Translations under genes and position numbers: made by a program | Notes under the pieces: generated by a model | The model's input: only the letters and a program-made list of their open reading frames with translations | Told to the model about the DNA's origin: nothing | Databases searched by the model: none | DNA from: Thermoanaerobaculia bacterium | GTDB taxonomy: Bacteria; Acidobacteriota; Thermoanaerobaculia; Gp7-AA8 | Length of the DNA stretch: 58,831 bases | Direction: 5' to 3' | Assembly (NCBI GenBank): GCA_049298815.1 | Contig: JBAQWH010000652.1 | Coordinates: 1-58,831, forward strand | Part shown: positions 1-58,831 of the stretch, piece after piece | Position numbering within the stretch: position 1 is the stretch's first letter | How the letters are laid out: every line of letters starts with the position of its first letter

Positions 1-22
1 GTTTTCACGATGTCGTCCCTGG

Positions 23-2482
23 TCAGTCGTCGAGCCTCAGCGCGGCGCGGAGCCTGCGCACGTCGAAGCGTGAGGCCTCCGGCTGCTGCTGCTCGGCGTT
101 TTCCAGTTGCCGGAGAATCAGATCGAGTCGCCGTCGCCCCGGGGCCGTGCGCGTCGCCTGGCGAGGGGTCTGGCCGCCCAGCGCAGGCAGCGGGACGTCG
201 ATCCACTGTTCGTAGTGATGCTCCTTGTACTCGCGAGCAACCGCCGCCTGCTCCGGGGTTTGCGGAGGACCGACGCTCGCCGGCCCGCGCAACGGGATGG
301 ACGGCCTGTTCCGCTCCCGGCTCTCTCCGCTCAGCATTCCTTGAAGCGCCTTCTTCACCGTGCGACGCAGCGCATTCGCCCGCTGCGTCGAGTTCGTCTC
401 GATGCGAAGCAGTCCGCTCGCGACGACGAGACGGCCAAGCACCGTGTCATCCGCGGCACGGACGATCGCGATCCCGGTCTCCTGCTCGTTCGAATCAGCT
501 GGTGCCGCTCCCTCGAGCGCAGCGAGGCGCCTCTCGACCTCCACACGGTGCGCGGGGTCGAAGCGGAACGAGTCGGTGACGAACGACAGAGGGTCGCCGT
601 CGGTGTTCGTCAGGCGGGGCGGCTTCGCGCGGCGGTCTTCCTCCGTGCGGACGGCCGCAGCCCACCGTTCGATGAGAAACGCTCCCGTCTTGAACTCGCG
701 GAGCCGGTCCGAAGGTACGGCCTTCTTCAGCAGACGCAGCTTCATGCGGATCTCGTCGACGACGTACGCGGCTGCGATCGGCGCCAGTGCGCGCCCGAAC
801 ATCCCTCCGAAGTACGTGGCGCTGCGATGGTCGACGATCCGTGCGTGGACCACGTCACGGACGACGAGCGTGCGCGACGCAAGCTCGTCGCGGACCGTCC
901 GCTCCTCGCCGGTGAGCAGGTCGCGCACGTCGATCGTCCCCGGCGCCACGCGCGTCACCTCGAACACGCTCAGCCAGGCGTTTCGCTGCGCCTCGAACCA
1001 TTCCCGCTCGTCCGCAGAAAGCCGCGCGCCGTTTCGCTCGAGGAACGCGTCCGCAATCCGCTGACCGTCGATCGTCGCGGTCCAGATCGTCCAGGGGATC
1101 ACGAGCGGAGCCGCCTCTTCGCCGGCCTCGACGGCTTTGGGGAATCGCGCCGGACCGAAGTTGCGCGAAGCGAAGACCGCGACCTCCATCGCGAGCCGGT
1201 GGTCCAGGTCATGGACCGACTCCACACGCGCATCCCGTGCTGCCAGGGAGTCGGCCTCGAGGTGGCACTTCTTGTATTTCTTTCCGCTCCCGCAGGGGCA
1301 GGGGTCGTTTCGGCCCACCTGCGGCTTCGGGATGTGCGGCTGCTGCGGACCAGGAGGTGGGGTTGGGCCAGTGATCAGGGACTTCCGTGGGAGAGAGTCG
1401 CTGGTCTCACTGACCACTGACCACTGGCCACTGGCCACCCCCCGCAGTTCGCCGGCCTCTCCCGTTCGAGCGTACGGCCCGGTGAGGACGACCTCGACGT
1501 CATCTTCGCCGCGGCTCGATTCCCTGACGTTCGCGAAGCTCCCCAGTTCGAACCAGTCGCGATGAAGCACGAGGAACGCTAGCAACGCCCGCACGCAGAC
1601 TGTGATGATCCGGACGTCCTCCTCGGAAATCTCCAGAGGCGTGAACGACGGCCCAAGACAGTAGAGCACCGGATACGCATTCGCCCCCGCGACTGCCCAC
1701 CGATGGCGCTCGACTTCGGCGACCATCGCGCGCGGGAGATCCCTTTTCCTGTCGAACGACAGCGATCGCAGCGTGACCACGCGCTGGCCGCCGTCAGCGA
1801 GATCCTCGCCCTCCAACGCACGACCGCCGCTCTCGGCGAAGCGTTCGAAGTCGTCAAGTGATCGGAAGAGCAGAATGCCGCGGCTCTCCCCTGCTTCACC
1901 GATCACACAGAGGCATGCGCCCTCGATCCCGAATCGCGGGATGTCGACGCGAAGGAGCTGCTCCTCGGTCGCGTAGCGCCACGGCGCAGTGCGGAACAGG
2001 AGACTCGCCGTCTGAAAGAGGTGCCCTAGCGCGTCGGTCGATACGTCACCGTCTCCGAAGTAGCTCGACTCGTTACCCTGCGACTCGAGACCCGGCCTGA
2101 TCTCCTCGAAGACCGCGTCGACCTCCGGCACGGGAGCGACGACGACCGCGAGGTCCGGGTAGCTGGCACGCAGTTCGGCAGCCATCGTTTCGTCGGCTAC
2201 GCGGATCCGGTGCGGCCGCCGAGGAGGGCCCTCCAGAGGTGCGTCCATCGTTGCAGCGAGTGACTGCGTGGCAGAGACCGGTTCCAGCGGGTTGACCAGC
2301 GTGATCCCCACGATCGGCCCGGACGGCTCGACCCAGAGGATCATCTCCGGGCGGATCACCGCGCTCCCCTCTCGAACCTCGGCGTTGGGGAAGTAGCGTC
2401 CTCCAGCCCATTCAGTCTCGGCGGCACCGGGACGAACGAATGCGAGGACCCGCTGCGAACTATCTCTCATGACTCGCCGCAA
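23..2482 (-). CDS. SEC-C motif protein, 819 aa, function unknown
   Basis: Uninterrupted 819-codon ORF with a CPCGSGKKYKKCH SEC-C-type zinc motif. Overlapping plus-strand ORFs are Arg/Ala/Ser-rich shadows typical of high-GC DNA. Confidence 0.7.
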   Translation of the reverse strand: MRRVMRDSSQRVLAFVRPGAAETEWAGGRYFPNAEVREGSAVIRPEMILWVEPSGPIVGITLVNPLEPVSATQSLAATMDAPLEGPPRRPHRIRVADETMAAELRASYPDLAVVVAPVPEVDAVFEEIRPGLESQGNESSYFGDGDVSTDALGHLFQTASLLFRTAPWRYATEEQLLRVDIPRFGIEGACLCVIGEAGESRGILLFRSLDDFERFAESGGRALEGEDLADGGQRVVTLRSLSFDRKRDLPRAMVAEVERHRWAVAGANAYPVLYCLGPSFTPLEISEEDVRIITVCVRALLAFLVLHRDWFELGSFANVRESSRGEDDVEVVLTGPYARTGEAGELRGVASGQWSVVSETSDSLPRKSLITGPTPPPGPQQPHIPKPQVGRNDPCPCGSGKKYKKCHLEADSLAARDARVESVHDLDHRLAMEVAVFASRNFGPARFPKAVEAGEEAAPLVIPWTIWTATIDGQRIADAFLERNGARLSADEREWFEAQRNAWLSVFEVTRVAPGTIDVRDLLTGEERTVRDELASRTLVVRDVVHARIVDHRSATYFGGMFGRALAPIAAAYVVDEIRMKLRLLKKAVPSDRLREFKTGAFLIERWAAAVRTEEDRRAKPPRLTNTDGDPLSFVTDSFRFDPAHRVEVERRLAALEGAAPADSNEQETGIAIVRAADDTVLGRLVVASGLLRIETNSTQRANALRRTVKKALQGMLSGESRERNRPSIPLRGPASVGPPQTPEQAAVAREYKEHHYEQWIDVPLPALGGQTPRQATRTAPGRRRLDLILRQLENAEQQQPEASRFDVRRLRAALRLDD

Positions 2483-2598
2483 ATTACCTCATGAGGGCGG
2501 GGGAAACGTAGGGGTCGTAGTCGGAACACGCGCGCCCAATTGGCAACGCGAGGCCAAGCCGAGACCGTCTCGGTCCTTGCGAGTGAATGACTTAAGGT

Positions 2599-2629
2599 GG
2601 GAGTTGGTAGCGACTACGGGATTCGACCC
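2599..2629 (-). repeat. att-like degenerate copy of tRNA-Glu 3' end plus trailer (copy 1 of 4)
   Basis: GGGAGTTGGTAGCGACTACGGGATTCGACCC aligns to 13106-13136 (trailer GGGAGT plus the tRNA 3' end). It differs by two substitutions and one deletion. Confidence 0.6.
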
Positions 2630-2761
2630 TCTGTGCGACGCGCCGTATCGCTCGTAGACTCAGTGGGTTATCGCCATCGCCGCGAATGGATTTGCCCGGA
2701 ATGTGCCCAAGCCTGTCGATCGACAGCCGACGGTTGGAAGCATCGACATGCCTGGTGAAAA

Positions 2762-3088
2762 TTACTGAGTGGACCCTTCGAGACGTTCGACGCGGGCCTG
2801 CAGGTCGGCAACCGCGTCTTCGAGCGAACGCATGCGGCGGTCGATCTCCACGTGAGAGAACTTGATCATCGCCTGGGTTTCGGCGGCAGTTCGGTCGATG
2901 TTTTCGTCGAGCCTTGTGGCGGTTCGGTCGAGTTTCTCGCGCAAGAGCAGAACGGACTCTGCTACGACTTGAATCTCCTTCCGCGTCCCTTCAGCAACAA
3001 CTTCGAAATGACGGCGGGTGTCGGAGTGCGCCGCAGCGTTCTCCTGCCTCATGGAGTCAAAGAGGCGCTTCAAATCGTCGTCGGTCAT
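2762..3088 (-). CDS. hypothetical coiled-coil protein, 108 aa
   Basis: Clean ORF with heptad-like charged sequence. A diverged 5' fragment of a homologous gene sits in the same position relative to the intact tRNA (12946-13074). Confidence 0.6.
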   Translation of the reverse strand: MTDDDLKRLFDSMRQENAAAHSDTRRHFEVVAEGTRKEIQVVAESVLLLREKLDRTATRLDENIDRTAAETQAMIKFSHVEIDRRMRSLEDAVADLQARVERLEGSTQ

Positions 3089-3399
3089 CGACGCAATTCT
3101 ACTCCGCGGGACCGTCGGGGGAGTTGGTAGCGCCTACGGGATTCGACGCCGTCGGTCCACAGAATCGAGGCACGTTGAATCAACAGGTTACGACTTCATG
3201 AAACTGCGAGTGTCCCCGAGATGTCCCAACTCGGATCACCGCTTCTTCAGCGGCGCTCGTGGATCTCTCGCGCGCGACGCGGATGACGGCTTCCGTCGTT
3301 TGCTCATCGACATCGGCCAGGCCTTCGTACTCGATGGAGTTCCGCTTTCGATGTGCGGCGTCGAGAACACGCCACTGTTCGGCCGCGAGGCTCAGCGTG
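3081..3399. repeat. 319-bp direct repeat, copy A (att-like fragment at 3119-3146 plus the 3' part of a HEPN-like gene)
   Basis: Aligns by eye to 10490-10807. There are about a dozen substitutions and two short indels. Confidence 0.85.
3180..3399 (-). pseudogene. truncated and frameshifted remnant of the HEPN-like gene (paralog of 10645-11055)
   Basis: The translation TLSLAAEQWRVLDAAHRKRNSIEYEGLADVDEQTTEAVIRVARE is identical to the C-terminal half of the 136-aa protein. The N-terminal ~80 codons are missing and a 2-nt indel changes the tail. Confidence 0.7.
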
Positions 3400-3553
3400 C
3401 CTGTCCGCCGCGGCCCGGAAAGTCCGCTCTCCACGGGGGCGGGGCGCTCCTGCGTTAAGATCGCGGCTCCTCTTCGGCAGCGAGATCACAACAGAATCGT
3501 CCGTCCCGGCGCCGGGTCGCAGGCGGTGCGGGGACTTCGCGGAGATTGACAGA

Positions 3554-6523
3554 ATGGCGTGGAGCAATCCCGGGCTGAAGCAGCCGCTCACGCTGCTCTG
3601 CTGCCTCTGCGTCCTCGCCGCGCTCCTCGTCCCCTCCCCCGGCCACGGCCATGCGAGCGACGGTCACGACCTTCGCCAGGCGCTGACGCAATACCGGATG
3701 GATGGCTGGAAGACGCAGCAGGGGCTTCCGATGGACACGGTCCAGTGCCTGCTCCAGACGCGCGACGGCTACCTCTGGATCGGCACCGGCGGCGGGCTGG
3801 CCCGCTTCGACGGCATCCGCTTCGTGACCTTCGAATCGGCCGGCGTCCCGCACCTCACCACGCGGGCGATTTTCGGCCTGATGGAAGACTCGCAGGGGCG
3901 TCTCTGGATCGGCCACTCGGAAGGCGCGACGGTCTACCGCAACGGCCGCTTCCAGAACATGTTCGGCAGCGAGCTCACGAACGGCCGCCGCGTCTGGGCG
4001 TTCGCGGAAGGGGCCGATGGAACGATCTGGGCGGCCACGGAGAACGGCCTCGTGCGATGGCACGATGGGGCGACACGTGTCTATCGCGTGGAGGACGGCC
4101 TCCCGACGAATCGCCTGCGCTCGCTGGCGATGGCCCGCGACGGGACGCTCTGGCTGGGATCCACCGGCGGCGGGCTCGTCTCGTTCGCGAACGAGCGGTT
4201 CGCGGCGTTGACCCCGGCCACCGGCTTTCCTCACCTGGAAGTCCGCTCGGTACTCGCCGATCCAGCTGGAGGAGTCTGGGCGGCGACCGCAGGAGGAGGC
4301 CTCGCGCGGGTCGATGGCGGCCGGATCACCAGATGGGCCGAAGCCGACGGGCTTCCGACGAGTCAGCTGACGTCCCTCTCCCGCGACTCGCGCGGCTCCC
4401 TCTGGATCGGAACCTGGGGCGCCGGCCTCTGTCGCATGCAGGACGGGCGCTTCACATCGATCTCGACCGAGGGGGGTCTCGGCGGCGGTCAGATCTGGTC
4501 GGTGCACGCGGATCGGGAAGACAGCATCTGGGTCGGCACGTGGGTCGGCGGCTTGAACCGGCTCCGCGACCGCGAGTTCCTCGTGCTCGGCGCTCCTGAG
4601 GGGTTGTCGCACGACAACGTCCGTTCGGTGCTGCGCGCGCGCGATGGCGCCATGTGGGTCTCGACGGCCGGCGGGGGCGTGAACCGGATCGATGACGGCG
4701 CGATCACCACCATCCGGAAACGTGACGGACTTCCCACCGAGGAGACGTCGAGCCTGATGGAAGATCGCGACGGAGCGATCTGGATCGGCACCTACACCTC
4801 CGGCGTGGTCCGGATCAAGAACGGCCGCATCGACACCTGGGGCAAGGACGAGGGCCTCCCGCACCTCGGCGTTCGCGCGCTGATGCAGGATCGGACCGGC
4901 GCGATCTGGGCCGGCACGATGGGCGGCGTCGCCCGCTTCGACGGACGCCGCTTCACCCCTCTCAGCGGCGGCGCACCGCCCGAAGGCGCCACGACGATGC
5001 TCGAGACTCGTGACGGCACCCTCTGGTTCGGCACGACCGGAGATGGACTGTTCCGCTATCGCGATGGCGTCTTCCGCTCCTTCACGAGGAAAGACGGCCT
5101 GGTGTCGAACTGGGTCATGTCGCTTCATGAAGACGAGGCCGGCAGCCTCTGGATCGGCACGAACGGCGAAGGGTTGAACCGGCTCCGCAACGGACGGATC
5201 ACCGCCATCCGTCCTGAAGACGGTCTATGGGATGGCGTAGTCCAGGCGATCTTCGAGGACCGCGGTGGTCACCTCTGGATGACGTGCAACCGCGGGGTCT
5301 TCCGGATTGCGCGTGCTGAGCTCGACGCGTTTGCGGAGGGGCGCGCGGCGCGCGTGACGTCGGTCGTGTTCGGGCCGGGGCATTCGCTCCGCAGCACGAC
5401 CTTCGCGGGAGGCCATCAGCCCGCGGGAGCATTCGACGCGGAAGGGCACCTCTGGCTTCCGACGTTCAGCGGCCTGGTCATCGTCGACCCCGCACGGCTC
5501 CCCGGCTCCGGTCAGCCGCCTTCGGTGCATCTCGAGGAGGTTTTCGTCAGCGGCGTCGCGCAGTCGCCGCACGAGAACGTGACGCTCCCTCCAGGCTCGG
5601 TTCCTCTCTGGATCCGCTACACGAGCACGACGCTCTACGACGCCGACCGCGTCCGCTTCCGCTACCGCATGGACGGCACACCGGGAGGATGGGTGGACGT
5701 GGGGCGGAACCGCGAGGCCTTCTTCCCGACGCTGCCGCACGGCTCGTATCGATTCCGCGTGGCCGCGTCCACCGACGGCATCCGCTGGCGGGAAGCATCG
5801 ACCTCGCTCGTCATCGACGTGCGTCCGCATTTCTTTCAGACGCGATGGTTCATCGGTGTGGCCATCCTCTCCGTGCTCGCGCTGCCTGCCCTGATCTGGC
5901 ATCTGCGCATGCGCCAGTTCCGCGCACGCCACGTGGAGATGGAACGCCTGGTGGCGGAGAAGACCGAAGAGCTGCGGCTCGCGAACGAGCACCTGGCGCG
6001 GCTCTCGTTCGTCGACTCGCTGACCGGGCTGGCGAACCGCCGCCGCTTCGACGAAGCGCTCGAGGAGGAGTGGAACCGCGCCATGCGTTTCCGATCGCCC
6101 ATCGCACTGCTGGTGGCGGACGTCGACCTCTTCAAGAACTACAACGACGCGCTCGGCCACGTGGAAGGGGACCGTTGCCTGACGGCCGTGGCCAGGGTGT
6201 TTCTACAGGCGGCCCGGCGGTCCGGAGATCTGGTGGCGCGATACGGCGGCGAGGAGCTCGTCTGCCTCGTCCCAGGCGCCGACCGGACTGCCGCCCTCGC
6301 TCTGGCCGAATCTCTCCGAAGCTCCGTCGAAGCTCTCGGCATCCCGCACCCCGCCTCCCCCGTCAGCCGCGTCGTCACCATCAGCCTCGGCGTCGCGGCG
6401 ATTGTGCCGTCCATCGGGACGTCGAGCAGCTCGCTGGTCGAGGAAGCCGATGCCTCCCTCTACCGGGCCAAGCGCGAGGGGCGCAATCGCGTCGCCTTCG
6501 CGGAGGACTCAGGACCGGCGTGA
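3554..6523 (+). CDS. sensor diguanylate cyclase (periplasmic beta-propeller repeats, Y_Y_Y-like region, TM helix, GGDEF domain)
   Basis: The start was moved to the ATG before the signal-like MAWSNPGLKQPLTLLCCLCVLAALL. There are many repeats of the LWIGT/GGL.R type, a TM segment WFIGVAILSVLALPALIW, and a C-terminal GGDEF domain with RYGGEELV. Confidence 0.85.
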   Translation: MAWSNPGLKQPLTLLCCLCVLAALLVPSPGHGHASDGHDLRQALTQYRMDGWKTQQGLPMDTVQCLLQTRDGYLWIGTGGGLARFDGIRFVTFESAGVPHLTTRAIFGLMEDSQGRLWIGHSEGATVYRNGRFQNMFGSELTNGRRVWAFAEGADGTIWAATENGLVRWHDGATRVYRVEDGLPTNRLRSLAMARDGTLWLGSTGGGLVSFANERFAALTPATGFPHLEVRSVLADPAGGVWAATAGGGLARVDGGRITRWAEADGLPTSQLTSLSRDSRGSLWIGTWGAGLCRMQDGRFTSISTEGGLGGGQIWSVHADREDSIWVGTWVGGLNRLRDREFLVLGAPEGLSHDNVRSVLRARDGAMWVSTAGGGVNRIDDGAITTIRKRDGLPTEETSSLMEDRDGAIWIGTYTSGVVRIKNGRIDTWGKDEGLPHLGVRALMQDRTGAIWAGTMGGVARFDGRRFTPLSGGAPPEGATTMLETRDGTLWFGTTGDGLFRYRDGVFRSFTRKDGLVSNWVMSLHEDEAGSLWIGTNGEGLNRLRNGRITAIRPEDGLWDGVVQAIFEDRGGHLWMTCNRGVFRIARAELDAFAEGRAARVTSVVFGPGHSLRSTTFAGGHQPAGAFDAEGHLWLPTFSGLVIVDPARLPGSGQPPSVHLEEVFVSGVAQSPHENVTLPPGSVPLWIRYTSTTLYDADRVRFRYRMDGTPGGWVDVGRNREAFFPTLPHGSYRFRVAASTDGIRWREASTSLVIDVRPHFFQTRWFIGVAILSVLALPALIWHLRMRQFRARHVEMERLVAEKTEELRLANEHLARLSFVDSLTGLANRRRFDEALEEEWNRAMRFRSPIALLVADVDLFKNYNDALGHVEGDRCLTAVARVFLQAARRSGDLVARYGGEELVCLVPGADRTAALALAESLRSSVEALGIPHPASPVSRVVTISLGVAAIVPSIGTSSSSLVEEADASLYRAKREGRNRVAFAEDSGPA

Positions 6524-6904
6524 GACTCACCCTGCATCAGCGCGCGACGATCGCGGCTGGACGGAGACGCTCCTCTCGACGCGATCACCGCAGCCGGTCG
6601 CACAGTTGCTGGAAATGAATCGCTTCGACGACGCCAGCTCGACAAACCGTATGAACGCGATCGCGGCGGCTTCAGCGGCCGAGCATGGCGTAAGTTTCGG
6701 AGCTGGCCTGGGCCCGTGCCCCGAGCTCGTGTCGGAGGACCTCGGCTTCCGGGACTCGGTTAGGAGTGAGATCCTCGGACGGCGGCATACGCGTTGCTTG
6801 TATCGATGGGTTCCCCCTCAGGAGAGCTTGTCGGACCGTCGGTGGTGTGACCGCTGACGAACCTGGCTCGTCCGTCCTTCGAAGCGGAGAAGAGAGCAGG
6901 AATC

Positions 6905-9900
6905 ATGACTGCGTTGGGGAAAGCGCCTGGTCCTCCCGGCGTCCGTTCACGGCGGAAGAGAGCGGACCGCACGGCGGCCGCCGTCACAGAAGTCAGGCGC
7001 AACGAGGCTATTCTCAAGACGGGAGCGCTCCAGAACGCGATTCTCAATAGCGCGAACTTCTCGAGCATCGCGACCGACGAGAAGGGCGTCATCCAGCTTT
7101 TCAACGTGGGTGCGGAGCGCATGCTGGGTTACGACGCGCTCGAAGTCGTCGACCGGATCACGCCGGCAGACATCTCGGACCCGCAGGAAGTGATCGCGCG
7201 TGCTCGCGCGCTGAGCCACGAGCTCGGGACCCCGATTACGCCCGGTTTCGAAGCCCTGGTCTTCAAGGCCTCGCGCGGGATCGAGGACATCTACGAGCTG
7301 ACCTACATCCGCAAGGACGGGAGCCGCTTTCCGGCCATCGTCTCGGTGACGGCGCTGCGCGACGCGGCAGACGCGATCATCGGATATCTGCTCATCGGTA
7401 CCGACAACACCGCACGCAAGCAGGCGGAAGAGGCGCTGCTGAAAGCAGGTGCGTTGCAGAACGCGATCTTCAACAGCGCCAACTTCTCGAGCATCGCCAC
7501 CGATGCGAAGGGCGTCATTCAGATCTTCAACGTCGGCGCCGAGCGCATGCTCGGCTACGCGGCCGCGGAAGTCCTGGACAAGATCACGCCGGCCGACATC
7601 TCCGATCCGCAGGAAGTGATCGCGCGTGCCACCGCCTTGAGCCTCGAGCTCGGGACTCCGATTACGCCCGGTTTCGAAGCCCTGGTCTTCAAGGCCTCGC
7701 GCGGGATCGAGGACATCTACGAGCTGACCTACATCCGCAAGGACGGCAGTCGCTTCCCAGCCATCGTCTCGGTGACGGCGCTACGCGACGCAGAGGACGC
7801 GATCATCGGGTATCTGCTCATCGGCACCGACAACACCGCCCGCAAGCAGGCGGAAGAGGCGCTGCTGAAAGCAGGTGCACTGCAGAGCGCGATCTTCAAC
7901 AGCGCCAACTTCTCGAGCATCGCCACCGATGCCAATGGCGTCATTCAGATCTTCAACGTCGGCGCCGAACGGATGCTCGGCTACACGGCCGCCGAGGTGA
8001 TGAACAGGATCACGCCGGCCGACATCTCCGATCCGCAGGAAGTGATCGCGCGCGCCACCGCCTTGAGCCTCGAGCTCGGAACCCCGATTACGCCCGGTTT
8101 CGAAGCCCTGGTCTTCAAGGCCTCGCGCGGGATCGAGGACATCTACGAGCTGACCTACATCCGCAAGGACGGGAGTCGCTTCCCAGCCATCGTCTCGGTG
8201 ACGGCGCTACGCGACGCAGAGGACGCCATCATCGGGTATCTGCTCATCGGCACCGACAACACCGCACGCAAGCAGGCGGAAGAAGCGCTGCTCAAAGCAG
8301 GTGCGTTGCAGAACGCGATCTTCAACAGCGCCAACTTCTCGAGCATCGCCACCGATGCGAAGGGCGTCATACAGATCTTCAACGTCGGCGCCGAGCGCAT
8401 GCTCGGCTACACGGCGGCGGAAGTGCTGGACACGATCACTCCGGCCGACATCTCCGATCCGCAGGAAGTGATCGCGCGCGCCAAGGCCTTGAGCCTCGAG
8501 CTCGAAACGACGATTACGCCGGGCTTCGAGGCATTGGTTTTCAAGGCCTCGCGCGGGATCGAGGACATTTACGAGCTGACCTACATCCGCAAGGACGGGA
8601 GTCGCTTCCCGGCCATCGTATCCGTCACGGCGCTGCGCGACGCTCAGAACGCAATCATCGGTTATCTCCTCATTGGCACCGACAACACCGCCCGCAAGCA
8701 GGTCGAAGCGGAGCAGATGAGGCTCGATCAGCGGCTGCGCGATCAGCAGTTCTACACGCGTTCTCTCATTGAATCCAACATCGACGCGCTGATGACCACC
8801 GATCCGGCCGGCATCATCACGGACGTGAACAAACAGATGGAGGCGCTCACGGGGTGTACGCGTGACGAGTTGATCGGCGCGCCGGTCAAGAACTACTTCA
8901 CCGATCCGAATCGGGCTCAGGCGGTCATCAAACTGGTGCTGAGCGAAAAGAAGGTCACCAACTACGAGCTCACGGCAAGAGCCAGAGACGGCAAGGAAAC
9001 CGTGGTGTCCTACAACGCGACCACCTTCTATGACCGGGAACGAAGGCTTCAAGGTGTGTTCGCCGCCGCGCGCGACGTGACCGAGAGCAAACGCCTCGAT
9101 CAGGTGCTGCAGGAAAAGAACATCGAGCTGGAGAGCGCGAGGTTCGTGGCGGAGAAGGCGAATCTCGCCAAATCGGATTTCCTTTCCAGCATGAGCCACG
9201 AGCTTCGCTCCCCGCTCAACGCGATTCTCGGGTTCGCTCAGCTGATGGAGTCGGATGCGCCGCCTCCAACGTCCTCTCAGAACGAGAGCATCAGCCAGAT
9301 CCTCCATGCCGGGTGGTATCTGCTCGATTTGATCAACGAAATCCTCGACCTGGCACTCATCGAGTCCGGGAAGCTCTCCATGTCCCTCGAACCGGTCTCG
9401 CTGGTCGATGTGATGCTCGAATGCCAGTCGATGATCGAGCCTCTGGCTCTGAAGCGCGGCATCAACATGACCTTTCCCGTGTTCGATGTGCCGCAGTCGG
9501 TCAAGGCGGACCGAACCCGCCTCAAACAGGTCCTGATCAATCTCCTCACGAATGCGATCAAGTACAACGAGGTCGGAGGCGCGGTGGTCGTGGAGTGCTC
9601 TGCCACGACGACTCCGGGCAAGATCCGCATCACGGTGACAGACACCGGTCTGGGTCTCGCGCCGGAGAAGCTGACTCAGCTCTTCCAGCCGTTCAATCGG
9701 CTTGGGCAGGAAGCAGGTGGAGAGGAAGGGACCGGCATCGGCCTCGTCGTCAGCAAGCGGCTCGTGGAACTGATGGAAGGTGTCATTGGTGTCGCGAGCA
9801 CAGTGGGCCGCGGCAGTGTGTTCTGGGTGGAGCTGCTCTCGACTGCGCCGCGGTCGCTTCCCACGCATGTCGAGACGATCGCGGTCTTACCGCCGGCAGC

Positions 9901-10312
9901 GGCGAGCGCCACGCATCTTCGGACCCTGCTTTACGTCGAGGACAATCCGGCGAACCTGAAGCTGGTCGAGAAGCTCATCAGCCGCCGTCATGACCTGCGT
10001 CTGCTGAGCGCGGTCGATGGGAATCGCGGTGTGGAGGCCGCTCGCAAATACCAGCCAGACGTCATTCTGATGGACATCAACCTTCCTGGCATCAGCGGCA
10101 TCGAGGCGTTGCAAATCCTCAGCGCTGACCCGGCAACCGCGCACATTCCGGTTGTGGCTCTCAGCGCCAATGCCATCCCGCGTGACATTCAGAAGGGATT
10201 GGAAGCGGGATTCTTCCGCTACCTCACGAAGCCCATCAAGGTCCCCGAGTTCATGGACGCCCTCAACGTGGCGCTGGAATTCGCCGAAGCCGAACACGCC
10301 CGGATCAGCTGA
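6905..10312 (+). CDS. hybrid sensor histidine kinase with five PAS units, HisKA, HATPase_c and a C-terminal receiver
   Basis: H-box SHELRSPLNAILGF. N and G boxes LLTNAIKYN, DTGLGL and GTGIGL. Receiver motifs LLYVEDNPANL, MDINLPG and LTKP. The exact start is uncertain. Confidence 0.9.
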   Translation: MTALGKAPGPPGVRSRRKRADRTAAAVTEVRRNEAILKTGALQNAILNSANFSSIATDEKGVIQLFNVGAERMLGYDALEVVDRITPADISDPQEVIARARALSHELGTPITPGFEALVFKASRGIEDIYELTYIRKDGSRFPAIVSVTALRDAADAIIGYLLIGTDNTARKQAEEALLKAGALQNAIFNSANFSSIATDAKGVIQIFNVGAERMLGYAAAEVLDKITPADISDPQEVIARATALSLELGTPITPGFEALVFKASRGIEDIYELTYIRKDGSRFPAIVSVTALRDAEDAIIGYLLIGTDNTARKQAEEALLKAGALQSAIFNSANFSSIATDANGVIQIFNVGAERMLGYTAAEVMNRITPADISDPQEVIARATALSLELGTPITPGFEALVFKASRGIEDIYELTYIRKDGSRFPAIVSVTALRDAEDAIIGYLLIGTDNTARKQAEEALLKAGALQNAIFNSANFSSIATDAKGVIQIFNVGAERMLGYTAAEVLDTITPADISDPQEVIARAKALSLELETTITPGFEALVFKASRGIEDIYELTYIRKDGSRFPAIVSVTALRDAQNAIIGYLLIGTDNTARKQVEAEQMRLDQRLRDQQFYTRSLIESNIDALMTTDPAGIITDVNKQMEALTGCTRDELIGAPVKNYFTDPNRAQAVIKLVLSEKKVTNYELTARARDGKETVVSYNATTFYDRERRLQGVFAAARDVTESKRLDQVLQEKNIELESARFVAEKANLAKSDFLSSMSHELRSPLNAILGFAQLMESDAPPPTSSQNESISQILHAGWYLLDLINEILDLALIESGKLSMSLEPVSLVDVMLECQSMIEPLALKRGINMTFPVFDVPQSVKADRTRLKQVLINLLTNAIKYNEVGGAVVVECSATTTPGKIRITVTDTGLGLAPEKLTQLFQPFNRLGQEAGGEEGTGIGLVVSKRLVELMEGVIGVASTVGRGSVFWVELLSTAPRSLPTHVETIAVLPPAAASATHLRTLLYVEDNPANLKLVEKLISRRHDLRLLSAVDGNRGVEAARKYQPDVILMDINLPGISGIEALQILSADPATAHIPVVALSANAIPRDIQKGLEAGFFRYLTKPIKVPEFMDALNVALEFAEAEHARIS
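7004..8707 (+). repeat. four tandem 426-bp (142-aa) near-identical PAS-coding units
   Basis: Unit starts at 7004, 7430, 7856 and 8282. Each unit runs from EALLKAGALQNAIFNSANFSSIATD to LLIGTDNTARKQAE, with only scattered substitutions between units. Confidence 0.9.
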
Positions 10313-10354
10313 TCTTCTCGATGCGAGGATCCTGATCGTCGACGACCAGGAGAG

Positions 10355-10475
10355 TTCGGCCGGCAGAACCACCCGGAACGTCGAACCCTCGCCGAGCGTC
10401 GACTCGTCTGCCAGCTGTCCGTGATGCAGCTCGACGAATGCTTTCGTCAGCGAGAGACCGGGCCCGGTCGGGGAT
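10355..10475 (-). pseudogene. orphan C-terminal fragment of a histidine-kinase ATPase domain
   Basis: Minus-strand translation gives GPGLSLTKAFVELHHGQLADESTLGEGSTFRVVLPAE (G2 box plus the typical HATPase_c end). It has no upstream kinase body and is preceded by an in-frame stop. Confidence 0.4.
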
Positions 10476-10489
10476 CATCCATGATCTGC

Positions 10490-10807
10490 TCGGTCATCCA
10501 CGCAATGCTACTCCGCGGGACCGTCGGGGGAGTTGGTAGCGCATACGGGATTCGACGGCGTCGGTCCACAGAATCGAGGCACGTTGAATCAACAGGTTAC
10601 GGCTTCATGACACTGCGAGTGTCCCCGAGATGTCCCAAGTCGGATCACCGCTTCTTCAGCAACCGCTCGTGGATCTCGCGCGCGACGCGGATGACGGCTT
10701 CCGTCGTTTGTTCATCGACATCAGCCAGGCCCTCGTACTCGATGGAGTTCCGCTTTCGATGTGCGGCGTCGAGAACACGCCACTGTTCGGCCGCGAGGCT
10801 CAGCGTG
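10490..10807. repeat. 318-bp direct repeat, copy B (att-like fragment at 10528-10555 plus the 3' part of the intact HEPN-like gene)
   Basis: See copy A at 3081-3399. Confidence 0.85.
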
Positions 10808-11055
10808 TGAGGCAGCGTCTGGAAGACGAGGTAGCGGTTCTCGGAACGGTAGCCGTGATGACGAAGCGCGGCGAGTGCCAGAGCGTGAGCGGCGTTGTAC
10901 GCGAGATCGAAGCGACTCTCGATCGACAGGCCGGCATTCATCGCATCGTGCAGGCGGCGCTCGCCTGATCGGATCAGACTGTCGATCTCGGCGTCGTTCG
11001 GCTCCTCCGCCTTCAGACCTTTTCCGAGCAGGTTCTCAAGCTGACGCAGCGTCAT
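10645..11055 (-). CDS. HEPN-like helical protein, partner of the upstream nucleotidyltransferase (MNT/HEPN-type TA-like pair)
   Basis: 136-aa ORF overlapping the upstream NTase gene by 20 nt. Motif AHRKRNSIEYEG. Homologous to 27251-27685. Confidence 0.7.
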   Translation of the reverse strand: MTLRQLENLLGKGLKAEEPNDAEIDSLIRSGERRLHDAMNAGLSIESRFDLAYNAAHALALAALRHHGYRSENRYLVFQTLPHTLSLAAEQWRVLDAAHRKRNSIEYEGLADVDEQTTEAVIRVAREIHERLLKKR

Positions 11056-11701
11056 CGACGTCTCCCATCAGAACGATGTGTTCGCGGGAAAGTACCTTCT
11101 CGAGAAACGCGTTGCTTGCACGCCTCCTCCGCCGGAACTCGTCACGGGTGTACAGCGTCGGATTCACCTTACGATGGAGCCGCTTCTCTACCGCCGACAG
11201 CCGGCGGTAGAGCTCTTCGAGTGTCAGGTCATCCGCGACGATCAGCAGGTCGATGTCGCTGTCGGCGCGCTCCTCTCCACGAGCAACCGATCCGTAGAGA
11301 AGCGCGATCGCAACCTTCCGCTTGATCGGAGCCAGCGAGGTCTCGAGCTCCTGCGGGATGCCCATCGTCTTGCGCACGATGCCGCGAAGCTCTTCGTAGA
11401 TCGCGCTCTTTTCGTTCGCGCGGTAGTACGTTCGGCGACCCTCACGACGCATGACGAGGATTGCGGCGTTCGTGAGAGAGTCGAGCTCGCGCTGAAGCGA
11501 CGACGGCGAGGTGCCCATGGTCTCGGCCAGTTCGCTCAGGTACCACCAACGATCCGGTGTGCCGAGGGTCAGGGCGAGGAGCCGCTGCCGGATCGGAGGC
11601 ATCAACGCATCAGCGAGTGACTTCTTACGCACGGTGCGTAAATAATTACGCAGTTTGCGTAGCTTTACAACTGCACGAGACGGTCGCTTCCATGGGGACA
11701 C
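11036..11701 (-). CDS. winged-helix plus minimal nucleotidyltransferase (MNT-like) protein
   Basis: The NTase signature LLYGSVARGEERADSDIDLLIV follows an ArsR-like wHTH region. Homologous to 26608-27264. Confidence 0.8.
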   Translation of the reverse strand: MSPWKRPSRAVVKLRKLRNYLRTVRKKSLADALMPPIRQRLLALTLGTPDRWWYLSELAETMGTSPSSLQRELDSLTNAAILVMRREGRRTYYRANEKSAIYEELRGIVRKTMGIPQELETSLAPIKRKVAIALLYGSVARGEERADSDIDLLIVADDLTLEELYRRLSAVEKRLHRKVNPTLYTRDEFRRRRRASNAFLEKVLSREHIVLMGDVDDAASA

Positions 11702-11743
11702 ACACGGGGAGCGGAAGCGAACCTGTTGATTTTGTGAGGGTTA

Positions 11744-11761
11744 AGTTGGTAGCGCATACGG
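11744..11761 (-). repeat. short att-like copy of tRNA-Glu 3' end (copy 4)
   Basis: AGTTGGTAGCGCATACGG is identical to 13109-13126 (18 nt). Confidence 0.4.
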
Positions 11762-11877
11762 CGGCGAGCTGGCGAACCGGCTCGTTCGCCGAATCACAGA
11801 TGCTCTTCGGATCTACGGCGAGGTAGTGATGAGCGATCAGGCTGGGCGAGCGGTAGATTGTCGAGACTCGCCTGGCG

Positions 11878-12894
11878 TCACACGCTCATTACGATCTTTC
11901 CACGAGTGCGTTGCTTCAGCATCTCGACGAGAGCCGGGCCGACTTCGTGGATTGCAATCATCTGAAGAGCCGGCGGACGAATCGCTCCGCTCTCGAGCAG
12001 CGCGCTGAACGATGTACCGGCAGCGATGAGCGCCGCCATCCCCGCAGCGCCTCCGCGATAGCCGGCGCTCCCCAGGCTGAGCTGGTGGAACGTGAGTGCG
12101 CGTCCAAACGGCTCGTGGTACCGGCTGGGCCGCACGACGTCGACCAGCTCCACCATCTGACCGTCGTACGCGAGAGCGTTTGCGGCAGCGATGTCGTTGT
12201 TCGCGCCGACGGTGTCGATCGCCAGAGTCACGCCTCGGCCACTGGTGATCTCCATGACCGCAGCGGCCGCATCGGCGCTCGTGTAATCGACCACGTGACT
12301 GGCACCGAGGCTTCGGACGTATTCGACGTTCGAAGTGGAACAGGTGGCGATGATCGTCGTCAGCCCGAGGTGCCGCGCGATCTGGATCGCGAAGCCACCG
12401 ACGCCGCCCGATCCGCCGATCACCAGAAGTGAATCGGCCGGCCGCGCATGGAGTTTGTCGACGAGCGCGCGCCACGCCGTCCAGCCGGCACAGGGCGTCG
12501 ACGCTGCGATCGCGGCATCGACGTCGGGATGGCGGACGACAGCGGCGGAGTCCTGGAGCGCATACTCCGCGAACCCGCCTTGCGGCCGTGTGCGATTGCC
12601 GTGATAGAGGATGCGATCGCCCTCTTTCCATCGCGTCACGTTCGCGCCAACGGCCTCGATCCGTCCCGAGACATCGAGGCCCGGAACGAAGTTCGCTCCG
12701 TCGGGGACGCCAGCGATCCAGAGTCCGATCTTCGCGTCGACCGGATTGAGTCCGCACGCATCGACCTTCACGACCACGTCGTCCGGCCCCGGCGTTGGGA
12801 CCGGCAGGTCGCGAACCGCAAACGTCGCGCTGCTGCGGTCATACGTTACTGCGCGCATCGCCAGGCGGGAGTCTACCGCAGCATTCGAAGGCAC
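11878..12894 (-). CDS. zinc-type alcohol dehydrogenase / quinone oxidoreductase family (MDR) protein
   Basis: MRAVTYD...VVVKVDACGLNPVDAKI N-terminus and a GGSGGVGGFAIQIA Rossmann motif. The start may be the internal ATG at 12858. Confidence 0.85.
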   Translation of the reverse strand: MPSNAAVDSRLAMRAVTYDRSSATFAVRDLPVPTPGPDDVVVKVDACGLNPVDAKIGLWIAGVPDGANFVPGLDVSGRIEAVGANVTRWKEGDRILYHGNRTRPQGGFAEYALQDSAAVVRHPDVDAAIAASTPCAGWTAWRALVDKLHARPADSLLVIGGSGGVGGFAIQIARHLGLTTIIATCSTSNVEYVRSLGASHVVDYTSADAAAAVMEITSGRGVTLAIDTVGANNDIAAANALAYDGQMVELVDVVRPSRYHEPFGRALTFHQLSLGSAGYRGGAAGMAALIAAGTSFSALLESGAIRPPALQMIAIHEVGPALVEMLKQRTRGKIVMSV

Positions 12895-12945
12895 GCGTCC
12901 GCGCCGGACGGCCTCAGATCGGCGGACCGGGTGGGACTGTCGGGA

Positions 12946-13074
12946 TCACCGGTGCCTGCCACGTTTCCGCGTCCCTTCGGTCACGACGTCGAAGTGCCGG
13001 CGGGTTTCGGAATGAGCTGCGGCATTCTCCTGCCTCATGGTTTCGAGGAGGTGTTTAAGATCGTCGTCCGGCAT
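12946..13074 (-). pseudogene. 5' fragment of a paralog of the 108-aa coiled-coil gene
   Basis: Translation MPDDDLKHLLETMRQENAAAHSETRRHFDVVTEGTRK parallels MTDDDLKRLFDSMRQENAAAHSDTRRHFEVVAEGTRK. It then diverges and stops after 42 codons. Confidence 0.5.
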
Positions 13075-13111
13075 CGAGGCAATTCTACGGCGAGGAAAGA
13101 GGCGAGGGAGT

Positions 13112-13187
13112 TGGTAGCGCATACGGGATTCGAACCCGTGTTACCGCCGTGAGAGGGCGGCGTCCTAGACCCCTAGACGAATGCGCC
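13112..13187 (-). tRNA. tRNA-Glu (anticodon CUC), CCA encoded
   Basis: 76-nt cloverleaf folded by hand. Acceptor GGCGCAT/ATGCGCT, anticodon stem CCGCC/GGCGG with loop CUCUCAC, T arm ACGGG-TTCGAAT-CCCGT, 3' ACCA. Confidence 0.9.
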
Positions 13188-13459
13188 AGATTGGCAGGGA
13201 CGCGGAAGATACCGGAGGTAACCTCCACAGTCAAGCGCGGTTAACTCATGGAAAGGCAGGCACATTCCCGCCTCCCCACCCGATGCTGCCGCTGGATGAC
13301 AAGTTTCCGTTTCCGCTCGGTTTCCAGCCACGACACCCTTTGGATGGAAGGGTTTTGCTAGTGACCTTGCTAGTGGCGGGTGGAGCGTTCTCCGCGTCCA
13401 TGCCGACGAGTTATTTGGCACCGACGCTCGCACGGCATGGACGCCGAGTAGACGCGGAC

Positions 13460-14191
13460 CTAGCGAAGCCCAGCCCAATCGACGTTGAGGACCTGCCTCA
13501 GCCGGAACGCCCGAGCGTCACGGATGTGCCTTAGCCGATACGCACCGTTCACCGATCCAACCGGCTGCATCAGAACCGCGAACTGGACGTCCTCGATCGC
13601 AAACTGCCCGCCGATCACCATTCCATCGCGCTTTTCGCCAACGCCACCATCCGCCGTGAGGACCGCTACGCGCAGCACCGAGGTCGGTGAGTCGTTGAGG
13701 TTCGACGTTCCCTGCAAGAGGTAAAGGCCGCAACCATCGGGAAACGCGGTGCGCCCAAAGACAGAAGTCACCCATCCAGCAGGAACGCACCAGCGTTCGC
13801 CGCTTGGAGTCCGGCGAGCGAACGCAAGGTTGATCACCGTCTTCAGCATCCAGCGCTCAACCAATGCGCCGTCGACGCGGTACACGTCGACGCCGCCACG
13901 CTTCCGGGCTCCCCGCGCCCGCATACCTGCGCGATACTTGAAAGCCTTCAGCACTCGGAAGAAGTCCCCGGCGGCGGCATCCAGAGGAGAAAGCAACTCG
14001 TTGTGCCGCTTGCAGAGCACCTTCGCCACCAGCCTCTCCGCGCTGATGGTCGCTGCCCTGCCCCCGAGCGACCTGAGACCGCTGACGACCACCTCGCCTG
14101 TGCCGATGATCGACCGTGAGAGGTAGTGCTCGCGCGACTGGACAGCATCGCAGTCGCCGAGTGCGGCAGCCCAGCAGCGCATGCTGGCCAT
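13460..14191 (-). CDS. hypothetical protein with an HNH-like N-terminal motif
   Basis: 243-aa ORF. C..GDC, SREHYLSRS and CKRHNELLSPLD resemble the Cys/His-Asn pattern of HNH nucleases. Weak motif-only call. Confidence 0.5.
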   Translation of the reverse strand: MASMRCWAAALGDCDAVQSREHYLSRSIIGTGEVVVSGLRSLGGRAATISAERLVAKVLCKRHNELLSPLDAAAGDFFRVLKAFKYRAGMRARGARKRGGVDVYRVDGALVERWMLKTVINLAFARRTPSGERWCVPAGWVTSVFGRTAFPDGCGLYLLQGTSNLNDSPTSVLRVAVLTADGGVGEKRDGMVIGGQFAIEDVQFAVLMQPVGSVNGAYRLRHIRDARAFRLRQVLNVDWAGLR

Positions 14192-14209
14192 GCTACTCGG
14201 TCGGGCGCC

Positions 14210-14455
14210 TCAGAGCGCTTTCGGCGCCGCTTCGAGCACCCCGACCAGTTCCCGAAGTTCGTCGTCTGTAGCTCCACGAAGCCGGGCCTCGTTCACCGCA
14301 ACAACCTCTGAGTAGCGCCATGCGACCATGCGCACTCCCAGACGTATCGGAGCCGGGAAGAGACGCTCGCCGATCCTCATGTAGAGCGGCGCCCCTATCG
14401 GTTGCCCTTTCCGATCCTTGGCGCGGCGGAGCCTGCTCACGCAAAGCATGAACAC
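14210..14455 (-). CDS. AlpA-like HTH regulator/excisionase (putative)
   Basis: FPAPIRLGVRMVAWRYSEVV resembles the AlpA signature G.FP.P..LG.R.V.W...EV. The start codon is uncertain. Confidence 0.45.
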   Translation of the reverse strand: MFMLCVSRLRRAKDRKGQPIGAPLYMRIGERLFPAPIRLGVRMVAWRYSEVVAVNEARLRGATDDELRELVGVLEAAPKAL

Positions 14456-14473
14456 CGTAGAAGCTCCGTGGAC

Positions 14474-17365
14474 CTACTTGACCCCGTCTCTGAGATCCTG
14501 AACGTGTGCAGTCTTCATCACCGTTGTGCTGGCGGTGATCGTTGCATCGGTGTAGGTCACAGCGGTTAGGCCGATTGCTGCCCGTGCCTCGTCCAGAGCC
14601 GACCGGAGATCGGCGATGTCTATTCTTCGTATCAACGTTCCGGAAGCGATCGAATTCGTGTACGACGCGGCGCCCAGCCCCTTCGCCGCGCGCATCGCAT
14701 TGACCGCCTTCCGGAGTTGCGTGATGTGTGCCGCCCTGATGATTCCGCCGATGGTCAGCGGATCATCAGTGAACAGGATGGTCGTCGCCACGTCGATGGT
14801 GCTGAACGCGGAGGATGCACCGCTCACCAGTGCGCGCACTTTGTAGAGGTAGGTCGTGTCAGGACTCAACCCTATGTCCGTGGTTTCCGAACCATTGACG
14901 GTCTTCAGACTGGCGTACTCGGTGTTGCCAGTGCTCCGGAAGATTTCGTAGCCAGTTGCCCCGATGACTCCAGTCCACGCAAGGCTCACCGCCGTCGTGT
15001 TGATTGCTGTCGCGGAGAACCCAGCGGGCGCTGCGAGAACGGTGGCCGTCGAGTCCACTGACGTCACACTCGACGCCGAGGCGTCCGTCGCGGTTAGCCG
15101 GAACGTGAAGAGGCCCGGCGCGTCCGGTGTGAAGGTCGGATTGCGGACTGTCGCAGAAGAGAGGTTCGCGGTGGAATCGACCGGGCGGCGAATCACAGTC
15201 CATTGCCATGAGGTCGCTCTCCGGGGCGAGGTGTCCAGCTGCCTCGTGGCGAGTACCGGGCCGGTTGTCAGGTCTATCGTAGCGACGTCTGCGAGGGCGG
15301 CTTTTCCGACTCGGATCTTGTTATTGCTCGAATCGGCGATGAAGACGTTCCCGCTGATGTCGGTTGCTACTCCGCTGGGATCTCGAAACCGCGCTGCGCT
15401 TCCCGGCCCGTCCTCACTCCCGTGAGTTCCCACAAGACCCGCGAGCGTGGTGACCTCTCCCGATGGGCTGATCTTCCGGATCGTGCTGTTGGCCTTATCG
15501 GTAACGTAGACATTCCCGCCGCTGTCGGTTGCCACTGCGTTCGGTCTGTGGAACCGCGCCGCGCTCCCCACACCGTCGGCGCTCCCGTCGGCTCCCGCAA
15601 GACCCGCGAGCGTGGTGACCTCTCCCGATGGGCTGATCTTCCGGATCGCACTCGCCTGATCGGCGACGTAAACGTATCCGCTGCTGTCCGTTGCCACTCC
15701 GCTTGGAGAGCTGAACCGCGCTGCGCTCCCAATGCCGTCCGCACTCCCGTCGGCTCCCGCAAGACCCGCGAGCGTGGTTACCTCTCCCGCTGGGCTGATC
15801 TTCCGGATCGTCTTGTTCCATGTGTCGGCGACGTAGACGTTCGGGTTCGCGCCGCCGTCAGTTGCTATTCCGATCGGAACGTTGAACCGAGCTGCGCTTC
15901 CCGCCCCATCGGCACTCCCTGAGACTCCCGCAAGACCCGCCAGCGTCGTGACAGTTCCGCCCGGCGTGATCTTCCGGACGGCGTGATTTCCCTGATCGGC
16001 AACGTAGATGTTGCCGCTGATGTCGGTTGCCACTCCGCATGGATAGTTGAAGCGCGCTCCGCTTCCGTCCCCGTCGGCACTTCCAAAGACTCCCACAAGA
16101 CCTGCCAGTGTGGAGACGACTCCCACTGGCGTGATCTTGCGGATCGTGTGGTTGTACATATCGGAGACATAGACGTTCCCGCTGCTATCGGTTGCCACTC
16201 CCCACGGATTGTTGAACCGCGCCGCGCTCCTCACGTCGTCGGTACTACCGATGCTTGGCGCAAGACCCGCGAGCGTGGTGACCTCTGCCGCTGGGGTGAT
16301 CTTTCGGATCTTATTGTTGCCCTGATCGGCAACGTAGATGTTCCCGCTGCTGTCGGTTGCCACTTGGCTCGGAGAGGCAAACCGCGCGGCGCTCCCCACA
16401 CCGTCGGCACTCCCATAATATTGTGACCCCGCCAGAGTCGTGACCTGTCCGTCTGGGGTGATCTTTCGGATCTTTTGGTTGAACGTATCACCCACATAGA
16501 CGTTCCCGCCGCTGTCGGTTGCGACTCCCCACGGCTGGGAGAATCGAGCCGCGCTCCCTGCGCCGTCGGCGGCTCCCCCGATAAACGACGCAAACCCGGC
16601 CAGTGTAGTGACCTCTCCCGTCGGCGTGATCTTCCGAATCGTATTGTTGACTTGATCGGCAACGTAAACGTTCCCGCCGCTGTCGGTTGCCACTCCGATC
16701 GGGTTGTAGAAACGCGCCGCGCTCCCTATCCCGTCCGCACTCCCGGCGGCTCCCGCAAGACCCGCGAGGGTGGTTACCTCTCCCGCTGGGCTGATCTTCC
16801 GGATCGTATTGTTGCGCCGATCGGCAATGTAGACGTTTCCTCTGCTGTCGGTTGCCACTCCGCTCGGTAGGGAGAACCGCGCCGCGCTCGCTATCCCGTC
16901 CGCACTCCCGGCGGCTCCCGCAAGCCCCGCGAGGGTGGTTACCTCTCCCGCTGGGCTGATCTTCCGGATCGTATGATTGAACTCATCGGCGACATATACG
17001 TTTCCGCTACTATCGGTCGCCAGCCCGAAAGGAAAGTCGAACCGCGCAATGCTCCCCGTCCCGTCGGCATTTCCGGCGTTTCCGGCCAGACCTGCCAGCG
17101 TGGTGACCGCCCCAGAAGGGGTAATCTTCCGGATCGTATGGTTTCGCGTATCCGCGACATAGACGTTTCCGCTGCCGTCGACTGCCACTCCGCTCGCAGA
17201 GCGAAACCGCGCAGCGCTCCCCGTCCCGTCCTCAAATCCTCCCCCCCCTTCCGGACCGGCGAAGGTCGTAAAGGTCAGAGCCTGACCCAACATGGCCGGC
17301 GGAGTCGAGAGGAATGCAAATACAACCAGAACTTCCGCGAAACTTCGCTTCAGGAGAAAAGACAT
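14474..17365 (-). CDS. secreted NHL-repeat protein with a C-terminal fibronectin-III-like domain
   Basis: The start was moved to MSFLLKRSFAEVLVVFAFL (signal-like). There are twelve GNVYVAD..N.TIRKI.P.G.VTTLAG units, then FSATAINTTAVSLAWTGVIGATGYEIFR (Fn3-like). Confidence 0.85.
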   Translation of the reverse strand: MSFLLKRSFAEVLVVFAFLSTPPAMLGQALTFTTFAGPEGGGGFEDGTGSAARFRSASGVAVDGSGNVYVADTRNHTIRKITPSGAVTTLAGLAGNAGNADGTGSIARFDFPFGLATDSSGNVYVADEFNHTIRKISPAGEVTTLAGLAGAAGSADGIASAARFSLPSGVATDSRGNVYIADRRNNTIRKISPAGEVTTLAGLAGAAGSADGIGSAARFYNPIGVATDSGGNVYVADQVNNTIRKITPTGEVTTLAGFASFIGGAADGAGSAARFSQPWGVATDSGGNVYVGDTFNQKIRKITPDGQVTTLAGSQYYGSADGVGSAARFASPSQVATDSSGNIYVADQGNNKIRKITPAAEVTTLAGLAPSIGSTDDVRSAARFNNPWGVATDSSGNVYVSDMYNHTIRKITPVGVVSTLAGLVGVFGSADGDGSGARFNYPCGVATDISGNIYVADQGNHAVRKITPGGTVTTLAGLAGVSGSADGAGSAARFNVPIGIATDGGANPNVYVADTWNKTIRKISPAGEVTTLAGLAGADGSADGIGSAARFSSPSGVATDSSGYVYVADQASAIRKISPSGEVTTLAGLAGADGSADGVGSAARFHRPNAVATDSGGNVYVTDKANSTIRKISPSGEVTTLAGLVGTHGSEDGPGSAARFRDPSGVATDISGNVFIADSSNNKIRVGKAALADVATIDLTTGPVLATRQLDTSPRRATSWQWTVIRRPVDSTANLSSATVRNPTFTPDAPGLFTFRLTATDASASSVTSVDSTATVLAAPAGFSATAINTTAVSLAWTGVIGATGYEIFRSTGNTEYASLKTVNGSETTDIGLSPDTTYLYKVRALVSGASSAFSTIDVATTILFTDDPLTIGGIIRAAHITQLRKAVNAMRAAKGLGAASYTNSIASGTLIRRIDIADLRSALDEARAAIGLTAVTYTDATITASTTVMKTAHVQDLRDGVK
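15302..17221 (-). repeat. twelve tandem NHL-coding units (about 57-59 codons each)
   Basis: The periodic protein repeat is visible in the translation. The DNA units are related but diverged. Confidence 0.8.
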
Positions 17366-17502
17366 GGATCGCCTTTCAAACAAACGAACGAAAAGGCCGC
17401 AAGCTGTTTTCACTATATCTCTAACTGGAGTTGACCCCGTTTACGTGGACATCTGACTATCAGGGAGAGCCACGATTCCGACGGTCTCCTCGGCCTCCCC
17501 TC

Positions 17503-17724
17503 ATGTCAATGCTCCGAGCCTTCGCAGGCGATCCACCGGAGCCGATGACGAGGGAGGACTACGAGCGCGTGCAGCGGAGGGTGCGAGCCTCTTTCAAAGG
17601 CGACGTGCTCGTCGACCGAGCTGACGTACTACTCCTGCTCGATGAGATCCGCTGGGTGAAGCGACGCCTACGTCGGGTAGAGCACGTGATCGAGCCGCTC
17701 GTCGAGGCGATCACCCACCGGTAG
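17503..17724 (+). CDS. small hypothetical protein, paralog of 48777-49001
   Basis: MSMLRAFAGDPPEPMTREDYERVQRRV...IEPLVEAITHR parallels MTILGALAGEPPEPMTRTDFERVQMRM...IEPLVEAITMSI. Confidence 0.5.
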   Translation: MSMLRAFAGDPPEPMTREDYERVQRRVRASFKGDVLVDRADVLLLLDEIRWVKRRLRRVEHVIEPLVEAITHR

Positions 17725-17773
17725 CGGGCAGAACATCAAACATCGTCGACATCGAGCACCGCGTGAGCGCACC

Positions 17774-18655
17774 TCACTTCGTGCTCTCCTCGTATGCCTT
17801 GCGCAGCAGCTCCCGAAGCAGCGGCGCATGCTTCTGGACGTCGTTCTTCCCCAACCTGATGCGGTAGCGACCCCACTGGCTGTCGTAGTCCATGACGTCC
17901 AAGCCAGCTTCCTCCAGAAGGTGCTGCGTCTCGTCTGAGCGTTCGAGACGGGGCTCAAGCCGTACCCAGTCCTTCTTGGGCCGGAAGAGCACAAAGTTGT
18001 TGGGCTGCCCATTCCGCGCTAGGCCGATGTAGAACTTGTTGTACTTCGGTCCGAGCTGGGGGTCGAGTTCACGCACGATCGAGACGAGCGAGTCCGTCGC
18101 TTCCAGCGTCGTCTTCCCAGCCCGACGTTCCCAGTAGGCTCGGTCCGTCGTCTCCTGTACTTCCTCGTCCTCGTCGACCAGCCCGAGCTTCATCTCGTTC
18201 AAGACCGTGGTGAACACCAGCGAGACGTTGTCGCCGATGCGGTACGCCTGCATCTGGATCGCCACCAGAGGAATGAACCCGTTGAAGAGGCCGATGACGT
18301 TCAGGAAGCGGCTCGTGATCACCTCGGCCACGATGACAGCCGTGTGGTCGTACTGCGGGTATCTCTTCCGCTCGATGTCCCAATACTCGATTGCCCGAAT
18401 GATGTGGGACTCGTCGGTCTTACCGAGCTGGATTTCGATCTCGTACCGGTGCTTGCTCTCTGCATCCTGACAGAGGAGATCGAGCCTTCCGGCCTGCGGG
18501 TGTGTTCGCTGTCGATCTCGGACGACGAGTTCGCCGAGTCCGAGAAGAGATGGATCTTCGGCGATCCGTTCCTCCACCCACCGCTCGTTCAGCTCCGTGT
18601 GGTTCGCGAAATTGACGCGTTCAGGCTTGACGTACTTGATAGCCATTTTTGTCAT
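17774..18655 (-). CDS. PD-(D/E)xK-like (NucS/DUF91-like) nuclease-fold protein with a C-terminal extension
   Basis: GRLDLLCQD...RYEIEIQLGK core. The start was chosen at MTKMAIKY. Motif-level call only. Confidence 0.65.
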   Translation of the reverse strand: MTKMAIKYVKPERVNFANHTELNERWVEERIAEDPSLLGLGELVVRDRQRTHPQAGRLDLLCQDAESKHRYEIEIQLGKTDESHIIRAIEYWDIERKRYPQYDHTAVIVAEVITSRFLNVIGLFNGFIPLVAIQMQAYRIGDNVSLVFTTVLNEMKLGLVDEDEEVQETTDRAYWERRAGKTTLEATDSLVSIVRELDPQLGPKYNKFYIGLARNGQPNNFVLFRPKKDWVRLEPRLERSDETQHLLEEAGLDVMDYDSQWGRYRIRLGKNDVQKHAPLLRELLRKAYEESTK

Positions 18656-18733
18656 CGTACGTGACCGCCCTAGCATCGTGGTGCGGTCGGATGAGGGTCA
18701 TGAACGATAAGGACATATGAGCGGGATGCTCGC

Positions 18734-19609
18734 TCACGTTGCTCCAACCAAGCGGGCACGCAGATGCGCGTTGCGCCGTTCGAGCGATAGCACGGCAATG
18801 ATCAGAGCGAAAATCGCAGCTAGACCGAGCACGATCAGGATCGCCGCTCCCGTCGCCATCTGCATCAGCCGGACGGTTGTCCGATTTTGGAGTTCCGCCA
18901 CGAAGACGGCTGTCTTCAGCGTGTGGTAGGCGTTGATTGCGTCGATCAGTCTGGTGGGGTCTTCTTTTTCGGCAGCTTTGATAACTGCCCACAATCCATC
19001 GAGGAACTCATCCCGTTGTTCGTCGTCGAGAGGGGCGAGCCATCCCGTTAGGATGTCTTCATTCTCGCCTTGGAAATACTTCTTGAATTTCTCGGGGATC
19101 GTGGAAGCTACTGCTTCCTGAGCTGTCTTACTCTCCGACGTGGTGGCGATCGCGCGCTTTACTTGATCGTATGTGACCTCAGAGTCGTCCGAGAGATTGT
19201 TGAAGAAAAACACCCCTAGTGCTGCGGTGACGCTGAGAAGCACAATCATGATCCACGCTAGAAAGCGCGTCGCAGGGAAGAGGAACTTCTGTTCGAGGCG
19301 ACTCAGCGGATCGCTTACGACGGCCTCCGCAACGAGCGCTGGTGACGTCTGCTTGACTGGCTCGATCGGTTCGAGAGACGGTCTCGCGGCGACCGTGTGA
19401 CCGACGACTTGTTGTTCTGCCGAGGGTTCTACGGGAACGAAGAACGTACGCAGCTCCGCGACCTCGCCCGCAGGATGCCACTCCCCGGTGTTCGGATTAA
19501 GGATCGGGTACTCACGCCGGATCTTTCCGCTGCGGACCCACTGCGTCAGAACTTCCAGACTAGGTGCGGTGTACTTCTTACCTTTCACGTCGATGAGCCA
19601 AGCGTCCAT
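18734..19609 (-). CDS. GYF_2-like N-terminal domain membrane protein
   Basis: The start was moved to MDAWLIDVKGKKY, which follows an AGGGAGG RBS. W...GP..L..W...G.I-type GYF-like motif and two hydrophobic helices (FLAWIMIVLLSVTAALGVFFF, GAAILIVLGLAAIFALIIAVL). Confidence 0.65.
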   Translation of the reverse strand: MDAWLIDVKGKKYTAPSLEVLTQWVRSGKIRREYPILNPNTGEWHPAGEVAELRTFFVPVEPSAEQQVVGHTVAARPSLEPIEPVKQTSPALVAEAVVSDPLSRLEQKFLFPATRFLAWIMIVLLSVTAALGVFFFNNLSDDSEVTYDQVKRAIATTSESKTAQEAVASTIPEKFKKYFQGENEDILTGWLAPLDDEQRDEFLDGLWAVIKAAEKEDPTRLIDAINAYHTLKTAVFVAELQNRTTVRLMQMATGAAILIVLGLAAIFALIIAVLSLERRNAHLRARLVGAT

Positions 19610-19939
19610 CTGCCCTCCCTTGCTGATCCCCTCAGACGGCAAACGCGGCGGACCCAACCGACGCCCTTGAGGTGGTGCGCATCACCCTACAAGCGATCTT
19701 GGAAAGAGCTATGAGCAATGTCACTCGGCGGTGTTCGACTTAGCGCCCGAGGGTGACCGCTCGCTACCGCTGGAGCAGCTCCCACGGTCCCCCGCTCTGC
19801 GACTGCCCGGCGTTCCTCACTTCGCTCCAGACGGTGCTCATGCCATAGGGGGCCGTCGCGCATCTCGCGACGATCCCTTCGAGGTTCGAGGCGACGGTGG
19901 ATGCCGAACGGGAGCCGTGCGCGAAGGCAAACCTGCGGC

Positions 19940-21049
19940 TCATTCCTCGGGGAACTCTCTGATGAGGTGCCCGACAACGCCAACGAGGCCGTCTGCCTTG
20001 GGCAGCCACTCGTCGAGCCCGACAGCCGGGAAGCTGTCGCCCAGCTCAACGACACGGACGCCAAGCTGGTCGGCGACGAGATGGACGTATCGGTCGTGGA
20101 CCGTCCTAGCCCGATCCGAGCCGGTCAGCCATCCGAAGTTGAACATCATTCGCCCATCTGAGTAGACCGAGAGGAGCGACGCACTCCCGATAGCGGGCAC
20201 CTTCAGGTTGAATGATCCGGTCTTGGTCCCCGTGCCCCACGTCACCTCACATCCGAGTGCGCGGGCAGAGAGAAGAACTTCCTTGAGCGCCATTGCCCGG
20301 TCGTTCAGGACTGACGACGCGTGATCGAAGAACATCTCCTCGTCCCACTTCTGCCGAGCGCCAGACTTCGCAGTCGCGGCGGCACGCTTGGCGATTCGAG
20401 CTTGCTCGGTGAATCCGAACAGGGTCGGCACGACGATCCGCTCTTCGCCATAACGGTACTGCCGGGCCTCCACGAGTAATACCTCGGAGAGACTCATCTG
20501 CTTGTTCAGGAACTCGACGACGCTCTGCAACTCGAACGAGGACTCCTCCAAGAAGAAGACCACTCTGATCTCGCCCTTGATGAGGTTCGCCTCTACCTGC
20601 TCGAAGAACAGTTCAGGAGTGAGTCCGCTAGTTGGTCGGAGACGCGCAAGCACGTCGTCGAGGGTGGTTCCCTTCGACGCCGCCGTAGCCTCAGCGCACG
20701 ACCTGAGATCGTCTCGTGTCCAGTAGCGGTAGCCGTTGGCGGCGTAGTCCAACATCTGCCCCACGACCTTCCGGCGAGCGTCGGTGTCAGCGCTGCGCTT
20801 GCACTCAACAAAGGTGGGTGTGGCGTCTTGATCGACGAAGAAGAAATCGACGCTCCACCTGTCGAGCACCGGCATCTCCCTCTTGATGAGCAGCCAGCGA
20901 CAGGGATCGTCCGGGTTGATCTGGTCGCCGGGCAAGAGGTCGTAGTTCCGGTCGAGGAGATCCTGAAGCTCGACCGTCTCATTCCTGCACTGAATCCTGT
21001 CCAGCGGGACTGATGACCCGTCCTTCTTGAGGCGGTAGACGTTGGCCAC
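19940..21049 (-). CDS. PD-(D/E)xK nuclease-fold protein (NucS/Shedu-like core) with a large C-terminal region
   Basis: VDFFFVDQD...TFVECKRSADTDARRKVVGQMLDY fits the D-x(n)-E-x-K plus Q..Y pattern. Confidence 0.7.
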   Translation of the reverse strand: MANVYRLKKDGSSVPLDRIQCRNETVELQDLLDRNYDLLPGDQINPDDPCRWLLIKREMPVLDRWSVDFFFVDQDATPTFVECKRSADTDARRKVVGQMLDYAANGYRYWTRDDLRSCAEATAASKGTTLDDVLARLRPTSGLTPELFFEQVEANLIKGEIRVVFFLEESSFELQSVVEFLNKQMSLSEVLLVEARQYRYGEERIVVPTLFGFTEQARIAKRAAATAKSGARQKWDEEMFFDHASSVLNDRAMALKEVLLSARALGCEVTWGTGTKTGSFNLKVPAIGSASLLSVYSDGRMMFNFGWLTGSDRARTVHDRYVHLVADQLGVRVVELGDSFPAVGLDEWLPKADGLVGVVGHLIREFPEE

Positions 21050-21089
21050 AGCTTGTTCCTCCTCGAATTCGGGCAGACAGCCGGGGCTG

Positions 21090-21275
21090 TTAGCTCAGTT
21101 TGCAGTCAGGATTTCGGGCGAGGTGCTCGAAGTGCGCGGCCTGATCGGTCGTACCCTTCTTGTGAGCCCGCACCGGCTGCCCGCAACCGACACACCTGTA
21201 CTGAGTTGTCAACCCCGCCTCGCGCACGGCGAGCGCGTCTTCGATGTCGATGATCGCAGTCGTAGCTTTCGGCAT
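21090..21275 (-). CDS. small zinc-ribbon protein
   Basis: 61-aa ORF with CVGCGQP...HFEH...C. Confidence 0.45.
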   Translation of the reverse strand: MPKATTAIIDIEDALAVREAGLTTQYRCVGCGQPVRAHKKGTTDQAAHFEHLARNPDCKLS

Positions 21276-21357
21276 TCCCTACTCCTCGGAGACGTCGTCC
21301 TCGATTTCTTGATTACCTGCCCGCCGGTTCCATGAAGGAGGGCTCGTCCACGGCGAC

Positions 21358-21738
21358 CTATCTAACGCGAGCGCCTCGTTCTTCGAGTAGGGCACGAAGA
21401 ATGCGGCGATGGCAGCGTTCTTCATCATCGCAGTAGCAGCCGACAGAGAAGTTCGCCGAAAGAGACAGGACTGCGAGGGCGTCAAGCAACCGTCGCGCGT
21501 CCGGGCGCTGCATCTCAGCGCGGTATCGACGCTCGAACACTCCATCAGCCTGACGGCCTGACCTCGCAGCGGCGAGGAGCTTTTCGCTCGGGGCGAGGAG
21601 CGGCAGCCAAGCGTCGAAGTAGTTCTCCTCAGCGTAGCGGTCGCGCGCGACACCACGCGGTGGTCTTCGGACGGTTCCCAGCCGTGGACCTTCTCCTCGA
21701 CGCCGCGTTGTTCCGAGTTTGACGATCCTGACGGTCAT
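21358..21738 (-). CDS. DUF488-family protein
   Basis: RRPPRG...W...LAPS..L and the C-terminal CYCDDEERCHRRIL motif are characteristic of DUF488. Confidence 0.7.
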   Translation of the reverse strand: MTVRIVKLGTTRRRGEGPRLGTVRRPPRGVARDRYAEENYFDAWLPLLAPSEKLLAAARSGRQADGVFERRYRAEMQRPDARRLLDALAVLSLSANFSVGCYCDDEERCHRRILRALLEERGARVR

Positions 21739-21848
21739 CTTCTCCCCCTTCCATGATGCGTTCTGAGGTGCGGGAGGCTCGCCGACTGGACGATCACCTC
21801 ACCGTCACTGTCAACGTCGAGGACGGTGATCTCATCGGTCCGTTGCTG

Positions 21849-22163
21849 TCAACGGTACGAGATGGCGATGCTCTCGATGCTGTCGCCGAAGTGCCGATTC
21901 AGATACCCGATGAAGGCTTGCAGCAGTTGCCACTCGGACTCAGGTTTCTTGGTCTTCACCTCGGCCACGATGACGCCTCCGAGCGTCTGCTCCCAGTTGA
22001 TCCAACCGGGATACCGGGCGTGGGTCCAGCGGCCTTCCTTCGCGCGACGTAGCGTCGTGCCCTTCCCGCGTAGTTCACGCTCCTTGGTCTTCAGCATCGA
22101 CTTGAGCGAACCGGCAGCAGCCGGGGAAGGCGTCACTTGCACGATCTTCACGGAGTCCTCCAT
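21849..22163 (-). CDS. hypothetical protein, 104 aa
   Basis: ORF co-directional with its neighbours. No recognisable motif. Confidence 0.45.
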   Translation of the reverse strand: MEDSVKIVQVTPSPAAAGSLKSMLKTKERELRGKGTTLRRAKEGRWTHARYPGWINWEQTLGGVIVAEVKTKKPESEWQLLQAFIGYLNRHFGDSIESIAISYR

Positions 22164-22282
22164 CAGTGGGTTGCGACGGACTCAAGTATACGGCGACCAA
22201 CTCTCTCTATTCCGGCTAACCGTGCACCATCGTTCTGATCAAACGCGAAGGATCGGATCTGCGCTGGGTAACCTGCCTCTCG

Positions 22283-22708
22283 CTATTTGGTCGTGAGCCC
22301 GCGCTTCAGCACCTCGACATAAGTCACCTCCGACAACAGCTCCCTGAAGCCTCGCATGCCGAGCATCTTCCGCACTTGCGTGCGCAGCCGCTTGCATTCC
22401 CGGTACGTCGCTGCGAGGTTGGCACGGTCGAGCGTCGGTACGAGTCGGGCGAAGTGCTCAACGTCGATAGCGTAGTGGGCCAGCGCCGAGTCGTTCGCAA
22501 CTGCGCGCACTGCGTGTTCGATCGTCGGTCCGTCGAACGCCGCGCCGTACGTCATGACGAACCTCATCTTCCGGTTGTCTTCCCTGCGCAGCGTGACTTC
22601 CCAGTGCGTCATTCCCTCAACCGTCGCGCCTGTCCATAACGGGTTCGTCGCCACAGGCTTCGACTCGATCGTGATGCCCCACTTGGTGGCAAAGTCGGCC
22701 CCTGTCAT
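22283..22708 (-). CDS. hypothetical protein, 141 aa
   Basis: The ORF starts 11 nt after the mrr stop. No recognisable motif. Confidence 0.55.
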   Translation of the reverse strand: MTGADFATKWGITIESKPVATNPLWTGATVEGMTHWEVTLRREDNRKMRFVMTYGAAFDGPTIEHAVRAVANDSALAHYAIDVEHFARLVPTLDRANLAATYRECKRLRTQVRKMLGMRGFRELLSEVTYVEVLKRGLTTK

Positions 22709-22719
22709 CTGACGCCCGC

Positions 22720-23634
22720 CTACTCCTCGAAGAAGTCGCTGTCGATCTTCTTGATCACGTAGGTCGCTTCCACCGAGACGCCCACACCGAAGTCGATCAT
22801 CAGTTCGGCGAGACGACGGCCGTCGATCAGCACGATCCTGTTCTCGACCCGGTTCGCGTACCCGACCGCGTCATTCGTGAACGCCGAGGTCGTGATGAAG
22901 ACCCCCTTCCGCGCGCGTTGCCCGTGGAGCGCGCCGACGAACTTCTGAATCTCCGGTCGTCCGACACTTCCCTCCCAGCGCTTGGCTTGGATGTAGATCG
23001 CGTCAAGTCCCAGCCGGTCCTCGTCGATGATCCCGTCGATCCCTCCGTCGCCACCCCGACCGATCGCGCGGCCAGCGTCGGCTCGCGAGCCTCCATAGCC
23101 CATAGCCAGCAAGAGGGTCACCACGAGCTTCTCAAAGAACTCCGGCGTGGCGCTTTTCACCTTTGCCAAAAGGTCTGCCGCTAGCGCGCCTCGCAGCTTT
23201 GAGTAGGCGTTCTCCAGCGTCTCCTCGGGCGTCGCCAGCTCCGACGTTTCCGTCTCGTCGGCCTGCACCGCACCGGCGGCTTCGCGACGGCGGGAGTATC
23301 TGAACTCGACGAACTGCGGGAAGCGTTCGAGGTACTTGATGTCGATGCGGTGCGGCGGGTCTTTCAGCACCTCGACGCCTTGCGATGAGATGACGAAGTG
23401 GCCACGCTTCGGCGATGTAAGAAGCCCAGCCTGAGCGAGGTAGACCTTCGCCCACGCCGCACGGTTCGCGAACACGGCCTGGCGGCCGCTGGGCAGCAGC
23501 GACGCAAGCTCCTCGGGGGTCAGGTTGAACTCCTTCGCCAGAACCTCACGCGCCTCGGCCAACGAGTGATCTTTCCCGTCGGCTGCGAAACGGAGCATCG
23601 GGAGAAGGAGCGACTGAAAGTCGGGGACGGGCAT
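22720..23634 (-). CDS. mrr: Mrr-family type IV restriction endonuclease
   Basis: Mrr_N-like wHTH N-terminus (PDFQSLLLPMLRF...) and a catalytic core GGDGGIDGIIDEDRLGLDAIYIQAKRW. Confidence 0.9.
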   Translation of the reverse strand: MPVPDFQSLLLPMLRFAADGKDHSLAEAREVLAKEFNLTPEELASLLPSGRQAVFANRAAWAKVYLAQAGLLTSPKRGHFVISSQGVEVLKDPPHRIDIKYLERFPQFVEFRYSRRREAAGAVQADETETSELATPEETLENAYSKLRGALAADLLAKVKSATPEFFEKLVVTLLLAMGYGGSRADAGRAIGRGGDGGIDGIIDEDRLGLDAIYIQAKRWEGSVGRPEIQKFVGALHGQRARKGVFITTSAFTNDAVGYANRVENRIVLIDGRRLAELMIDFGVGVSVEATYVIKKIDSDFFEE

Positions 23635-23806
23635 CGGAATCCTCGTGCTGACGACTACTCGAAGGGCGCGAGCGCTCGGTGATGGACGACTCTTCGTATT
23701 CTGCCATCAAGCTGTCAGAATCCGCCGAGTTCAGATCGGTCTTCGGTGCGACGTCGCGGTTCGACGTGCAGCCGTTCGAAGGCGATGGCCGACGCTCAGG
23801 AGAGAC

Positions 23807-26611
23807 ATGGACCCGTCACAGCTCAAGTGGATCGCCAACTTCATCTGGGGGATCGCGGACGACGTTCTCCGCGACCTCTACGTGCGAGGGAAGTACCGCG
23901 ATGTCATCCTGCCGATGATCGTCCTCCGGCGCCTCGATGCGGTGCTGGAGCCGACGAAGAGGCCCGTGCTCGACATGAAGGCGTCGCTCGATGCGGCGGG
24001 GATCACGAATCAGGATCAGGCGCTGCGAACCGCCGCCGGGCAGGCGTTCTACAACGTCTCGAAGTTCACGTTGCGCGATCTGAAGTCGCGCGCCAGCCAG
24101 CAACAACTCAAGGCCGACTTCGAAGCGTACCTCGACGGCTTCTCACCGAACGTTCAGGAGATCCTCGACAACTTCGAGTTCCGCAACCAGATCCCGAGGC
24201 TTTCGAAGGCTGATGCGATCGGGACACTCATCGAGAAGTTCACGTCGTCTGAGATCAACCTGAGTCCCTCGCCCGTCTTCAGCGGCGACGGCAGCGTAAA
24301 GCACCCCGGCCTCGACAACCACGCGATGGGAACGATCTTCGAGGAGCTGGTGCTGCGCTTCAACGAAGAGAACAACGAGGAGGCAGGAGAGCACTGGACA
24401 CCGCGCGACGCCGTCCGGCTCATGGCGAACCTGATCTTCCTGCCGATCGCCGACCAGATCGAGTCCGGAACGTACCTGCTGTACGACGGCGCGTGCGGAA
24501 CCGGCGGCATGTTGACGGTCGCCGAGCAGACGCTACAGAAGCTGGCGGCTGATCGAGGAAAGCAGGTCGCGACGCATCTCTACGGACAGGAGATCAACGC
24601 GGAGACCTATGCCATCGCGAAGGCCGACCTGCTGCTGATGGGCGACGGCGAAGCCGCTGACAACCTCGTCGGAGGTCCCGAGCACTCGACCCTCGCGAAC
24701 GACGCATTCCCCTCACGCGAGTTCGACTTCATGCTTTCAAATCCGCCATACGGCAAGAGCTGCAAATCCGATCTCGAAAGAATGGGCGGCAAGGGCGGGA
24801 TCAAAGATCCGCGCTTCGTCATCTCTCATGCGGGCGATCCCGAGTATTCGCTCATCACGCGGTCCAGCGACGGGCAGATGCTGTTCCTCGCCAACATGCT
24901 GTCGAAGATGAAGCACGGAACGAAGCTCGGCAGCCGCATCGCCGAGGTTCACAACGGATCGTCACTCTTCACCGGCGACGCCGGACAGGGTGAGAGCAAC
25001 GTCCGACGCTGGATCATCGAGAACGACTGGCTCGAAGCGATCGTCGCACTGCCGCTGAACATGTTCTACAACACGGGAATCGCGACGTACGTGTGGGTGC
25101 TGACGAACCGAAAACCCGAGCATCGTCGGGGCAAGGTGCAGCTCATCGACGCGACCGGCTGGTACAAGCCACTTCGGAAGAACCTCGGCAAGAAGAACTG
25201 CGAGTTGTCGGACGACGACGTCCGGAAGATCGGCGACACGTTCCTCGCGTTCGAGGAGACCGAGCAGTCGAAGATCTTCGCGAACGAGGAGTTCGGGTAC
25301 TGGAAGCTCACGGTCGAGCGCCCGCTGCGCATCAAGGGCATCGACCCGAATCGCGCCTACACGGCGAAGGAGATCAAGGCGCTGAAGGAGACCGGCGAAC
25401 GCGACGAAGCGGCGCCGCCGGTCATCCGGAAGATCTACAAGCCGGGCAAGGTCGACTCAGACAGGTTACGCGGCCTCGCCGAGACCACCATCGACGGGAA
25501 GACTGTAATCGTTGAGTATGAGCCCGACCCTGATCTTCGGGATACCGAGCAGATTCCGCGACTTGAGCCGGGCGGCCTCGCTGCTTTCATTGAGCGAGAG
25601 GTTTGGCCGCATGTGCCGGACGCGTGGATTGACTACTCAAGCCTTCGTACTGGTTATGAGATCAACGTCAATCGTTACTTCTTCCACGATCAGCCCGCCC
25701 GCTCGCTCGACTCCATACGAGCGCAGATTGTGACGGTACAGAACAAGGCTTCCGACGTTATGTCGGAGCTGCTTGGCGTTCATATCGACCGAAGTTCCGT
25801 CATCAATGTTCCAGCCGGGCTGATGGCGAAGGTGCAGCCATACGCGACGTACAAAGACTCTGGTCTTTCATGGCTGCCACTGATACCCGAGTCGTGGTCG
25901 GTTGTGCGGAACGGTCGTCTGTTTGCTCAACGGAACGAAACCGGTTTTGCCGAGTTGCCGATCCTTGAAGTCTCTCTTCACACCGGTGTCCGCATTAGGA
26001 CTTTCGATGTTGCTTCGCGAAAGCAGGTTATGTCGGATCGCTCTGCGTACAAGAGAGCACGTTGCGGTGACTTGGCGTACAACATGATGCGGATGTGGCA
26101 GGGCGCCGTGGGCACGGCGCCTGTCGACGGCCTTGTTAGTCCGGCGTATGTTGTCGCGAGACCGTTCGCAGGAACGCACGTCAGGTATTTCGCGCACCTC
26201 TACCGCACCGCGATGTACATGCGGGAAGTCGAGGCGTACTCTCGCGGCATTGTTGCAGACCGAAACCGCTTGTATTGGACTGCGTTCAAGCAGATGACCG
26301 CACCGTGCCCGCCTGCTCATGAACAGGAAGCTATCGTTCGGTTCTTAGCACATGCTGATCGCCTGATAGTAGAGCTGCTCGGCAGCTACGGGCACCTCGC
26401 TGGAGTGGCTCGCTCAGTGGCCGAACGTGAGGCGTCGCTACTCCACGATTTTCGACGTCGGTTGTTTTCGGACGTCATCACCGGCACGCTCGACGTACGT
26501 GACGCTGCCGCGTCGCTGCCTGAAGTGGCGGAGATCTTCATGCCCTCTGGCGAGACGCTCGATGAAGAGTCCGAGGCTGCCGAAGCCGCTGAGGAGGAAG
26601 CGCTCGCGTGA
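23807..26611 (+). CDS. hsdM: type I R-M methyltransferase HsdM fused in frame to a single-TRD (half-size) HsdS
   Basis: HsdM N-terminus MDPSQLKWIANFIWGIADDVLR, motif I YDGACGTGGML and motif IV LSNPPYGKS. From about 25.75 kb there is an HsdS-like TRD (LPLIPESWSVVRNGRLF...LVSPAYVV) plus one conserved helical region. No stop separates the two parts. Confidence 0.85.
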   Translation: MDPSQLKWIANFIWGIADDVLRDLYVRGKYRDVILPMIVLRRLDAVLEPTKRPVLDMKASLDAAGITNQDQALRTAAGQAFYNVSKFTLRDLKSRASQQQLKADFEAYLDGFSPNVQEILDNFEFRNQIPRLSKADAIGTLIEKFTSSEINLSPSPVFSGDGSVKHPGLDNHAMGTIFEELVLRFNEENNEEAGEHWTPRDAVRLMANLIFLPIADQIESGTYLLYDGACGTGGMLTVAEQTLQKLAADRGKQVATHLYGQEINAETYAIAKADLLLMGDGEAADNLVGGPEHSTLANDAFPSREFDFMLSNPPYGKSCKSDLERMGGKGGIKDPRFVISHAGDPEYSLITRSSDGQMLFLANMLSKMKHGTKLGSRIAEVHNGSSLFTGDAGQGESNVRRWIIENDWLEAIVALPLNMFYNTGIATYVWVLTNRKPEHRRGKVQLIDATGWYKPLRKNLGKKNCELSDDDVRKIGDTFLAFEETEQSKIFANEEFGYWKLTVERPLRIKGIDPNRAYTAKEIKALKETGERDEAAPPVIRKIYKPGKVDSDRLRGLAETTIDGKTVIVEYEPDPDLRDTEQIPRLEPGGLAAFIEREVWPHVPDAWIDYSSLRTGYEINVNRYFFHDQPARSLDSIRAQIVTVQNKASDVMSELLGVHIDRSSVINVPAGLMAKVQPYATYKDSGLSWLPLIPESWSVVRNGRLFAQRNETGFAELPILEVSLHTGVRIRTFDVASRKQVMSDRSAYKRARCGDLAYNMMRMWQGAVGTAPVDGLVSPAYVVARPFAGTHVRYFAHLYRTAMYMREVEAYSRGIVADRNRLYWTAFKQMTAPCPPAHEQEAIVRFLAHADRLIVELLGSYGHLAGVARSVAEREASLLHDFRRRLFSDVITGTLDVRDAAASLPEVAEIFMPSGETLDEESEAAEAAEEEALA

Positions 26612-27264
26612 GGGTGACTCATCTTCCCGAATCGGGTACGATCATTCCCGAAATGGGAACAACACGGGCAGCGCAGCAGGCGAGCGCCGTCGCATCAGCG
26701 CTGTTCACGCCCGTCCAGCAGCGGGTCCTTGCACTACTCTTCGGTCAACCTGACCGACGCTTCCAGAGCGCTGAGCTGATCCGGCTCGCTCGCGGCGGAA
26801 CAGGTGCGGTTCACCGGCAGCTTCAACGACTCGCGAACGCGGGGCTCGTCACTGTCTCGCAGGACGGCAATCAGAAGTATTACGCGGCGCGGAAAGACTC
26901 GCCGGTTTTCGCCGAGTTGCACGGCCTTGTCGTGAAGACAGTCGGAGTCGTCGAGCCGCTACGTGCTGCGCTGCGGCCGATCGGGAAGAAGATCTCAGCC
27001 GCGTTCGTCTACGGCTCAATCGCCAAAGGGAACGAGCGGCCGGAGAGTGACCTCGATCTTCTGATCATCAGCGAGAAGCTCACCTACCCGGAAGCCTACG
27101 AGGCTTTGCAGGACGCGGAGCAGGAGATCGCGAGAACGGTCAACCCGACCGTGATGACGCCATCGGAATGGAAGCGGAAGCGGACTGCCTCCGACTCGTT
27201 CGCGAAGCGCATCGCCTCACAACCGAAACTCTTCGTGATCGGAGACGAGCGTGCCCTCGGCTGA
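26608..27264 (+). CDS. winged-helix plus minimal nucleotidyltransferase (MNT-like) protein
   Basis: FVYGSIAKGNERPESDLDLLIIS NTase motif. The GTG start overlaps the hsdM-S stop (GTGA). Confidence 0.8.
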   Translation: MRVTHLPESGTIIPEMGTTRAAQQASAVASALFTPVQQRVLALLFGQPDRRFQSAELIRLARGGTGAVHRQLQRLANAGLVTVSQDGNQKYYAARKDSPVFAELHGLVVKTVGVVEPLRAALRPIGKKISAAFVYGSIAKGNERPESDLDLLIISEKLTYPEAYEALQDAEQEIARTVNPTVMTPSEWKRKRTASDSFAKRIASQPKLFVIGDERALG

Positions 27265-27685
27265 ACTCGACCGGCTCGTTTCGATCAACCTGCTTTCTCA
27301 CGAGGCGCCGATTCGCGCCGAGTTCGAGGGTCTTCTCGAAGACGCTGCCGCGACGCTGACCGATTCTCAGAACGGAACGCTTTCACCGGAGAGCCGGTTC
27401 CGTCTCGCGTACGGCGCGGTCCATTCGATCGCCCTCGCAGCCCTCCGGTGGCATGGCTACCGACCCCGTAACAACCGACAGGTCGTCTTCCAAGCACTCG
27501 CCCACACGTTGCAGGTTCCCGCGCCGGTCTGGCGAATGCTCGCCCGCAGCCACGAGCAGCGCAACCGGCGCGAGTACGAGGGTCGCGGCGAGATCGACGA
27601 GCGACTGCTCGCCGACGTGATCGCCGCCGGGACCGACCTCCTCGCGCAAATCCGCCAACTTCCTTTACCCGAGGAGCCGGAGTGA
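27251..27685 (+). CDS. HEPN-like helical protein (partner of the MNT-like gene)
   Basis: Homolog of 10645-11055 (RFRLAYGAVHSIALAALRWHGYR...SHEQRNRREYEG). Overlaps the upstream gene by 14 nt. Confidence 0.7.
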   Translation: MPSAELDRLVSINLLSHEAPIRAEFEGLLEDAAATLTDSQNGTLSPESRFRLAYGAVHSIALAALRWHGYRPRNNRQVVFQALAHTLQVPAPVWRMLARSHEQRNRREYEGRGEIDERLLADVIAAGTDLLAQIRQLPLPEEPE

Positions 27686-30600
27686 AGACCGACACCAGCG
27701 AAGCAGGTCTCGAAGCCCTGATCGTCACCGCCATGACGGGACGCGCCGAGGTTCCGAGCGATGACGAGGTCCTCGACGCCTCGCTGCTCTACGGCGGCAC
27801 CGGCTGGATTCTCGGGCATTGGAAGGACTACGACCGCGACTACGCCGTTGATCTCAAGCAGCTCGCGGCCTTCGTTGCGGCCACCCAGCCGAAGGTGGCC
27901 GACGCACTCGCCCTCGAACACGACTCCCCTAACCGTCAGAAGTTCCTCGCACGGCTGCAAGGGGAGATCACCAAGCGCGGCATCATCGACGTGCTTCGGC
28001 ACGGCGTGAAGCACGGGCCGCTCCACGTCGACCTGTTCTACGGAACGCCCTCACCCGGCAACGCCAAGGCCGAGGAGAGGTTCGCAGCGAACCGGTTCAG
28101 CGTGACGCGGCAGGTCCGGTACAGCAAGGACGAGACGCAGCTCGCGCTCGACCTCGCTCTCTTCATCAACGGACTTCCGGTCGCTACGTTCGAGCTGAAG
28201 AACAGCCTCACCAAGCAGACGGTTCAGGATGCCGTCGAGCAGTACCAGAGGGACCGCGACCCGCGAGAACTCCTCTTCCAGTTCGGACGCTGCATCCTCC
28301 ATTGCGCCGTGGACGACCATGAGGTGCGGTTCTGCACGCACCTCAAGGGCAAGGGGTCGTGGTTCCTGCCGTTCAACAAAGGGTGGAACGACGGCGCGGG
28401 GAACCCGCCGAACCCGAACGGCCTCAAGACCGACTACCTGTGGAAAGAGACGCTCACGCCGCGCGGTCTGACGGAGATCATCGAGAACTACGCGCAGGTC
28501 GTCGAGAAGAAAGACCCGAAAACCGGGCGGGTCAACCGAGAGCAGATCTTCCCGCGCTACCACCAGCTCGACGTCGTTCGGAAACTGCTCTCGGCTGCGA
28601 AGGCCGATGGCGTAGGCAAGCGCTACCTGATTCAGCACTCCGCAGGATCAGGAAAGTCGAACTCGATCGCGTGGCTGGCACACCAGCTCATCGGGCTCAC
28701 ACGCGATGAGAAAGGCGTCTTCGACTCGATCATCGTCATCACCGATCGCATCCTGCTGGACAGGCAGATCCGCGACACGATCAAGCAGTTCGCACAGGTG
28801 GGAGCGACGGTCGGTCACGCGGACCATTCCGGCGACCTTCGGCAGTTCATCGCCTCGGGGAAGAAAATCATCATCTCGACGGTGCAGAAGTTCCCCGTCA
28901 TCCTCAAAGAGATCAACGAAGAGTCTGAGCACCGGAAGCGAACCTTCGCGATCATCATCGACGAGGCCCATTCCAGTCAGGGCGGGAAAGCCTCGGCTGC
29001 CGTCAACGAAGCGCTCTCGGTTTCCGGGACGGTGGATGAGGACGAGACGACCGAGGATCGTATCAACCGCATCATGGAGTCGCGGAAGTTCCTGCCGAAT
29101 GCGAGTTATTTCGCCTTCACGGCGACCCCGAAGAACAAGACGCTGGAGATCTTCGGCGTCCCCTACGACGAGGGCGGCGAGAGGAAACACCGCGCCTTCC
29201 ACCCGTACACGATGAAGCAGGCGATCGAGGAAGGATTCATTCTCGACGTCCTCCGCTTCTTCACGCGGGTCGAGAGCTACTACAAGCTCGTGAAGACGAC
29301 GTCGGACGACCCAGAGTTCGACACGAAGCGAGCGAAGAAAAAGCTACGGCGCTACGTCGAGAGCCATGACCACGCCATCCAGCTCAAGGCCGAGATCATG
29401 GTCGACCACTTCCACGAGCAGGTCATCGCGCTGAATAAGATCGGCGGGAAAGCCCGCGCGATGGTGGTGACGAGCAGCATCGAGCGGGCCATTCAGTACT
29501 ACCGCGCGATGAGCGCATACCTGACCGAGAGGAAGAGCCCGTACAAGGCCATCGTCGCTTTCTCAGATACGGAGATCGACGGCCAGAAGGTCACGGAGTC
29601 GATGCTGAACGGGTTTCCGTCCAACAAGATCCCGGACAACATCCGCGAGGACCCGTACCGATTCCTCGTGTGCGCCGACAAATTTCAGACCGGCTACGAC
29701 GAGCCGCTGCTCCACACGATGTACGTCGACAAGCCGCTCTCCGGGATCAAGGCTGTCCAGACCCTTTCACGGCTCAACCGCGCTCGCCCGCAGAAGTACG
29801 ACGTCTTCGTCCTCGACTTCATGAACGACGCGGCGACGATCGAGGCTGCGTTCGCGGACTACTACCGGACCACGATCCTCAGCGAAGAGACAGACCCGAA
29901 CAAGCTGCACGACCTCAAGGCGGCGCTCGACGGCTATCAGATCTACTCGATCGACCAGATCGAGGCGCTCGTTGCGTACTACCTCGGCGGGTCCGACCGG
30001 GACAAGCTCGACCCGATTCTCGATACCTGCGTGGCAAACTACGTCAGCCAGCTCGATGAAGATGGGCAGGTCGACTTCAAGGGGAAGGCGAAGGCGTTCA
30101 CTCGCACGTACGGGTTCCTGTCAGCCGTGCTTCCCTACACCAGCGCGGAGTGGGAGAAGTTGTCGATCTTCCTCAACTTCCTCGTCCCGAAGCTGCCAGC
30201 ACCGAAGGAAGAAGACCTTTCAAAGGGCATCCTCGAAGCGATCGACATGGACAGCTACCGCGTCGAGAAGCAGTCGACGATGCGGATTCAGTTACCTGAC
30301 GCCGACGCGGAGATCGGCCCCGTGCCGACGAGCGGAGGAGGCCACAAGCCGGAGCCGGAACTCGACCGGCTGTCGAACATCATCCGCACGTTCAACGACC
30401 AGTTCGGCAACATCGCGTGGTCGGATCAGGATCGCGTTCACCGGCTGGTGACGCAGGAGATTCCGGCGAAGGTCGCGGCGGACGTGGCATACCAGAACGC
30501 GGTGAAGAACTCGGATAAGCAGAACGCGAAGATCGAGCACGACAAAGCGCTGCTGCGGGCCGTCACCTCGCTGCTGAAGGACGACACCCAGTTTTTCAAG

Positions 30601-30690
30601 GAGTTCAGCGACAACGACTCGTTCCGGCGCTGGGTCACTGACACCGTCTTCTCGATCACGTACGACAAGACTGCTGGACCACCTCCGTAG
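27682..30690 (+). CDS. hsdR: type I restriction enzyme R subunit HsdR
   Basis: N-terminal PD-(D/E)xK (LDLALFINGLPVATFELKN). Helicase motifs QHSAGSGKSNS, IIIDEAHSSQ, FAFTATP and QTGYDEPLL. The GTG start overlaps the upstream stop (GTGA). Confidence 0.92.
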   Translation: MKTDTSEAGLEALIVTAMTGRAEVPSDDEVLDASLLYGGTGWILGHWKDYDRDYAVDLKQLAAFVAATQPKVADALALEHDSPNRQKFLARLQGEITKRGIIDVLRHGVKHGPLHVDLFYGTPSPGNAKAEERFAANRFSVTRQVRYSKDETQLALDLALFINGLPVATFELKNSLTKQTVQDAVEQYQRDRDPRELLFQFGRCILHCAVDDHEVRFCTHLKGKGSWFLPFNKGWNDGAGNPPNPNGLKTDYLWKETLTPRGLTEIIENYAQVVEKKDPKTGRVNREQIFPRYHQLDVVRKLLSAAKADGVGKRYLIQHSAGSGKSNSIAWLAHQLIGLTRDEKGVFDSIIVITDRILLDRQIRDTIKQFAQVGATVGHADHSGDLRQFIASGKKIIISTVQKFPVILKEINEESEHRKRTFAIIIDEAHSSQGGKASAAVNEALSVSGTVDEDETTEDRINRIMESRKFLPNASYFAFTATPKNKTLEIFGVPYDEGGERKHRAFHPYTMKQAIEEGFILDVLRFFTRVESYYKLVKTTSDDPEFDTKRAKKKLRRYVESHDHAIQLKAEIMVDHFHEQVIALNKIGGKARAMVVTSSIERAIQYYRAMSAYLTERKSPYKAIVAFSDTEIDGQKVTESMLNGFPSNKIPDNIREDPYRFLVCADKFQTGYDEPLLHTMYVDKPLSGIKAVQTLSRLNRARPQKYDVFVLDFMNDAATIEAAFADYYRTTILSEETDPNKLHDLKAALDGYQIYSIDQIEALVAYYLGGSDRDKLDPILDTCVANYVSQLDEDGQVDFKGKAKAFTRTYGFLSAVLPYTSAEWEKLSIFLNFLVPKLPAPKEEDLSKGILEAIDMDSYRVEKQSTMRIQLPDADAEIGPVPTSGGGHKPEPELDRLSNIIRTFNDQFGNIAWSDQDRVHRLVTQEIPAKVAADVAYQNAVKNSDKQNAKIEHDKALLRAVTSLLKDDTQFFKEFSDNDSFRRWVTDTVFSITYDKTAGPPP

Positions 30691-30797
30691 GCACCGGCGC
30701 TTGCGCCGAGACCCGAGATGGTGGAGAAAGGCCAGCGGACTGGTGACTCCGTTGCTCGTTTGGCTGTTTCGACCGCAGTCGGTGCCAAAGGTGCTGC

Positions 30798-31958
30798 ATG
30801 TCGGACTTCGTAGACCCTCGCGATCACCCGCAGCCTCCAGCGGTTCGCAGGCTCCCGTCGACCGAGTTGGACGCTCTGGAGGAGTTGTCAAAGCTCTGCC
30901 GGTCAGGACGTCTGTACGCGGTCGAGCAGTGGATCAAGGAAGGCAAGCCGCTCTACGCCGAGAACTACTCGCGAGGACGCGGGCGAAGGGTTCAAAGCGC
31001 GCTCTCCGTCGCGATCGAGACGAAGCAGGTCGACCTCGCGTTGCTCCTGCTCTGCAACGGCTTTCCACCCGACGCCGGTGGTGAGTCTCTTCTCGACGAC
31101 GCGGTCCGTGATCGGCAAGAGGATTTCGTCGAACTGCTCATGAAGTGGGGCGCCGATCCGTTGCGCCTGAATCCATACGACGTCCTCGACAGCTACGACG
31201 CCGACCTGTACGAGCGCTTCTGGACCCTCGGATTGGATTTCGCCCGCAACCACGCCCTCGCCCGGATGCTCGCTGGCCAGTCATCGAATCGTCCCGCGTA
31301 TGGATGGGCGCGGCGGCACAACACTGAGCCGAAGGTAGCGAGGGAGCTGGCCATCGCTCTCGTCCACGCGGTGGCCGAGAACCGCGAAAGAGCCGTAGCC
31401 CTGCTCGTCTGGGCTGGAGCAGATCCTCGAAGGCCAGCCCCAGACTTGCGATACATGCGAGCCGACGAGGATGAGCCCGACGAGGACTGTTTGACCGCCA
31501 TCGAGTACGCGGTGATGTACGGCTACGGCCATCTGCTCAAGACACTCAAGCCGCACCCGACTCGCGACAACTTCGAGAGGCTCTGGGCGTGGGTCTGCGA
31601 TGAAACCGCGATCGACTACCTCGGGAAGCTCGCGCGCCCCGAGGACTGGTCGGCCGTCCTTACCCGCAATCTGGACCACGCTCTTTCCCGGTACTCAGGC
31701 GACGCGTCCCGGAAGTGCGTCGAGAAGCTGACGGTCTCGTACGGCGCTCGGCTCACGGCGATGACACCTGAACGCATCGCTCAGTTCCGGCGCGACGTCG
31801 TCCGGTCGGATAACGAATCGGGCTGCCGGTGGGTCCTGCGATGGATGAGTTACGAGGAGACATGCGAGCCATCTGTGTTCGCCGAGCTGACACGGACTCC
31901 ATCCGTTCGTGCGAAGCTGAACTCCCTTCACATCCGAGACGCACGATACCGGTACTAA
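30798..31958 (+). CDS. ankyrin-repeat-like protein (putative)
   Basis: Repeated helix-turn motifs of the type ALSVAIETKQVDLALLLLCNGFPPD and DDAVRDRQEDFVELLMKWGADP. Motif-level call. Confidence 0.5.
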   Translation: MSDFVDPRDHPQPPAVRRLPSTELDALEELSKLCRSGRLYAVEQWIKEGKPLYAENYSRGRGRRVQSALSVAIETKQVDLALLLLCNGFPPDAGGESLLDDAVRDRQEDFVELLMKWGADPLRLNPYDVLDSYDADLYERFWTLGLDFARNHALARMLAGQSSNRPAYGWARRHNTEPKVARELAIALVHAVAENRERAVALLVWAGADPRRPAPDLRYMRADEDEPDEDCLTAIEYAVMYGYGHLLKTLKPHPTRDNFERLWAWVCDETAIDYLGKLARPEDWSAVLTRNLDHALSRYSGDASRKCVEKLTVSYGARLTAMTPERIAQFRRDVVRSDNESGCRWVLRWMSYEETCEPSVFAELTRTPSVRAKLNSLHIRDARYRY

Positions 31959-31974
31959 CCGCGTGGAGGCGACG

Positions 31975-33135
31975 ATGTACGCCAGATACGAGCAACTGAC
32001 GCGTCAAGAGCTTTACGAGCAGATCTGGTCGGTTCCGGCGACGAAGCTGAGCGAGCGGTTTGGCCTTTCCGGGCGTGGTCTCGCGAAGCTGTGCGAGCGG
32101 CACGAGATCCCCGTTCCCGATCGGGGATGGTGGGCGAAGAAGGCGGCCGGTCAAGATGTGAAGCAGTTGCCGCTGCCGAAGCCAAGCAATCCGTATTTGG
32201 ACCGGATCGAAGTAAGGGTGCGCGAAGACTGGCGTACCTACGTCAGCGAGGATGAGCTGAAGTGGTTCGAGCAGCAGATCGCGGCAGAGCCGAGCCGTCC
32301 ACCGCTCATCGTTCGCGAAGAAGACGATTCGCGTCACCCGCTGATCGTCCGCGCTCGGCGCGAGCGGAAGGACAGCGCTCCTGCTCCGCTCCACTTCGCT
32401 CTCGACGTCAGCAAGGAGCAGCGACCTCGCGCGCTACGGCTTGCGGCTGCCATTGTTGAGGGATGCGAGCAGAGGGATTACTCGTTCGCGCCCGGTCCCG
32501 ATGCTGCGACCGGTGAGGCCACAGTCGTCATCCTCGGCCAGCACATTGGGGTGGCGGTCGTGGAGCCGTATGCGAAGGTCCCACACGTTCTCACGAAGGC
32601 CGAGGCAAGGGAGAAGGCGGTCGGGCGCGGCTGGGGCATCCCTGATTTCGACTCGGTCAGGAGTGGGACTCTGGCCATCGCGCTCACCCACTCGGCCGAC
32701 GGCGAGCGCCGGACGTTCAGCGCGAAGTCCGACCAGCCGCTGGAGGCCACGCTTCCGGAGTTCTTTAAAGCTCTGCCGAAGATCGCGCTGCGCATGAAGG
32801 CTGACAAGAACTGGCACGCCGAACAGGAACGCATTCGAAAGGAGGAAGCCGATCGCCGTGCCGAATTGGAGCGCCTCCGTCGGGAAGAACAGGCCCGGCT
32901 TGCGGCCGAGAAGCGGCGGCGGAACGAACTCCTTCGCGCGAGTGCTTCGCTTCGCCGGTCGAACGACATCCTCGCACTCGTGACCGCCGTCGAGGCGGCT
33001 GCTGAAGAGCGGGGGCTTCTCGACAAAATAGCCGCGTGGGCGCGCTATGCGCAGACCGTAGCGAACGACCTGAACCCCGTCGATCCGATTCTCGTCGCGG
33101 AGACACACGTTTCGCAGCGGACCCCGAGCAAATAA
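31975..33135 (+). CDS. hypothetical protein with an N-terminal HTH-like region and a C-terminal Arg/Glu coiled coil
   Basis: ATG with a GGAGG RBS at 31975. ELYEQIWSVPATKLSERFGLSGRGLAKLCERHEIPVPDRGWW followed by EQERIRKEEADRRAELERLRREEQARLAAEKRRR. Confidence 0.6.
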   Translation: MYARYEQLTRQELYEQIWSVPATKLSERFGLSGRGLAKLCERHEIPVPDRGWWAKKAAGQDVKQLPLPKPSNPYLDRIEVRVREDWRTYVSEDELKWFEQQIAAEPSRPPLIVREEDDSRHPLIVRARRERKDSAPAPLHFALDVSKEQRPRALRLAAAIVEGCEQRDYSFAPGPDAATGEATVVILGQHIGVAVVEPYAKVPHVLTKAEAREKAVGRGWGIPDFDSVRSGTLAIALTHSADGERRTFSAKSDQPLEATLPEFFKALPKIALRMKADKNWHAEQERIRKEEADRRAELERLRREEQARLAAEKRRRNELLRASASLRRSNDILALVTAVEAAAEERGLLDKIAAWARYAQTVANDLNPVDPILVAETHVSQRTPSK

Positions 33136-33237
33136 ACGACGAGATCACCTCCAAGTTGATTCGGAGCGGCGGCGTTCCGAGAGCTTGGACGACCTACGAG
33201 CACGCAGGAGATAGGTGCTGCGCTTCGATTTTCCGCC

Positions 33238-33867
33238 CTATGCTCCGTCGACAAGTAACTTCGCCGCACCCAGCAGGCCGGTCGTGATCTGCTCGTAGCG
33301 CGAAGTAGGCGGGGCACCGGAGAACTGTCCGCGAAGAAAAGCAGCAGGGTGTCTTTCCCGAGGCGCCAAAGGGGTGTTCCCGATCACGCGCTTCTCGAAC
33401 TTCTCTTGGCTGAATCGACTACGGTGCGCGATCGCATTCCGAATAGCATGCGCGCGACCGATCAGATCTCGCTGCGTCATTGACAACGAAGAGAACGGGC
33501 GACCCCCACGGAGGAACGTCTGGGCCCGTTCCAGAGTGTTCTCGATAGGAAGCCAGTCTACGTATCTTTTCGGGCCAAAACCGATTAGGAGTTCTCGTGC
33601 GATGGGATAGGACCTGATCGACACGCGCGGTTGCGAGCGTCGCCTTTTCGTCGATCGCGGATCGCTGATCAGCAGCGTCATGAAGAGGTCTTCGATGAAC
33701 ACCTCGAATGAGGTGAAGCTGCTCAGGAAGAGACTTTCATGGAGTTGCTCGGACACTCTTACCGGAAGCGCACCTGTCAGAACCAACGGTTCAACTCGGC
33801 CGCGAGTCTGGTTGAGCGAGTTGAACCGCGTCAGCAGTTTTTGAAAAAGCTCACTTGGCTCTGGCAC
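33238..33867 (-). CDS. HEPN-like nuclease (RiboL-PSP / MAE_28990-like) partner of DUF262
   Basis: Rx4H motif in AHAIRNAIAHRS. Overlaps the DUF262 gene by 17 nt. Confidence 0.6.
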   Translation of the reverse strand: MPEPSELFQKLLTRFNSLNQTRGRVEPLVLTGALPVRVSEQLHESLFLSSFTSFEVFIEDLFMTLLISDPRSTKRRRSQPRVSIRSYPIARELLIGFGPKRYVDWLPIENTLERAQTFLRGGRPFSSLSMTQRDLIGRAHAIRNAIAHRSRFSQEKFEKRVIGNTPLAPRERHPAAFLRGQFSGAPPTSRYEQITTGLLGAAKLLVDGA

Positions 33868-34936
33868 GTTTGACTTGCTCGTTCAAGAACCGCAGTCGTG
33901 TCTCGCGTGCCGGGTGGTGGTTCGTCGCACCTCGTAGCACTTCTGCGACATCGTCAGGCACGCTGCCCGTCTCGATCAACTCTGAAGCTCGCCTTACTGC
34001 CTCTGCCGCGCCTCGGGGAGCCGTCTTGGCCTTCATTCTGGTCAAGGAGGAACCGAGCCCGAACAGCAGGTCGTAGTAGAACGTGAAGAGCGTGTGAAAC
34101 AGCGGCTTGCGACGAAACTGGGAAGATGGCAGGTCCTTCCCGAGCTGGAGAGCAATAGCGTCAAACACGGCGCGGAAACGGTTCGCAACCTCTCCTGACT
34201 TCGGAAAATGGTCATCGAACAGCTCGTACACTTCGTGGATCAGTTTCAAGTCCTTACCATGCACGCCGTTCATCATGGTCAGGATCATGTCGCCCGTCTC
34301 CTCGACCTCCAGCATGCGGGCTATGTCGGTCTCGTTGAATACTCGCCAGTCGCGCCACCGATCAAGTTGCTCATAGGCGAGCTGGTAGCAGATGGTCTTG
34401 AAGGCACCGAAAAACTCGGCGTTCAGTAGCTCTTGGTTGTTCAGCTTGAACCCTGTCGAGTTCATACGACCGAAAATTTGGAGGACCTCCCGATCCTCTG
34501 CGTCATGGGGAAGGACGTGCACGCTGAGTTCGTAATTCAGGATCGCGACACGTACCTCCTTGGAGAGCTGAGAGAAGTTCAATCCGGAGATCGCCGGGTT
34601 GTGAACACGCTCAACGACGAAGGCATCACGCTCACCGTCGAAGTCCTTGAGGGACTGGGGTTCTACGAAGGAGATGAGCGTCCGTAGTCGCTGCTGACCG
34701 TCCACAACTTCTCGTTCAGGTTCCAGAGAGGTGGGGTTCGTCCTTTCCCGCAGGAAGATGATCGGCATGGGTATGCCGCGCACGACCGTGTCGATGAGAA
34801 GCGATTTTGCCTTGCGGGGCCAGACGGGCCGTCGCTGAAACGCGGGGCTCAGGATGAGCGAACCGACGCGATTCCACGTCAAGAAATCCGAGACCTTGAA
34901 CACTCGCGGGATGCTGATCACGGTCGAATTCTGCAC
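33851..34936 (-). CDS. DUF262 (ParB-like nuclease/NTPase, GmrSD N-terminal type) protein
   Basis: LQRRPVW-type motif (FQRRPVWPRKAKSLLIDTVVRGIPMPIIF) and VVDGQQRLRTLISF. Confidence 0.85.
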   Translation of the reverse strand: MQNSTVISIPRVFKVSDFLTWNRVGSLILSPAFQRRPVWPRKAKSLLIDTVVRGIPMPIIFLRERTNPTSLEPEREVVDGQQRLRTLISFVEPQSLKDFDGERDAFVVERVHNPAISGLNFSQLSKEVRVAILNYELSVHVLPHDAEDREVLQIFGRMNSTGFKLNNQELLNAEFFGAFKTICYQLAYEQLDRWRDWRVFNETDIARMLEVEETGDMILTMMNGVHGKDLKLIHEVYELFDDHFPKSGEVANRFRAVFDAIALQLGKDLPSSQFRRKPLFHTLFTFYYDLLFGLGSSLTRMKAKTAPRGAAEAVRRASELIETGSVPDDVAEVLRGATNHHPARETRLRFLNEQVKRARAK

Positions 34937-35117
34937 TGAAACCGACCCGAGCGTTACGGGAGGCGCCTGATCTGTGGAGTACGACGCGTACTCCGGCCGG
35001 GTCTCCGCAGCACGTCATATGGCCAAACGAGGTTCTGAACGACCCATGTCACTTCGCCGAAAATACGTCTTTTCGGCAAAGTGGCAGTAGAATGGTCCTC
35101 GCCCGCCGAGGAGGATC

Positions 35118-35738
35118 ATGGCCAAGCTCAAACTCGTCCAGCCGGAGAAATCGGCAAAGTTCCAGCCGCCACGTCGGAAGGCGAACAGCGAGACCCGCTC
35201 GCGGGAGTACCTCACCGTGCCCGAGGTCCGGAAGCTCCGGGACGGCGCGCGGTCAACCGGCCGGAACCCTCACCGCGACGGCCTGCTTGTCCTGATGCTC
35301 TTCCGTCACGGCTTGAGGGTCACCGAAGAGGCATCGCTCACGTGGGACGACATCCACTTCGATGACGGCACCATGTTCGTCCGCCGGGCAAAGAACGGCC
35401 GGGAGTCCCGGCACTTCATGGAGGGGGACGAGATCCGGGAGCTGAAGAAGCTCAAGCGCGAGTCGGCCTCGTCCCGCTTCGTCTTCTGCTCTGAGCGCGG
35501 AGGGCCGCTCTCGAACCGGTCGATCCACCACATCGTTAAGAAGGCTGGCGAGGAAGCCGGTCTCCCCTTCCCCGTTCACCCGCACATGCTCCGGCACGCG
35601 AAGGGTTACCAGCTCGCCCAAAACGGCGCCGACACCCGAGCGATTCAGGGTTACCTTGGCCACCGCGACATCAAGAGCACGGTGATCTACACCGAGTTGG
35701 ACCCGAACCGGTTCAAGGGCTTCGGTAAGGACCTTTAG
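35118..35738 (+). CDS. small tyrosine recombinase (FimB/FimE-size)
   Basis: Box I RHGLRVTE, HMLRHAKG, GHRDIKSTVIY with the catalytic Tyr. 206 aa. Confidence 0.85.
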   Translation: MAKLKLVQPEKSAKFQPPRRKANSETRSREYLTVPEVRKLRDGARSTGRNPHRDGLLVLMLFRHGLRVTEEASLTWDDIHFDDGTMFVRRAKNGRESRHFMEGDEIRELKKLKRESASSRFVFCSERGGPLSNRSIHHIVKKAGEEAGLPFPVHPHMLRHAKGYQLAQNGADTRAIQGYLGHRDIKSTVIYTELDPNRFKGFGKDL

Positions 35739-36307
35739 TCGGACAGCATCGGGCGCCTCGGCGCCGACAACTTCCCCTCCTTCTCAAGGAAGGTCCTGAC
35801 GCGCTCGTCGGTGAGTGCGCCCTCGCCGCTCGCTTGCGGGTTGCGCTCGATCTCCACATCCCACACCGCCCGCACGAGCGCCTCGATCTCGGTCAAGCAG
35901 TTCGGGTCCACCGCCCGATAGGACTCTGTCAGCGAGGCAGCCGCAGAGGTGTACGGCAACAGCCACGACCCGAAGTAGTGCCATACCGCGTCGGCTTCCA
36001 CGACCTCTTTGCGAAGCAGAAAGCCGAGGGTCTCGAAGAAGTTCAGGACGTCCCTGACTGCCTCGGCTTCGAGCGGGTCGCTCTGCCTGTCGAGGAGGTC
36101 CGCTGCCGCCTGTCGGCGGGTCTCGCGGAACTCTGCGGAGTCCCAGCGCGCGTCCATCGTCCCGAGCACGTCGAGCCCTCGGGAGAATCTCGCTCGTCGC
36201 CACTCGGCGATCTGCATTCCGACCGAGACCACGATGGCGAGCGCGGCGACCACAACCGACAACGCTTCAATCTCCATGCACTCAGTGTCGGTGAAGGAGG
36301 ATGGCAT
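35735..36307 (-). CDS. single-pass membrane protein (DUF4760-like, tentative)
   Basis: The start was chosen at MPSSF. One TM helix (ALSVVVAALAIVVSVGMQIA) is followed by a helical domain. The longer track ORF would overlap the ImmA gene. Confidence 0.5.
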   Translation of the reverse strand: MPSSFTDTECMEIEALSVVVAALAIVVSVGMQIAEWRRARFSRGLDVLGTMDARWDSAEFRETRRQAAADLLDRQSDPLEAEAVRDVLNFFETLGFLLRKEVVEADAVWHYFGSWLLPYTSAAASLTESYRAVDPNCLTEIEALVRAVWDVEIERNPQASGEGALTDERVRTFLEKEGKLSAPRRPMLSD

Positions 36308-36482
36308 CGCGGTATGCACCCTCTCGCAGCCGTGTGATGCACCGGCCGACGCGACCGCTCTCCTGTGACAGCACGGAACTTCCAAACGGTGGAGGGCGCA
36401 ACGCACCCACCGGCGGCGAAGTGCCACGCACGCCGAGGCTTCCGCAGGTGCGCCGCTGATGGAGCGAGGCGAAATGTTGTCC

Positions 36483-37355
36483 CTATTCGCCAAATAGCGG
36501 CAGCGAGCGACGGCGAGACGAGTCACGTTCGGCGCAGACGTCAGGCCCCCAAAGGGAAACCAGTTTGTCGGAGAACTTCACCACCTGAAACCGGACCTCC
36601 GGACGGTAGAACTGGATACCCCTTTCGTCGCGATAGCTCACGTAAGCAGTCCCCACTCTTACTCCGCCCTCCCAAGCCGAAGGAAGAATGGAATCGTCCT
36701 CCCACAGCCACGGTCGTGTGACACCACCGATCACTCGCAGCAACGAGAACGACCCGTCCCGCATACGGTGCCATTCTGTCAGTTCGCACTTCCAGCAGTC
36801 GAGTGCTCGCAGGCGCAGCAGCATCGCAGACTTGCTGACGGAGTACTCGTCAGCGAGGGCCTGCAGGGTCTCGACCGAGACGGGGCGATCCTTCGCACTC
36901 TTCTTGAGACTGCGCGCGGGCATCAGCAGCTCGCTCGCACCGACGTCGCAGAGCCGCTCTTCATCTGGAAACACGTCGTGCGGTCTAAATTTGATCTCGG
37001 GAACTAGCTCGTAGAAAAACGTGTGACAGATCTCGTGCGCCAGCGTAAAGCGGCGACGATTCTCCGATGCGCTCGGATCAATCAAGATGCGAAAGCCGTC
37101 GGCGAACGAGTTGCCGAGCGGCTCCAACGCCCCGGCGACGCCGGGTCGAGCCACCTTGTCAGTAGACCTGACATTTCGCGTTTTTAGAAGGAACTGCAGA
37201 CGCGCGTCTCGCGGTCCCCGCCTAGGGTAAGGCCTAGACGCCCTTCGTACGAGATCGCACATCACCCGCTCTGCTGAGAGATTAGCCCGTCCGGCTCGTG
37301 CGATGAACTTCTCGACGAGCTCACTCCGCGACGACAGTCTAGAAGAGCTTCCCAC
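36483..37355 (-). CDS. ImmA/IrrE-family zinc metallopeptidase
   Basis: HEXXH in FTLAHEICHTFF with a downstream ELLMP motif. Overlaps the upstream XRE gene by 17 nt. Confidence 0.8.
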   Translation of the reverse strand: MGSSSRLSSRSELVEKFIARAGRANLSAERVMCDLVRRASRPYPRRGPRDARLQFLLKTRNVRSTDKVARPGVAGALEPLGNSFADGFRILIDPSASENRRRFTLAHEICHTFFYELVPEIKFRPHDVFPDEERLCDVGASELLMPARSLKKSAKDRPVSVETLQALADEYSVSKSAMLLRLRALDCWKCELTEWHRMRDGSFSLLRVIGGVTRPWLWEDDSILPSAWEGGVRVGTAYVSYRDERGIQFYRPEVRFQVVKFSDKLVSLWGPDVCAERDSSRRRSLPLFGE

Positions 37356-38523
37356 TCGGTCCGCCTTTCGTTGTCACCTTCTGGTAGGCGCGATCCCAAT
37401 CAGCTTCTTTCATCGCCGCTGTGTACGTCTTCTGCGAGACCTCCGAGTGCTTTCTCGCCGCGCCGAAGCTGCGGCGCCAGTCGTCCCTCAGGCCGATCGC
37501 GGTCTTGGCATCCAGATCGGATCCGAGTTCCACCCACCGGCGCCATGAAGCATTGCTCTCGACCCAGACCGGATCGGTTTCGACCGATTCGCCGAGCAGG
37601 TAGCCGACACTCACATCGAGGAGGACGCTCATTCGGCGAAGCAACCGGGCGCTCGGATTTGTGACGGCAAACGGCTCGTGCATGAGTCGCTGCAGATACC
37701 CCAGACTGACCCCGAGGTCGTCTGCAAACTGGCTGTAGTCTCCGGACCAGTCGTTGATGAGCTTCGTCAGCCGAGGACCGAACGAGTCGTCATTCATCCC
37801 TCGGTACAGCGCGCGGTGCCGGAAGTGAAGACGTCGCAACTGCGTGAGACCCTCCGTGAGAGCTGCACGATCGATCGTGACGCCGATGTCGAGGTTACCT
37901 TCATATTGGATGTCGTGGCTGTGGATGAATGAACCCAACATCATCCGCGACAATCCACGCTTCGGAATCAGCCGCACGGCAGGAAGGCCCGCTTGAGTAA
38001 TGATCTCGTTCTCCTGGCCGACGCCATAACTGTTCGCCGCGCAAAAGATGATCACGCCGTCGAACGTGGAGGCTCGAGAGCGGTCGGTCAGGTAGACCAA
38101 GTCCGCGTCGAGATCGGGATTGTCGCGAGGGTGCGTGAAGTTCCCAGGCCAGTAGATCGAGAATGGCCGCGAGCTGAATTCAGTACTGCTCGCTACATCC
38201 TGAACCTGACCCACGACGCGCCGGAGTTCAGCATCGGCTCGCGGCGACAGTCCCGTCAGCGGCGACGCCAAGTAGAGGAGGATCTCTGGCGCGAGACGGT
38301 CGGTCTCGTTGAGGATGTCGCCGACCCTGAGTCCAAGCGCCTCGAACAGCTTACGCAGCTCAGGTTCAGACGGTTCTGCGACTCGGGTCATTAACTTAGA
38401 AATTCGCGATTGCTTCACGCCGGACCACGCCTCAAGTTGCGTCTGGGTGTAGTTGCGGTAGTGAATCAACTGCAAAAGACGCCCTAAGGCGTACTCGACC
38501 TGCTCCCTGCTCAGTGCGCGCAT
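37339..38523 (-). CDS. XRE-HTH / nucleoside 2-deoxyribosyltransferase-like / XRE-HTH fusion protein
   Basis: The start was set at MRALSREQ after a GGAGG RBS. HTH 1 is YTQTQLEAWSGVKQSRISKL. The central region has ILLYLASPLTG and DGVIIFCAANSYGVGQENEI, resembling the NDT YLAGP and D.GT..E.G motifs. HTH 2 is YSQFADDLGVSLGYLQRL. Confidence 0.7.
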   Translation of the reverse strand: MRALSREQVEYALGRLLQLIHYRNYTQTQLEAWSGVKQSRISKLMTRVAEPSEPELRKLFEALGLRVGDILNETDRLAPEILLYLASPLTGLSPRADAELRRVVGQVQDVASSTEFSSRPFSIYWPGNFTHPRDNPDLDADLVYLTDRSRASTFDGVIIFCAANSYGVGQENEIITQAGLPAVRLIPKRGLSRMMLGSFIHSHDIQYEGNLDIGVTIDRAALTEGLTQLRRLHFRHRALYRGMNDDSFGPRLTKLINDWSGDYSQFADDLGVSLGYLQRLMHEPFAVTNPSARLLRRMSVLLDVSVGYLLGESVETDPVWVESNASWRRWVELGSDLDAKTAIGLRDDWRRSFGAARKHSEVSQKTYTAAMKEADWDRAYQKVTTKGGPSGKLF

Positions 38524-38697
38524 GTGAACCTCCACGCAGCCACGATAGGGCAACCTTGGGGTTCCAGCCTGAATTCCGGTGGAATACTATGTCGCTTCTA
38601 CTATTCCATCGTAAGTTACTGACAACATAGAATGTTATGGCACCAGCATTCAACACCAACCCGCTTAGAATGATTACTGTACACGCAGGAGACGACC

Positions 38698-38820
38698 ATG
38701 ATCAGACTGAACCTCCGCCGCGTGCTCACCCTCGACGTCAAGTCACCCACGCCTCTTGAGCTTGCATCGCTTGCTGTCGTGCTTGCCTTCGTGGCAATCG
38801 TGGCCGCCCTGGCGTTCTAG
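38698..38820 (+). CDS. possible 40-aa hydrophobic-tail peptide
   Basis: AGGAGA RBS 7 nt upstream. Translation MIRLNLRRVLTLDVKSPTPLELASLAVVLAFVAIVAALAF. Divergent from the XRE gene and below the ORF-track cutoff. Confidence 0.3.
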   Translation: MIRLNLRRVLTLDVKSPTPLELASLAVVLAFVAIVAALAF

Positions 38821-39225
38821 AGCGTTAACGAATGGAACGAAATGGTTCGCGAAACTGCGAGGTCGCGACGGCAAGCGGCGTTCCCGCCGCATTGCGCGGG
38901 CCGGGAGTGACATCAGCGTCCCACCCGACTAATCTCGCCATTCTTTTTGTGACGCCATGATGCGAGCGACAGAGACGGGAGACCTTTCGCGAACTTCGTT
39001 CTTCCGTCGAAGGGCGCCTCGAATGGCTGCTCTGTCGGAGTGGCGAGCCGCACTCCCCGAAGTGGCTGCTGCGAGCTACTCCGGCTCGCTCACCTCCCCT
39101 TGTCCCGCGGCGTCCGGAAACGAGCGACGGCTGATCGGATCGTCGCCTGTTGACGCACAGAACGGTAGGGGCAACATCCTGCCTCCCCGAACGCCCGCGT
39201 AGGGCCGACCCTGAAACACTCACCG

Positions 39226-39290
39226 GTGGGTTAAACCAGCTCGCGCAGAACGCCGACGCGCGGGCTATTCAGGCGTTACTTCCTGATCGC
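39226..39290 (+). pseudogene. degenerate fragment of a tyrosine recombinase gene related to 35118-35738
   Basis: The DNA aligns to 35601-35668 at roughly 70 percent. The translation LNQLAQNADARAIQALL parallels YQLAQNGADTRAIQGYL. Confidence 0.35.
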
Positions 39291-39648
39291 ATGGATGGTG
39301 ATAGAGCACCATCATGTGGTTCGCGGCGTTCGCCGTAATCATCACAACTATTGTCCGACGAGACCGCCGGGAGATCACGACGCGACCGTGGAGCCACCGA
39401 GATGCGATGCCTTTCGAGCGCTCGCCTCCACTGGCTGTAGAACGTTCGAGCTAAGCGCGTGGCAATTCGCCGTCGCAGGTCTCCCCGCTGTCGCGGACGC
39501 CCGAGGATCGGCTTGTTTCACACGCGCCGGGAGCCGCACAGTGAACTCACGATGGGCGAGACTTCCGCTGCTGCTCTACACGATGCTGGAACACCGCCCG
39601 GTGCTTGCGTTCACGCTGAGAATTCAGCATCTTCCGCGAGGCGAGGAT

Positions 39649-39867
39649 ATGAAGAACGACGAGGAGTTGCTGGCGCTCAGCGCGTATCGCGATCTCTGGA
39701 TGGACTGGCGGTCGGGTGTGCTGACGCTCGCTGAAGCCGCATTCCTCGCGCGCCGGTGTGAATTCGAGACTCGGCTCATCGACCTCGGCGTGCCGCGCTG
39801 GCTGCGACCTGTCGCAGCTTGGCTCTTCGACTACCTCTTCGAAGACGACGCCATCGCCGGGACCTAA
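39649..39867 (+). CDS. hypothetical 72-aa protein
   Basis: ATG after GAGGCGAGGA. MKNDEELLALSAYRDLWMDW... looks protein-like, unlike the upstream part of the track ORF. Confidence 0.3.
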   Translation: MKNDEELLALSAYRDLWMDWRSGVLTLAEAAFLARRCEFETRLIDLGVPRWLRPVAAWLFDYLFEDDAIAGT

Positions 39868-40230
39868 CGTTGGGCCGGTGTCGATCCCGGTGCAGCTCGT
39901 ACGTACCAGAAGCGCACCGGGACGACGGCGTCATCGCCGTCGTCCCTCATGGTTCACGATCGTGTTGGCGACACTCGTGAAGATCGCAGCCGGGTGACGG
40001 GTAACAACGACAGACTCGCTGAACAAGCTAGTCCACCACATCCACGAGACGATGATCAGGATCGTCTACAGGACGCGCTGGTGCATGAACCTGCACAAGG
40101 AGGACCTCAGCGTCGTCCTCGACGGCATTGATCGCCACAGCGGCTCAGAACGCGCCGGTAGGAACCGACCCACAGGCTCGCGGTGGCGTGGGCCTCGTGG
40201 AATGTAGCGGCAGAGCTTGGGCGACTGGCG

Positions 40231-40785
40231 TTACACGCGCGCTGTGCGCCGACCAAGCAGAAATGCAAGGATCACCGCCACTCCCGCGATACCGGCCGAC
40301 ACATAGACGCGTCCGCGCCGATCGCCCGGATCCACGCCTGCCATAACAGACTTACCGGCCTTGAGGGCTTCGCCCAGAAGATTGGGAAGCGCGAGAACAA
40401 CATACAGTGCGAAGGCACCTAGGTAGACGAACCCGACCTGAGCCCAAAACCACGTGGAGTGATCCGGGGGCGAAGGTACGAACGGCCGACTATTGCCGTA
40501 CCACAGATGGTGCCCGACTTCACGAACGGTCTCTCCCGCACCTTCCGGTATAAATAGAGCTGGCCCCGGATAGAGCATCGCCAGTACCAATGAAATCGTC
40601 CCCGCGAGGAACAAAAAGCGAAGACGTCCGAGGTGAGTACCTAGTATGGACGCAACCGCGTCCTTCATCGTGTAGGGAGACGGTTCGAACTTCTTGAGCG
40701 CAAATACGGTCAGAACCAGCCCGGCAAGCAAGGCACTCGAAATACCGACGAACTTTGCGACAAATATTAGCTCAGACATGGACAC
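40231..40785 (-). CDS. polytopic membrane protein
   Basis: 184-aa ORF with four or more hydrophobic helices. It lies 6 nt downstream of the previous membrane gene, in a visibly AT-richer segment. Confidence 0.6.
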   Translation of the reverse strand: MSMSELIFVAKFVGISSALLAGLVLTVFALKKFEPSPYTMKDAVASILGTHLGRLRFLFLAGTISLVLAMLYPGPALFIPEGAGETVREVGHHLWYGNSRPFVPSPPDHSTWFWAQVGFVYLGAFALYVVLALPNLLGEALKAGKSVMAGVDPGDRRGRVYVSAGIAGVAVILAFLLGRRTARV

Positions 40786-40791
40786 TCCTAG

Positions 40792-41313
40792 CTATGATCT
40801 GCTGAGGCCAGCTCCTAATGTGGGGACTGAGCTTTCAAAGAGGACTTGCTTTACGAGCCCGATAACTCCTGTTACGGCGAGAGATTGAGCAGGAGCTACA
40901 ACCAAGGCGAACAGCCACGTCGCCGGTGTCATTATGTCCGGCATCATGCCGCGCTCCAGAATCAGCCACGTCACCCCTCCTATGAGAAGCGCGGCTATAC
41001 CGAGCACTAAGCAGACGCCTGAAACCATAGCCAAGAAGCCAAACCGTTCGAGCGTGCTTCGCGCGGGGAGAGCAGCGATCAGAAAAAGAACTAAGCCGAA
41101 AAGCAGCTTGGCTGGCGCCATAACGAGATACGGATACGTCGGAATGCGTACGTCAGCACGCACCATCGCGGCTAGGTAGCGCGTGCCGTCTACCCCAGTG
41201 GCGAAGCTCACACACGCGACAACCAGCAGCACGGTGACTAGCAGGACACGGGTCCTGCTTGCATGAGAGCCTGACATCGAAGGATCTCCTTTCATCGCGT
41301 TGGACAAACTCAC
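40792..41313 (-). CDS. polytopic membrane protein
   Basis: 173-aa ORF with several hydrophobic helices. Confidence 0.6.
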   Translation of the reverse strand: MSLSNAMKGDPSMSGSHASRTRVLLVTVLLVVACVSFATGVDGTRYLAAMVRADVRIPTYPYLVMAPAKLLFGLVLFLIAALPARSTLERFGFLAMVSGVCLVLGIAALLIGGVTWLILERGMMPDIMTPATWLFALVVAPAQSLAVTGVIGLVKQVLFESSVPTLGAGLSRS

Positions 41314-41464
41314 ACGGTTTCAGCCGCCCAACGGCTCTGCGGTTCAGCGGCTTCGACCCGCGCGCAGAGCATGATGACGCCTATTCTAATTGCTAATTGG
41401 CGAACCGCCCAGACAAGCCGGTGGTCCCACAGCGTCATTCCGGCAATCGGGCCATCTAAAGACA

Positions 41465-41905
41465 TCATCGAAAAGCGTCGTCGATGTCGCCGAGTTCTTC
41501 CCAGCCGTCACTCTTGAGACGACGGATCTTCGGAGCGCCACCCTTCAGCCACGAGCCGAGGAGCACGTCGCGTGCGTGGTATCGCCGCTTCACTGCACGC
41601 AGGCGTTCGAGGTCCTCGTCAGTCGGCATCGGCGCGCTGCCACCCTTGATCTGGATCAGGATGATCTCGAAGTTGTCCCCGCGCTTGCCGCACCCGCTGA
41701 CCACCCGATGGTCTTTGCGGATCGCCATCAGGTCGACGATGCCGACCGACTCCGCACCGGACTCGCCGCAGAACGTCACGAGCTGCCATTTCGTACGCGA
41801 TACGGCCTCGGTGATCCGTTTCTTCACCAACGTGACGGCCCACCGCGCCGTGCGTGCGGCCTTCTGCTGTGCGGCGATCCAGCCGATCGGAGTCACGAGC
41901 GGCAT
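41465..41905 (-). CDS. small PD-(D/E)xK-like (resolvase/VRR-NUC-size) protein, tentative
   Basis: GIVDLMAIRK...FEIILIQIKGG fits D-x(n)-(E/Q)-x-K. 146 aa. Confidence 0.5.
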   Translation of the reverse strand: MPLVTPIGWIAAQQKAARTARWAVTLVKKRITEAVSRTKWQLVTFCGESGAESVGIVDLMAIRKDHRVVSGCGKRGDNFEIILIQIKGGSAPMPTDEDLERLRAVKRRYHARDVLLGSWLKGGAPKIRRLKSDGWEELGDIDDAFR

Positions 41906-42012
41906 GATACCGGGGCTGATCGGACGCCCGACAAAGGAATGTAATTTCGAAACCCAGAAGGTGGAAGGCTGGGATGTTAGGCGCCGTTGAGGTGCTATCG
42001 AACAGCGCGCCG

Positions 42013-42480
42013 CTACGGGTGCTCGATCAGTATCGGTCCCTCCGGGACGAACGGCTTACCGTACGCTTTCCTCTTCCCGAAGCCGGTAAAATGCGAGACA
42101 GGAATGTGGTCGTTCCGGGGGAGCATGCGGAGGTCTTCGACCTCCCAGAACACCGCCCACCAGCCGTCGTTGTCGGAGACGTGCGTTGCGGTCGAAGGCG
42201 GTCGGTACCGCATACCGGCAGGGTGCGCCCCTCCGCTGCTCTCAACGTGGGCGACGTATCTAGCGACCCATGATGCCACCAGCGCCGCGTCGTCGTGGGA
42301 TGCGTAGATGTACACGTCGACAGGGAGACCCGCTCGAAGATCATCGAGTTCCCGGAACACCTGCCATGCTCGGCTGCCGAACGCGACGCGGCCCTCCCTC
42401 TCCGCAACTAACCGGCCATCATCGAGGTATACGCGAGGCACGGGTGCGAGAAGCGCGACGTTACGTGCTGTTTCGATCAT
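42013..42480 (-). CDS. hypothetical protein, 155 aa
   Basis: Starts 18 nt after the EVE-DUF3883 stop. No recognised motif. Confidence 0.6.
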   Translation of the reverse strand: MIETARNVALLAPVPRVYLDDGRLVAEREGRVAFGSRAWQVFRELDDLRAGLPVDVYIYASHDDAALVASWVARYVAHVESSGGAHPAGMRYRPPSTATHVSDNDGWWAVFWEVEDLRMLPRNDHIPVSHFTGFGKRKAYGKPFVPEGPILIEHP

Positions 42481-42498
42481 GTGAACCCCCGGAGGCTC

Positions 42499-43785
42499 CT
42501 ACGCTACGGTGGCTGCGACGTCGTCAGCCATGATCGTGGTGACCAGCAACCCGTTCGCGTGCGGAACCGTGTACTCGTACGTCGTCACACGCAGGTGCTC
42601 CCGCGCGGGCGACCAAGCCTCGATGACGATGGCGTTACCACCCAAGGCCTCGGGACCTTCTTTTCCCGGCCGCACGACGATCCGCGTGACTAGGAACAGG
42701 TCCGTACGCCATGCGGACAATTCGGCGTTCACGACCTCGTTGGCGGTCAGCGTCACCCTCTCACCGTTCGAAGTAGTGCCCTTCACCTCGACGCGAACCT
42801 CCAGACCGTTCTTGACGCACCGGTAGTCGTACGGCTTCGTCTCAGCCGTCCTCTCCGCTTCGAAACCCTGCTTCACGTAGTGCTCATACGCTAGCGCCAT
42901 CGCCCGCTCCTCGACAGCCCTGCGAACAGCTACGTCTGGCTGTCGACCGGCGCGTCTCGCGAACACCTTCGGGGCCGGTTCAGGTGCGACTGCTGGAGGC
43001 TCGGCAAGGTTCGGTGCCGCGTGGTTCCCTTCTGGCCACAGCGCGTTGAAGGCATACGTCAACTCGTCGACTAGAAGCTCACCGCGAGCGGGGTCGAAGA
43101 ACTCGCTCCACACCTCGCGGTCCGTTTTGGAGACCGCAGGCATCCCGGCACCCTCCACCGTGGGGTCAAGGTGGCGGAAGTTCATCACCTTCGCGTACGT
43201 GCTCTCGACGGCTCGGCCAATGCGAACGGCCGTCGCTGCGATCGGCGAGTTCGGTGCCACCGAGACCTCGCCATGCTTGGTTCGCTCGTAAACCAACAAC
43301 GCCGCGATGTCTTCTTCGCGGGTCCAGTCACGGCCCGTCCTCTGCCACAGTGCTTCGAGACGACGGCCTTCGGCATCGCCCAGCTCGTAGTTCGTCTCGC
43401 TCGCCATCTTCAGGATGCGCAGGCTGCTCGCAACGGGATCGCGCAGCAGCCACTCACGCTTCACGACCTGCTTGCTGTTGGAGACGGCCTCGACCTTCAC
43501 ACTCACTCGAAGGTCCAGATCAGCGCCACCGTCGCTCTTCCAGAGCTGAACCGATACCTCGTCTTCTGGTCGCAGTCTCGGCGGCTCGGTGATCGTCCCG
43601 CTGGCCATCACTCCTGCATTGCCTCGCTTCTTGCCTGCTGAGCGCCAGAAGTAGACGCGGTCGCCAACGTGCATCCGGTCGGCCAGATGCTTTTGCCTGA
43701 CGGTCCACAGAACATCGGCACCGGGCTTCAGGTAGGCATCGAGATCGAAGTCGTCTGGGTTGCCCTGAAAGATCCACGCGTTCAT
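42499..43785 (-). CDS. EVE (PUA-like) domain fused to a DUF3883 PD-(D/E)xK nuclease domain
   Basis: N-terminus MNAWIFQGNPDDFDLD...GDRVYFWRS (EVE-like). The middle segment RIGRAVESTYAKVMNFRHLDP...SKTDREVWSEF is as seen in COG3183-type restriction proteins. C-terminus YDYRCVKNGLEVRVEVKGTTS...LTANEV (DUF3883-like). Confidence 0.75.
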   Translation of the reverse strand: MNAWIFQGNPDDFDLDAYLKPGADVLWTVRQKHLADRMHVGDRVYFWRSAGKKRGNAGVMASGTITEPPRLRPEDEVSVQLWKSDGGADLDLRVSVKVEAVSNSKQVVKREWLLRDPVASSLRILKMASETNYELGDAEGRRLEALWQRTGRDWTREEDIAALLVYERTKHGEVSVAPNSPIAATAVRIGRAVESTYAKVMNFRHLDPTVEGAGMPAVSKTDREVWSEFFDPARGELLVDELTYAFNALWPEGNHAAPNLAEPPAVAPEPAPKVFARRAGRQPDVAVRRAVEERAMALAYEHYVKQGFEAERTAETKPYDYRCVKNGLEVRVEVKGTTSNGERVTLTANEVVNAELSAWRTDLFLVTRIVVRPGKEGPEALGGNAIVIEAWSPAREHLRVTTYEYTVPHANGLLVTTIMADDVAATVA

Positions 43786-43845
43786 GCAGTAGAACCTTGC
43801 ACCATTGCGATGCGCTCCGCAACGACCGGCAGCATGACTCGGGAG

Positions 43846-44670
43846 TTACCTTCTCACCGCGTCGATGAAGTCGCAGAACTCCTTCTGGATGGCGTTGCTG
43901 GGCGCCAGCATCCCGCTTCCGAGTTGAACAACGAGCTGAACTCGCACTCCGCTGCCGGAGCCCGTGATCGTGATGTTGAACGGGATGGTCTTCCCGCTTC
44001 CAATCACGCCTTGATTTGCGGAGATGACCCCGGCCTCTCGGCTCGAACTGACGACCTGCCATCCTCCCCCAGCCATCTGAGCGATGAGAACGTCGAAGGC
44101 TTGCGTGCGCGTCGTTCCTGTTACGTCAGCGAAGGTCGTGAACTTGTAGCCGACAACGAAGCTCCCACCCTTCAGGAAGTTCTTCACGCAGGGATCATCG
44201 GTCGAGCGCCCGATCGCCGTCGCGTCCTGTTGCTTTTCGGCAGCTTCCTGCTGACGCTCCTCTTCCTCACTCTCGCGCGTCACCGCGCTTTTCAACCGAC
44301 TCTTCACACGCGACATGCGTCCCGGTTGTGCCGCTGGAGCAGTCTCTTCGTTCGTAGGGGTTGGAGTTAGGGCTGCTGACGGTGACGGCGAAGGTCGTGA
44401 CGCCGGTGCGGCCCACGCGAGCATGGCCTCGATGACATCGTCCGGCACTTTGTTCTTCTTCAGAGCGACAAGCCCTCCAGTGGTCGTGTCGAACTCTGCG
44501 GCGCTAGCACCTCGGATCTTCTTGATGACCAACTCGGGTCCGAGACCTGCCTCGATCAGCGCGATGACGTCCGCGTTGGTCATCTGTTGCTCGATCGGGG
44601 CAGTGGAGTCCTGAGACATGGTTGATACAGCGCACAGGCATAGCAGCAGTGCAAGCACGACGTGTCGCAT
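43846..44670 (-). CDS. secreted hypothetical protein
   Basis: Signal-like MRHVVLALLLCLCAVSTMSQ. 274 aa. Confidence 0.65.
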   Translation of the reverse strand: MRHVVLALLLCLCAVSTMSQDSTAPIEQQMTNADVIALIEAGLGPELVIKKIRGASAAEFDTTTGGLVALKKNKVPDDVIEAMLAWAAPASRPSPSPSAALTPTPTNEETAPAAQPGRMSRVKSRLKSAVTRESEEEERQQEAAEKQQDATAIGRSTDDPCVKNFLKGGSFVVGYKFTTFADVTGTTRTQAFDVLIAQMAGGGWQVVSSSREAGVISANQGVIGSGKTIPFNITITGSGSGVRVQLVVQLGSGMLAPSNAIQKEFCDFIDAVRR

Positions 44671-44767
44671 TAAAAGATCCCCTCCCTCGAATGTACGTAG
44701 GGTCGATATCCTCGTCGCTCCGCGCTGTGCTCCGGCTCACTCATGAACGGGCTACTCCCCCGCTGGG

Positions 44768-45052
44768 GTGACGACGTTCTCGTTCCGTTCGGCACGAGAC
44801 GGTGGCGACTGGGACCACGATCCCGAGCCGGATCTCGACGATGTATCTGAAGGCCCCGAATGGTTTGTCGAGTGCGGTGAGTGCGGCCACGAGATCGAGT
44901 TCGGCTGGTCCGCGCCGGGTCGGGGCGGTCGTCTCTGCCCAGTCGAGCGCAGTGACGTTGACCCGTCCGCGACGTGGCCAGAGCCCCGCTTCACGGCGGA
45001 CTGGGAGCGGCGGCGATGGGTGCTCGGAACTGATTCCGGGACCGACGGCTGA
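44768..45052 (+). CDS. hypothetical zinc-ribbon-like protein
   Basis: ECGECGHEIEFGW...CPVE. It overlaps a convergent ORF, so the call is weak. Confidence 0.35.
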   Translation: MTTFSFRSARDGGDWDHDPEPDLDDVSEGPEWFVECGECGHEIEFGWSAPGRGGRLCPVERSDVDPSATWPEPRFTADWERRRWVLGTDSGTDG

Positions 45053-45359
45053 CGCCGTCCAGCCTCGACAGAGACGGCACACCCGCGATGGCGTTCGCCA
45101 CCTCGACTACGAGCGACTCGAACCTCTTCATTCGGTTCTTCGTCTTCGATCGGAAGAGCGCCTTTCCGTCGTCGAGGTAGAGCGTGCCCTGAAGCCATCG
45201 AGCTTCGGTTCGAACACCCACTCCGGGCCGACCGGAATGGTCTTTCGGAACACGGGGACGACCGGCTCGATGATCGGCAACATCACCGACCGGGAGGTTC
45301 AACCGCTGTGCCCGATGGCGTGATCGCTGTCACGCTCCCTCAACTTTTCTACGTTGCGG

Positions 45360-45405
45360 CGGACCCTCTAAGGAAAAAGTTCCCTTATTGAGATGTGAGA
45401 GGGAA
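45360..45405 (+). promoter_or_regulatory. reiterated operator/promoter-like motif, copy 1
   Basis: CGGACCCTCTAAGGAAAAAGTTCCCTTA core with an internal imperfect inverted repeat TAAGGAA/TTCCCTTA. It lies 120 nt upstream of the Rep-like gene. Confidence 0.5.
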
Positions 45406-45525
45406 CTGCTCGCTGAAGGGCTCCCTATGGAGGAATCAAATGCAAACTGAAGTCGGCAGGTGTCGGCGCGGCGGGCGGCAGCTTCCGCTGCCGCGCCTCG
45501 GGACGGCTCACAGAGGGGGCCGTCG

Positions 45526-46551
45526 ATGATCAAGGACTTCCGGCTGAAGGCCGGGTACTTCGAGAACTTCAAGGTCAGGAAGCTCCACAGGCAACTCGGC
45601 GACGCGGGTCTGCTCGCGCACCTCACGCTGCTGGTGCACACCGCCGAGAACAAGCAGTCAGGTGACCTTGGAAAGGTGAGCGACGCAGACATCGAGTTGA
45701 TGGGCGAGTGGGACTATGACAATCGCGCCGGGCAGTTCGCGAAGTCACTCTTTGCTGCGCGCTTGCTGGATCGACGGGAAGACGGAAAGGTCACCGTTCA
45801 CGACTGGGCGGAACACAACCCCTATGTGTCGACGGGGAAGAGCCGCCGCAAGAAGAGCGCGAAGCCGGAGCAGGTCGACTTCCGAGTCGCCACCTCCTTT
45901 CGGAGGAACTTGAAGATCCGGCAGCTCGAAAAGGAACATGGTCCCGCTGGTGTCGTTTCTCTCGTGCGGTTGTGGGCGCATGCCGCCATTCATCGGACGA
46001 AGGGCGATCTGGTTCGCATGACGTACGCCGACATCGCGCTCGCGGCGGGCTGGTCCGGCGAGTACGACGCCGACTTCGTCCGGTCGCTCGTCCGCATCGG
46101 TCTTCTCGATGCCACCGGCTCCGACGATGACAAGAGCGTGAAGGCCGCGATGAGCTGCTTCGATGGCGACGATGATCCGGATGCCGTTGGCCTTGTCGGA
46201 CTGGCGTTCGCGATTCATGACTGGGAGGAGTGGAACGGCTACCGCTACGGCGCCGAAGCCCGCTCGGCCCAAGCTCGTGAGGCTGCGAAGGCGAGATGGA
46301 AATCGGAGGACGCTAACGATTCGATCGAGACCGCAACGCAGAAGGCCAACGAGGTCAAGCCGATCGAGCAGCCGAAGGGTGTGCCAGCCTCGGTGTTGTA
46401 CGCGCCGCCGCCTATGCCCGCTGAGTTTCAGCGGTTCATGCCGTCGGACCCGATCTCCACGATAACGGTGGAGGCGAGTGAGGAGCTGAAGCGACGCACT
46501 GCGCCGGGAGGCGGCACGGTGCTAAGTGGGAACGCGTTCACGAAGAGGTAG
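45526..46551 (+). CDS. replication-organizer-like protein (two DnaD/replisome-organizer-like winged-helix repeats, tentative)
   Basis: The start was moved to MIKDFRLKAGYF. Internal duplication: F.NFKVRKLHRQLGDAGLLAHLTLLVH versus FRRNLKIRQLEKEHGPAGVVSLVRLWAH. Confidence 0.6.
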   Translation: MIKDFRLKAGYFENFKVRKLHRQLGDAGLLAHLTLLVHTAENKQSGDLGKVSDADIELMGEWDYDNRAGQFAKSLFAARLLDRREDGKVTVHDWAEHNPYVSTGKSRRKKSAKPEQVDFRVATSFRRNLKIRQLEKEHGPAGVVSLVRLWAHAAIHRTKGDLVRMTYADIALAAGWSGEYDADFVRSLVRIGLLDATGSDDDKSVKAAMSCFDGDDDPDAVGLVGLAFAIHDWEEWNGYRYGAEARSAQAREAAKARWKSEDANDSIETATQKANEVKPIEQPKGVPASVLYAPPPMPAEFQRFMPSDPISTITVEASEELKRRTAPGGGTVLSGNAFTKR

Positions 46552-46624
46552 TACACGCTGCCGCCGCCATCGGATGAATTCACCGGTGGCGGCGGCATTG
46601 CTCGACTTCGAAATCAGCATTGCC

Positions 46625-46654
46625 CCGTCTCCGTCTCCGTCTCCGTCTCCGTCT
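46625..46654 (+). repeat. (CCGTCT)x5 microsatellite inside a C/T-rich tract
   Basis: Five perfect tandem hexamers read directly from the sequence. Confidence 0.9.
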
Positions 46655-46939
46655 CCGATACCACCACCGTCACCGCCTCCGTGTCCCTCGCCGACACCAT
46701 CTCCGTCTTAACTTCCATTGCCGTCTACCTCCCCCCAGCCAGAACCCTTTGCCCTCCTCATCCACAAAACAACCATCACCCCTCACTCCCGACACCACAG
46801 CCCCCTTCCTCCACCTCCTCTCCTTTAGTCCTCCAGCCCGTGAACCTCGACCTGCTGAAACTCAGGAAGTTGTCTCTGTGGGGTCTTAGGAAAGAGTTGT
46901 TTCTCTTTGGTGGACTTCTTCGGGAACTGTGCGTCTCAC

Positions 46940-47353
46940 TCATTTGACCGATGGAAAGCACGTTGACCTCGGCGGGATGGGGATGAAGTGGAAGTTGTCG
47001 GTGAAGAGATGTGAGTCCTCGGCGTATCGAGAGAGAGGTCGGGAGGAAGAGATAGCCTTCGCGTAAAGGGGTGAACCGTTCGGTGACTCCACCTCTCGGA
47101 GGAGGATCTTGTCGGCGGCTCCGTCGAGATTCACACGTGGCGCGGTACGACGCCGCTCGCGCGGCGACTCGACGTCCCGCAAAGCTGCCGCCGAGTCCTT
47201 CCCGGCGAGCTTCGCGCGTACTTCGTGTCGCGCCGGGCGTTCCGCCTTCGGGGGTATTGTTACGGCTGGAGTCTCGCGCTGGGCCCGTCCGGAGAAGAGC
47301 GACAGGGTGAGGCTTCTCATGACGATGATCGTAATCACCGCCATGATTCTCAC
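46940..47353 (-). CDS. hypothetical protein with a hydrophobic N-terminus
   Basis: MRIMAVITIIVMRSLTLSLFS... The competing ORF 46776-47408 is in another frame, so a frameshifted gene is possible. Confidence 0.3.
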   Translation of the reverse strand: MRIMAVITIIVMRSLTLSLFSGRAQRETPAVTIPPKAERPARHEVRAKLAGKDSAAALRDVESPRERRRTAPRVNLDGAADKILLREVESPNGSPLYAKAISSSRPLSRYAEDSHLFTDNFHFIPIPPRSTCFPSVK

Positions 47354-47471
47354 GAGAGCCCTCGCCTATGGCGCCCAATCCGGAAGCGATGATGTAGAAG
47401 CCGATCATTCGGATGAGGAAATCACGCGTTGATCTACCGAATGAACGACAGTCACTCTCTGCACAAACCCG

Positions 47472-47678
47472 CTACTTCATCGGTATCACGCACGTCGGCG
47501 CCAGTACGAGGACGAACATCTTCGCGGTGATCACGAGGCTCGTCATGGGGATCAACGTGAGGCTGAACACCTCAAAGGGGAAGGATGAATGGCTCTTGGC
47601 GCCAATGGCGCGTCCCAGAACACGCCTGACGCCCGTGACGTCAGGGACGATGCGGCGGCCGTACGCATCGTCGTTCAT
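47472..47678 (-). CDS. small hydrophobic protein (tentative)
   Basis: 68-aa ORF ending in a hydrophobic stretch LIPMTSLVITAKMFVLVLAPTCVI. Confidence 0.25.
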   Translation of the reverse strand: MNDDAYGRRIVPDVTGVRRVLGRAIGAKSHSSFPFEVFSLTLIPMTSLVITAKMFVLVLAPTCVIPMK

Positions 47679-47901
47679 GCTCTACCGAGCCTCCGATCGG
47701 GTCCGTGAACGCCCCGTGCTCCACCTCTCTGCTGGCGTGCTGGCGCACGACTTCTCGGTGCGCGTCCGGGCAGTTGGCTGGAAGACGGCTCTCGCTCCGG
47801 CGCGGCGGCGAAGAGGGCGATGCAGGCACCTTCATCGTGCCCACGAGGTCCTCGCCCTGACGCCGCGTCAGCGACGACGAAATAAAAAAAATCGCTAGAA
47901 G

Positions 47902-47946
47902 CGGACCCTGTAAGGAAAAAGTTCCCTTAATAGAGTGTGAGGGAAA
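47902..47946 (+). promoter_or_regulatory. reiterated operator/promoter-like motif, copy 2
   Basis: CGGACCCTGTAAGGAAAAAGTTCCCTTA. An A8 tract lies just upstream. The motif is 75 nt upstream of the 48021 start. Confidence 0.5.
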
Positions 47947-48020
47947 TGGATATCCATTGCCCAAATAGATTCGAAGGTCGGCTGAAGGACTTCCCTACAG
48001 CCGACAAGAGGAAAGAAAAG

Positions 48021-48383
48021 ATGTTCCCATTCCGCGAACAGTCCAACCCCTTCACTCAGACCTCACCCTCCTCCCTTCCTGCCGACCCGACGACCACCCC
48101 TGCCTTCGTCGCCGAGGTGAGCCGGATCGTCATCGACAAGATCAGCAAGAACGGTCTCTCTACGAGGCCGCTCCTCGTCACCGGCAGAGAGGCAGCTCGT
48201 CTGCTCGGCACGAACGTCAGTGCCGTCCGGCGTCTCGTCCGCGATGGCCACCTCTCGGGCGGACCGTTCCCGTTCCCCGGCTCAGCGATCCACGTCACCT
48301 ACGAGTCGGCCGTGGCGCTCGTCAAGCGGTTCGGCGCGGGCGCGGGTGCGCCCCTGCGCAACGTCCGGAGGCACGATGCCTAA
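48021..48383 (+). CDS. excisionase-family HTH DNA-binding protein (putative)
   Basis: LLVTGREAARLLGTNVSAVRRLVRDGHL resembles the MerR/excisionase-type HTH_17 pattern. The start was chosen after the motif copy. Confidence 0.5.
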   Translation: MFPFREQSNPFTQTSPSSLPADPTTTPAFVAEVSRIVIDKISKNGLSTRPLLVTGREAARLLGTNVSAVRRLVRDGHLSGGPFPFPGSAIHVTYESAVALVKRFGAGAGAPLRNVRRHDA

Positions 48384-48654
48384 AGCCCCGCGAAACAACC
48401 CGGAGGTCGAGCTGCGTGCAGCACTGGAATGGGCGTTCGAGAAGTGCTACACGCCTGAACTCCGCAACCGCGACGAGGCTCACTGGTTCACGGAGTGGAT
48501 CACGATGTTGTCGCGGTGCTACAACCCAGCCGATCCCGGCTACGCGTACGAAGGCGCCCACGGCATCACGGTTGCCGACGCATGGAACCCGGAGGCGGGG
48601 GGCAGCTTCGCAACGTACTACCGGGACGTCAAGAAGCGGAGGTCTCGCCGCTGA
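48376..48654 (+). CDS. hypothetical protein, 92 aa
   Basis: The ATG overlaps the upstream stop (ATGCCTAA). The sequence looks protein-like. Confidence 0.5.
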   Translation: MPKAPRNNPEVELRAALEWAFEKCYTPELRNRDEAHWFTEWITMLSRCYNPADPGYAYEGAHGITVADAWNPEAGGSFATYYRDVKKRRSRR

Positions 48655-48776
48655 TTCGAAATGAGGAGGACGGGACGACCCGTCCTCCTCGCGCGGAATC
48701 CTGCTCGCGTCGGGGGCTGATGGTAGGCGGCGTATCACAACCGACAAGGGGATATCGCTCGGCCTACGCTGGTGCC

Positions 48777-49001
48777 ATGACGATCCTCGGCGCTCTCGCT
48801 GGCGAACCTCCGGAACCCATGACTCGCACAGACTTCGAACGCGTTCAGATGCGCATGGCGGCTTGGTTAAGGGTCGACATCCTTCTCGATCGCGAAGATG
48901 CACTGCGGATGCTGGACGAGATTCGATGGCTTCGACGTCGCCCACACCGGGTAGAGACAGCGATCGAACCGCTCGTCGAGGCGATCACCATGTCGATCTA
49001 G
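48777..49001 (+). CDS. small hypothetical protein, paralog of 17503-17724
   Basis: See 17503-17724. A 3' stretch of 21 nt, CCGCTCGTCGAGGCGATCACC, is identical between the copies. Confidence 0.5.
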   Translation: MTILGALAGEPPEPMTRTDFERVQMRMAAWLRVDILLDREDALRMLDEIRWLRRRPHRVETAIEPLVEAITMSI

Positions 49002-49405
49002 CGATGAGGACCCTCAGCAGACGCATTCCGAACGTGTAGGAGGCACGATTCAGATCGACACGACCGCCGCCATGCCTCGGCATCACTCGTTCCGCAGCGC
49101 GGCCTAGAAGCCGTGCACTTCAGCCGCGATGTGCGGATGGCGATAGCGTGGTTGACAGCGTGAACCTCGACGTCCCGCATCCCTCACCCTCCCGAACGCA
49201 CAACCGTATCGGTCGCGGAGTTCGACCGAATCGGGTAGGACGTTCTCGGCCAAAAGCAGCTCGTGCTCGGCGGCATCAAGCTGGACGGATAACCGTGCGA
49301 GAGGTGTGGCCTCGGCTGTCATGGCGACGCTGTTAGTCGTGACACGCGGCGACCGCCGTATCAGATCGTAAGCTGCGCAGTTGCCCGGCGTAGTCCGCGC
49401 GAAGC

Positions 49406-49438
49406 GACGCCCGGCGGGGCAGCAGCCTGCCGGGCGTC
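49406..49438 (-). terminator. strong GC hairpin immediately after the stop of 49445-50473
   Basis: GACGCCCGGC/GCCGGGCGTC perfect 10-bp arms, extendable by about 3 bp. No U-tract follows, so terminator function is assumed only from position. Confidence 0.4.
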
Positions 49439-49444
49439 AGACAA

Positions 49445-50473
49445 TTACCGACCTTGAACAAACCAGATGTCATAGACAGGTCGCACGGATACACCGAACC
49501 CGACTAGGGCCTGCCAGCGAAACTGGTTTCCGTGCTTATCTCGCCGCCCGCTCCAGTGAGCGTCGGTGGTTATGAAGGTCACAGCGCTCGCGGACAGTGC
49601 TTGAACCTCATCGGAGGACGACCGGCCGTCATGGTCGCGGTCGGTCCAAAGAAGCAGGGCGCGCCAGACGTTATCCCGAGCGTTGATCACCCCGTCGCGG
49701 TTCTCGTCATATTCGGCCAACGCGGCGAATCCGTGCGGTGCGCGTCGGCCATCACTCAGCCGAGTCGCCGATCCGAACAGCTCTCTTCCAGTCGTGATCA
49801 CGCCGTTGTCGTCGAGGTCCAGCGCTACGAACGCCTGCTCCGAACCGGCCATTGTCCAAGCTGTCTGGCGGGACGTTCCGTCGCCTGCAAGGTCGAACGT
49901 GACACCCCGCGCCACGTCGGTGAGGGCGTACCCCCCAGCGTCAAGATTGATCACGATCGGCGACTCGCATGGCACGTACTGCTCGTTGTTGTCAGGATTC
50001 TGCGAGTCGTCGCACTGACTGTCTGGACCACCGGGATCATCTGGGTCTGGAGTGTCGGCGGGCAAGCACGCGCAGATTTCAGGCGGAGTTCTCGTAGTGC
50101 TTAGGCCGACATTCAAGTCTGCAAAGAAAAACAGCCCCGTCGTATAGAAGCAGTCGCCTGGATTGCCGAACCAGTTCGTCGAGTTGCTCAGCTCGTAACC
50201 GTCGGTAGTATTGTGGTGCTGGTACAGAAGGGTCGAGGACCACGATACTGGGTCCTTTGATGAAATGTAATGATCGAGCGCAATGAAGGCATAACCGTAA
50301 CCCAGCCCTTCTTCAGCCCAGCATCGCGCCACCGCGCTTGAGTAGTACTCGTTGCCCCAGTAGCCAGCCTCAGTGTATGCGTCAATGCGTGCGCAGTAGG
50401 AATAGGCGGGTGACGCGACTGACACAATGATCAACAGACCTAGGACGAGTCTGGCGCGGTTACTTACCTGCAT
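49445..50473 (-). CDS. secreted protein with EF-hand-like calcium-binding loops
   Basis: Start at MQVSNRARLVLGLLIIVSVASPAYS after an AAGGAG RBS. Three DxDxDG-type loops (DLDDNGVIT, DENRDGVIN, DRDHDGRSS). Confidence 0.7.
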   Translation of the reverse strand: MQVSNRARLVLGLLIIVSVASPAYSYCARIDAYTEAGYWGNEYYSSAVARCWAEEGLGYGYAFIALDHYISSKDPVSWSSTLLYQHHNTTDGYELSNSTNWFGNPGDCFYTTGLFFFADLNVGLSTTRTPPEICACLPADTPDPDDPGGPDSQCDDSQNPDNNEQYVPCESPIVINLDAGGYALTDVARGVTFDLAGDGTSRQTAWTMAGSEQAFVALDLDDNGVITTGRELFGSATRLSDGRRAPHGFAALAEYDENRDGVINARDNVWRALLLWTDRDHDGRSSSDEVQALSASAVTFITTDAHWSGRRDKHGNQFRWQALVGFGVSVRPVYDIWFVQGR

Positions 50474-51126
50474 CCTTTGCTCCTTGCCGACAACGTGACG
50501 GCTGTTTCCGAGTGATCGGCGATCTCCGTACGAATCGACGGAGCGACATGGCGGTACAGGAACCGGTCGAACGCTTCGTTGCCGAACGTCGTGCGTGCCG
50601 CACTCAGGAGATCGGCAGCGGCGGCACAGATCTGCGGCTTCAACCGGCCCAAGTCGGCGCGACCGCGGGCCTGCCGCTGAAGTTGACCGGAGTAGTTCAT
50701 GAGTGCAATGTATGGCGCGGCCGCAGCATCCAACGTAACCCAAAACTGCGCAAAGTCCCATCCCGCCGCCTCAATTGCGGCGCGGTGCCGATTGCGCATG
50801 AGCTGGTGTGGCGCGGCGTTGTCCAATATGAGGCTTGTGACAAGCTCCACTGGGAGAAACAGCTCCGGCTCACGCGATCCATCGAGCGGTGTGAATCCGG
50901 CAGGGCGGGCTGGAGCGCCGTGGGTTCGAGCGCGTCGAGCGGCACGCTGCACTGGGTCAACGCGTTTGGCTATTCGTTCCTCAGCGGTCCATTGCCACGC
51001 CGCCTTTTCTGAATGCTGGGGTGGCGCGGCGTAAGCGGCGCTGCCGAGGGATGCCACGAGAACGGTTAGTAGTACGGCCGAGAGAGTTCGATACAAGGTA
51101 TCCTCCTTCGCCTGTGAATTGATCAA
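50464..51126 (-). CDS. secreted hypothetical protein
   Basis: Signal-like LSAVLLTVLVASLGSAAYA. Its stop overlaps the downstream gene start by 10 nt. Confidence 0.65.
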   Translation of the reverse strand: MINSQAKEDTLYRTLSAVLLTVLVASLGSAAYAAPPQHSEKAAWQWTAEERIAKRVDPVQRAARRARTHGAPARPAGFTPLDGSREPELFLPVELVTSLILDNAAPHQLMRNRHRAAIEAAGWDFAQFWVTLDAAAAPYIALMNYSGQLQRQARGRADLGRLKPQICAAAADLLSAARTTFGNEAFDRFLYRHVAPSIRTEIADHSETAVTLSARSKGCR

Positions 51127-51255
51127 TTCTACGGCGGCTCAGTCGCGGCTTACAGAGTCACGTGCGACGGCGTGTCGCAGCGTAGGAAGTTCGGTTCAGG
51201 TAGGGCTGGCCCTGGCGCTCGTCACGCATGGTTTCAATGGCACGTAGCGTTGTAT

Positions 51256-51446
51256 CAGTGCCAATGCGGTGATGACAGTGCCACAGGGCAGGATAGGCCG
51301 CGCCGATGCATTTGTCCGCTAAGTGGTGGCGGCGGCGCTGCTGGTGTGCTGATGCGACATGGCCCTCCGCACCCGTCTGTTCAGGTTCCAGTGCCAAGTA
51401 GCCAGACAGCAGTGCCAAATACGCCGCGGTGATAGGTGCAGTGCCG
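51256..51446 (+). repeat. iteron-like cluster, five copies of CAGTGCC(A/G)
   Basis: Copies at 51256, 51276, 51389, 51410 and 51439. Two copies are followed by GCGGTGAT(G)A. The cluster sits in a roughly 0.65 kb stretch without a convincing ORF. Confidence 0.5.
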
Positions 51447-51524
51447 CTGAGTCTCTGGCTGCTTCGCGGTCCGGCGCCGCGTGTCTGAACACCGCCGGGG
51501 TACGAACCGTCGGACCATTAGTGA

Positions 51525-51758
51525 AGGCGGACTATTGGCCGTGTACAGCAGCGACTCGCCGCGAGAACGTGGCAGAAGACGAACGACGACCTGATCCTCG
51601 ATTTTCGGCACGCATACGAGCGCCGGGGCGTTCTCACGCGCGAAGCGTTGCAAACCGTGGGCGGCTCAGCGTGCTGGCAGACGTACGGAAGAAGGTTCGA
51701 AGGAGGACATCAGCAGGCGCTGGCGATCGCCTACGCGTCCGACATCGAGGCGGCGTAG
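51525..51758 (+). pseudogene. start-less fragment resembling a homing-endonuclease-associated (HNH_repeat-like) module
   Basis: Translation WQKTNDDLILDFRHAYERRGVLTREALQTVGGSACWQTYGRRFEGGHQQALAIAY. There is no ATG, GTG or plausible start after the upstream stop. Confidence 0.3.
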
Positions 51759-52097
51759 TAGCGGCTGTTCGCCTCACTCGGCGATCACCTCGCAGTTGAA
51801 GAGCGAGGAGCCGAGGACTGGCTGGTCAACGGTCACCTCCTCGTCGGGGTGAAGGTCGCGTTCCCTGAGACCCGGTTCCGCAGCTTGCGGTGGAGGTTCG
51901 AGTTCAACAACAGCCAGATCCCCGAGGTCGTCATCGGTCTCTGCTTCGCACCCCACCGGGCGTGCAGCACGTCGAGTCATTCGTATTCAACACGTGGAGG
52001 TTCAAGACCGCCATCAGGACGGTGTTCCCGGCGCTCGACCGCAAGTCATGGCCCGCGCACTTCGCGCCGAAGACAATCGAGGAGCTGGTCAAGGCTC

Positions 52098-52946
52098 TCA
52101 GTTACCGTTCGTATCACGGATCGAAAAGAGCAGAGGACCTGCTGATCGCGAGCGACGTCCAGCGCGTCCACGAAGGTGACTTACGAGCCGATCCAGCTCT
52201 TCAGGTGCAAGGCATCCGGTGAGCGACCGCACCGTCCTCGCGTTTGGATGCGGGAGCAGCACGACGATTCGCTCGCACTGAGCCAAGACGAACGGCTCCG
52301 ACACCCGCCCGGCCGAGACGTTGACGATCGTCCTCAGCGCGTCGGCTGCAATGCTGCCCAGCGCCACGATGACGGCAGCACCGGACGATTCGAGCACGCG
52401 CGTCAGGTAAAGACGCGCGCACTCCGAGACGGCTTCGCGGACGCCATGCTCGCCCCTACTCTTGCAGTGGACAAGCTCCGTCAACGCGTAGTCGACTCCG
52501 GGGACCGCCTCGCGTTCGAGCAGCTCTTCGGCCCGCTTCTTCACTGCCGACCAGAACGCGTTCGCTTTGCCGTGCGAGCCGTCGGTCAGCAGCGCGCGGT
52601 TACCGCCGACGACCCACCCGCGCTGACCGTCGCCGAAGCGATGCGTGAAGAAGTCGGACACGACTGCGGCGTCCCAGTCAGCGGTCGGGTACTCGGCATC
52701 AGGCTCCCCGACCCTTGAAGCCTGAGCCAGAGCCGGGTTCGACGAGATGAACAAGATCGGCGCGCTGGCGAGGTCGCCGGACCACGGCTCCGGCACGTGA
52801 AAGTCATGGGGTGCCACCGCTTGAGCAGCGACAACCTGATGGCAGGGATGGTTCGACGAGGCTCGTGCCACCGGGACGTTGACGCAGCGCGCGATCTCAA
52901 TGAGGAGAGAAGCCACGCGTGCATTGTGCCCGACCCGGTACGACAC
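52098..52946 (-). CDS. uracil-DNA glycosylase superfamily-like protein (tentative)
   Basis: VPEPWSGDL...ILFISSNP, ELVHCKS and LLPHPNAR resemble UDG family motifs A and B. Confidence 0.55.
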   Translation of the reverse strand: MSYRVGHNARVASLLIEIARCVNVPVARASSNHPCHQVVAAQAVAPHDFHVPEPWSGDLASAPILFISSNPALAQASRVGEPDAEYPTADWDAAVVSDFFTHRFGDGQRGWVVGGNRALLTDGSHGKANAFWSAVKKRAEELLEREAVPGVDYALTELVHCKSRGEHGVREAVSECARLYLTRVLESSGAAVIVALGSIAADALRTIVNVSAGRVSEPFVLAQCERIVVLLPHPNARTVRSLTGCLAPEELDRLVSHLRGRAGRRSRSAGPLLFSIRDTNGN

Positions 52947-53204
52947 GCGCTCACCTGTCGTTCGCGCTGGGTCTCAACGGCGCGTTCTAAGGCGCCCAGA
53001 GCCGCGACGAGCGCGAACACGACGCGCTGCCTGCATCGCTCGATCTTCATGCGTCAGAAGACCGCTATCGACGTCCCTGAGCGAGCTATAATCCCTGATC
53101 GAAACGTGAAGAGACAGTCCTGATCGGACTGCGCCAACCGGTGACTGATTCCGGTGGTACTCGGTCGTAACGACCGCACGTGCTTCTGAAAAGGAGAACC
53201 AGTC

Positions 53205-53480
53205 ATGTCGCGCAACGGCCACTCACTTCTCATCTCCATCGTGCATCCCGTCGATCCCGACCTCGTCGTCGGCTGGGACGAGTTCCTGACGAAGCTCGAC
53301 ACGTATGTCTGCCCGGAGGCGCCATCCGTCTCGTTCGTGGTGAACTTCGTCGGCGCCCGCGAGGGCGTGCGCCACGTCCGCATTGACGCGTTCATCCGTC
53401 GAGTTCTCCGCTCGCTGGGCATCACCCGACCGCAGTGCCTGCCGGGATTGTTCACGACGAGGAATGTGAGGTGGATGTGA
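53205..53480 (+). CDS. hypothetical protein, 91 aa
   Basis: AAAGGAGAA RBS before the ATG. First gene of a coupled three-gene set. Confidence 0.55.
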   Translation: MSRNGHSLLISIVHPVDPDLVVGWDEFLTKLDTYVCPEAPSVSFVVNFVGAREGVRHVRIDAFIRRVLRSLGITRPQCLPGLFTTRNVRWM

Positions 53481-53893
53481 GCGCCCCAGCCGACACGAAC
53501 ACGATCACCGTCGAGATTGACGGCATCGTCGTCGTAGGGGTCGTCGAGCAAGTGGACACGTGGGACTTCTCGATCTCAATCGCGAGTCCCTTCATCGGCC
53601 TCACAACTTCGCTCGGCGGGCCGAGGTGGCTGCCTCCTATGCCCAGAGCGCTCGCTGAGGAACGACTGCGCGATGCGCTCTTCTGGCAGTACCACGCCTG
53701 CACGTACCTGATTCAGGAACGCGCCGAGATCGCCGTCAAGATCCGCGCGTGGGACGAACATGAGCGTGGGCTCGAAGCGAGTCACCACGATGCACCCGCA
53801 CGTGTCGCCGCTGCTCGACGCGAGCTGCGGAAGAGGTTCAAACAGGGCGACAAGCAGACGACGGATGCGGAGGTCTGCCATGACGGACTGTGA
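53477..53893 (+). CDS. hypothetical protein, paralog of 53880-54449
   Basis: The GTG overlaps the upstream stop (GTGA). ITVEIDGIVVVGVVEQV, then a helical tail RRELRKRFKQGD. Confidence 0.5.
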   Translation: MSAPADTNTITVEIDGIVVVGVVEQVDTWDFSISIASPFIGLTTSLGGPRWLPPMPRALAEERLRDALFWQYHACTYLIQERAEIAVKIRAWDEHERGLEASHHDAPARVAAARRELRKRFKQGDKQTTDAEVCHDGL

Positions 53894-54449
53894 GCGCATA
53901 GAGATCGAGGTCGATGGCGTCATCGTCGTCGGTGAGGTCCCGGTGCGCATCCCGCGCCGGATCAACGTTCGCCTCGTCGTGCCCTTCGGCATTCTGCGCG
54001 CCGACGTGTGTGTGCCGTTGTTCGGCGCCTCGTTCGCTGACATGACCTCGGGCCAGGGCGACGAGGTCGCGCGGTCGCTTCTCCTCGGGCTCTACCGCAA
54101 GGCCGTTCTCTTCGATCGACATCGGAACGAACTCGCGCAACGGTGGGCCGACACCGAGCAACGCCTTGCCGGGCTCGATCGTGAAGACCGGGATGCGACT
54201 CAGCGACTGAACGAACAGCGTCGGCGGCTCCGGGCGCGATTCAGAGCCGGAGAAATCCCGGAGAGGTCCTACCAGCTCGCGCTTCGCGAACTTCGCAGTC
54301 GACGCGAGTCGTTCGAGGAGCGGAGGCGGAAGGTGGTCGAGGAGTTCATGAGCAACCCGCCGTGGGACAAGCGCGACGGCGGGCGCGGCGTCGACCTCGG
54401 ACAAGTGGTCGAGTTCCTCGAATCAACGGCCGATGTGACGGGTCGCTGA
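53880..54449 (+). CDS. hypothetical protein, paralog of 53477-53893
   Basis: The ATG lies 14 nt inside the upstream gene. IEIEVDGVIVVGEVPV, then a coiled coil RRRLRARFRAGE. Confidence 0.55.
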   Translation: MTDCERIEIEVDGVIVVGEVPVRIPRRINVRLVVPFGILRADVCVPLFGASFADMTSGQGDEVARSLLLGLYRKAVLFDRHRNELAQRWADTEQRLAGLDREDRDATQRLNEQRRRLRARFRAGEIPERSYQLALRELRSRRESFEERRRKVVEEFMSNPPWDKRDGGRGVDLGQVVEFLESTADVTGR

Positions 54450-54481
54450 ATGTTACGGAACCGTGAACGATCCCCGATGCG

Positions 54482-54520
54482 CGGACCCTCTAAGGAAATT
54501 GTTCCCTTAGTACTGGAGGT
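54482..54520 (+). promoter_or_regulatory. reiterated operator/promoter-like motif, copy 3
   Basis: CGGACCCTCTAAGGAAATTGTTCCCTTA, 65 nt upstream of the proposed GTG start of the Xis-like gene. Confidence 0.5.
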
Positions 54521-54584
54521 GCCGAATTCATCGAAGAACAACCGCCCCCACCCGCTCCCGCCGCAGTCACCAGCCAAGTCGAAG

Positions 54585-54944
54585 GTGCTCCAGTTCCCTT
54601 GCGATCAGGAACCGGACGGCCTCGACAACGTCAACGCCGGATTGACGCATCTCCGCACCGCTCTCGCTGAGTATCACGACGCGCTCAGAGATCTCGTCTG
54701 CCTCACCTCCATTCTCCTTCATCGGACGACAGACACGACCCACATCACGATCGAAGAAGCAGCTCGTTACCAGATGGTCTGTACGAAAACGATCAGAAAC
54801 CGGATCAAGCAGGGGAAGCTCACGCTTGAGGTGATCCCCGGCACCAACCGCTCCGGCATTCCGGTCAAGCAGCTCTCCAGCGGATGGGTCGACATGAATC
54901 GCGCCAAGGCGATTCTGCGGCGTAGGGCGGCGGTCAATGGGTAA
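54585..54944 (+). CDS. excisionase-like HTH protein (putative Xis)
   Basis: ITIEEAARYQMVCTKTIRNRIKQGKL HTH. It ends 8 nt inside the integrase gene. The start is uncertain (the track ORF begins at 54450, across the motif). Confidence 0.5.
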   Translation: MLQFPCDQEPDGLDNVNAGLTHLRTALAEYHDALRDLVCLTSILLHRTTDTTHITIEEAARYQMVCTKTIRNRIKQGKLTLEVIPGTNRSGIPVKQLSSGWVDMNRAKAILRRRAAVNG

Positions 54945-56250
54945 GCCCGCGAAACCGCCACAACCGCGTGAAGGAACCTCGAACGTCGTTCAATGGCCGA
55001 AGGGCACGGGTCCGTTCTACATCCAGCCGTTCATCACTCACCCGCCGTTCTGCATCTGCGACTGGTGCAAGAAGAAAAGGCAAACAGCCGACGAGTGGTC
55101 CCAGCCGTTCCGGCAATGGATCAACCGCAAGTCGAAGTTCCCCTACGACAAAATGCGGTCGGTCGCATACTCGGACGAGGTTGTCCGCGAAGAGGAACGC
55201 CTGCTGGTCGAAGCGGTCGAACGCTCCCGACGTAACCGGGAGGCTCTCGGCGCAGCGGTGTCCTTCACGACGTTGTGCAAGGCGTACCGCGAGCATCAAA
55301 TCGAGAAGGGCAAGCGATACGACAAGGATCAGTATCGGATCGACCTGCTCGAAGAGAAGTTCGGCGAACGAGATGCTGTTTCCATCAACCTCGACGATGC
55401 CGACGATCTTGCTGAGGAACTTCGTCGTGATCGAGGTGTTGGGCCGCAGACGATCAACCGCTACCTCACTACCCTCGTCGCCATTCTCAACTTCGGCAAG
55501 ACGAAGAGGAAGATCGCGACCCACGCGCTTGACGGCTTGAAGAAAGAGGAGGTCAGACGTCCGGGGCGACCGAGAACGTTCAGTCGCTCGCAGATCGAGA
55601 TCCTCTTCGGCGCTGCGATGGATGCGTATGAGCTGGAGCAAGCCGAAAAAGGACTGCGCCTCGGCGGGAAGGCTGGTAAGAACACCGTGATGCGCGGCTC
55701 GGTCGTTCCGCTGAGGGGAATCTGTTTGATTGCCTACCGGACGCTGATGCGTCCGAACAACAATCTCGGTCTCCTATGGGAAGAGCTGCACATCGACGAG
55801 GTCGCCCGGAAGAGGCACTTCGAGCTGAAGAAGCACAAAAACAGCTCGAAAGGCATCGAGGCTCGTGGGCCGCTCTCCCCCTCGCTGATGGAGTATCTGT
55901 TGTCGATTCGACCAGAGGGCAAACCGACTGGACTAGTTCATCCCAGCCCAGAGACTGGCAAGCCGTACGTCAACATTCGCCACCAGTGGAAACGGCTGAT
56001 TGAAATCGCGAACGGGTTGCTCGCAGAGAATGAGCAGATAACCGACGAGATCGACTTCTACAACCTCCGGCACACCGGCGCGAGCGAGCTGGTGGCGAAG
56101 GGCGCGGACCCGGTGATGATCGTACGCATGATGGGCGACACGTCGCTCGCGACCGTCATGAAGCATTACTTTGACAGCTCGCTGGAGCACATGCAGGAGG
56201 TCGTTGAGCGGTGGGATTCGGTACCGGCATCCGCCATCACCGTTCAGTGA
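54937..56250 (+). CDS. int: tyrosine integrase
   Basis: 437 aa. NLRHTGASELV (HxxR box) and MGDTSLATVMKHY (catalytic Tyr). It lies 0.9 kb from the displaced tRNA fragment. Confidence 0.9.
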   Translation: MGKPAKPPQPREGTSNVVQWPKGTGPFYIQPFITHPPFCICDWCKKKRQTADEWSQPFRQWINRKSKFPYDKMRSVAYSDEVVREEERLLVEAVERSRRNREALGAAVSFTTLCKAYREHQIEKGKRYDKDQYRIDLLEEKFGERDAVSINLDDADDLAEELRRDRGVGPQTINRYLTTLVAILNFGKTKRKIATHALDGLKKEEVRRPGRPRTFSRSQIEILFGAAMDAYELEQAEKGLRLGGKAGKNTVMRGSVVPLRGICLIAYRTLMRPNNNLGLLWEELHIDEVARKRHFELKKHKNSSKGIEARGPLSPSLMEYLLSIRPEGKPTGLVHPSPETGKPYVNIRHQWKRLIEIANGLLAENEQITDEIDFYNLRHTGASELVAKGADPVMIVRMMGDTSLATVMKHYFDSSLEHMQEVVERWDSVPASAITVQ

Positions 56251-56344
56251 CGCGTCACGCTGGTCGGCAACGTCGTCTTGTGAATCCACGCTGCGAGCCG
56301 TCGCACTCCGGCTATCGTCCTCAGCAACCATAGGATCGCTGCGC

Positions 56345-57064
56345 ATGACCTTCTCACTCGAAGACTACATAGACGGAACGGCTGCCAACGCCCGTCGGTC
56401 GCTTGCGACGTACCCGGATCACGTCGCTGTCATCCGCCAGATTGATGAAGCGTTTGCGGTTCTGCTCGACCATGTAACCGGCAGAAACGATCACGCCACC
56501 GTCTTTGCAGCGATGTCGCACGCCGACTTCTTGGCAGCGACACGACTCGCGCTCGGGGGCGAACTACCGGCGAGTCTTGCAGCCGCGCGGTCGTGTGTCG
56601 AGGATGCTCTATACGGTTTCTTCATCCATCGTCACCCCGAACTGATGAAGGTTTGGGCCTCGCGGCACGAAAGCGACGAAGCAAAGAGCGCAGTTCGCAA
56701 GAACTTCAAGTACGCCCCGATGTTGGAAGACTTGCGGAAGTATCTCCAGAAGGTCGGCGATCAGGTCGACGTCGCGTATCAGGCCACCATTGACCTCGGG
56801 GCTCATCCGAACGTTCTGAAGCTGTTCATGAATCTCAAAGCCGACCCGTCGGGTGGCTACGAATGGCAGTACGTCAACCTCGACAAATTGGATGTTGGAA
56901 TGGCTTTGCGTGGAGTCGCCTTCGCTGCACTCGCCGCGCTGAACACATTCAAAGAGGTATGGCCAATCACATTTGGAAGCACAGCAGCGGGCAGGACGCT
57001 GCAAGACATTCACGCTGCGTTCGTCGCCCTGCCGGACATCTCAGACGAAGAGCCGAGAAGCTAA
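56345..57064 (+). CDS. hypothetical protein, 239 aa
   Basis: The start was moved to MTFSLEDYIDG. Helical, with no recognised motif. Confidence 0.55.
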   Translation: MTFSLEDYIDGTAANARRSLATYPDHVAVIRQIDEAFAVLLDHVTGRNDHATVFAAMSHADFLAATRLALGGELPASLAAARSCVEDALYGFFIHRHPELMKVWASRHESDEAKSAVRKNFKYAPMLEDLRKYLQKVGDQVDVAYQATIDLGAHPNVLKLFMNLKADPSGGYEWQYVNLDKLDVGMALRGVAFAALAALNTFKEVWPITFGSTAAGRTLQDIHAAFVALPDISDEEPRS

Positions 57065-57148
57065 CGTGAACGGTGCGCCTGCGGACCGCCAAGCTGCTAG
57101 GAAGACTGCTAGCGGTCGCTGTTTTGTCCAACAAGAATGGGGATGACA

Positions 57149-57269
57149 GCGCCGTGAGAGGGCGGCGTCCTGGACCCCTAGACGAATGCGCCAGTTTGGC
57201 AGGAACGCGGAAGATACCGGAGGCTTCCTCCGCGGTCAAGGGCGGCTAACGGCTGGGTGGCAGCGCTCA
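57149..57269 (-). repeat. displaced copy of tRNA-Glu nt 1-43 plus about 75 nt of upstream leader
   Basis: 57149-57191 matches 13145-13187 at 42 of 43 positions. The next 31 nt match at 29 of 31, then the similarity decays. Confidence 0.85.
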
Positions 57270-57348
57270 TTCCCACTCAAAATCTACGCAGAGGAGAAGG
57301 TTTGACGGTGGGGCGGCGCCGAGGGACCATCGGTGGCGGAGGTGACCG

Positions 57349-57849
57349 ATGAAAGAGGATCGCGATGGGATCGAGTATCTCGAGCAGCTCGACCGCTTCC
57401 TGGACGGCGAAGAGGACGGCACCGTGCCTCTCGATCTCCTTCGCAGCCGCGGCGTCACGCTGCGGCCCCCCGGCGAGGTCGCTCCGGACGAGGTGCGCGC
57501 GGAGCTGTGGAAGGCGATCGAAGCGATGGCTTCGATCGGTGCCTTCATCGATTCGACCGACCACCTGTCCGATGCCGAGCTGTACGAGTTCGTCTGGCAC
57601 GAGCTCCACGTTCCGACGTTCCTCCTGCCGGACGATCCATGCTCGGCGTGGCACATCTCGCCGTTTGGCTGCGGGAGCGAGGCCGACAACGAGATCTACC
57701 TGCGGTACTACGCTGACGAGGAGACACGTCGCCATCGGGCCACCGAGTTCGGCGATCCTTTGCCGCCCGCGCAGCGCCCTCCCTACGACCGCGATCGCCT
57801 TCTCCCGACGCAGGAGATGCGGCTGGCTGAATTCGAAGAGCCGCAGTGA
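57349..57849 (+). CDS. hypothetical protein, 166 aa
   Basis: Acidic, protein-like ORF outside the island. Confidence 0.55.
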   Translation: MKEDRDGIEYLEQLDRFLDGEEDGTVPLDLLRSRGVTLRPPGEVAPDEVRAELWKAIEAMASIGAFIDSTDHLSDAELYEFVWHELHVPTFLLPDDPCSAWHISPFGCGSEADNEIYLRYYADEETRRHRATEFGDPLPPAQRPPYDRDRLLPTQEMRLAEFEEPQ

Positions 57850-57934
57850 GGACCGCCGCCTGGACTACCATGCCCGTGTGGATTTCGATAAGACCGAGCA
57901 GGCTCCGCGAGCGGTTCGGCCTGGAGGACGACTG

Positions 57935-58147
57935 ATGCCGGTCCGGAAGTTCCGCTCGGTCGAGGAGATGAACCAGCCGGTCTGGCGGACGCCGGGAGAC
58001 CCGGCGCTTTACCGGGCGATCCGCGACGTCTGGACCCTCGGGCAGCGAACGTCGTCGAGGCGGTTCAGGCCGGGCGTCCATCGTTACCGGTCGATCGACG
58101 AGATGCAGCGGGAGGCGATCGTCGTCACCGCGCCCCTCGCGAAGTAG
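57935..58147 (+). CDS. hypothetical protein, 70 aa
   Basis: Internal ATG of track ORF 57365-58147. MPVRKFRSVEEMNQPVWRTPGDP looks protein-like, whereas the upstream part does not. Confidence 0.4.
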   Translation: MPVRKFRSVEEMNQPVWRTPGDPALYRAIRDVWTLGQRTSSRRFRPGVHRYRSIDEMQREAIVVTAPLAK

Positions 58148-58224
58148 ACCCGCGCGCGACGGACACCACCGGCACTCGGTCGCGGTTCGCCCCCCTCCCT
58201 CCCCGCCCGCTCGTATCATGTTGC

Positions 58225-58831
58225 ATGATCCGGGTCCGTCCGCTGTGCCTGCTTCCCCTCGTCTGCGCTCTCATCTCCACCGTTTCAGCTGCGCAGGTCC
58301 CGCAGCAGCAGCCCGCGCAGGCCCTCGCCGAGACCGTCGAGGTGCGGCTCCTCGAGGCTGACGCCGTCGTCCTCGACGCGGACGGCAAGCCAGTTCACGG
58401 CCTCACGAAGGAAGACTTCGTGGTCCTCGAGGACGGAACGCCACAGCCGATCACGAACTTCACCGAGTACCGCGACACCGCTTCCACCTCGCTTCCCGGC
58501 TCGCAGTCCCCCGCCCCTCCTTCCGTGAGCCGCCCCGCGCCGCGCACGCTGGCTTTCCTCCTCGACGCGATGAGCCTCCGCGGTAGAGCCCGCACCGACT
58601 TTTTCGCCGAGATCCGGGCTCTCGTCGGCCGCACCGTCCGCTACGACGACCGCGTCCTGATCCTCACCTGGGCTGAGGGAACGTTCCGGCCGGCGCTCGA
58701 TCGCACGTCCGACCGGCGGGCGATCAATGCCGCGATCGACCAGGTAGAGAAGAACCCGGCAGTGATCGCGGCGGCCGGCCCGAGCGTCACGACGCGGGAG
58801 GCGGAGCTCCGCGCGGTGGCCGAAGCGAGCG
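58225..58831 (+). CDS. VWFA-related (Acidobacteria-type) secreted protein, 3'-truncated by the window end
   Basis: Hand translation gives MIRVRPLCLLPLVCALISTVSAAQ (signal) and then VEVRLLEADAVVLDADGKPVHGLTKEDFVVLEDGTPQPITNF. The frame is open to the window end. Confidence 0.7.
   Translation, partial: MIRVRPLCLLPLVCALISTVSAAQVPQQQPAQALAETVEVRLLEADAVVLDADGKPVHGLTKEDFVVLEDGTPQPITNFTEYRDTASTSLPGSQSPAPPSVSRPAPRTLAFLLDAMSLRGRARTDFFAEIRALVGRTVRYDDRVLILTWAEGTFRPALDRTSDRRAINAAIDQVEKNPAVIAAAGPSVTTREAELRAVAEAS

What the first reader, a model, noticed from the sequence alone, without database searches (positions are those of the whole stretch)
13145..57269. About 44 kb island bounded by tRNA-Glu and a displaced copy of its 5' half plus leader, rather than its 3' end
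57149-57191 repeats tRNA nt 1-43 (42/43 identical to 13145-13187). The similarity continues about 75 nt into the upstream leader: the first 31 nt match 29/31, then it decays. The leader includes a GGAGG-NNN-CCTCC hairpin whose stem is conserved while the loop differs (TAA vs CTT). An integrase (54937-56250) with an Xis-like gene lies just inside the right copy, and an AlpA-like gene lies 1 kb inside the left copy. Almost every gene between the copies is defence- or mobility-related. tRNA-targeting elements normally duplicate the 3' part of the gene. Here the 5' part and the promoter-side flank are duplicated and diverged, which suggests either an element that carries its own tRNA 5' half and leader, or an old tRNA-Glu duplication used as a recombination scaffold.
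Basis: partly seen in the sequence, partly recalled or inferred. Interest (0 to 1): 0.6.

Follow-up and report, generated by a model that had tools for sequence, protein, structure and literature searches.

The report
Reverse-polarity tRNA-Glu integrative defence island
A 44-kb mobile defence island sits in the anticodon loop of the only tRNA-Glu(CTC) gene and, unlike most such islands, brings its own promoter and front half of the tRNA, a rare but already described way of inserting.

Summary
The right copy is 57150-57192, one base off the coordinates given. A 125-nt block (tRNA-Glu(CTC) nt 1-43 plus about 82 nt upstream) occurs at 13145-13269 and 57150-57274. The upstream "leader" is the tRNA's sigma-70-type promoter, and the hairpin lies in its spacer. 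The repeat ends in the anticodon stem. The hexamer TGCTAG occurs on the + strand only four times in 58.8 kb, as two pairs just inside each end of the island. These look like arm-type integrase sites. The integrase belongs to a Thermoanaerobaculia family that normally lies convergent with an intact tRNA (the classical, 3'-half-carrying layout). Its nearest relatives (50-62% identity) all abut a tRNA-Glu 5' half with no 3' half. A second complete island with the same layout is in another genus (G095). One metagenome contig shows P arm, core, 5' half, promoter and P' arm contiguous. In both complete islands the intact tRNA has T21 and the displaced stump has C21, the commoner allele in relatives. 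Best reading: an integrative element whose attP carries the tRNA 5' half plus promoter. This reversed geometry is rare but published (Zhao & Williams 2002; pTN3).

The parts
13112..13187 (-). Intact tRNA-Glu(CTC), the only copy in the MAG. Under the model it is a hybrid: the 3' half (nt 40-76) is chromosomal and the 5' half (nt 1-32) comes from the element.
   Evidence: ARAGORN; Rfam RF00005, 60.4 bits; single copy in G000.
13144..13160 (-). attL core: the anticodon stem-loop (loop 13149-13155, CTCTCAC on the tRNA strand). This is the inferred crossover region.
   Evidence: The repeat block begins at 13145, which is tRNA nt 43. The boundary falls within nt 39-43 in L100, L101, L102, G052, G095 and L123.
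13188..13270 (-). Element-borne copy of the tRNA-Glu promoter and leader: -35 TTGACT at 13229-13234, -10 TATCTT at 13206-13211. The GGAGGnnnCCTCC hairpin lies in the 17-nt spacer.
   Evidence: Promoter scan. The same promoter architecture is found upstream of tRNA-Glu(CTC) in 13 other genera of the family.
13356..13373 (+). P' arm-type direct repeat TGCTAG-N6-TGCTAG, 169 nt beyond the tRNA 5' end.
   Evidence: One of only two matches in the window, with 0.00 expected by chance. All four + strand TGCTAG hexamers are in these two pairs. The same motif sits at the same 169-nt spacing in G095 and L123.
14213..14455 (-). AlpA-like small DNA-binding protein near the integrase-distal end.
   Evidence: PF05930, E = 1.1e-5.
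14474..44670 (.). Cargo, mostly anti-phage defence. It holds an NHL-repeat protein, Mrr (22720-23634), a type I R-M with fused M-S (23645-26611) and R (27682-30690) enclosing a PDC-M05 MNT/HEPN pair, an ankyrin protein, a GmrSD_N/NsnA-like protein plus a HEPN-like protein, a small invertase-like tyrosine recombinase (35118-35738), an ImmA/IrrE plus XRE pair, and an EVE-NOV_C protein.
   Evidence: Pfam; PADLOC; NCBIfam for the small recombinase.
45359..54521 (+). Element backbone. A 41-nt operator-like motif (GCGGACCCTnTAAGGAAAaaGTTCCCTTA...) occurs three times, at 45359, 47901 and 54481. Each copy lies directly upstream of a + strand gene: the replication-initiator-like gene (45460-46551), an excisionase-like HTH gene (47937-48383) and the xis-like/int operon.
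   Evidence: Repeat family D16; sequence context; PHROG replication initiation hits; TIGR01764/HTH_17 weak hits.
54519..54944 (+). Xis-like HTH_17 gene overlapping the start of int. The probable start is GTG 54519, preceded by GGAGG.
   Evidence: Weak HTH_17 hit. A homologous gene sits directly upstream of int in all ten of the fourteen fetched metagenome contigs that were searched. Start-site context.
54937..56250 (+). Tyrosine integrase, 437 aa, apparently intact. The invariant residues include R272, R378/H379 and H410/Y411.
   Evidence: PF00589; 15-sequence alignment A1; family tree.
56345..57064 (+). Cargo ORF of unknown function between int and the P arm. This position holds 0 to about 6 kb of variable genes in related elements.
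   Evidence: ORF list; phrog_36906, unknown function; comparison with L100, L101 and L102.
57095..57112 (+). P arm-type direct repeat TGCTAG-N6-TGCTAG, 37 nt before the core.
   Evidence: Equivalent pairs occur at the same position in L100, L102, G052, G095 and L123. L101 has TGATAG twice, so both copies changed together.
57150..57192 (-). Displaced chromosomal 5' half of tRNA-Glu (nt 1-43). No 3' half precedes it. It carries C at nt 21. The attR core loop is 57154-57160.
   Evidence: The C21 allele is the one found in most relatives.
57193..57275 (-). Original chromosomal tRNA-Glu promoter, now driving only the stump: -35 TTGACC at 57234-57239, -10 TATCTT at 57211-57216.
   Evidence: Promoter scan; alignment with the family's promoters.

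Best explanation
The 44,005-bp segment between the two anticodon-loop cores (about 13156 to 57160) is one integrative, non-conjugative genomic island. It has a rep/xis/int backbone and defence cargo.

It inserted by tyrosine-integrase recombination in the anticodon loop of the host's single tRNA-Glu(CTC) gene. Its attP is about 285 bp long and reads, in order:
- P arm repeat (TGCTAG x2)
- anticodon-stem/loop core
- tRNA nt 32 to 1
- a complete sigma-70-type tRNA promoter
- 169 nt of spacer
- P' arm repeat (TGCTAG x2)

Integration therefore joins the chromosomal 3' half of the tRNA to an element-borne 5' half and promoter. This makes the intact gene at 13112-13187, now transcribed from island DNA. 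The original promoter and 5' half are pushed 44 kb away (57150-57275) as a dead stump next to int.

This is the mirror image of the classical arrangement, in which attP carries the tRNA 3' part.

What is shown:
- the repeat and its boundary
- the promoters
- the arm repeats
- the recurrence of this geometry across the integrase clade
- a contiguous attP-type junction in another sample

What is inferred:
- the exact strand-exchange positions
- that prom_L drives the tRNA
- that the element is still able to excise
For: 1. The repeat block ends at tRNA nt 43, inside the 3' strand of the anticodon stem. The boundary falls within nt 39-43 in six other loci: L100, L101, L102, G052, G095 and L123.

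2. Both copies carry a TTGACy-17-TATCTT promoter on the tRNA strand. It matches the promoter conserved upstream of tRNA-Glu(CTC) in 13 other genera.

3. TGCTAG-N6-TGCTAG occurs exactly twice in 58.8 kb, once just inside each end and in the same orientation, with 0.00 expected. The motif is absent near ordinary tRNA-Glu loci of relatives.

4. The integrase family is tRNA-targeting. Of the 36 loci from representative genomes, about 29 of the 33 with a tRNA match near int have a whole tRNA, or a tRNA part reaching at or near its 3' end, convergent and downstream of int. The window's integrase groups with P0002, P0004 and P0003 (support 99/97), and with P0005 (support 83/88). Every informative contig of that clade shows int followed by a tRNA-Glu 5' half with no 3' half.

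5. G095, a different genus, has a complete 18.9-kb island of identical geometry with both arm repeats.

6. L123 shows P repeat, core, 5' half, promoter, 169 nt and P' repeat contiguous. The 169-nt spacing is the same in the window, G095 and L123.

7. In both complete islands the intact tRNA has T21 and the displaced stump has C21. C21 is also the allele in most relatives and in the stumps of L100, L102 and G052.

8. The integrase looks intact and its Xis-like partner is conserved.
Against: - No empty site is available. Every genome searched belongs to a different genus, and the flanks are not syntenic.
- Exact-pattern scans for the two promoters found nothing in the metagenome or viral collections.
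- The two promoters are about as similar to each other (about 71-75%) as to other genera. Promoter sequence alone therefore does not say which copy is foreign.
- T21 also occurs in three ordinary relatives (G010, G018, G023), so the allele argument is supportive only.
- The G095 island has no integrase of this family. L123 has only an integrase remnant. Some copies are therefore decayed, and the window's island could also be immobile.
- The island contains a second small recombinase and may have grown by accretion.
Confidence: 0.85

Rival explanations
1. A classical (3'-half-carrying) element of this integrase family integrated first and was later rearranged. The element-derived tRNA 3' half next to int was deleted or replaced by about 900 bp, and the far junction acquired a 5' half and promoter by duplication or gene conversion. 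On this view the present layout is a one-off scar.
For: Most family members are classical, with int in the same orientation relative to the tRNA. About 900 bp with an extra ORF lies between int and the stump.
Against: The same layout, with the boundary within nt 39-43, recurs in six other independent sequences from at least two other genera and four other samples. It follows an integrase subclade. The conserved P' arm repeat sits 169 nt beyond the tRNA in three loci. A contiguous attP-type junction exists. A private rearrangement does not predict any of this.
Confidence: 0.04
2. An old tandem duplication of the tRNA-Glu gene with its promoter. The right copy decayed to a 5' stump and unrelated islands accumulated between the two copies. 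The repeats would then serve at most as a homologous-recombination scaffold.
For: Both promoters are of the family's own type and are diverged from one another (71-75%), as old paralogues would be.
Against: - Relatives have a single promoter-bearing tRNA-Glu(CTC).
- The stump ends exactly at the anticodon stem and is preceded by an arm repeat that also occurs at the other end of the island.
- An integrase whose clade always abuts such stumps lies beside it.
- The stump keeps the ancestral C21 while the functional gene has the variant. This is the opposite of what pseudogene decay predicts.
Confidence: 0.03
3. The geometry arose as in the best explanation, but the island is now a fixed, immobile remnant or a composite of several accreted elements. 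The integrase would no longer move the whole 44 kb.
For: - Related islands are decayed: G095 lacks the integrase and L123 has only a fragment.
- No transfer genes were detected.
- There is no excision evidence.
Against: Int, its Xis-like partner, both arm repeats and both cores are intact in the window. No internal att-like copies split the island.
Confidence: 0.3

Closest known systems
[quoted passage not shown] The paper itself was not held. The citation and its gist were checked through PMC1635311 (reference 28) and PMC6563490.
   Same: The element replaces the 5' part of the tRNA gene and leaves a displaced 5' fragment upstream, so the tRNA is no longer expressed from its original promoter. 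Reviews treat this as rare (PMC6563490: 'considerably less frequent'; PMC8371274: 'very few exceptions').
   Different: - Different phylum (Acidobacteriota, Thermoanaerobaculia), target (tRNA-Glu CTC/TTC) and integrase family.
- The reversal can be placed on a tree here, as a subclade nested among classical relatives that keep the same int-to-core orientation.
- The element-borne promoter is a recognisable copy of the host family's own tRNA-Glu promoter.
pTN3-like archaeal integrases (Cossu et al. 2017, PMC5495485; review PMC8371274)
   Same: attB is the 5' half of a tRNA gene. A full-length tRNA is reconstituted but separated from its original promoter.
   Different: pTN3 is an SSV-type 'suicidal' integrase whose gene contains attP and is split on integration, and the tRNA is then read from the integrase promoter. 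Here int stays intact, lies at the other junction, and a dedicated tRNA-type promoter is carried.
Classical tRNA-gene genomic islands at the anticodon-loop sublocation (Williams 2002; Islander, PMC4383910)
   Same: A tyrosine integrase, a symmetric anticodon stem-loop core, an intact tDNA plus a cognate displaced fragment in direct orientation, and an integrase with an RDF-like gene at one end. Islander's configuration filter accepts a 5' fragment upstream of the tDNA.
   Different: The displaced piece is the 5' half plus promoter rather than the 3' half, and the integrase lies next to the stump rather than next to the intact tRNA.
tRNA-dependent lysogeny of actinobacteriophages (Guerrero-Bustamante & Hatfull 2024, PMC10865867)
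   Same: The host's tRNA supply comes to depend on element DNA after integration into a tRNA gene.
   Different: In those phages the tRNA is not rebuilt at the junction and a separate phage tRNA gene complements it. In the window the tRNA is rebuilt at attL. The G072 locus seen in passing does resemble that system.

Membership tests
tRNA-gene (tDNA) integrative genomic island, Islander definition | Intact tDNA plus a cognate tDNA fragment on the same replicon, in the same orientation, in an allowed configuration (5' fragment upstream or 3' fragment downstream) | tested here: met
   The tRNA is at 13112-13187 (-). The 5' fragment is at 57150-57192 (-), upstream of the gene on the tRNA strand. 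The rule is quoted from PMC4383910.
tRNA-gene (tDNA) integrative genomic island, Islander definition | Tyrosine integrase gene inside the interval | tested here: met
   54937-56250: PF00589, conserved catalytic R/R-H/H-Y residues.
tRNA-gene (tDNA) integrative genomic island, Islander definition | Island absent from some related genomes (empty site), or shown to excise | not testable with these tools
   No same-genus genome is held. Pattern scans and the flank-protein look-up found nothing.
Reverse-orientation (5'-distal) tRNA integration (Zhao & Williams 2002 type) | The sequence shared by attP and attB is the 5' part of the tRNA gene, so the displaced fragment is a 5' fragment | tested here: met
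   The block is nt 1-43 plus upstream sequence. There is no 3' half at attR in the window, L100, L101, L102, G052, G095 or L123.
Reverse-orientation (5'-distal) tRNA integration (Zhao & Williams 2002 type) | The element supplies the promoter for the rebuilt tRNA | tested here: inconclusive
   A consensus TTGACT-17-TATCTT promoter of the family's tRNA-Glu type lies in the element-side copy. Transcription was not measured.
Heterobivalent (lambda-type) tyrosine integrase system | Arm-type repeats in both attP arms, distinct from the core sites | tested here: met
   TGCTAG-N6-TGCTAG at 57095 (P arm) and 13356 (P' arm) are the only + strand TGCTAG copies in the window. The pairs are conserved, or changed together, in six related loci. 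Binding was not tested.
Heterobivalent (lambda-type) tyrosine integrase system | Adjacent excisionase / recombination directionality factor | tested here: inconclusive
   An HTH_17-like gene overlaps the int start and is conserved with int in ten homologous contigs. The family hits are weak (E about 0.01).
tRNA-dependent lysogeny | The tRNA is not reconstructed at the junction, and a separate element-borne tRNA gene complements it | tested here: not met
   The tRNA is reconstructed at attL, and there is no other tRNA gene in the island.
SSV/pTN3-type integrase | attP lies inside the integrase gene, which is split on integration | tested here: not met
   int is an uninterrupted 437-codon frame, 900 bp from the core.
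Integrative conjugative element or prophage | Conjugation (relaxase, T4SS) or virion structural genes | tested here: not met
   None was found among about 50 island ORFs scanned with Pfam and ten backbone ORFs scanned with PHROGs. Only a replication-initiator-like gene was found.

The most novel reading that the evidence does not exclude
One Thermoanaerobaculia integrase family may contain all three ways of integrating into a tRNA gene without losing the tRNA:
- classical, with attP carrying the 3' half;
- mirror, with attP carrying the 5' half plus promoter (the window's clade);
- a G072-type element that truncates the host tRNA-Asp and carries a complete variant tRNA-Asp gene beside int.

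If so, att-site polarity switches through intermediates that carry the whole tRNA gene. A mirror element would then take over transcription of the host's only tRNA-Glu(CTC). It would also leave the 3' side of the gene free for other islands, so both sides of one tRNA can be occupied, as seen in this window.
Probability: 0.3. Interest if true: 0.55.

Novelty: new member of a known kind. Interest (0 to 1): 0.35.

Why it matters
Island-finding tools and annotators assume that the 3' end of a tRNA gene marks an island edge. Reverse-polarity islands are missed, or their stumps are misread as pseudogenes.

This locus and its relatives provide three things:
- a well-delimited attP of about 285 bp (two arm repeats, a core and an embedded tRNA promoter);
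- a natural comparison of classical and reversed att sites within one integrase family;
- an example in which a host's only tRNA-Glu(CTC) is presumably transcribed from mobile DNA.

Practically, it sets the exact borders of a 44-kb defence island in an uncultured Acidobacteriota lineage.

Tried and rejected
- **Empty site in relatives.** 40 relatives were searched with each flank. All belong to other genera. Only the tRNA plus promoter matches, and the flank proteins are not syntenic.
- **Exact promoter pattern** (covering both prom_L and prom_R) in metagenome contigs and viral contigs: 0 hits.
- **Exact-protein look-up of the right-flank ORF:** not on record.
- **Using promoter similarity to decide which copy is foreign:** uninformative. 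All pairs are about 70-75% identical.
- **The hairpin as a functional RNA or DNA element.** It lies in the promoter spacer and is not conserved as a hairpin in other genera. Rfam finds nothing. I treat it as incidental.
- **Assembly chimera.** Rejected. Both copies lie on one contig with distinct flanks, the longest exact shared run is 22 nt, and G095 reproduces the layout independently.
- **Several integrase-homologue contigs** (L103, L107-L113) end before the att site and were uninformative.
- **Literature.** Williams 2002 and Zhao & Williams 2002 themselves are not held. Their content is cited through papers that quote them.

Full report
**1. Observation**

The window is the whole 58,831-bp contig C652 of a 775-contig MAG. 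The titles of related records place it in Thermoanaerobaculia, Acidobacteriota. ARAGORN and Rfam find one tRNA, tRNA-Glu(CTC), on the minus strand at 13112-13187. It is the only tRNA-Glu(CTC) in the MAG.

A direct repeat links 13145-13269 with 57150-57274. It is 83% identical ungapped (family D9) and 86% by BLAST, E = 5e-34.

The tRNA part matches at 42 of 43 positions. The single difference is at nt 21 (T on the left, C on the right). The next 31 nt match 29/31, and both copies have the GGAGG-NNN-CCTCC hairpin.

**2. What the 'leader' is**

On the tRNA strand each copy carries a sigma-70-type promoter. The left copy has TTGACT-17-TATCTT (13234 to 13206) and the right copy has TTGACC-17-TATCTT (57239 to 57211). 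The hairpin lies in the 17-nt spacer.

Thirteen other genera of the family have the same architecture upstream of tRNA-Glu(CTC): GGGAAT, GTTAAC-like, CTTGAC, N17, TATCTTCCGCGTCCC. The decay of similarity away from the tRNA therefore follows the constraint pattern of this promoter. It is not a special property of the repeat. The spacer hairpin is not conserved as a hairpin in other genera, and I treat it as incidental.

**3. Where the repeat ends**

The anticodon loop is nt 33-39 (CTCTCAC) and its stem is nt 28-32 paired with nt 40-44. The repeat stops at nt 43, inside the 3' strand of the stem.

At the right copy the preceding sequence (...GGGGATGACAG|CGCC GTGAGAG GGCGG...) is not the tRNA 3' half. 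This is the signature of recombination at the anticodon-loop sublocation. The shared block, however, runs towards the 5' end and the promoter rather than towards the 3' end.

**4. Arm-type sites**

TGCTAG-N6-TGCTAG occurs exactly twice in the window, on the same strand, with 0.00 expected from shuffles:
- at 13356-13373, which is 169 nt beyond the tRNA 5' end and just inside the left end of the island;
- at 57095-57112, which is 37 nt before the right core.

These four hexamers are the only TGCTAG on the + strand in 58.8 kb. Together with the cores they define an attP of about 285 bp. Its order is P repeat, core, tRNA nt 32 to 1, promoter, 169 nt of spacer, P' repeat.

**5. The integrase family**

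The 437-aa integrase (54937-56250) has the conserved catalytic residues (R272, R378/H379, H410/Y411). A Xis-like HTH gene overlaps its start. That gene accompanies int in all ten of the fourteen fetched metagenome contigs that were searched.

Homologues in genomes of the same family (38-45% identity) target tRNA-Asp(GTC), tRNA-Arg(CCG) or tRNA-Glu(CTC). Of the 36 loci from representative genomes, 33 have a tRNA match near int. In about 29 of those, a whole tRNA, or a tRNA part that reaches at or near its 3' end (starting at nt 15-28), lies convergent and downstream of int. This is the classical arrangement, in which the int-proximal arm carries the tRNA 3' part.

The window has int in the same orientation relative to the core, but only nt 43 to 1 follow it.

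**6. The reversed geometry is shared by a clade**

The closest integrases in the 5.8-billion-protein collection are P0002 (62% identity), P0003 (56%) and P0005 (50%). Their contigs (L100, L101, L102) come from three different samples.

Each shows int, then 0.06 to 6.4 kb, then a TGCTAG (or TGATAG) pair, then the core, then a tRNA-Glu 5' half with no 3' half in front of it. Each contig ends inside that 5' half. L101 uses tRNA-Glu(TTC), and both copies of its arm repeat read TGATAG.

In an IQ-TREE tree the window groups with P0002, P0004 and P0003 (support 99/97) and with P0005 (83/88). This group is nested among classical members.

**7. More examples**

A pattern scan of 401 genomes of the class for P repeat plus core found two further genomes.

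- *G095, another genus.* It has a complete island of 18.9 kb on one contig. The layout is: intact tRNA-Glu(CTC) at 4695-4770, promoter, TGCTAGTGATCTTGCTAG at 4939, cargo, TGCTAGTCGCCGTGCTAG at 23573, core, nt 43 to 1, promoter. TGCTAG again occurs only in these two pairs across the 24 kb examined.
- *G052:C712.* It shows an attR with a full 5' half and promoter.

The last metagenome scan found L123. There the P repeat, core, 5' half, promoter, 169 nt and P' repeat are contiguous, next to an integrase remnant that is 72% identical. That is the predicted attP, either as an unintegrated form or as a tandem-array junction.

The distance from the tRNA 5' end to the P' repeat is 169 nt in the window, G095 and L123. 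Ordinary tRNA-Glu loci of eleven relatives lack the motif.

**8. Which copy is foreign**

Under site-specific recombination the copy distal to int (left, 13156-13270) is element DNA, and the copy beside int (right) is the chromosomal one.

One independent hint supports this. In both complete islands (the window and G095) the intact tRNA has T21 and the stump has C21. C21 is also the allele in most relatives and in the stumps of L100, L102 and G052. A decaying pseudogene would be expected to show the reverse. T21 does occur in three ordinary relatives, so this hint is supportive only.

Promoter similarity does not discriminate between the copies. All pairs are about 70-75% identical.

**9. What the island is**

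The backbone (45.3-57.1 kb) contains:
- a replication-initiator-like gene;
- two excisionase-like HTH genes;
- int;
- a 41-nt operator-like motif placed directly upstream of three + strand genes, including xis-int.

No conjugation or virion genes were detected.

The cargo is mostly defence genes:
- Mrr;
- a type I R-M system with fused M-S, enclosing a PDC-M05 MNT/HEPN pair;
- a GmrSD_N/NsnA-like protein;
- an EVE-NOV_C protein;
- an ImmA/XRE pair;
- PDC-S11-like proteins.

The best label is an integrative, probably mobilisable or replicative, defence island.

**10. Comparison with what is known**

Reviews state three relevant points:
[quoted passage not shown] Cossu et al., 2017)' (PMC6563490).
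- Archaeal pTN3-like integrases use the 5' half of a tRNA gene (PMC8371274; PMC5495485).

Islander's configuration filter allows a 5' fragment upstream of the tDNA. Earlier notes of this scan list similar reverse-polarity islands in other phyla. I used those notes only as the lead to the Zhao & Williams citation, which I then verified in two reference lists.

The window is therefore a new, well-delimited member of a rare but described kind. It is not tRNA-dependent lysogeny, because the tRNA is rebuilt. It is not an SSV/pTN3-type system, because int is not split.

**11. Limits**

No empty site, circular junction or transcript evidence could be obtained. Activity of this particular copy is therefore inferred only from its intact int, xis-like gene and att arms. 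Related copies (G095, L123) have lost the integrase.

**Verdict**

Novelty is modest and interest is about 0.35.

Noticed in passing
window 2596-2632, 3116-3152, 10525-10561, 11744-11761 (also 3081-3399 vs 10490-10807, and 2979-3109 vs 12965-13095): The other (3') side of the same tRNA-Glu carries a stack of tRNA 3'-end fragments. Each holds acceptor/T-arm sequence plus a 6-nt trailer and ends in the T-loop. They delimit integrase-less islets, among them a 7.1-kb PAS-histidine-kinase/GGDEF cassette bracketed by about 319-bp repeats that are 96-98% identical. The tRNA is thus occupied on both sides by elements of opposite polarity and different sublocation.
   Followed up: partly
G072:C51 (L037/L060/L072), contig 23816-26875: An integrase of the tRNA-Asp clade is flanked upstream by a complete, promoter-bearing tRNA-Asp with a compensatory anticodon-stem variant (GCTGGC...GCCAGA). 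Downstream, in inverted orientation, lies the 5' half (nt 1-39) plus promoter of the ordinary tRNA-Asp allele. It looks like a truncated host tRNA complemented by an element-borne whole tRNA gene, similar to tRNA-dependent lysogeny, or like an integrase-mediated inversion.
   Followed up: partly
G095:C61:4695-23729 (L120/L121): An 18.9-kb reverse-polarity island has both TGCTAG arm pairs intact but no integrase or Xis of this family. It carries three small invertase-like tyrosine recombinases, one of them 46% identical to window 35118-35738. It may be a decayed element or one mobilised in trans.
   Followed up: partly
L123 (WNFG01001214.1), flipped coordinates 8895-11471: A contiguous attP-type junction (P repeat, core, decaying 5' half, promoter, P' repeat) lies beside a C-terminal integrase remnant and 0.6 kb from a tRNA-Arg(CCG). 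It is either a tandem-array junction or a scar. The right-hand continuation was not analysed.
   Followed up: partly
G005:C38 (L031/L064): One tRNA-Glu-targeting homologue (44% identity) has int followed by a co-directional 3' half (nt 30-76). The core is therefore flipped relative to int. This is a third geometry within the family.
   Followed up: no
window 45359-45399, 47901-47941, 54481-54521: A 41-nt motif with an imperfect palindrome (TAAGGAA...TTCCCTTA) lies directly upstream of the rep-like gene, an excisionase-like gene and the xis-int operon. It is probably a shared operator/promoter. It suggests the Xis-like gene starts at GTG 54519 rather than 54450.
   Followed up: partly
L085/L048 (CAVTGG010000010.1, G135:C10): The tRNA-Asp next to an integrase homologue shows an internal duplication: nt 1-58 are followed directly by nt 16-77. 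This may be a product of aberrant or tandem recombination within the tRNA.
   Followed up: no
window 57938-58147: A small ORF (about 70 aa, MPVRKFRSVEEMNQPVW...) in the right flank is 61-69% identical at protein level to ORFs in four other genera of the family. It has no Pfam or NCBIfam hit, and it is not next to tRNA-Glu in those genomes.
   Followed up: no

Follow-up and report, generated by a model that had tools for sequence, protein, structure and literature searches.

Fusions of the methyltransferase and specificity subunits of Type I restriction-modification (R-M) enzymes were given the class name 'Type IMS' by Roberts et al. (2012), and an engineered M-S fusion of EcoKI, which carries two target-recognition domains (TRDs), is active and required free HsdM in vitro (PMC3510504). 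In a second engineered protein, M½Sfus, derived from the S. aureus CC398-1 Type I system, HsdM is joined to half an HsdS; it dimerised, methylated ACCN5GGT and, together with HsdR, restricted phage lambda (efficiency of plating 0.10; Bower et al. 2018, PMC6158711). Fusion of HsdM to a half-size HsdS has previously been reported as an engineered construct only, and the locus described here provides a natural example. It also contains a two-gene module, PDC-M05, which was discovered in a 'guilt-by-embedding' screen of Type I R-M, BREX and DISARM operons (Payne et al. 2024, bioRxiv 10.1101/2024.01.29.577857) and whose phylogeny has been described (PMC12988326). When cloned alone, a PDC-M05 representative gives E. 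coli B protection from one or more of the phages T4, T5 and T7 (PMC12881386). The comparable type VII pair MntA/HepT operates by AMPylation (PMC7641770), and members of the HEPN-T group, which have an alternative conserved histidine, cluster with R-M operons (PMC3710099); an analogy between HEPN genes in R-M operons and the anticodon nuclease PrrC was already proposed in 2013 (PMC3710099).

A four-gene operon and its sequence

The window, a stretch of 58,831 nucleotides, is a contig of a metagenome-assembled genome (MAG) of a Thermoanaerobaculia bacterium. Between positions 23807 and 30690 it contains a real four-gene bacterial anti-virus operon, composed of an M-S fusion, PDC-M05A, PDC-M05B and hsdR (Table 1). 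ORF analysis reproduced all coordinates and overlaps of the initial annotation: the M-S gene and M05A share a GTGA at 26608-26611, M05A and M05B overlap by 14 nt (GTG at 27251, TGA at 27262-27264), and a second GTGA, at 27682-27685, joins M05B to hsdR. Shine-Dalgarno-like sites precede the starts of M05A (GGAGG, 26593-26597), M05B (GGAG, 27241-27244) and hsdR (GAGGAG, 27671-27676), and AGGAGAG is found at 23798-23804, ahead of the M-S ATG at 23807. As far as can be judged from sequence, every gene junction is compatible with the translational coupling proposed earlier; a weak scan found no promoter-like site inside the operon.

Table 1. Coordinates of the operon's genes and protein regions within the window
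Feature	Position	Strand	Evidence
hsdM-hsdS(half) fusion gene, 934 aa, 'Type IMS' architecture	23807..26611	+	single ORF; Pfam; PADLOC; AlphaFold; Foldseek
HsdM-homologous part, aa 1-656	23807..25774	+	relatives' identity, C-termini comparison, motifs
16-codon bridge, VHIDRSSVINVPAGL..., no stop codon	25775..25822	+	DNA alignment with L001; HsdS N-termini; model
Single TRD, aa 673-834, orthologous to TRD1 of two-TRD relatives	25823..26308	+	BLASTP, homologues, pLDDT
Hybrid conserved region and acidic tail, aa 835-934	26309..26608	+	short-query BLAST; length comparison; model
PDC-M05A: ArsR-like winged-helix (wHTH) and minimal nucleotidyltransferase, 218 aa, predicted antitoxin/regulator	26608..27264	+	PADLOC, Pfam, NCBIfam, PDB
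PDC-M05B: 144-aa HEPN-fold protein, predicted toxin	27251..27685	+	PADLOC, alignment, AlphaFold, Foldseek
hsdR, 1002 aa, apparently intact	27682..30690	+	Pfam HSDR_N, SWI2_SNF2, ResIII, T1R_D3-like

A Logan assembly of run SRR28062818, built separately, is 100% identical to the window over 6,318 nt (20806-27123). This span takes in the point where hsdM joins hsdS, the TRD2 deletion junction discussed below and the M-S/M05A overlap, but stops short of the 14-nt overlap and of the GTGA at 27682. The initial annotation had considered that a stop or frameshift might yet be found to split hsdM from hsdS; the separate assembly has none. At the distal end of the operon, HsdR is 81% identical over its full length to HsdR of the closest relative, locus L001, and displays the motifs ELK (aa 171), GSGKS (322) and DEAH (427), while its match to TIGR00348 (4.6e-62, 210.5 bits) lies below the curated cut-off of 284.55.

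An M-S fusion with a single TRD

The first gene is one frame of 934 codons, running from the ATG at 23807 to the TGA at 26609-26611. It had been described as a complete gamma-class methyltransferase followed by one TRD and one conserved helical region, which Pfam, PADLOC, BLASTP and the motif order confirm. HMM classification, suggested at the time as a check, yields MTase_I (model PDLC03029, E 1.9e-228) and Specificity_I in PADLOC and HsdM_N plus N6_Mtase (aa 9-487) in Pfam. Motif I (DGACGTGG, aa 227) lies ahead of motif IV (NPPY, aa 312), and the TRD follows at the C-terminus, giving the gamma order, and the catalytic motifs of the HsdM part are intact. HsdM homology ends with ...SELLG, with relatives of 659-661 aa running 2-6 residues further in a comparison of C-termini. 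The AlphaFold model has a mean pLDDT of 82, and Foldseek matches it best to Type I HsdM chains and to M subunits of PacII.

In the specificity part, aa 673-855 align with PADLOC Specificity_I models, in each case with one half of the model only (e.g. positions 1-184 of 448, E 3e-33), and Pfam Methylase_S does not match the fusion. BLASTP aligns this part with residues 4-217 (TRD1) of the 484-aa L001 HsdS at 61% identity and, separately, the C-terminal helix with the distal conserved region of the same protein. Together, the half-model matches and the BLASTP pattern point to precisely one TRD with one conserved helical region. The TRD is modelled with pLDDT values of mostly 75-93. Upstream of it, the bridge links the end of HsdM homology to Met673 (nt 25823), the start-codon position of the relatives' HsdS, so that the canonical HsdS start lies in frame; the N-termini of 44 HsdS relatives read M-x3-LKPYPxYKDSG, compared with MAKVQPYATYKDSG in the fusion, and an out-of-frame TGA overlaps the Met673 ATG (cTGATGg). 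Residues 657-668 are modelled with pLDDT below 50, consistent with a flexible linker.

Downstream of the TRD, the first ~20 aa of the conserved region resemble the central and the last ~30 aa the distal conserved region of two-TRD proteins. When short segments are searched by BLAST against those of the 120 HsdS relatives that reach full size (at least 440 aa), segment 835-860 scores 46-49 bits with central and at most 36 with distal conserved regions, and segment 880-909 scores 60-63 bits with distal and at most 19 with central ones. Compared with the distal regions of L008 and L001, the hybrid is ~11 aa longer than a canonical conserved-region helix. In the model it forms two helices (837-863 and 867-891), confidence being low over 851-875; given the additional residues, the low-confidence centre and the helix break at 864-866, the model does not assure a correct dimer geometry.

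The 120 closest HsdM relatives listed (79-83% identity, ~70% coverage of the query) are all unfused, and 118 of them measure 658-668 aa, with two outliers of 676 and 697 aa; in the closest (80-83% identity), a 660-aa HsdM precedes a separate HsdS with two TRDs. Likewise, the top 120 relatives of the S part are all stand-alone proteins with no M-S fusion among them, mostly of ~445-515 aa with two TRDs, and a few are shorter (331-429 aa). In L001, hsdM (660 aa) and hsdS (484 aa) overlap by ATGA, and hsdR encodes 996 aa. Since close relatives are unfused, the S part consists of TRD1 plus the distal region, and the HsdS start is in frame at Met673, the fusion is, by sequence comparison, a derived state. 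We infer that TRD1 was kept and TRD2 lost by an out-of-register deletion between the two conserved regions. Two events, both in frame, would account for this: loss of the stop and the frame offset at the hsdM/hsdS overlap, and the deletion that removed TRD2.

Sequence comparison further indicates that the one-TRD M-S architecture recurs in nature. Among the best 150 representatives of 50%-identity clusters of this HsdM family, 16 have a single-TRD-sized HsdS-like C-terminus, 11 of these being full-length (774-918 aa). One such fusion (P0393) is present on 5 contigs, with pig-gut and other metagenome assemblies among their sources. Four loci combine an M-S fusion and HsdR with no other HsdS-like sequence; at loci L087-L092, where the fusion is followed by HsdR, HsdS-like similarity is limited to the 3' end of the fusion and at most ~240 nt past its stop. 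Other fusions arose by a different route: in these, HsdM runs into the last part of the central conserved region, to which TRD2 and the distal conserved region are attached. This natural recurrence, together with the active engineered forms, argues that the architecture is viable. By analogy with M½Sfus, which provides direct experimental precedent (PMC6158711), the fusion is predicted to form a homodimer reading a palindromic bipartite site.

The embedded PDC-M05 pair

The identities first given to the two middle genes, a nucleotidyltransferase and a HEPN-like protein, held up: Pfam and motif identify the former as MNT-type, and AlphaFold and Foldseek give the latter a HEPN fold. The accompanying suggestion of a different solution to the logic of PrrC is not new, as the pair is already known as the PADLOC candidate PDC-M05 (E 1.9e-75 for M05A, 1e-47 for M05B). 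M05A matches Polbeta and NTP_transf_2 in Pfam and has the GSx10DxD nucleotidyltransferase motif GSIAKGNERPESDLD at aa 136-150; it reaches 38.7 bits with NCBIfam MntA, below the cut-off of 60, and also matches an ArsR-type HTH, in line with PDB sequence matches to the ArsR-type regulators YgaV and ArsR. M05B has no match in Pfam, including its HEPN and DUF86 models, or in NCBIfam. Its confident AlphaFold model (mean pLDDT 92) retrieves only HEPN proteins as top Foldseek hits: 2hsb (TM 0.64/0.72), 1ufb and the HepT toxins 6m6w, 7bxo, 5yep and 7ae8; the profile match to 2hsb has an E value of 0.13. An alignment of 48 sequences reveals invariant residues in the motif H101-x2-R104-N105-x3-Y109-E-G111, where the histidine of the canonical Rx4-6H motif is replaced by tyrosine. 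We regard M05B as a predicted toxin of HEPN fold with a non-canonical motif, for which an RNase activity is at most conjectural.

Genomic context marks the pair as an autonomous and mobile toxin-antitoxin-like module. B is closely preceded by A at 79 of 80 genome loci, and only four of the 80 have Type I genes nearby; the closest relatives (72-85% identity) stand alone, a second, stand-alone copy is located at 10645-11701 of the same contig, and the pair occurs on 21 plasmids. Locus L008 shares with the window the order S, A, B, R with overlaps of 4, 14 and 4 nt, and this conserved layout leaves room for some functional link to hsdR expression. In L084 the pair also lies between hsdS and hsdR, and an in-frame stop at codon 17 of its M05B implies that the embedded toxin can decay.

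Two proposed layers of defence and their relation to known systems

On balance, we favour the view that the operon is one polycistronic defence unit with two separable layers, a Type I M-S enzyme and an embedded PDC-M05 pair. In the first layer, two fusion chains would pair via their conserved-region helices into an M2S1-like core with two identical TRDs, which would recognise a symmetric bipartite site, methylate adenine on its two strands and, with two HsdR subunits, translocate along and cut unmodified DNA. In the second, by analogy with type VII MntA/HepT, the nucleotidyltransferase may hold the HEPN protein in check, with nucleotidylylation of the invariant Tyr109, next to Arg104, as the probable means, while the wHTH of M05A probably autoregulates expression; infection stress would free the toxin, leading to abortive infection or growth arrest. 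Embedding would provide the pair with co-transcription, translational coupling with hsdR and joint inheritance, but does not imply that the R-M complex controls the toxin. Against this explanation stands the fact that the fusion is unique in its own 80%-identity clade and needed two lesions, so that it could be a recently damaged allele.

Decay of the R-M part would mean that stop loss and TRD2 deletion were inactivating, leaving a dead fusion or an orphan methylase next to a left-over HsdR and pair. The absence of another fusion among the 120 close HsdM and 120 close S-part relatives, the two separate rearrangements, the odd, poorly modelled ~11-aa extension, family remnants such as P0475 (HsdM N-terminus plus part of a TRD) and the premature stop in L084 M05B all speak for it. 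However, the reading frame survives both lesions, giving an ORF of 934 codons, the motifs of HsdM and of the full-length HsdR are preserved, the architecture recurs in 16 of 150 representative clusters, with one fusion on five contigs, and its engineered equivalent is active (PMC6158711). We therefore judge decay to be unlikely.

Less probable still is the PrrC-like arrangement envisaged by the initial annotation, in which the HsdM-S/HsdR complex restrains a latent HEPN RNase, accompanied by its nucleotidyltransferase partner, and the RNase fires once a phage anti-restriction protein has put the enzyme out of action. The position between specificity gene and hsdR, the tight coupling with the same overlaps in L008, the similar placement in L084 and the general proposal for R-M-linked HEPN genes (PMC3710099) fit this idea, and PrrC, at the EcoprrI Type Ic locus, is likewise a HEPN-superfamily gene inside a Type I hsd operon. 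PrrC, however, unites ABC ATPase and HEPN in a single protein, which the R-M complex masks and which is almost exclusively Type I-embedded (bioRxiv 10.1101/2024.01.29.577857), whereas the pair has its own predicted neutraliser, making R-M masking unneeded, and no PrrC-type ABC ATPase sensor domain in Pfam and NCBIfam searches. Its mostly stand-alone occurrence, including the second copy and the plasmids, disfavours dependence on the R-M complex, and a representative protects when cloned alone (PMC12881386).

That M05A is instead a C-protein-like controller, which delays restriction in a new host by acting on hsdR, with the pair not being a defence module itself, would suit its ArsR-like DNA-binding domain and the translationally coupled position directly upstream of hsdR; but the same pair occurs overwhelmingly without any hsdR, the weak promoter scan found no site inside the operon, and the invariant HEPN-fold partner would be left unexplained, rendering this reading very improbable. 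A metagenomic mis-join as the source of fusion and TRD2 deletion, conceivable for a MAG contig since HsdS genes have internal repeats in their two conserved regions, is largely refuted by the identity of the separate Logan assembly across both junctions, by the dissimilarity of this family's two conserved regions, too great at the protein level for collapse in assembly, and by the frame kept at both junctions.

Returning to the two-layer unit, its second layer differs in nothing essential from PDC-M05, which it resembles in its strong A and B model matches, gene order, 14-nt overlap and Type I embedding; peculiar to the window are 4-nt overlaps at both outer junctions, the fusion upstream and hsdR downstream. 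With type VII HepT/MntA (SO_3166/SO_3165; Aphanizomenon HEPN/MNT) it shares an MNT gene preceding a HEPN-fold gene, the GSx10DxD motif, an invariant tyrosine beside the HEPN arginine and the Foldseek matches to HepT. M05A, in contrast, has an extra N-terminal wHTH and scores under the MntA cut-off, and M05B shows Rx4Y and a separate, invariant His101 where HepT has Rx4HxY; unlike HepT, M05B is structurally nearest to the UPF0332/HEPN-T protein AF0298 (2hsb) and lacks DUF86/HEPN Pfam matches.

With classical Type I systems such as EcoKI, EcoR124I and L001 the first layer shares the gene order M-S-R, the TRD1 type and the families of HsdM (83% identity to L001) and HsdR (81%), but it has one TRD, no separate HsdS, and two extra genes between specificity region and hsdR. 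Type IIG, Type ISP and gamma-class enzymes with a C-terminal TRD (BpuSI, LlaGI, CamA, M.BseCI) likewise combine a methyltransferase and a single TRD per chain, and Foldseek aligns the whole M-S model to BpuSI, CamA and M.BseCI, albeit with high RMSD (17-25 Å). In that group, HsdR is absent as a separate protein or fused, and short asymmetric sites are read by monomers, whereas the fusion described here retains the N-terminal domain of a Type I HsdM as well as a conserved-region helix, and HsdR is encoded separately. M½Sfus and 'Type IMS' share with the window an HsdM joined in frame to an N-terminal TRD and one conserved region, with HsdR separate; the window's fusion differs in being natural, in its 16-residue read-through bridge, in its hybrid central/distal conserved region, ~11 aa over normal, and in an HsdM of a different family with a ~170-aa C-terminal extension.

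The operon and its HsdM-HsdS fusion

The operon consists of four genes, coding for a fusion of HsdM with half an HsdS, for the two proteins of the PDC-M05 pair (M05A, a winged-helix nucleotidyltransferase, and M05B, a protein with HEPN fold), and for HsdR (see table). Each gene overlaps its predecessor, at GTGA (26608-26611), over 14 nt (27251-27264) and again at GTGA (27682-27685), and a purine-rich, Shine-Dalgarno-like site lies 5-10 nt 5' of each of the three downstream starts. The ORF table, the translations and inspection of the junctions bear out the layout and the three overlaps as the initial annotation had described them. Over 6,318 nt (20806-27123), the window matches at 100% identity a Logan assembly that was built separately from run SRR28062818; the match takes in the junctions of both the fusion and the TRD2 deletion and stops short of the last two overlaps. 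Because this second assembly, in which hsdM and hsdS again share one frame with no separating stop, is identical across both junctions, a mis-assembly of the fusion is unlikely. A promoter and terminator scan, which is uninformative for an acidobacterium, returned no promoter-like sites, and terminator-like sites at chance level.

Features of the operon and its surroundings in the window
Feature	Position	Strand	Size	Remarks
Third M05B remnant	3180-3434	-		last ~47 residues match PDC-M05B (1e-12)
Reg_prop/Y_Y_Y/GGDEF gene	3353-6523			5' end overlapped by the third M05B remnant
PAS/HisKA/HATPase/receiver hybrid kinase	6905-10312			adjoins second pair
Second PDC-M05 pair	10645-11701	-		complete, stand-alone; next to hybrid histidine kinase, no R-M genes adjoining
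Second M05B-like	10645-11055	-	136 aa	PADLOC 2e-56; 49% identity to embedded copy
Second M05A-like	11036-11701	-	221 aa	PADLOC 8e-69; 38% identity to embedded copy
PDC-S11-like gene	19940-21049			weak match
Mrr-type Type IV enzyme	22720-23634	divergent		PADLOC mREase_IV 2e-93
hsdM-hsdS(half) fusion	23807-26611	+	934 aa	ATG 23807 after AGGAGAG; ORF table and translation
PDC-M05A	26608-27264	+	218 aa
PDC-M05B	27251-27685	+	144 aa	recorded as 'MAG: hypothetical protein WA208_18540 [Thermoanaerobaculia bacterium]' (exact product)
hsdR	27682-30690	+	1002 aa
Ankyrin-repeat protein	30798-31958			directly 3' of hsdR; no PADLOC match
Uncharacterised protein	31963-33135		390 aa	follows the ankyrin-repeat protein; no PADLOC match
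Possible partner of the GmrSD_N/NsnA-like gene	33238-33867
GmrSD_N/NsnA-like gene	33851-34936

The N-terminal part of the fusion has the features of a Type I HsdM, a gamma-class N6-adenine methyltransferase with an HsdM N-terminal domain, as judged from its Pfam matches in residues 9-487 (HsdM_N, 3.5e-22; N6_Mtase, 1.6e-46), from the PADLOC Type I methyltransferase model PDLC03029 (MTase_I, 661 positions; 1.9e-228), and from the position of motif I (DGACGTGG, residue 227) N-terminal to NPPY (residue 312). The separate HsdR combines a PD-(D/E)xK nuclease with an SF2 motor; it contains HSDR_N, SWI2_SNF2, ResIII and T1R_D3-like domains (Pfam) and ELK, GSGKS and DEAH motifs, and it matches TIGR00348 with 4.6e-62 and 210.5 bits, under the curated cut-off of 284.55.

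In the C-terminal 444 residues, Pfam's Methylase_S found no match at E up to 10, while the PADLOC Specificity_I models match residues 673-855, each by one model half only; together with the MTase_I and Pfam matches, this HMM classification agrees with an M-S fusion. For comparison we used the closest related Type I locus, L001, in which hsdM (660 aa), hsdS (484 aa) and hsdR (996 aa) are separate genes and hsdM and hsdS overlap at ATGA. BLASTP aligned the C-terminal third of the fusion with residues 4-217 of this HsdS, the first target-recognition domain (TRD1), at 61% identity, and its last helix, in a separate match, with the distal of the two conserved HsdS regions. Short segments were searched against the full-size members among 120 HsdS relatives: residues 835-860 resembled the central conserved region, which follows TRD1 (46-49 bits, vs at most 36 for the distal one), and residues 880-909 the distal region (60-63 bits, vs at most 19 for the central one). 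By these segment scores, the specificity part is TRD1 followed by a hybrid conserved region, TRD2 having been deleted. Since 39 residues separate the PP motif from the (R/H)E-x-(A/S)LL motif, vs 28 in canonical distal regions, the spacing indicates that the deletion was out of register and left about 11 extra residues in the conserved region. No other HsdS-like sequence was found on the 58.8-kb contig. In place of the separate HsdS of a Type I system, with two TRDs and two conserved regions, the locus has one TRD and one hybrid region, fused to HsdM. The half-model matches, the alignment to L001 and the segment searches uphold the earlier proposal of a half-size HsdS with a single TRD and one conserved helical region, and the uninterrupted frame of 934 codons, the second assembly and the relatives with a separate hsdS do the same for its fusion to HsdM.

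HsdM homology ends at ...SELLG (residue 656), and relatives of 659-661 residues stop 2-6 residues further on. The HsdS N-termini of relatives read M-x3-LKPYPxYKDSG, corresponding in the window to the in-frame ...GL-M673-AKVQPYATYKDSG, so that 16 codons with no stop bridge the two parts; a TGA does overlap the former hsdS start codon (cTGATGg), but in another reading frame. As the DNA of this junction has diverged too far from the nearest relative, L001 (~75% identity, several indels), the mutation that removed the hsdM stop cannot be specified. A convincing Shine-Dalgarno sequence for an internal start at Met673, which would yield a free half-HsdS, was not found upstream of it.

The AlphaFold monomer model of the fusion (mean pLDDT 82) shows a confident HsdM with its C-terminal helix (634-656), a low-confidence linker (657-668), a well-modelled TRD and two helices (837-863 and 867-891), its confidence falling to low values near the hybrid junction; it is compatible both with a long helix pairing between chains and with a hairpin. 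Foldseek searches with this model ranked Type I HsdM chains and PacII M subunits highest, followed by BpuSI (Type IIG), CamA and M.BseCI (methyltransferase-TRD), which match over the whole length and superpose poorly.

Recurrence of M-half-S fusions

Among the best 120 matches to the whole fusion, all relatives at 79-83% identity are unfused proteins of ~660 residues, covering ~70% of the query, and the best 120 matches to the S part are all stand-alone, most of them two-TRD HsdS proteins of ~445-515 residues, with no M-S fusion among them. Because both sets are unfused, we regard the fusion as new within its own clade. The labels of the best 120 HsdM matches also reveal an unusually conserved family, with 79-83% identity across Deltaproteobacteria, Burkholderiales, Bacteroidota, Mycobacterium, Steroidobacteraceae and the archaeon Methanoculleus; identities of this order across phyla imply that a single Type I family has spread horizontally very widely.

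From these two sets of matches alone, the fusion had at an early stage been thought a one-off lesion, an idea weakened by the many natural fusions among the representatives found in an exhaustive search of 1.84 billion cluster representatives, of which the best 150 were examined. A C-terminal HsdS-like region of roughly one-TRD size is present in 16 of these 150, 11 of the 16 being full-length (774-918 aa). One of them, P0363 (895 aa), aligns continuously with query residues 7-895 at 48% identity. In both P0363 and P0389, the C-terminal HsdM helix runs into the end of the central region (...AIIHQAVIRGID / ...VVTRGL), followed by TRD2 and the distal region, an arrangement that could be obtained by a single deletion. 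As these proteins keep TRD2 and the window fusion keeps TRD1, the comparison points to at least two deletion routes to the architecture. A further representative, P0475 (341 aa), joins ~100 residues of the HsdM N-terminus to a partial TRD1 of the window's type (59% identity) and a single conserved region; by this composition it is a chimeric remnant, showing that large deletions have been repeated in the hsdM/hsdS gene pair.

The genomic loci of such fusions (L087-L092) are two-component, and any HsdS-like similarity in them lies at the 3' end of the fusion or within ~240 nt past its stop. HsdR follows the fusion directly in L088 and after a 123-aa ORF in L089; in L087, the genes in between encode a TIR protein, a HATPase_c protein, DUF1016 (YhcG) and a 156-aa ORF, and in L090-L092 the order is an HTH gene, the fusion, Fic and HsdR. 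The L090-type fusion was found on five metagenome contigs, one of them from pig gut. At ~8700-9100 in L090-L092, tblastn alignments of two-TRD HsdS proteins continue beyond the fusion stop, by as much as ~240 nt, and enter the 5' part of the Fic gene, an overrun that may reflect either a remnant of the lost hsdS half or a weak extension of the alignment.

Fusions of HsdM with a one-TRD HsdS have been engineered twice, in 2012 and 2018, as models of a hypothetical stage on the way from Type I enzymes to Type IIG and Type II enzymes. Taking out the frameshift that separates EcoKI hsdM from hsdS gave Roberts et al. 2012 a functional system; they called this class 'Type IMS' and expressly counted in it one-TRD forms whose HsdR is a separate protein (PMC3510504). 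Bower et al. 2018 produced 'M½Sfus' from S. aureus CC398-1, which was well expressed and showed dimer-like behaviour, methylated the palindrome ACCN5GGT and, together with HsdR, restricted phage lambda with an efficiency of plating of 0.10 (PMC6158711). Targeted full-text literature searches, with REBASE outside their scope, retrieved no paper describing natural fusions of this kind with a separate HsdR; the 'HsdMS' of Pseudomonas papers was considered as one and rejected, being shorthand for two proteins. The survey of representatives shows that the architecture is recurrent in nature, in a natural form undescribed in the literature searched.

The embedded nucleotidyltransferase-HEPN pair

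In PADLOC, gene 2 matches PDC-M05A (1.9e-75) and gene 3, next to it, PDC-M05B (9.9e-48); by these matches, with A preceding B, the two genes form a PDC-M05 pair. PDCs are 'phage defence candidates', identified by a search for genes that lie inside Type I RM, BREX and DISARM operons (bioRxiv 10.1101/2024.01.29.577857), PDC-M05 being described as a nucleotidyltransferase with a HEPN-domain protein (PMC12988326); one PDC-M05 representative, tested alone as a candidate, gave E. coli B protection from one or more of T4, T5 and T7 (PMC12881386). M05A consists of an ArsR-like winged helix-turn-helix domain and a Pol-beta-type nucleotidyltransferase with the motif GSx10DxD. M05B has neither a Pfam nor an NCBIfam match, with no match to HEPN or DUF86 even at E up to 10; its AlphaFold model (pLDDT 92) retrieves only HEPN proteins in the top list of Foldseek, namely AF0298/2hsb (TM 0.64/0.72), TT1696 and type VII HepT toxins (probability 0.9-1.0). 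In an alignment of 48 sequences, H101, R104, N105, Y109 and G111 are invariant, giving the consensus H101-x2-R104-N105-x3-Y109-E-G111, which is an Rx4Y motif with Tyr at the position of the canonical His and a separate conserved His. This non-canonical motif (His101, Arg104, Tyr109) merits biochemical attention. The reading of genes 2 and 3 as an MNT-type nucleotidyltransferase and a HEPN-fold protein is thereby sustained by PADLOC, the GSx10DxD motif and the structural matches, while the suggestion that the pair is a new solution has to be withdrawn, PDC-M05 being an already catalogued candidate.

Among the 80 best-matching genome loci of M05B relatives, kept out of 492 confirmed, M05A lies directly upstream of M05B in 79, and Type I genes lie nearby in four (L008, L084, L069 and L074), a count that is a lower bound, as detection was by tblastn with the proteins of this family. 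The closest relatives of the window pair (L003-L007, 72-85% identity) are stand-alone copies in unrelated neighbourhoods, and relatives occur on 21 plasmids, 17 of them conjugative. The window itself carries a second pair, whose genes overlap by 20 nt, and the remnant of a third M05B. Because of the near-constant A-B pairing, the rarity of Type I neighbours, the stand-alone relatives, the second copy and the plasmids, we regard the PDC-M05 pair as an autonomous, multicopy, mobile toxin-antitoxin-like module.

Two of the four loci with Type I genes, L008 and L084, contain the same Type I family with the pair between hsdS and hsdR. In L008 (uncultured Acidobacteria MAG, 30-4417), the hsdS stop and M05A start overlap at TTGA, A and B by 14 nt, and M05B and hsdR at ATGA; its pair is 62-66% identical to the window's, compared with 75-85% for stand-alone copies. 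L084 (Deltaproteobacteria MAG, 971-11666) holds two embedded cassettes, PDC-M32A between hsdM and hsdS (2799-4211, E 3e-147) and PDC-M05 between hsdS and hsdR, whose M05B has an in-frame stop at codon 17, so that the toxin gene looks inactivated. Separate insertions of the pair into the window, L008 and L084 were considered; the overlap layout of L008, identical to the window's, instead suggests that this form of the operon was inherited and its cassette exchanged later. The compact layout of L008 and the placement in L084 leave room for a weaker link between pair and R-M system.

The genes flanking the operon on both sides (19940-23634 and 30798-34936) place it in a defence island.

Proposed mechanism and comparison with known systems

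Gene content, a derived fusion, intact motifs and an autonomous pair provide the established basis for a model of the operon. Two fusion chains would pair via the helices of their conserved regions to form an M2S1-like core with two identical TRDs, which would read a symmetric bipartite site, methylate both strands and recruit HsdR for restriction. M05A would neutralise M05B, the probable means being nucleotidylylation of Tyr109, in the way that MntA acts on HepT (PMC7641770); for this step we rely on the invariant Tyr109 beside Arg104 and on the MntA/HepT precedent. Infection stress would then free the M05B toxin, and embedding would provide co-expression and co-inheritance within the defence island. 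It seems improbable to us that the locus is, in full, a working natural case of the evolutionary intermediate expected between Type I and Type IIG, with a homodimeric HsdM-half-HsdS and separate HsdR reached by repeated deletion routes, and with PDC-M05 functionally wired into it, either by HsdR synthesis needing translation through the toxin gene or by toxin release on R-M inhibition. If true, the enzyme and toxin layers would be one sensor-effector circuit, not two neighbours.

The downstream protein of a Type VII HepT/MntA system has a HEPN fold, which M05B is predicted to share. M05A scores 38.7 bits against the MntA equivalog NCBIfam NF047752, under the curated cut-off of 60, which leaves it outside the MntA family, the catalytic GSx10DxD nonetheless being there; M05B departs from the Rx4-6H motif (Rx4HxY in HepT). 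The HEPN-T family, which includes 2hsb and clusters with R-M operons (Anantharaman et al. 2013, PMC3710099), is described in terms similar to those for M05B: in the cases given there, Asp takes the place of the canonical His, for which another conserved His may make up (PMC3710099); in M05B the residue is Tyr.

The initial annotation had likened the embedded pair to PrrC of EcoprrI. PrrC fuses an N-terminal ABC-type ATPase to a HEPN domain, whereas M05B is a HEPN fold only (144 aa), with no ATPase in either protein of the pair, and PrrC is almost exclusively embedded in Type I hsd loci, unlike PDC-M05 with its four of 80 best loci (a lower bound). As the pair behaves as an autonomous mobile module, its embedding is no evidence for PrrC-like control, a logic that is neither new nor favoured by the context, and the result for this catalogued candidate is mainly corrective.

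With HsdM and HsdS in one reading frame and a separate hsdR in the same locus, the fusion falls by its gene structure into Type IMS, of which it is a natural case with a recent and traceable origin. Natural M-half-S fusions occur in about one-tenth of the best-matching clusters of one HsdM family, and the ancestral state of this one is readable from close relatives. With a recent origin and a readable ancestral state, natural enzymes can be used to test the proposed evolutionary pathway, in terms of site symmetry, spacer vs helix length, stoichiometry and sensitivity to DNA mimics. Modification, restriction and a palindromic site, as observed for the engineered M½Sfus, are predicted for the window fusion.

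Follow-up and report, generated by a model that had tools for sequence, protein, structure and literature searches.

A putative repressor-protease switch with an embedded NDT/DNPH1-like domain and a divergent membrane peptide gene in a bacterial defence island

The window, that is, the whole stretch of 58,831 nucleotides of Thermoanaerobaculia bacterium DNA that was analysed, encodes a type I restriction-modification (R-M) system, Mrr, a GmrSD-like protein and an EVE-NOV_C protein as neighbours of a compact group of genes centred on a 394-aa fusion protein, here named XNX (37339-38523, minus strand), in which Pfam HTH_3 matches two stretches. XNX is followed on the same strand by the gene for a 290-aa zinc metallopeptidase of the M78 family (36483-37355) and, about 200 nt downstream of this, by that for a DUF4760 membrane protein of ~172-181 aa with an N-terminal hydrophobic helix (35735-36280; PF15956, E 1.5e-9, which exceeds the gathering score), beyond which a 206-aa tyrosine recombinase is encoded on the plus strand (35118-35738; Pfam Phage_integrase, E 2e-38). 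On its other side, a divergent regulatory region of 174 nt (38524-38697) separates XNX from a plus-strand gene for a 40-aa membrane peptide (38698-38820), identified with a peptide HMM and transcribed divergently from XNX, and further on lies a decayed recombinase fragment (39228-39280, plus strand), recognised by local alignment to the intact recombinase gene. All the sequence features named in the original prediction for this DNA are present at the coordinates it gave.

Four parts can be distinguished in XNX: an XRE-type helix-turn-helix domain, HTH1 (aa 6-71; 38311-38508; Pfam HTH_3 and AlphaFold model), an NDT/DNPH1-like domain (aa ~78-240; 37804-38292; AlphaFold model and Foldseek), a second XRE domain, HTH2 (aa 247-310; 37594-37785; Pfam HTH_3, AlphaFold model and PADLOC capH), and a helical C-terminal domain (aa 318-386; 37366-37572; AlphaFold model). 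The two XRE domains, already proposed earlier, are borne out by the two HTH_3 stretches and by modelled five-helix bundles (aa 6-71 and 248-310), and HTH2 together with the C-terminal part is CapH-, DdrO- and SinR-like, with PADLOC capH matching aa 250-328 (E 9e-5). Pfam and PDB sequence searches detected no NDT domain in the window protein. The model of the central domain alone (pLDDT 85.8, pTM 0.84) nevertheless has MilB (TM 0.62/0.67), DNPH1 (TMt ~0.6) and NDT as its best PDB matches in Foldseek, and NDT-annotated proteins in BFVD, and these matches, along with sub-threshold PF05014 matches to the same region in 6/10 distant relatives, support the NDT-like character first suspected from the motifs ILLYLASPLTG and SYGVGQENEI, both present and near-invariant across 42 homologues. 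Residues Y84, D147, S165, E171 and S192 of XNX align with DNPH1 Y24, D80, S98, E104 and S128, in a weak hhalign match (E 0.007, probability 5%) that is limited to D155-S192, Y84 and D147 having been matched by hand; all five are 95-100% conserved among 125 divergent XNX representatives. Modelling and alignment together thus show a predicted NDT-superfamily fold in which the DNPH1 catalytic residues appear conserved.

With the DNPH1/MilB/BlsM glycosidases and the NDTs (PF05014 clan; the 'DrHyd' of Aravind), this domain shares a flavodoxin-like fold (TM ~0.6), an S-x-G-V-G-x-E motif bearing the nucleophile-equivalent Glu, and equivalents of the strand-1 Tyr, the Asp and the phosphate-binding Ser, all of them kept. 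It departs from them in its identity of ~15%, below Pfam detection, in the invariant YWPG..THP loop and SRM motif peculiar to the XNX family, and in its position inside a DNA-binding protein, any glycosidase activity being putative. BirA, NrtR and PurR are transcription factors containing enzyme-fold domains, and the analogous joining of a nucleotide-metabolising fold to a DNA-binding domain in XNX suggests metabolite-coupled repression. XNX differs from these in that its fold is NDT, in its dedicated protease partner, and in its apparent retention of catalytic residues, which most NrtR and PurR sensors have lost.

The adjoining peptidase is, as anticipated, an ImmA/IrrE-type HEXXH protease (Peptidase_M78, E 2e-12; HEICH, aa 107-111, 37023-37037), IrrE/CapP-like by profile: PADLOC capP matches the protein (E 6e-20), and the family profile retrieves IrrE (1.4e-16) and CapP (4.9e-9) from the PDB. 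Its R100 is invariant and aligned with CapP R90, a residue that binds single-stranded DNA (ssDNA), as described with the CapP and IrrE mechanisms in PMC13228613. The end of XNX and the start of the M78 gene overlap, as noted before, by 17 nt (37339-37355), and on this ground the two genes in the window are taken to be translationally coupled. XNX and M78 were both complete in 22 loci, and in every one of these M78 directly follows XNX in the same orientation. XNX itself has at least 260 full-length homologues, and the NDT-HTH plus M78 core spans ~500 protein clusters, including kinase-NDT-HTH forms.

Comparison of related loci shows a conserved set comprising XNX, the adjacent M78 gene, the divergent peptide gene and a GGAAT-rich intergenic region. 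This is not the unit of XNX, ImmA and DUF4760 framed by recombinases put forward originally: across 34 related loci, tblastn found no DUF4760 homologue and a single weak recombinase match, ~5 kb off. Nor is the trio conserved elsewhere, the close DUF4760 homologues numbering only 8 and standing alone in other defence islands, where no XRE, M78 or recombinase gene accompanies them. The recombinase consists of a catalytic domain only, is FimB/FimE-invertase-like, and lacks an N-terminal arm-binding or core-binding domain; in NCBIfam it is best matched, over its full length but under the curated cut-off, by tyrosine-type DNA invertase subfamilies (E 1.3e-39). The remnant of a related, likewise oriented recombinase gene does exist, 39228-39280 aligning with recombinase nt 486-537 at ~80% identity with indels, and its local alignment score of 47, versus 20.1 ± 2.2 and a maximum of 30 in 200 shuffles, exceeds chance, though it is only ~52 nt long. 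The stretches 35603-35655 and 39228-39280 form an imperfect direct repeat family, D1. A small mobile or once-duplicated cassette, in which the tyrosine recombinase carried DUF4760, M78 and XNX and the remnant marks the other end, would account for this flanking pair, and the D1 repeats could be old att-like duplications. It is nonetheless very unlikely, given that the recombinase is unlinked to the module in related loci and is of the invertase-like, truncated type, that the repeat is short and diverged, that no composition break is seen and that DUF4760 is independent of the module. The best explanation for DUF4760, the recombinase and its remnant is that they are unrelated neighbours within a defence island.

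A standard ImmR/ImmA-type immunity region of a prophage or ICE, an outcome that the original prediction had named as counting against it, would bring together the same families, XRE repressor and M78 protease, in the same divergent promoter layout, but it is scarcely credible here. No phage or conjugation genes were seen near the module, whose neighbours are the R-M, Mrr, GmrSD-like and EVE-NOV_C genes, a tblastn search of 50,697 phage and 72,556 plasmid records gave no match to XNX, and the pair is often flanked by housekeeping genes in other genomes (L003, L006 and L039, with a SIR2-like gene also following M78 in L006).

The peptide gene and the operator-like intergenic region were missed in the original prediction. 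The peptide (MIRLNLRRVLTLDVKSPTPLELASLAVVLAFVAIVAALAF), annotated at NCBI as hypothetical protein WA208_18590, has a basic N-terminal segment and a conserved (R/K)PT..E motif followed by a single hydrophobic helix. By the peptide HMM, its gene is divergent from XNX in 24 loci, and the differences per codon position (1208/694/1667) are a coding pattern. The family comprises at least 87 clusters, nearly all of 38-42 aa, and matches neither Pfam nor NCBIfam. At seven places reached through two peptide-family proteins (L043-L049), a gene for an HTH protein of ~400 aa is always present, as is M78 wherever the contig extends far enough. The intergenic region is conserved too (~175-200 nt; 164-198 nt between the start codons of the peptide gene and XNX in 17 loci), with the blocks AAGGAAT ... 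GnATAA ... AATAnTA-N-ATAGTATkC ... CATTCCTTG. In the window, the region contains GGAAT/ATTCC half-sites at 38573-38577, 38581-38585 and 38603-38607, and an imperfect dyad, GGAATAcTA-N9-TAcTATTCC, at 38581-38607. Such half-sites occur 2.65 times per 180 nt of intergenic sequence versus 0.40 for background windows and 0.35 for shuffled sequence, a ~7-fold enrichment. They are presumed to be XNX operators overlapping both promoters; a sigma-70 consensus promoter was not found in the window region.

Sequence, models and analogy lead us to propose, with an estimated chance of being right that is roughly even, that the peptide gene (38698-38820) and the divergent XNX-M78 operon (36483-38523) form a self-contained three-gene switch, a protease-triggered repressor whose outputs would be the peptide and possibly a glycosidase domain. 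XNX would act as an autorepressor, its HTH domains binding GGAAT-type half-sites while the NDT-like and C-terminal helical domains hold it in an oligomer, and would repress its own operon as well as the peptide gene. If M78 works as IrrE does on DdrO and CapP on CapH, it would be activated by damage or infection, the signal probably being ssDNA, and would cut XNX in its HTH2/C-terminal part, so releasing it from DNA. Derepression would then yield a small membrane peptide, toxin-like or membrane-perturbing, in a logic comparable to that of SOS-induced TisB. The NDT-like domain would contain a functional nucleotide pocket whose likeliest ligand is a nucleoside 5'-monophosphate, and would serve either as an N-glycosidase effector whose activity is altered upon repressor cleavage, the option slightly favoured, or as a nucleotide sensor adjusting repression or cleavage. 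TisB and DinQ are SOS-controlled small membrane toxins, and Hok and Fst are type I toxins. Like these, the peptide, a candidate output or effector of the switch, has ~40 aa and one transmembrane helix and would answer to a damage-responsive repressor, its toxicity being putative. Unlike them, it shares no sequence similarity with any, and it would be controlled by the XRE/M78 switch, not by LexA. Neither an antisense RNA nor an Rfam match was found for its gene. The HEPN_AbiV gene found 9 nt after the peptide gene in L043 and L044 fits a toxic output arm. Neither L001 nor the distant kinase and HTH variants have the peptide gene, so the peptide cannot be a universal output.

The XNX-M78-peptide module appears to add an undescribed variant to the damage-sensing switches governing bacterial immunity, those of the CapH/CapP and DdrO/IrrE kind. 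A literature search found no prior description of the XNX-M78 architecture, in keeping with the original view that no such system was known. As in CapH with CapP, which control CBASS and further immune operons, and in DdrO with IrrE/PprI of the Deinococcus radiation response, an XRE repressor adjoins a ~290-aa M78/COG2856 HEXXH peptidase, the CapP R90 equivalent is kept, HTH2 and the C-terminal helical part resemble CapH and DdrO, and the module resides in defence islands, with a logic that is likely cleavage followed by derepression. XNX, however, has 394 aa versus ~100-130 aa, its CapH-like part is preceded by a catalytic-type NDT/DNPH1-like domain and another HTH, the order is repressor then protease with overlapping genes, and within the XNX subfamily a conserved divergent 40-aa membrane peptide gene takes the place of a conserved downstream immune operon.

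The PADLOC capP and capH matches and the defence-island location would suit a pure CapH/CapP-type regulator, in which XNX and M78 only switch on adjacent defence cargo (DUF4760 in the window), the NDT-like domain being an oligomerisation or ligand-sensing module and the peptide an accessory. Plausible cargo behind M78 in some loci, namely SIR2_2 in L006 and Dcm, PRTase-CE and ORC/CDC6 in L001, favours that reading, as does HEPN_AbiV behind the peptide gene. We consider it possible but doubtful: genes downstream of M78 in related loci are heterogeneous or on the opposite strand, cargo is not conserved, many loci being flanked on both sides by housekeeping or opposite-strand genes, DUF4760 never co-occurs in the loci surveyed above, and such conservation of catalytic-type residues exceeds the needs of a scaffold. 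Alternatively, Xre-COG2856 pairs have been predicted to be TA-like mobile modules (PMC2701414), and here M78 or the NDT-like enzyme could be a toxin with the HTH parts as antitoxin and autorepressor, stabilising genomic islands rather than sensing infection. A patchy distribution and, in several loci, a lower GC3 in the pair than in the housekeeping genes beside it (0.60 vs 0.72 in L003) would agree with this. Such an addiction module is nonetheless improbable, for the characterised IrrE/DdrO, CapP/CapH and ImmA/ImmR are signal-responsive switches and not classical TA pairs, and an elaborate operator region beside a conserved divergent peptide gene speaks for regulated expression.

The proposed repressor-protease partnership extends to XNX relatives of other architectures. 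Kinase-NDT-HTH and NDT-HTH variants are also followed by M78, and in P0125, a relative of 702 aa, XNX and M78 are naturally fused. In the Pkinase-NDT-HTH fusions, whose kinase is replaced by HTH1 in XNX, kinase and XRE repressor are joined in a manner reminiscent of CapK and CapS, an ssDNA-activated kinase and the HTH repressor it phosphorylates, but here the kinase is fused to NDT-HTH and the M78 partner is retained.

On the reverse strand of the window, XNX, a 394-aa protein with two stretches matching Pfam HTH_3 (37339-38523), is followed by M78, a 290-aa peptidase (36483-37355; Pfam Peptidase_M78, PF06114, E 2e-12), and together they appear to constitute a real and widespread switch of a known kind with an apparently undescribed architecture. 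All of the open reading frames named in the original prediction were found where it had placed them, in DNA whose G+C content is ~62%, and the XNX stop and M78 start do overlap by the 17 nt claimed. Its domain call was also correct, but its unit boundaries were wrong, in that it took XNX, M78 and a DUF4760 membrane protein gene (35735-36280, reverse strand; PF15956, E 1.5e-9) for a trio framed by a gene for a 206-aa tyrosine recombinase (35118-35738, forward strand; Pfam Phage_integrase, E 2e-38) and by a decayed remnant of a related recombinase gene.

The region between the two HTHs of XNX is a divergent member of the nucleoside 2-deoxyribosyltransferase (NDT, or "DrHyd") superfamily lying below Pfam detection. 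Pfam returned no match for XNX residues ~80-240; PF05014 (cut-off 28.8 bits) matched neither XNX nor its close homologues, the gathering score not being reached, and searches of Pfam, PADLOC, NCBIfam and PDB sequences, with single sequences and with a profile, gave no significant NDT match for XNX, so that the assignment comes from structure prediction and from transitive matches through distant relatives. An AlphaFold2 model of full-length XNX, built with 42 homologues (pLDDT 79), is laid out as HTH1 (6-71), an alpha/beta domain (~78-240), HTH2 (248-310) and a helical C-terminal domain (318-386). As this multi-domain query diluted the fold search, where E was no better than 5e-3, the search was redone with the alpha/beta domain modelled alone (pLDDT 85.8, pTM 0.84), whose best PDB matches, ranked by TM-score, had a probability of 1.0 and E ~1e-4 to 1e-3. 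The domain resembles the CMP/hmCMP N-glycosidase MilB (4ohb; TM 0.62/0.67, rmsd 3.7), an NDT-like protein of E. faecalis (7m5h), human and rat DNPH1 (TMt ~0.6) and nucleoside 2-deoxyribosyltransferases (TMt ~0.5); FMN reductases were matched too, superposing worse (TM ~0.45, rmsd >7), and in the viral structure library BFVD the best matches were dominated by proteins annotated as nucleoside 2-deoxyribosyltransferases. The NDT-superfamily fold that the original prediction had suspected was thus recovered by structure, not by Pfam profile. Among 1.84 billion representative proteins, the domain profile picked out 509 clusters with E <= 1e-3, 178 of them with E <= 1e-10. Sub-threshold PF05014 matches (E 1e-5 to 3e-3), covering the homologous region in 6/10 sampled distant members, argue for divergent membership of the superfamily, and DUF4406 was also matched in one sampled distant member. 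Judged by predicted fold, catalytic motif and transitive homology, the XNX domain thus belongs to the NDT/DNPH1 superfamily (PF05014 clan), whose fold and catalytic residues it fits while missing the Pfam threshold.

The catalytic residues were located with a human DNPH1 sequence checked against the PDB. In a weak hhalign alignment (E 0.007, probability 5%), XNX D155, S165-GVG, E171 and S192 fall on DNPH1 D88, S98-GVG, E104 and S128, of which E104 is the nucleophile and S128 a phosphate ligand, and extending the register by eye gave the manual equivalences of XNX Y84 with Y24 and D147 with D80. Y84, D147, S165, E171 and S192 are invariant in the 42 close homologues, and among 125 representatives of all architectures conservation stands at 95% for the Tyr, 98% for the Asp, 100% for S165 and for the Glu, and 96-98% for S-R-M. 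Residues kept this strictly point to a working nucleotide pocket, not to a bare scaffold, and the ligand is probably a nucleoside 5'-monophosphate.

Full-length homologues of XNX number at least 260 at ~50% identity, and nearly all of the 28 loci from a genome scan belong to Acidobacteriota. Pairing with the IrrE/CapP-like protease is obligatory, M78 lying directly after XNX in 22/22 loci where both genes are complete. The adjacent, co-oriented arrangement of an XRE HTH gene and an M78 gene is found in the window, in the homologous loci and in distant variants, including a distant HTH variant that M78 also adjoins (L040-L042). What stays constant is a core made of the NDT-like domain with an XRE HTH after it, and this core is not a one-off since it comprises ~500 protein clusters at 50% identity. 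The N-terminal part varies: the window protein has a second HTH there, whereas others have no such part (an NDT-HTH protein of ~300 aa, in L033/L034) or a Ser/Thr protein kinase (~600 aa). One of the kinase-NDT-like-HTH fusions (607 aa, in L039, 5001-7787) is followed by M78 in a two-gene unit amid Tat, endonuclease V and FAD-enzyme genes; the unit is reminiscent of CapK/CapS, a pair of kinase and repressor. In the 702-aa relative P0125, HTH-NDT-HTH and the M78 peptidase are naturally fused in a single polypeptide, which supports a functional link of XNX and M78 only, not cleavage. In L034 (6872-7902) a 213-aa ORF for the NDT-like part overlaps a separate 138-aa ORF for the HTH part, which may reflect a genuine split or else a frameshift, and a gene for a 122-aa membrane protein lies just upstream on the same strand. 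The GC3 of XNX and M78 is ~0.55-0.62 vs ~0.70-0.75 for flanking housekeeping genes (L003, L007, L015, L016 and others), which suggests that the module may have been acquired horizontally.

M78 is like IrrE and CapP by homology and by its HEXXH zinc-metallopeptidase motif, present as HEICH at aa 107-111 with H107, E108 and H111 invariant in the family. PADLOC capP matches it at E 6e-20. When 20 family members were combined into a profile, it picked up IrrE (E 1.4e-16) and CapP (E 4.9e-9) through the peptidase and middle region; the proteins are equally long and match at equivalent positions, the alignment to both covering aa ~70-190 only. Proteases of such switches comprise a peptidase, an HTH-like and a C-terminal GAF domain, with a groove that binds ssDNA. 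The invariant R100 aligns with CapP R90, mutation of which lowers ssDNA-dependent cleavage (PMC13228613), and the C-terminal ~100 aa carry conserved Trp residues.

A conserved small gene lies divergent from XNX. When the DNA upstream of XNX was aligned for 20 loci, a conserved start codon emerged on the opposite strand, opening an ORF of 38-42 aa (38698-38820, forward strand, in the window) whose product conforms to M-I-R-F-N-F-R-x-L-G-K-F-D-I-x-R-P-T-x-L-E-I-A-x-L and continues into a hydrophobic helix. With an HMM built on the peptide, the gene was detected at the divergent position in 24 loci, and pairwise differences of 1208/694/1667 at the three codon positions bear the mark of coding sequence. 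The family comprises at least 87 clusters, nearly all of 38-42 aa and all annotated "hypothetical", and no Pfam or NCBIfam model matched it. With fewer than 60 aa, one hydrophobic helix and conserved coding, the peptide has the traits of small membrane toxins (type I or SOS-induced), of which it may be regarded, from its sequence, as a candidate. Look-ups from two other proteins of the family led to a ~400-aa HTH gene divergently adjacent at 7/7 places (L043-L049), with M78 present wherever the contig extends far enough; in L043/L044 (4001-5682) a 516-aa HEPN_AbiV gene begins 9 nt after the peptide gene. AbiE (AbiEi/AbiEii) genes flank the module in L043/L044, L021, L040 and L046-L049. No small peptide was found upstream of the distant variants L039 and L040, so it is specific to the subfamily that contains the window protein.

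The region between the two divergent genes is likewise conserved and of nearly fixed length, with 164-198 nt from start codon to start codon (17 loci) and the blocks AAGGAAT ... AATAnTA-N-ATAGTATkC ... CATTCCTTG. GGAAT/ATTCC occurs there 2.65 times per 180 nt vs 0.40 in background windows. In the window it is present at 38573, 38581 and 38603, and 38581-38607 forms an imperfect dyad. A sigma-70 promoter scan found no promoter-like site, a terminator scan gave counts at chance level, and an Rfam scan of 34900-39900 matched no family; no antisense RNA of the type I kind was identified. On the 3' side of the peptide gene (38821-39867, forward strand), a stretch of ~400 nt that looks non-coding leads to the recombinase remnant, beyond which an ORF (39295-39867) matched no family.

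The trio and its recombinase frame do not form a unit. The DUF4760 assignment is itself secure (38.6 bits vs a cut-off of 25, over positions 9-139 of the 141 in the profile), but tblastn found no DUF4760 homologue in 34 related loci and a single weak recombinase match, ~5 kb away, and the eight detectable DUF4760 relatives stand alone in other defence islands, in unrelated neighbourhoods adjoining ThsB/TIR, caspase or HNH genes. The recombinase consists of the catalytic domain only and is FimB/FimE-invertase-like, its best NCBIfam matches, to tyrosine-type DNA invertase subfamilies (NF007370 and NF007371, full length, E 1.3e-39), scoring 136 bits, below the cut-off of ~221. A search for inverted or direct repeats that might delimit an invertible or mobile segment gave, besides the recombinase remnant, repeats at chance level only, the inverted ones being weak (14-24 nt, 71-93% complementarity) and as expected for GC-rich DNA. 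The one repeat above chance is the remnant, which is real: in the alignment of 39228-39280 to the intact gene (nt 486-537) the score was 47 vs 20.1 +/- 2.2 for shuffles (maximum 30). The remnant shows a past rearrangement in the island, and no connection between it and the module emerged.

Conserved cargo downstream of M78 was likewise ruled out, the genes there being heterogeneous, which also speaks against the trio as a unit. They vary by locus among Dcm with PRTase-CE and ORC/CDC6, SIR2_2, a ThyX-like protein with Vsr, a resolvase, AbiEi, epimerase/Asn synthase and unknowns; elsewhere M78 is followed by opposite-strand genes or by nothing, and housekeeping genes stand on either side of several loci. 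L010, a Limnocylindrales (Chloroflexota) MAG locus, has a gene for a 530-aa ThyX (Thy1) protein and then Vsr downstream of the module (4417-6510), a nucleotide-modification and repair setting adjoining the nucleotide-glycosidase-like regulator.

The closest known systems to XNX-M78 are CapH/CapP and DdrO/IrrE. To our knowledge, IrrE/DdrO, CapP/CapH and ImmA/ImmR represent the known route by which DNA damage or phage infection is coupled to expression without LexA. The likeness of XNX to CapH, DdrO and SinR is confined to HTH2 and the C-terminal part (aa 247-394 only): unlike the small repressors CapH and DdrO, which have an HTH and a C-terminal dimerisation domain, XNX, at 394 aa, carries a further HTH as well as the NDT-like domain, and, unlike in CapH/CapP, no adjoining immune operon is conserved beside XNX-M78. 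Here the repressor has gained a nucleotide-glycosidase-like domain with catalytic-type residues intact, and in other members a protein kinase instead. In the literature searched, which was covered incompletely, no report combining NDT/DrHyd with XRE/M78 was found, and the original prediction's view that no such architecture has been described holds to that extent.

By analogy with these systems, XNX would bind the GGAAT sites and repress both divergent promoters, until a damage or infection cue, for example ssDNA, activates M78 to cut it within its CapH/DdrO-like portion; this would derepress both the peptide gene and the XNX-M78 operon, with the uncharacterised family of 40-aa membrane peptides as the probable output of the switch. 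The NDT-like domain could be an effector with enzymatic activity, or it could sense nucleotides. We slightly favour the effector, since minimal NDT-HTH plus M78 systems and housekeeping-embedded loci hold no other candidate effector, the nucleophile-equivalent Glu is 100% conserved, and NDT/DrHyd domains have been proposed as effectors in other conflict systems. A sensor is fully possible, and dNMP danger signals have a precedent in the m6-dAMP reported for a different system (doi 10.64898/2026.01.15.699771). Taken furthest, the effector reading would make XNX a "pro-enzyme repressor", an idea that we consider rather improbable: on phage infection or DNA damage, the cut by ssDNA-activated M78 would at once derepress the 40-aa peptide as a membrane toxin and free or activate a DNPH1/MilB-like N-glycosidase that destroys nucleoside monophosphates, perhaps the hypermodified kinds of phages, for example hm-dCMP or hm-dUMP. 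If true, this would be a two-armed abortive infection with repressor, sensor target and effector in one polypeptide. In a related reading, the NDT-like domain would sense such dNMPs as a danger signal. The family thus offers a tractable two- or three-gene system for nucleotide-signal integration versus direct enzymatic effector delivery, and would widen the range of functions known for the NDT/DrHyd superfamily in bacterial conflict.

The neighbourhood in the window is a defence island rather than a prophage, and XNX had no match in 50,697 phage records and 72,556 plasmid records. Besides an ankyrin-repeat protein and a UDG-like protein, it holds an Mrr restriction endonuclease gene (22720-23634) and type I restriction-modification genes (23645-30690), where HsdM is unusually long (988 aa), HsdR has 1002 aa, and hsdM and hsdR are separated by an inserted Polbeta/NTP_transf_2 nucleotidyltransferase gene; 22720-30690 showed no separate hsdS. 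An overlapping pair on the reverse strand (33238-34936), divergent from the recombinase gene, encodes a 361-aa GmrSD_N/PADLOC NsnA-like protein (E 3.5e-32) and a 209-aa protein with weak HEPN (Swt1-like) similarity, and looks like a separate two-gene defence system. Two adjoining genes for multi-pass membrane proteins of 184 and 173 aa without Pfam match (40231-41313, reverse strand) are followed by ORFs of 146 and 155 aa. A 428-aa protein (42499-43785, reverse strand) that combines an N-terminal EVE domain, a modified-base reader, with the restriction-endonuclease-like NOV_C domain is probably a modification-dependent nuclease. The sole tRNA gene in the window, tRNA-Glu(CTC) (13112-13187, reverse strand), borders the variable region and may be a hotspot for integration.

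Follow-up and report, generated by a model that had tools for sequence, protein, structure and literature searches.

The five co-directional genes described here, in a stretch of 58,831 nucleotides from a Thermoanaerobaculia contig (the window), are very probably a mosaic whose four modules were inherited independently of one another, and not one system, and the first of these modules would be a stand-alone type IV restriction enzyme. This 428-aa protein, hereafter EVE-NOV_C, combines an N-terminal EVE domain, a conserved middle region and a C-terminal NOV_C (DUF3883) nuclease core; the other modules are a 155-aa protein, a 146-aa protein and a pair of membrane proteins of 173 and 184 aa (Table 1). 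A preliminary description of this DNA had correctly found all five genes to point in one direction (all are minus-strand ORFs), and had read them as one operon-like unit in which a modified-DNA sensor is coupled to membrane effectors. The comparison of genomic contexts came out against that reading.

Table 1. Features of the five-gene run and of the surrounding island (positions in the window)
Feature	Position	Strand	Remarks
Left copy of the 125-nt imperfect direct repeat	13145..13269	.	overlaps tRNA-Glu; putative island boundary
tRNA-Glu gene	13112-13187		
184-aa membrane protein	40231..40785	-	maximal ORF
173-aa membrane protein	40792..41313	-	maximal ORF
146-aa protein	41465..41905	-	maximal ORF
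155-aa protein	42013..42480	-	maximal ORF
EVE-middle-NOV_C protein, 428 aa	42499..43785	-	maximal ORF
NOV_C/DUF3883 PD-(D/E)xK nuclease core, residues 291-365	42691..42915	-	PF13020
Conserved middle region, residues ~147-267	42985..43347	-	no Pfam family; common to EVE-HNH enzymes
EVE (PUA-like) sensor domain, residues 2-129	43399..43782	-	PF01878
Integrase gene	54937-56250		
Right copy of the 125-nt direct repeat	57150..57274	.	adjoins integrase gene

Both domains proposed in the preliminary description scored above the Pfam thresholds in HMM searches, the EVE domain with an E-value of 9.8e-9 (35.8 bits, cutoff 23) and NOV_C with 5e-8 (33.3 bits, cutoff 22.1). We identified 16 full-length orthologues with 42-49% identity, and in the resulting set of 17 sequences the PD-(D/E)xK site (D320, E333 and K335) is invariant, as are E292 and E350. 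Domains and catalytic residues together support the architecture of a type IV-like sensor-nuclease fusion. The middle region also holds many invariant residues, including W147, W154, G190, R191, K199, N202, F203 and D207, and corresponds to the N-terminal portion of PDLC04132, an ‘HNH’ model of PADLOC. An HNH domain was searched for in the protein with Pfam and not found, the C-terminus being NOV_C, and DUF3427 gave no match at E-values up to 1.

The sensor part is shared with proteins that carry a different nuclease. The Bradyrhizobium EVE-HNH protein P0036 shares 44% identity with residues 1-267 of EVE-NOV_C (E-value 2e-74), and the likeness stops before the nuclease; about 35 EVE-HNH proteins cover 54-79% of the EVE-NOV_C query at 39-49% identity. 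Relative to the commoner EVE-HNH enzymes, EVE-NOV_C is thus an apparent nuclease-domain swap, from HNH to PD-(D/E)xK. Matches in the PDB were weak (the solved EVE proteins 2g2x, with phmmer, E-value 0.11, and 2ar1, with the profile, E-value 0.012; also 5h6i, with the profile, E-value 0.073), and the chain of VcaM4I was not among the PDB sequence matches obtained with either the single sequence or the profile, so that VcaM4I would belong to a different EVE subfamily.

Several known or predicted enzymes resemble EVE-NOV_C in part. The EVE-HNH modification-dependent restriction endonucleases (MDREs) TspA15I, VcaM4I and CmeDI (PMC6765204, PMC7897488) likewise join an N-terminal EVE domain to a C-terminal nuclease within one chain and act without a methyltransferase, and many uncharacterized EVE-HNH proteins share residues 1-267 of EVE-NOV_C at ~44% identity, but EVE-NOV_C differs from all of these in having a PD-(D/E)xK NOV_C/DUF3883 nuclease instead of HNH. 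The modified-cytosine-dependent enzymes YenY4I (PUA-DUF3427-DUF3883) and McaZI (DUF3427-DUF3883), which have DUF3883 at the C-terminus and frequently occur in defence islands or prophages (PMC6765204), have the C-terminal catalytic family in common with EVE-NOV_C; in contrast to them, EVE-NOV_C lacks DUF3427, and its sensor would be the EVE domain together with the unannotated middle region. The EVE-DUF3883 architecture as such is not new: EVE-PD(D/E)XK fusions with the same core architecture and the same predicted role have been catalogued computationally among putative type IV enzymes by Bell et al. (2020, PMC7641849). What the present analysis adds to that catalogue is the NOV_C subtype, the conserved middle region and the nuclease swap relative to the EVE-HNH clade.

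EVE-NOV_C is therefore predicted, from sequence comparison, to be a self-contained, single-chain type IV (modification-dependent) restriction endonuclease. The EVE domain would examine a modified base after flipping it out, and the analogy with VcaM4I makes a modified cytosine the most likely target; the middle region would connect it to the nuclease, and the NOV_C domain, with its intact D320/E333/K335 site, would cut the DNA near the modified site. Both the modification dependence and the target base are suggested by the domain architecture and by the parallel with VcaM4I and TspA15I. The enzyme would work without a cognate methyltransferase or partner proteins, and no methyltransferase gene adjoins the EVE-NOV_C gene in the window.

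The run lies, as cargo, in a ~44-kb defence-rich island with direct repeats at its ends, next to a tRNA-Glu gene that overlaps the left repeat copy, a putative boundary. The two copies of the 125-nt repeat (family D9) are 83% identical and spaced 44,005 nt apart, and the island contains Mrr, a type I restriction-modification (R-M) system, GmrSD_N, CapP/CapH-like regulators, integrases and a replication initiator. An alternative in which EVE-NOV_C is not a DNA restriction enzyme and acts on modified RNA or in repair draws on the fact that EVE domains also bind RNA, EVE/PUA having first been seen as RNA-binding (PMC6765204). We consider it very unlikely: within the defence island the gene is surrounded by Mrr, type I R-M and GmrSD-like genes and integrases, McrA-like HNH nucleases carry the same sensor module (the HNH domain of P0036 matches Escherichia coli McrA, 6ghc, with an E-value of 1.7e-14), and DUF3883 is the catalytic domain of the characterized MDRE YenY4I (PMC6765204).

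The layout of the run lacks the tight structure and uniform composition of a single operon. From the EVE-NOV_C gene to the 184-aa gene, the intergenic gaps measure 18, 107, 151 and 6 nt, the 107- and 151-nt values being minima because the ORFs were taken as maximal; the shortest two, between EVE-NOV_C and the 155-aa gene and between the membrane genes, agree with those first reported. The GC content of the membrane genes is 0.567 and 0.575, compared with 0.63-0.64 in the three upstream genes and a window mean of 0.624, and their GC3 is 0.61 vs 0.73-0.81. The membrane-gene stretch is thus AT-richer, as had been noted, but the difference is modest. A common direction for five genes is expected by chance in 1 of 16 cases and hence is not unusual alone. 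A scan of positions 39800-44900 for consensus promoters and terminators left the intergenic gaps empty, with counts at background.

Evidence on co-occurrence comes from other genomes. We gathered 181 related loci for context comparison, and no locus among them contained two of the four modules; the screen consisted of tblastn searches with all seven local proteins against 173-179 of the related loci and detected no conserved co-occurrence of the five genes. In the four independent contexts of full-length EVE-NOV_C orthologues that were inspected (n=4; L001, L170, L171/172 and L173), the four downstream genes were absent within 5-10 kb and the neighbours were unrelated: the Sorangium orthologue is followed, after a 230-nt gap, by a TPR protein gene, the orthologue in L171 has a convergent neighbour, an AbiJ_NTD3 gene lies 550 nt on from the one in L173, and none of the four downstream proteins had a match in L001. 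Conversely, EVE-NOV_C or a member of another module was found in 0 of 83 loci with the 155-aa family (many of them on short contigs), 0 of 9 with the 146-aa family and 0 of 3 with the membrane pair. Among viral contigs, EVE-NOV_C gave two partial EVE matches only, and the 155-, 146-, 173- and 184-aa families had no relatives.

The 155-aa protein has no match in Pfam, NCBIfam, PADLOC or PHROG, and has 333 homologues, the best 120 of which share 55-69% identity with it. Some aromatic residues are invariant in the family. Its AF2 model (pLDDT 92.6) adopts a PUA-like pseudobarrel fold. Foldseek matched it to YTH, ASCH and MJECL36 proteins with probabilities of 0.9-1.0 and TM-scores of 0.40-0.50, and YTH or ASCH domains make up nearly all of the best hits in PDB and BFVD. 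The resemblance to ASCH/YTH/EVE readers lies in the predicted fold, with MJECL36, the YTH domains of YTHDC1 and YTHDF2, ZmASCH and viral ASCH proteins as the best matches; unlike these, the 155-aa protein has no profile match to Pfam PUA-like families or to the neighbouring EVE domain, and the TM-scores are only 0.40-0.50. Judging from its model, it is a member of an unannotated, highly conserved, predicted PUA-like (ASCH/YTH/EVE-fold) family. The possibility that the gene is a duplicated EVE module was dismissed, as hhalign against the upstream EVE domain gave a probability of 0.1%.

Across its loci, the 155-aa family keeps varied company. The flanking ORFs comprise 109 non-redundant proteins, the largest shared family of which occurs in 4-5 loci, and the neighbours include an HmaA-like SNF2-NOV_C helicase, a DUF1156 methylase, BrxL, an MZB-PLD protein, an N6_N4 MTase, GmrSD_N and CBASS genes. 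The gene may have HmaA-like and HmaB-like genes on its two sides, follow BrxL or the MZB-PLD protein, adjoin PglX/type III-like methylases and GmrSD or, here, stand behind EVE-NOV_C. A family-specific NOV_C HMM found no match among these neighbours, the sole NOV_C protein being a distant SNF2-helicase fusion. In four loci the 155-aa gene adjoins a ~400-aa PD-(D/E)xK protein, which was considered as a divergent EVE-NOV_C orthologue and rejected for want of BLASTP similarity. In the window, the 155-aa gene is probably co-transcribed with the EVE-NOV_C gene and is yet an independent module, a small add-on gene of many defence loci that would not need EVE-NOV_C, nor be needed by it. On a bolder reading, which is less likely than not, it would be the first representative to be recognized of a so far undescribed family of small PUA-like proteins, very well conserved across hundreds of metagenomic copies. 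These would be tightly linked add-ons in modification-dependent defence systems of differing mechanism, and may act as a portable modified-base reader or enzyme and tune or safeguard these systems.

The 146-aa protein, with 614 homologues, has no Pfam match, and its profile found no useful match among PDB sequences. The D...IQIK nuclease-like core pointed out earlier is present (D58, with I-Q-I-K at positions 84-87), and among 30 homologues E52, D58 and Q85 are invariant and K87 nearly so, so that the second acidic position of the E...D...E-x-K set is occupied by an invariant Q85. The AlphaFold model (pLDDT 74.7) has a restriction-endonuclease-like fold, and Foldseek matched it with a probability of 1.0 to archaeal Hjc (2wcw, 1gef and 2eo0; TM-score 0.41-0.47 by query length and 0.45-0.55 by target length). 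The likeness to archaeal Hjc concerns the fold (TM-score ~0.47) and the order of the acidic and lysine motif residues, whereas the 146-aa protein is bacterial, has Q instead of the second acidic residue (Q85-x-K87) and occurs with DUF429, SRAP and an Exo_endo_phos protein, not with recombination genes. Four other contexts of this family were seen; DUF429 lies directly downstream in two of the four, and the contexts also hold the SRAP and Exo_endo_phos proteins. The DUF429 partner was searched for in the window and is absent. As modelled, the 146-aa protein is a small, predicted Hjc-like PD-(D/E)xK nuclease-fold protein and an independent module, found elsewhere beside DUF429 or alone.

For both membrane proteins, hydropathy gives ~4 transmembrane segments, in agreement with their earlier designation as polytopic. 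True homologues of the 173-aa protein number only three among 1.84e9 (1.84 billion) representative proteins, and the two homologous loci with flanking sequence (L178 and L179) both also encode a homologue of the 184-aa protein, as detected with tblastn: at 47% identity (E-value 9e-30) with the gene order reversed in L178, and at 37% identity (E-value 2e-28) with the same order in L179. A tblastn search of plasmids with the 184-aa protein gave no match. The 173- and 184-aa proteins thus form a rare, conserved, predicted two-gene membrane module with its own base composition.

Two further readings would retain some form of cooperation within the run, and it should be kept in mind that a lack of shared loci elsewhere does not imply a lack of cooperation within this island. 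One holds that EVE-NOV_C and the 155-aa protein act together here, the latter either as an additional reader of modified bases that broadens or limits specificity, or as an immunity or antagonist factor against self-cleavage. A local functional interaction is conceivable given the 18-nt gap, with a G-rich stretch before the ATG of the 155-aa gene, and the PUA-like folds in both proteins; the similar GC and GC3 of the two genes, the frequent location of the 155-aa family 1-57 nt from modification-dependent defence genes (methylases, the HmaA-like NOV_C helicase and BrxL) and its four loci beside the unrelated ~400-aa nuclease-like protein point the same way. Nevertheless, we regard this as unlikely, because the 155-aa gene is missing from 4/4 EVE-NOV_C contexts and EVE-NOV_C from 83/83 loci of the 155-aa family, the difference in conservation (55-69% identity for the best 120 of 333 homologues of the 155-aa protein vs 42-49% for the nuclease) argues against co-evolution, and the two PUA-like domains lack profile similarity.

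On the broader reading, the EVE sensor-nuclease would send a signal to, or work jointly with, the second nuclease and the pair of membrane effectors in an abortive-infection-like response; this seems extremely improbable. Other defence systems often have membrane effectors, and the five genes do share one direction inside a defence island; against this stand the absence of co-occurrence in either direction, the two longer gaps (107 nt and at least 151 nt), which leave room for separate promoters, and the distinct composition of the membrane genes. With three homologues, none of them near genes for EVE, the 155-aa or the 146-aa protein, the membrane proteins are too rare to be conserved partners of families whose members number in the tens to hundreds.

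The mosaic of four modules is chiefly of value as a correction: an attractive sensor and membrane-effector system dissolves into unrelated neighbours once its context is checked in other genomes, and a run of genes in one direction within a defence island should not be taken for an operon unless co-occurrence supports it. The 155-aa family, which recurs in BREX, DISARM, Hma and R-M loci, is the most interesting by-product of the analysis. EVE-NOV_C itself appears to be a clean natural swap of the nuclease domain, from HNH to PD-(D/E)xK, on a conserved predicted modified-base sensor, and would lend itself readily to the search for new modification-dependent restriction specificities.

The five ORFs of the run all lie on the minus strand at 40231-43785, where the preliminary description had placed them; it considered that they might act together, as a sensor coupled to membrane effectors. 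From the EVE-NOV_C gene (gene 1) onward, the genes for the 155-aa protein p155, the 146-aa protein p146 and a pair of membrane proteins follow at intergenic distances of 18, 107, 151 and 6 nt; as the ORFs are maximal, the 107- and 151-nt gaps are minimum values. The membrane pair is AT-richer, as had been noticed, with a GC content of 0.57 (GC3 0.61) versus 0.63-0.64 (GC3 0.73-0.81) in the three upstream genes, and both of its products are polytopic, with about four hydrophobic segments apiece. A 274-aa protein is encoded co-directionally 60 nt upstream of gene 1; it carries a signal-like hydrophobic segment at the N-terminus and a low-complexity middle rich in Pro, Ala, Ser and Thr, and it neither matched a family nor had a relative in any of the loci fetched.

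Features of the window and of related loci (L handles, loci fetched from other genomes or metagenomes)
Feature	Coordinates	Strand	Remark
EVE-NOV_C protein, 428 aa	42499-43785	-	gene 1
p155, 155 aa	42013-42480	-	ORF
p146, 146 aa	41465-41905	-	ORF
Membrane protein, 173 aa	40792-41313	-	ORF
Membrane protein, 184 aa	40231-40785	-	ORF
274-aa protein	43846-44670	-	
125-nt imperfect direct repeat, left copy	13145-13269		overlaps 5' part of tRNA-Glu(CTC) (13112-13187)
125-nt imperfect direct repeat, right copy	57150-57274		adjoins integrase gene (54937-56250)
Mrr	22720-23634		
Nucleotidyltransferase and 144-aa gene	26608-27685		embedded before HsdR
HsdR	27682-30690		988-aa HsdM-like protein in same defence cluster (22720-34936)
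GmrSD_N protein	33851-34936		followed by 209-aa protein, weakly HEPN-like
Three overlapping genes	35735-38553	-	404-aa double-HTH, 290-aa M78/IrrE peptidase, DUF4760 protein
37-nt tRNA-3'-end-like sequence	2596-2632; 3116-3152; 10525-10561; 13103-13139		four copies
130-170-nt repeats	2979-3400 vs 10490-10807 and 12965-13095		96-98% identity, ~7.4 kb spacing
41-nt repeat	45359-45399; 47901-47941; 54481-54521		three copies
~350-410-aa D...E-x-K family	L098 1243-2304; L112 1581-2813; L139 795-2021; L140 500-1624		adjoins p155 homologues

Co-occurrence was checked both ways, from EVE-NOV_C outward and from the downstream genes outward. A genome scan with gene 1 yielded 80 loci with 10-kb flanks, and in none of them is there a relative of the 274-aa protein encoded upstream or of any of the four proteins encoded downstream. 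Gene 1 is solitary in its genomic habit, and true EVE-NOV_C orthologues have unrelated neighbours in four independent contexts: no downstream protein is matched in the Myxococcota locus L001, the next gene encodes a TPR protein in Sorangium (L170), the adjoining gene is convergent in L171/L172, and an AbiJ_NTD3 gene comes next after 550 nt in L173. Likewise, an EVE-NOV_C, p146-type or membrane-type gene was found in 0 of 83 p155 loci, and no locus with membrane-pair homologues had EVE, p155 or p146 relatives. Linkage of the downstream genes to EVE-NOV_C homologues elsewhere was thus found in neither search direction, and the reading of 40231-43785 as a five-gene sensor-to-membrane-effector system is not supported by these sequence comparisons, since no locus screened by tblastn (173-179 related loci per screen; 181 fetched overall) combines two of the four modules, namely gene 1, p155, p146 and the membrane pair. 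The preliminary observation itself is confirmed, and the analysis supports a type IV interpretation for gene 1 and a nuclease fold for p146.

Both domains of gene 1 score over the Pfam gathering cutoff (EVE, residues 2-129, E 9.8e-9; NOV_C, equivalent to DUF3883, residues 291-365, E 5e-8), and the PD-(D/E)xK residues D320, E333 and K335 are intact and do not vary when 17 full-length relatives are aligned, which supports the type IV-like interpretation. The protein search recovered 16 full-length relatives at 42-49% identity and about 35 EVE-HNH proteins in which the match was limited to the N-terminal 54-79% of the query. The middle region between EVE and NOV_C is conserved and belongs to no Pfam family. 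Residues 1-267 are shared with a Bradyrhizobium EVE-HNH protein (44% identity, E 2e-74) and the similarity stops before the nuclease, so that gene 1 represents a nuclease-domain swap, from HNH to PD-(D/E)xK NOV_C, on a common sensor module; gene 1 likewise has EVE and the middle region and differs from the EVE-HNH enzymes by NOV_C in place of HNH. The HNH part of the Bradyrhizobium protein matches E. coli McrA (6ghc, E 1.7e-14).

The EVE-HNH enzymes TspA15I, VcaM4I and CmeDI have been characterised as modified-cytosine-dependent, and DUF3883 serves as the catalytic domain in YenY4I, likewise a characterised enzyme (PMC6765204; PMC7897488). EVE-PD(D/E)XK fusions were earlier catalogued as putative type IV enzymes (PMC7641849), and gene 1 joins this known, computationally catalogued class. 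Given the characterised EVE-HNH and DUF3883 relatives, the most likely mechanism is that the EVE domain would flip out and inspect a modified base and NOV_C would then cut close by, without a partner or a methyltransferase; we infer modification dependence and the target base by analogy. No sequence similarity was detectable between the EVE domain of gene 1 and VcaM4I, so that their specificities may differ.

Of 1.84 billion representative proteins, no more than three are genuine homologues of the 173-aa membrane protein. A homologue of the 184-aa protein adjoins in both of the homologous loci with flanking sequence: L179 keeps the gene order of the window, and in L178 the order is inverted and the genes overlap by 4 nt. 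The membrane genes thus form a separate conserved pair; the third homologue lies on a short contig that stops just where a similar N-terminus starts. In L177, the gene at 2-490, upstream of a homologue of the 173-aa protein, ends in a motif of the kind that characterises C5 DNA methyltransferases (…QGFPDSW…YRQVGNAFPPPVA…), recognised by eye.

No match to p146 was found in Pfam, NCBIfam, PADLOC or PHROG. Its nuclease-like core is real at the fold level, because it has a conserved motif (E52, D58, Q85-x-K87) and its predicted structure (pLDDT 74.7) matches archaeal Hjc resolvases (Foldseek probability 1.0, TM ~0.47). The family comprises at least 614 proteins, seen in four different contexts: between SRAP and DUF429, between an Exo_endo_phos protein and DUF429, after a 156-aa gene, and after BrxC/BrxD-like genes, a helicase and a 227-aa gene. 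In L084-L089, a 227-aa DUF429 protein is encoded 21-24 nt downstream of the p146 homologue in two independent contexts, with SRAP or an Exo_endo_phos protein preceding the p146 homologue, a hint that the two may form a pair active in repair or nucleic-acid processing; the window contains no DUF429 gene.

The two copies of the 125-nt repeat (83% identity, 44,005 nt apart) look like att-type boundaries of a ~44-kb island containing all the defence genes, with chromosomal signalling genes to the left of tRNA-Glu. Islands of this repeat-bounded, defence-rich kind are expected to hold co-directional cargo genes from mixed sources. Besides the run, the island carries a UDG-family gene, a replication initiator of phage or plasmid type and a type I R-M system in which a nucleotidyltransferase gene is embedded; an ankyrin-repeat protein is also encoded in the dense defence cluster. 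Within the three overlapping genes, the double-HTH protein weakly matches CapH and the peptidase matches PADLOC CapP (E 6e-20); an uncharacterised effector may be under the control of this CapH/CapP-type pair of regulators. The 37-nt and 130-170-nt repeats point to successive insertion or duplication events next to tRNA-Glu, around GGDEF and PAS histidine-kinase genes. Two copies of the 41-nt repeat (GCGGACCCTCTAAGGAAAAAGTTCCCTTA...) lie just upstream of plus-strand genes (replication initiator, 45460; HTH_17 gene, 47937) and the third falls just inside an HTH_17 gene (54450), taken as its maximal ORF; the repeat may be an operator or promoter common to the mobile element's genes.

p155 was undetected by any sequence profile searched, and its own profile is unrelated to the adjoining EVE domain. 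The top structural matches of its confident AlphaFold model (pLDDT 92.6) are nearly all PUA-like readers, including MJECL36, the YTH domains of YTHDC1/YTHDF2, ZmASCH and viral ASCH proteins (probability 0.9-1.0, TM 0.40-0.50). The family has at least 333 members, the best 120 at 55-69% identity, and is absent from viral contigs. Its flanks hold 109 non-redundant ORFs, whose biggest common families (integrases, one recurring contig and an unrelated ~400-aa PD-(D/E)xK protein) span 4-5 loci, and p155 has no fixed partner. Given the 18-nt gap, p155 is likely to be co-transcribed with the gene 1 nuclease in the window. A local functional link between the two has a low probability, and their families have clearly evolved independently of each other. 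An unannotated ~350-410-aa family with a conserved D...E-x-K motif and a weak NucS_C match adjoins p155 in four loci, which differ in gene order and orientation.

As a family without a fixed partner, p155 has strikingly defence-rich surroundings. It occurs 1-57 nt from Hma-like, BREX (BrxL), DISARM-like (MZB-PLD, DrmA/DrmD matches) and methylase-locus genes. An SNF2-NOV_C helicase and a DUF1156 methylase each lie 25 nt away in L161 (most likely also the locus in which PADLOC HmaA, HmaB and HmaC were matched at E = 0), and p155 follows a BrxL-MIT_C gene at 57 nt in L106, an MZB-PLD protein at 17 nt in L099 and an N6_N4 methylase of 962 aa at 1 nt in L150. Within ~150-400 nt lie GmrSD and CBASS genes, p155 preceding a GmrSD_N gene in L113 and having a CD-NTase and Cap15 of CBASS as neighbours in L082; in L081 it is found beside DndB and GIY-YIG genes. 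Uncharacterised and tied to defence islands, the p155 family is the most interesting by-product of this analysis.
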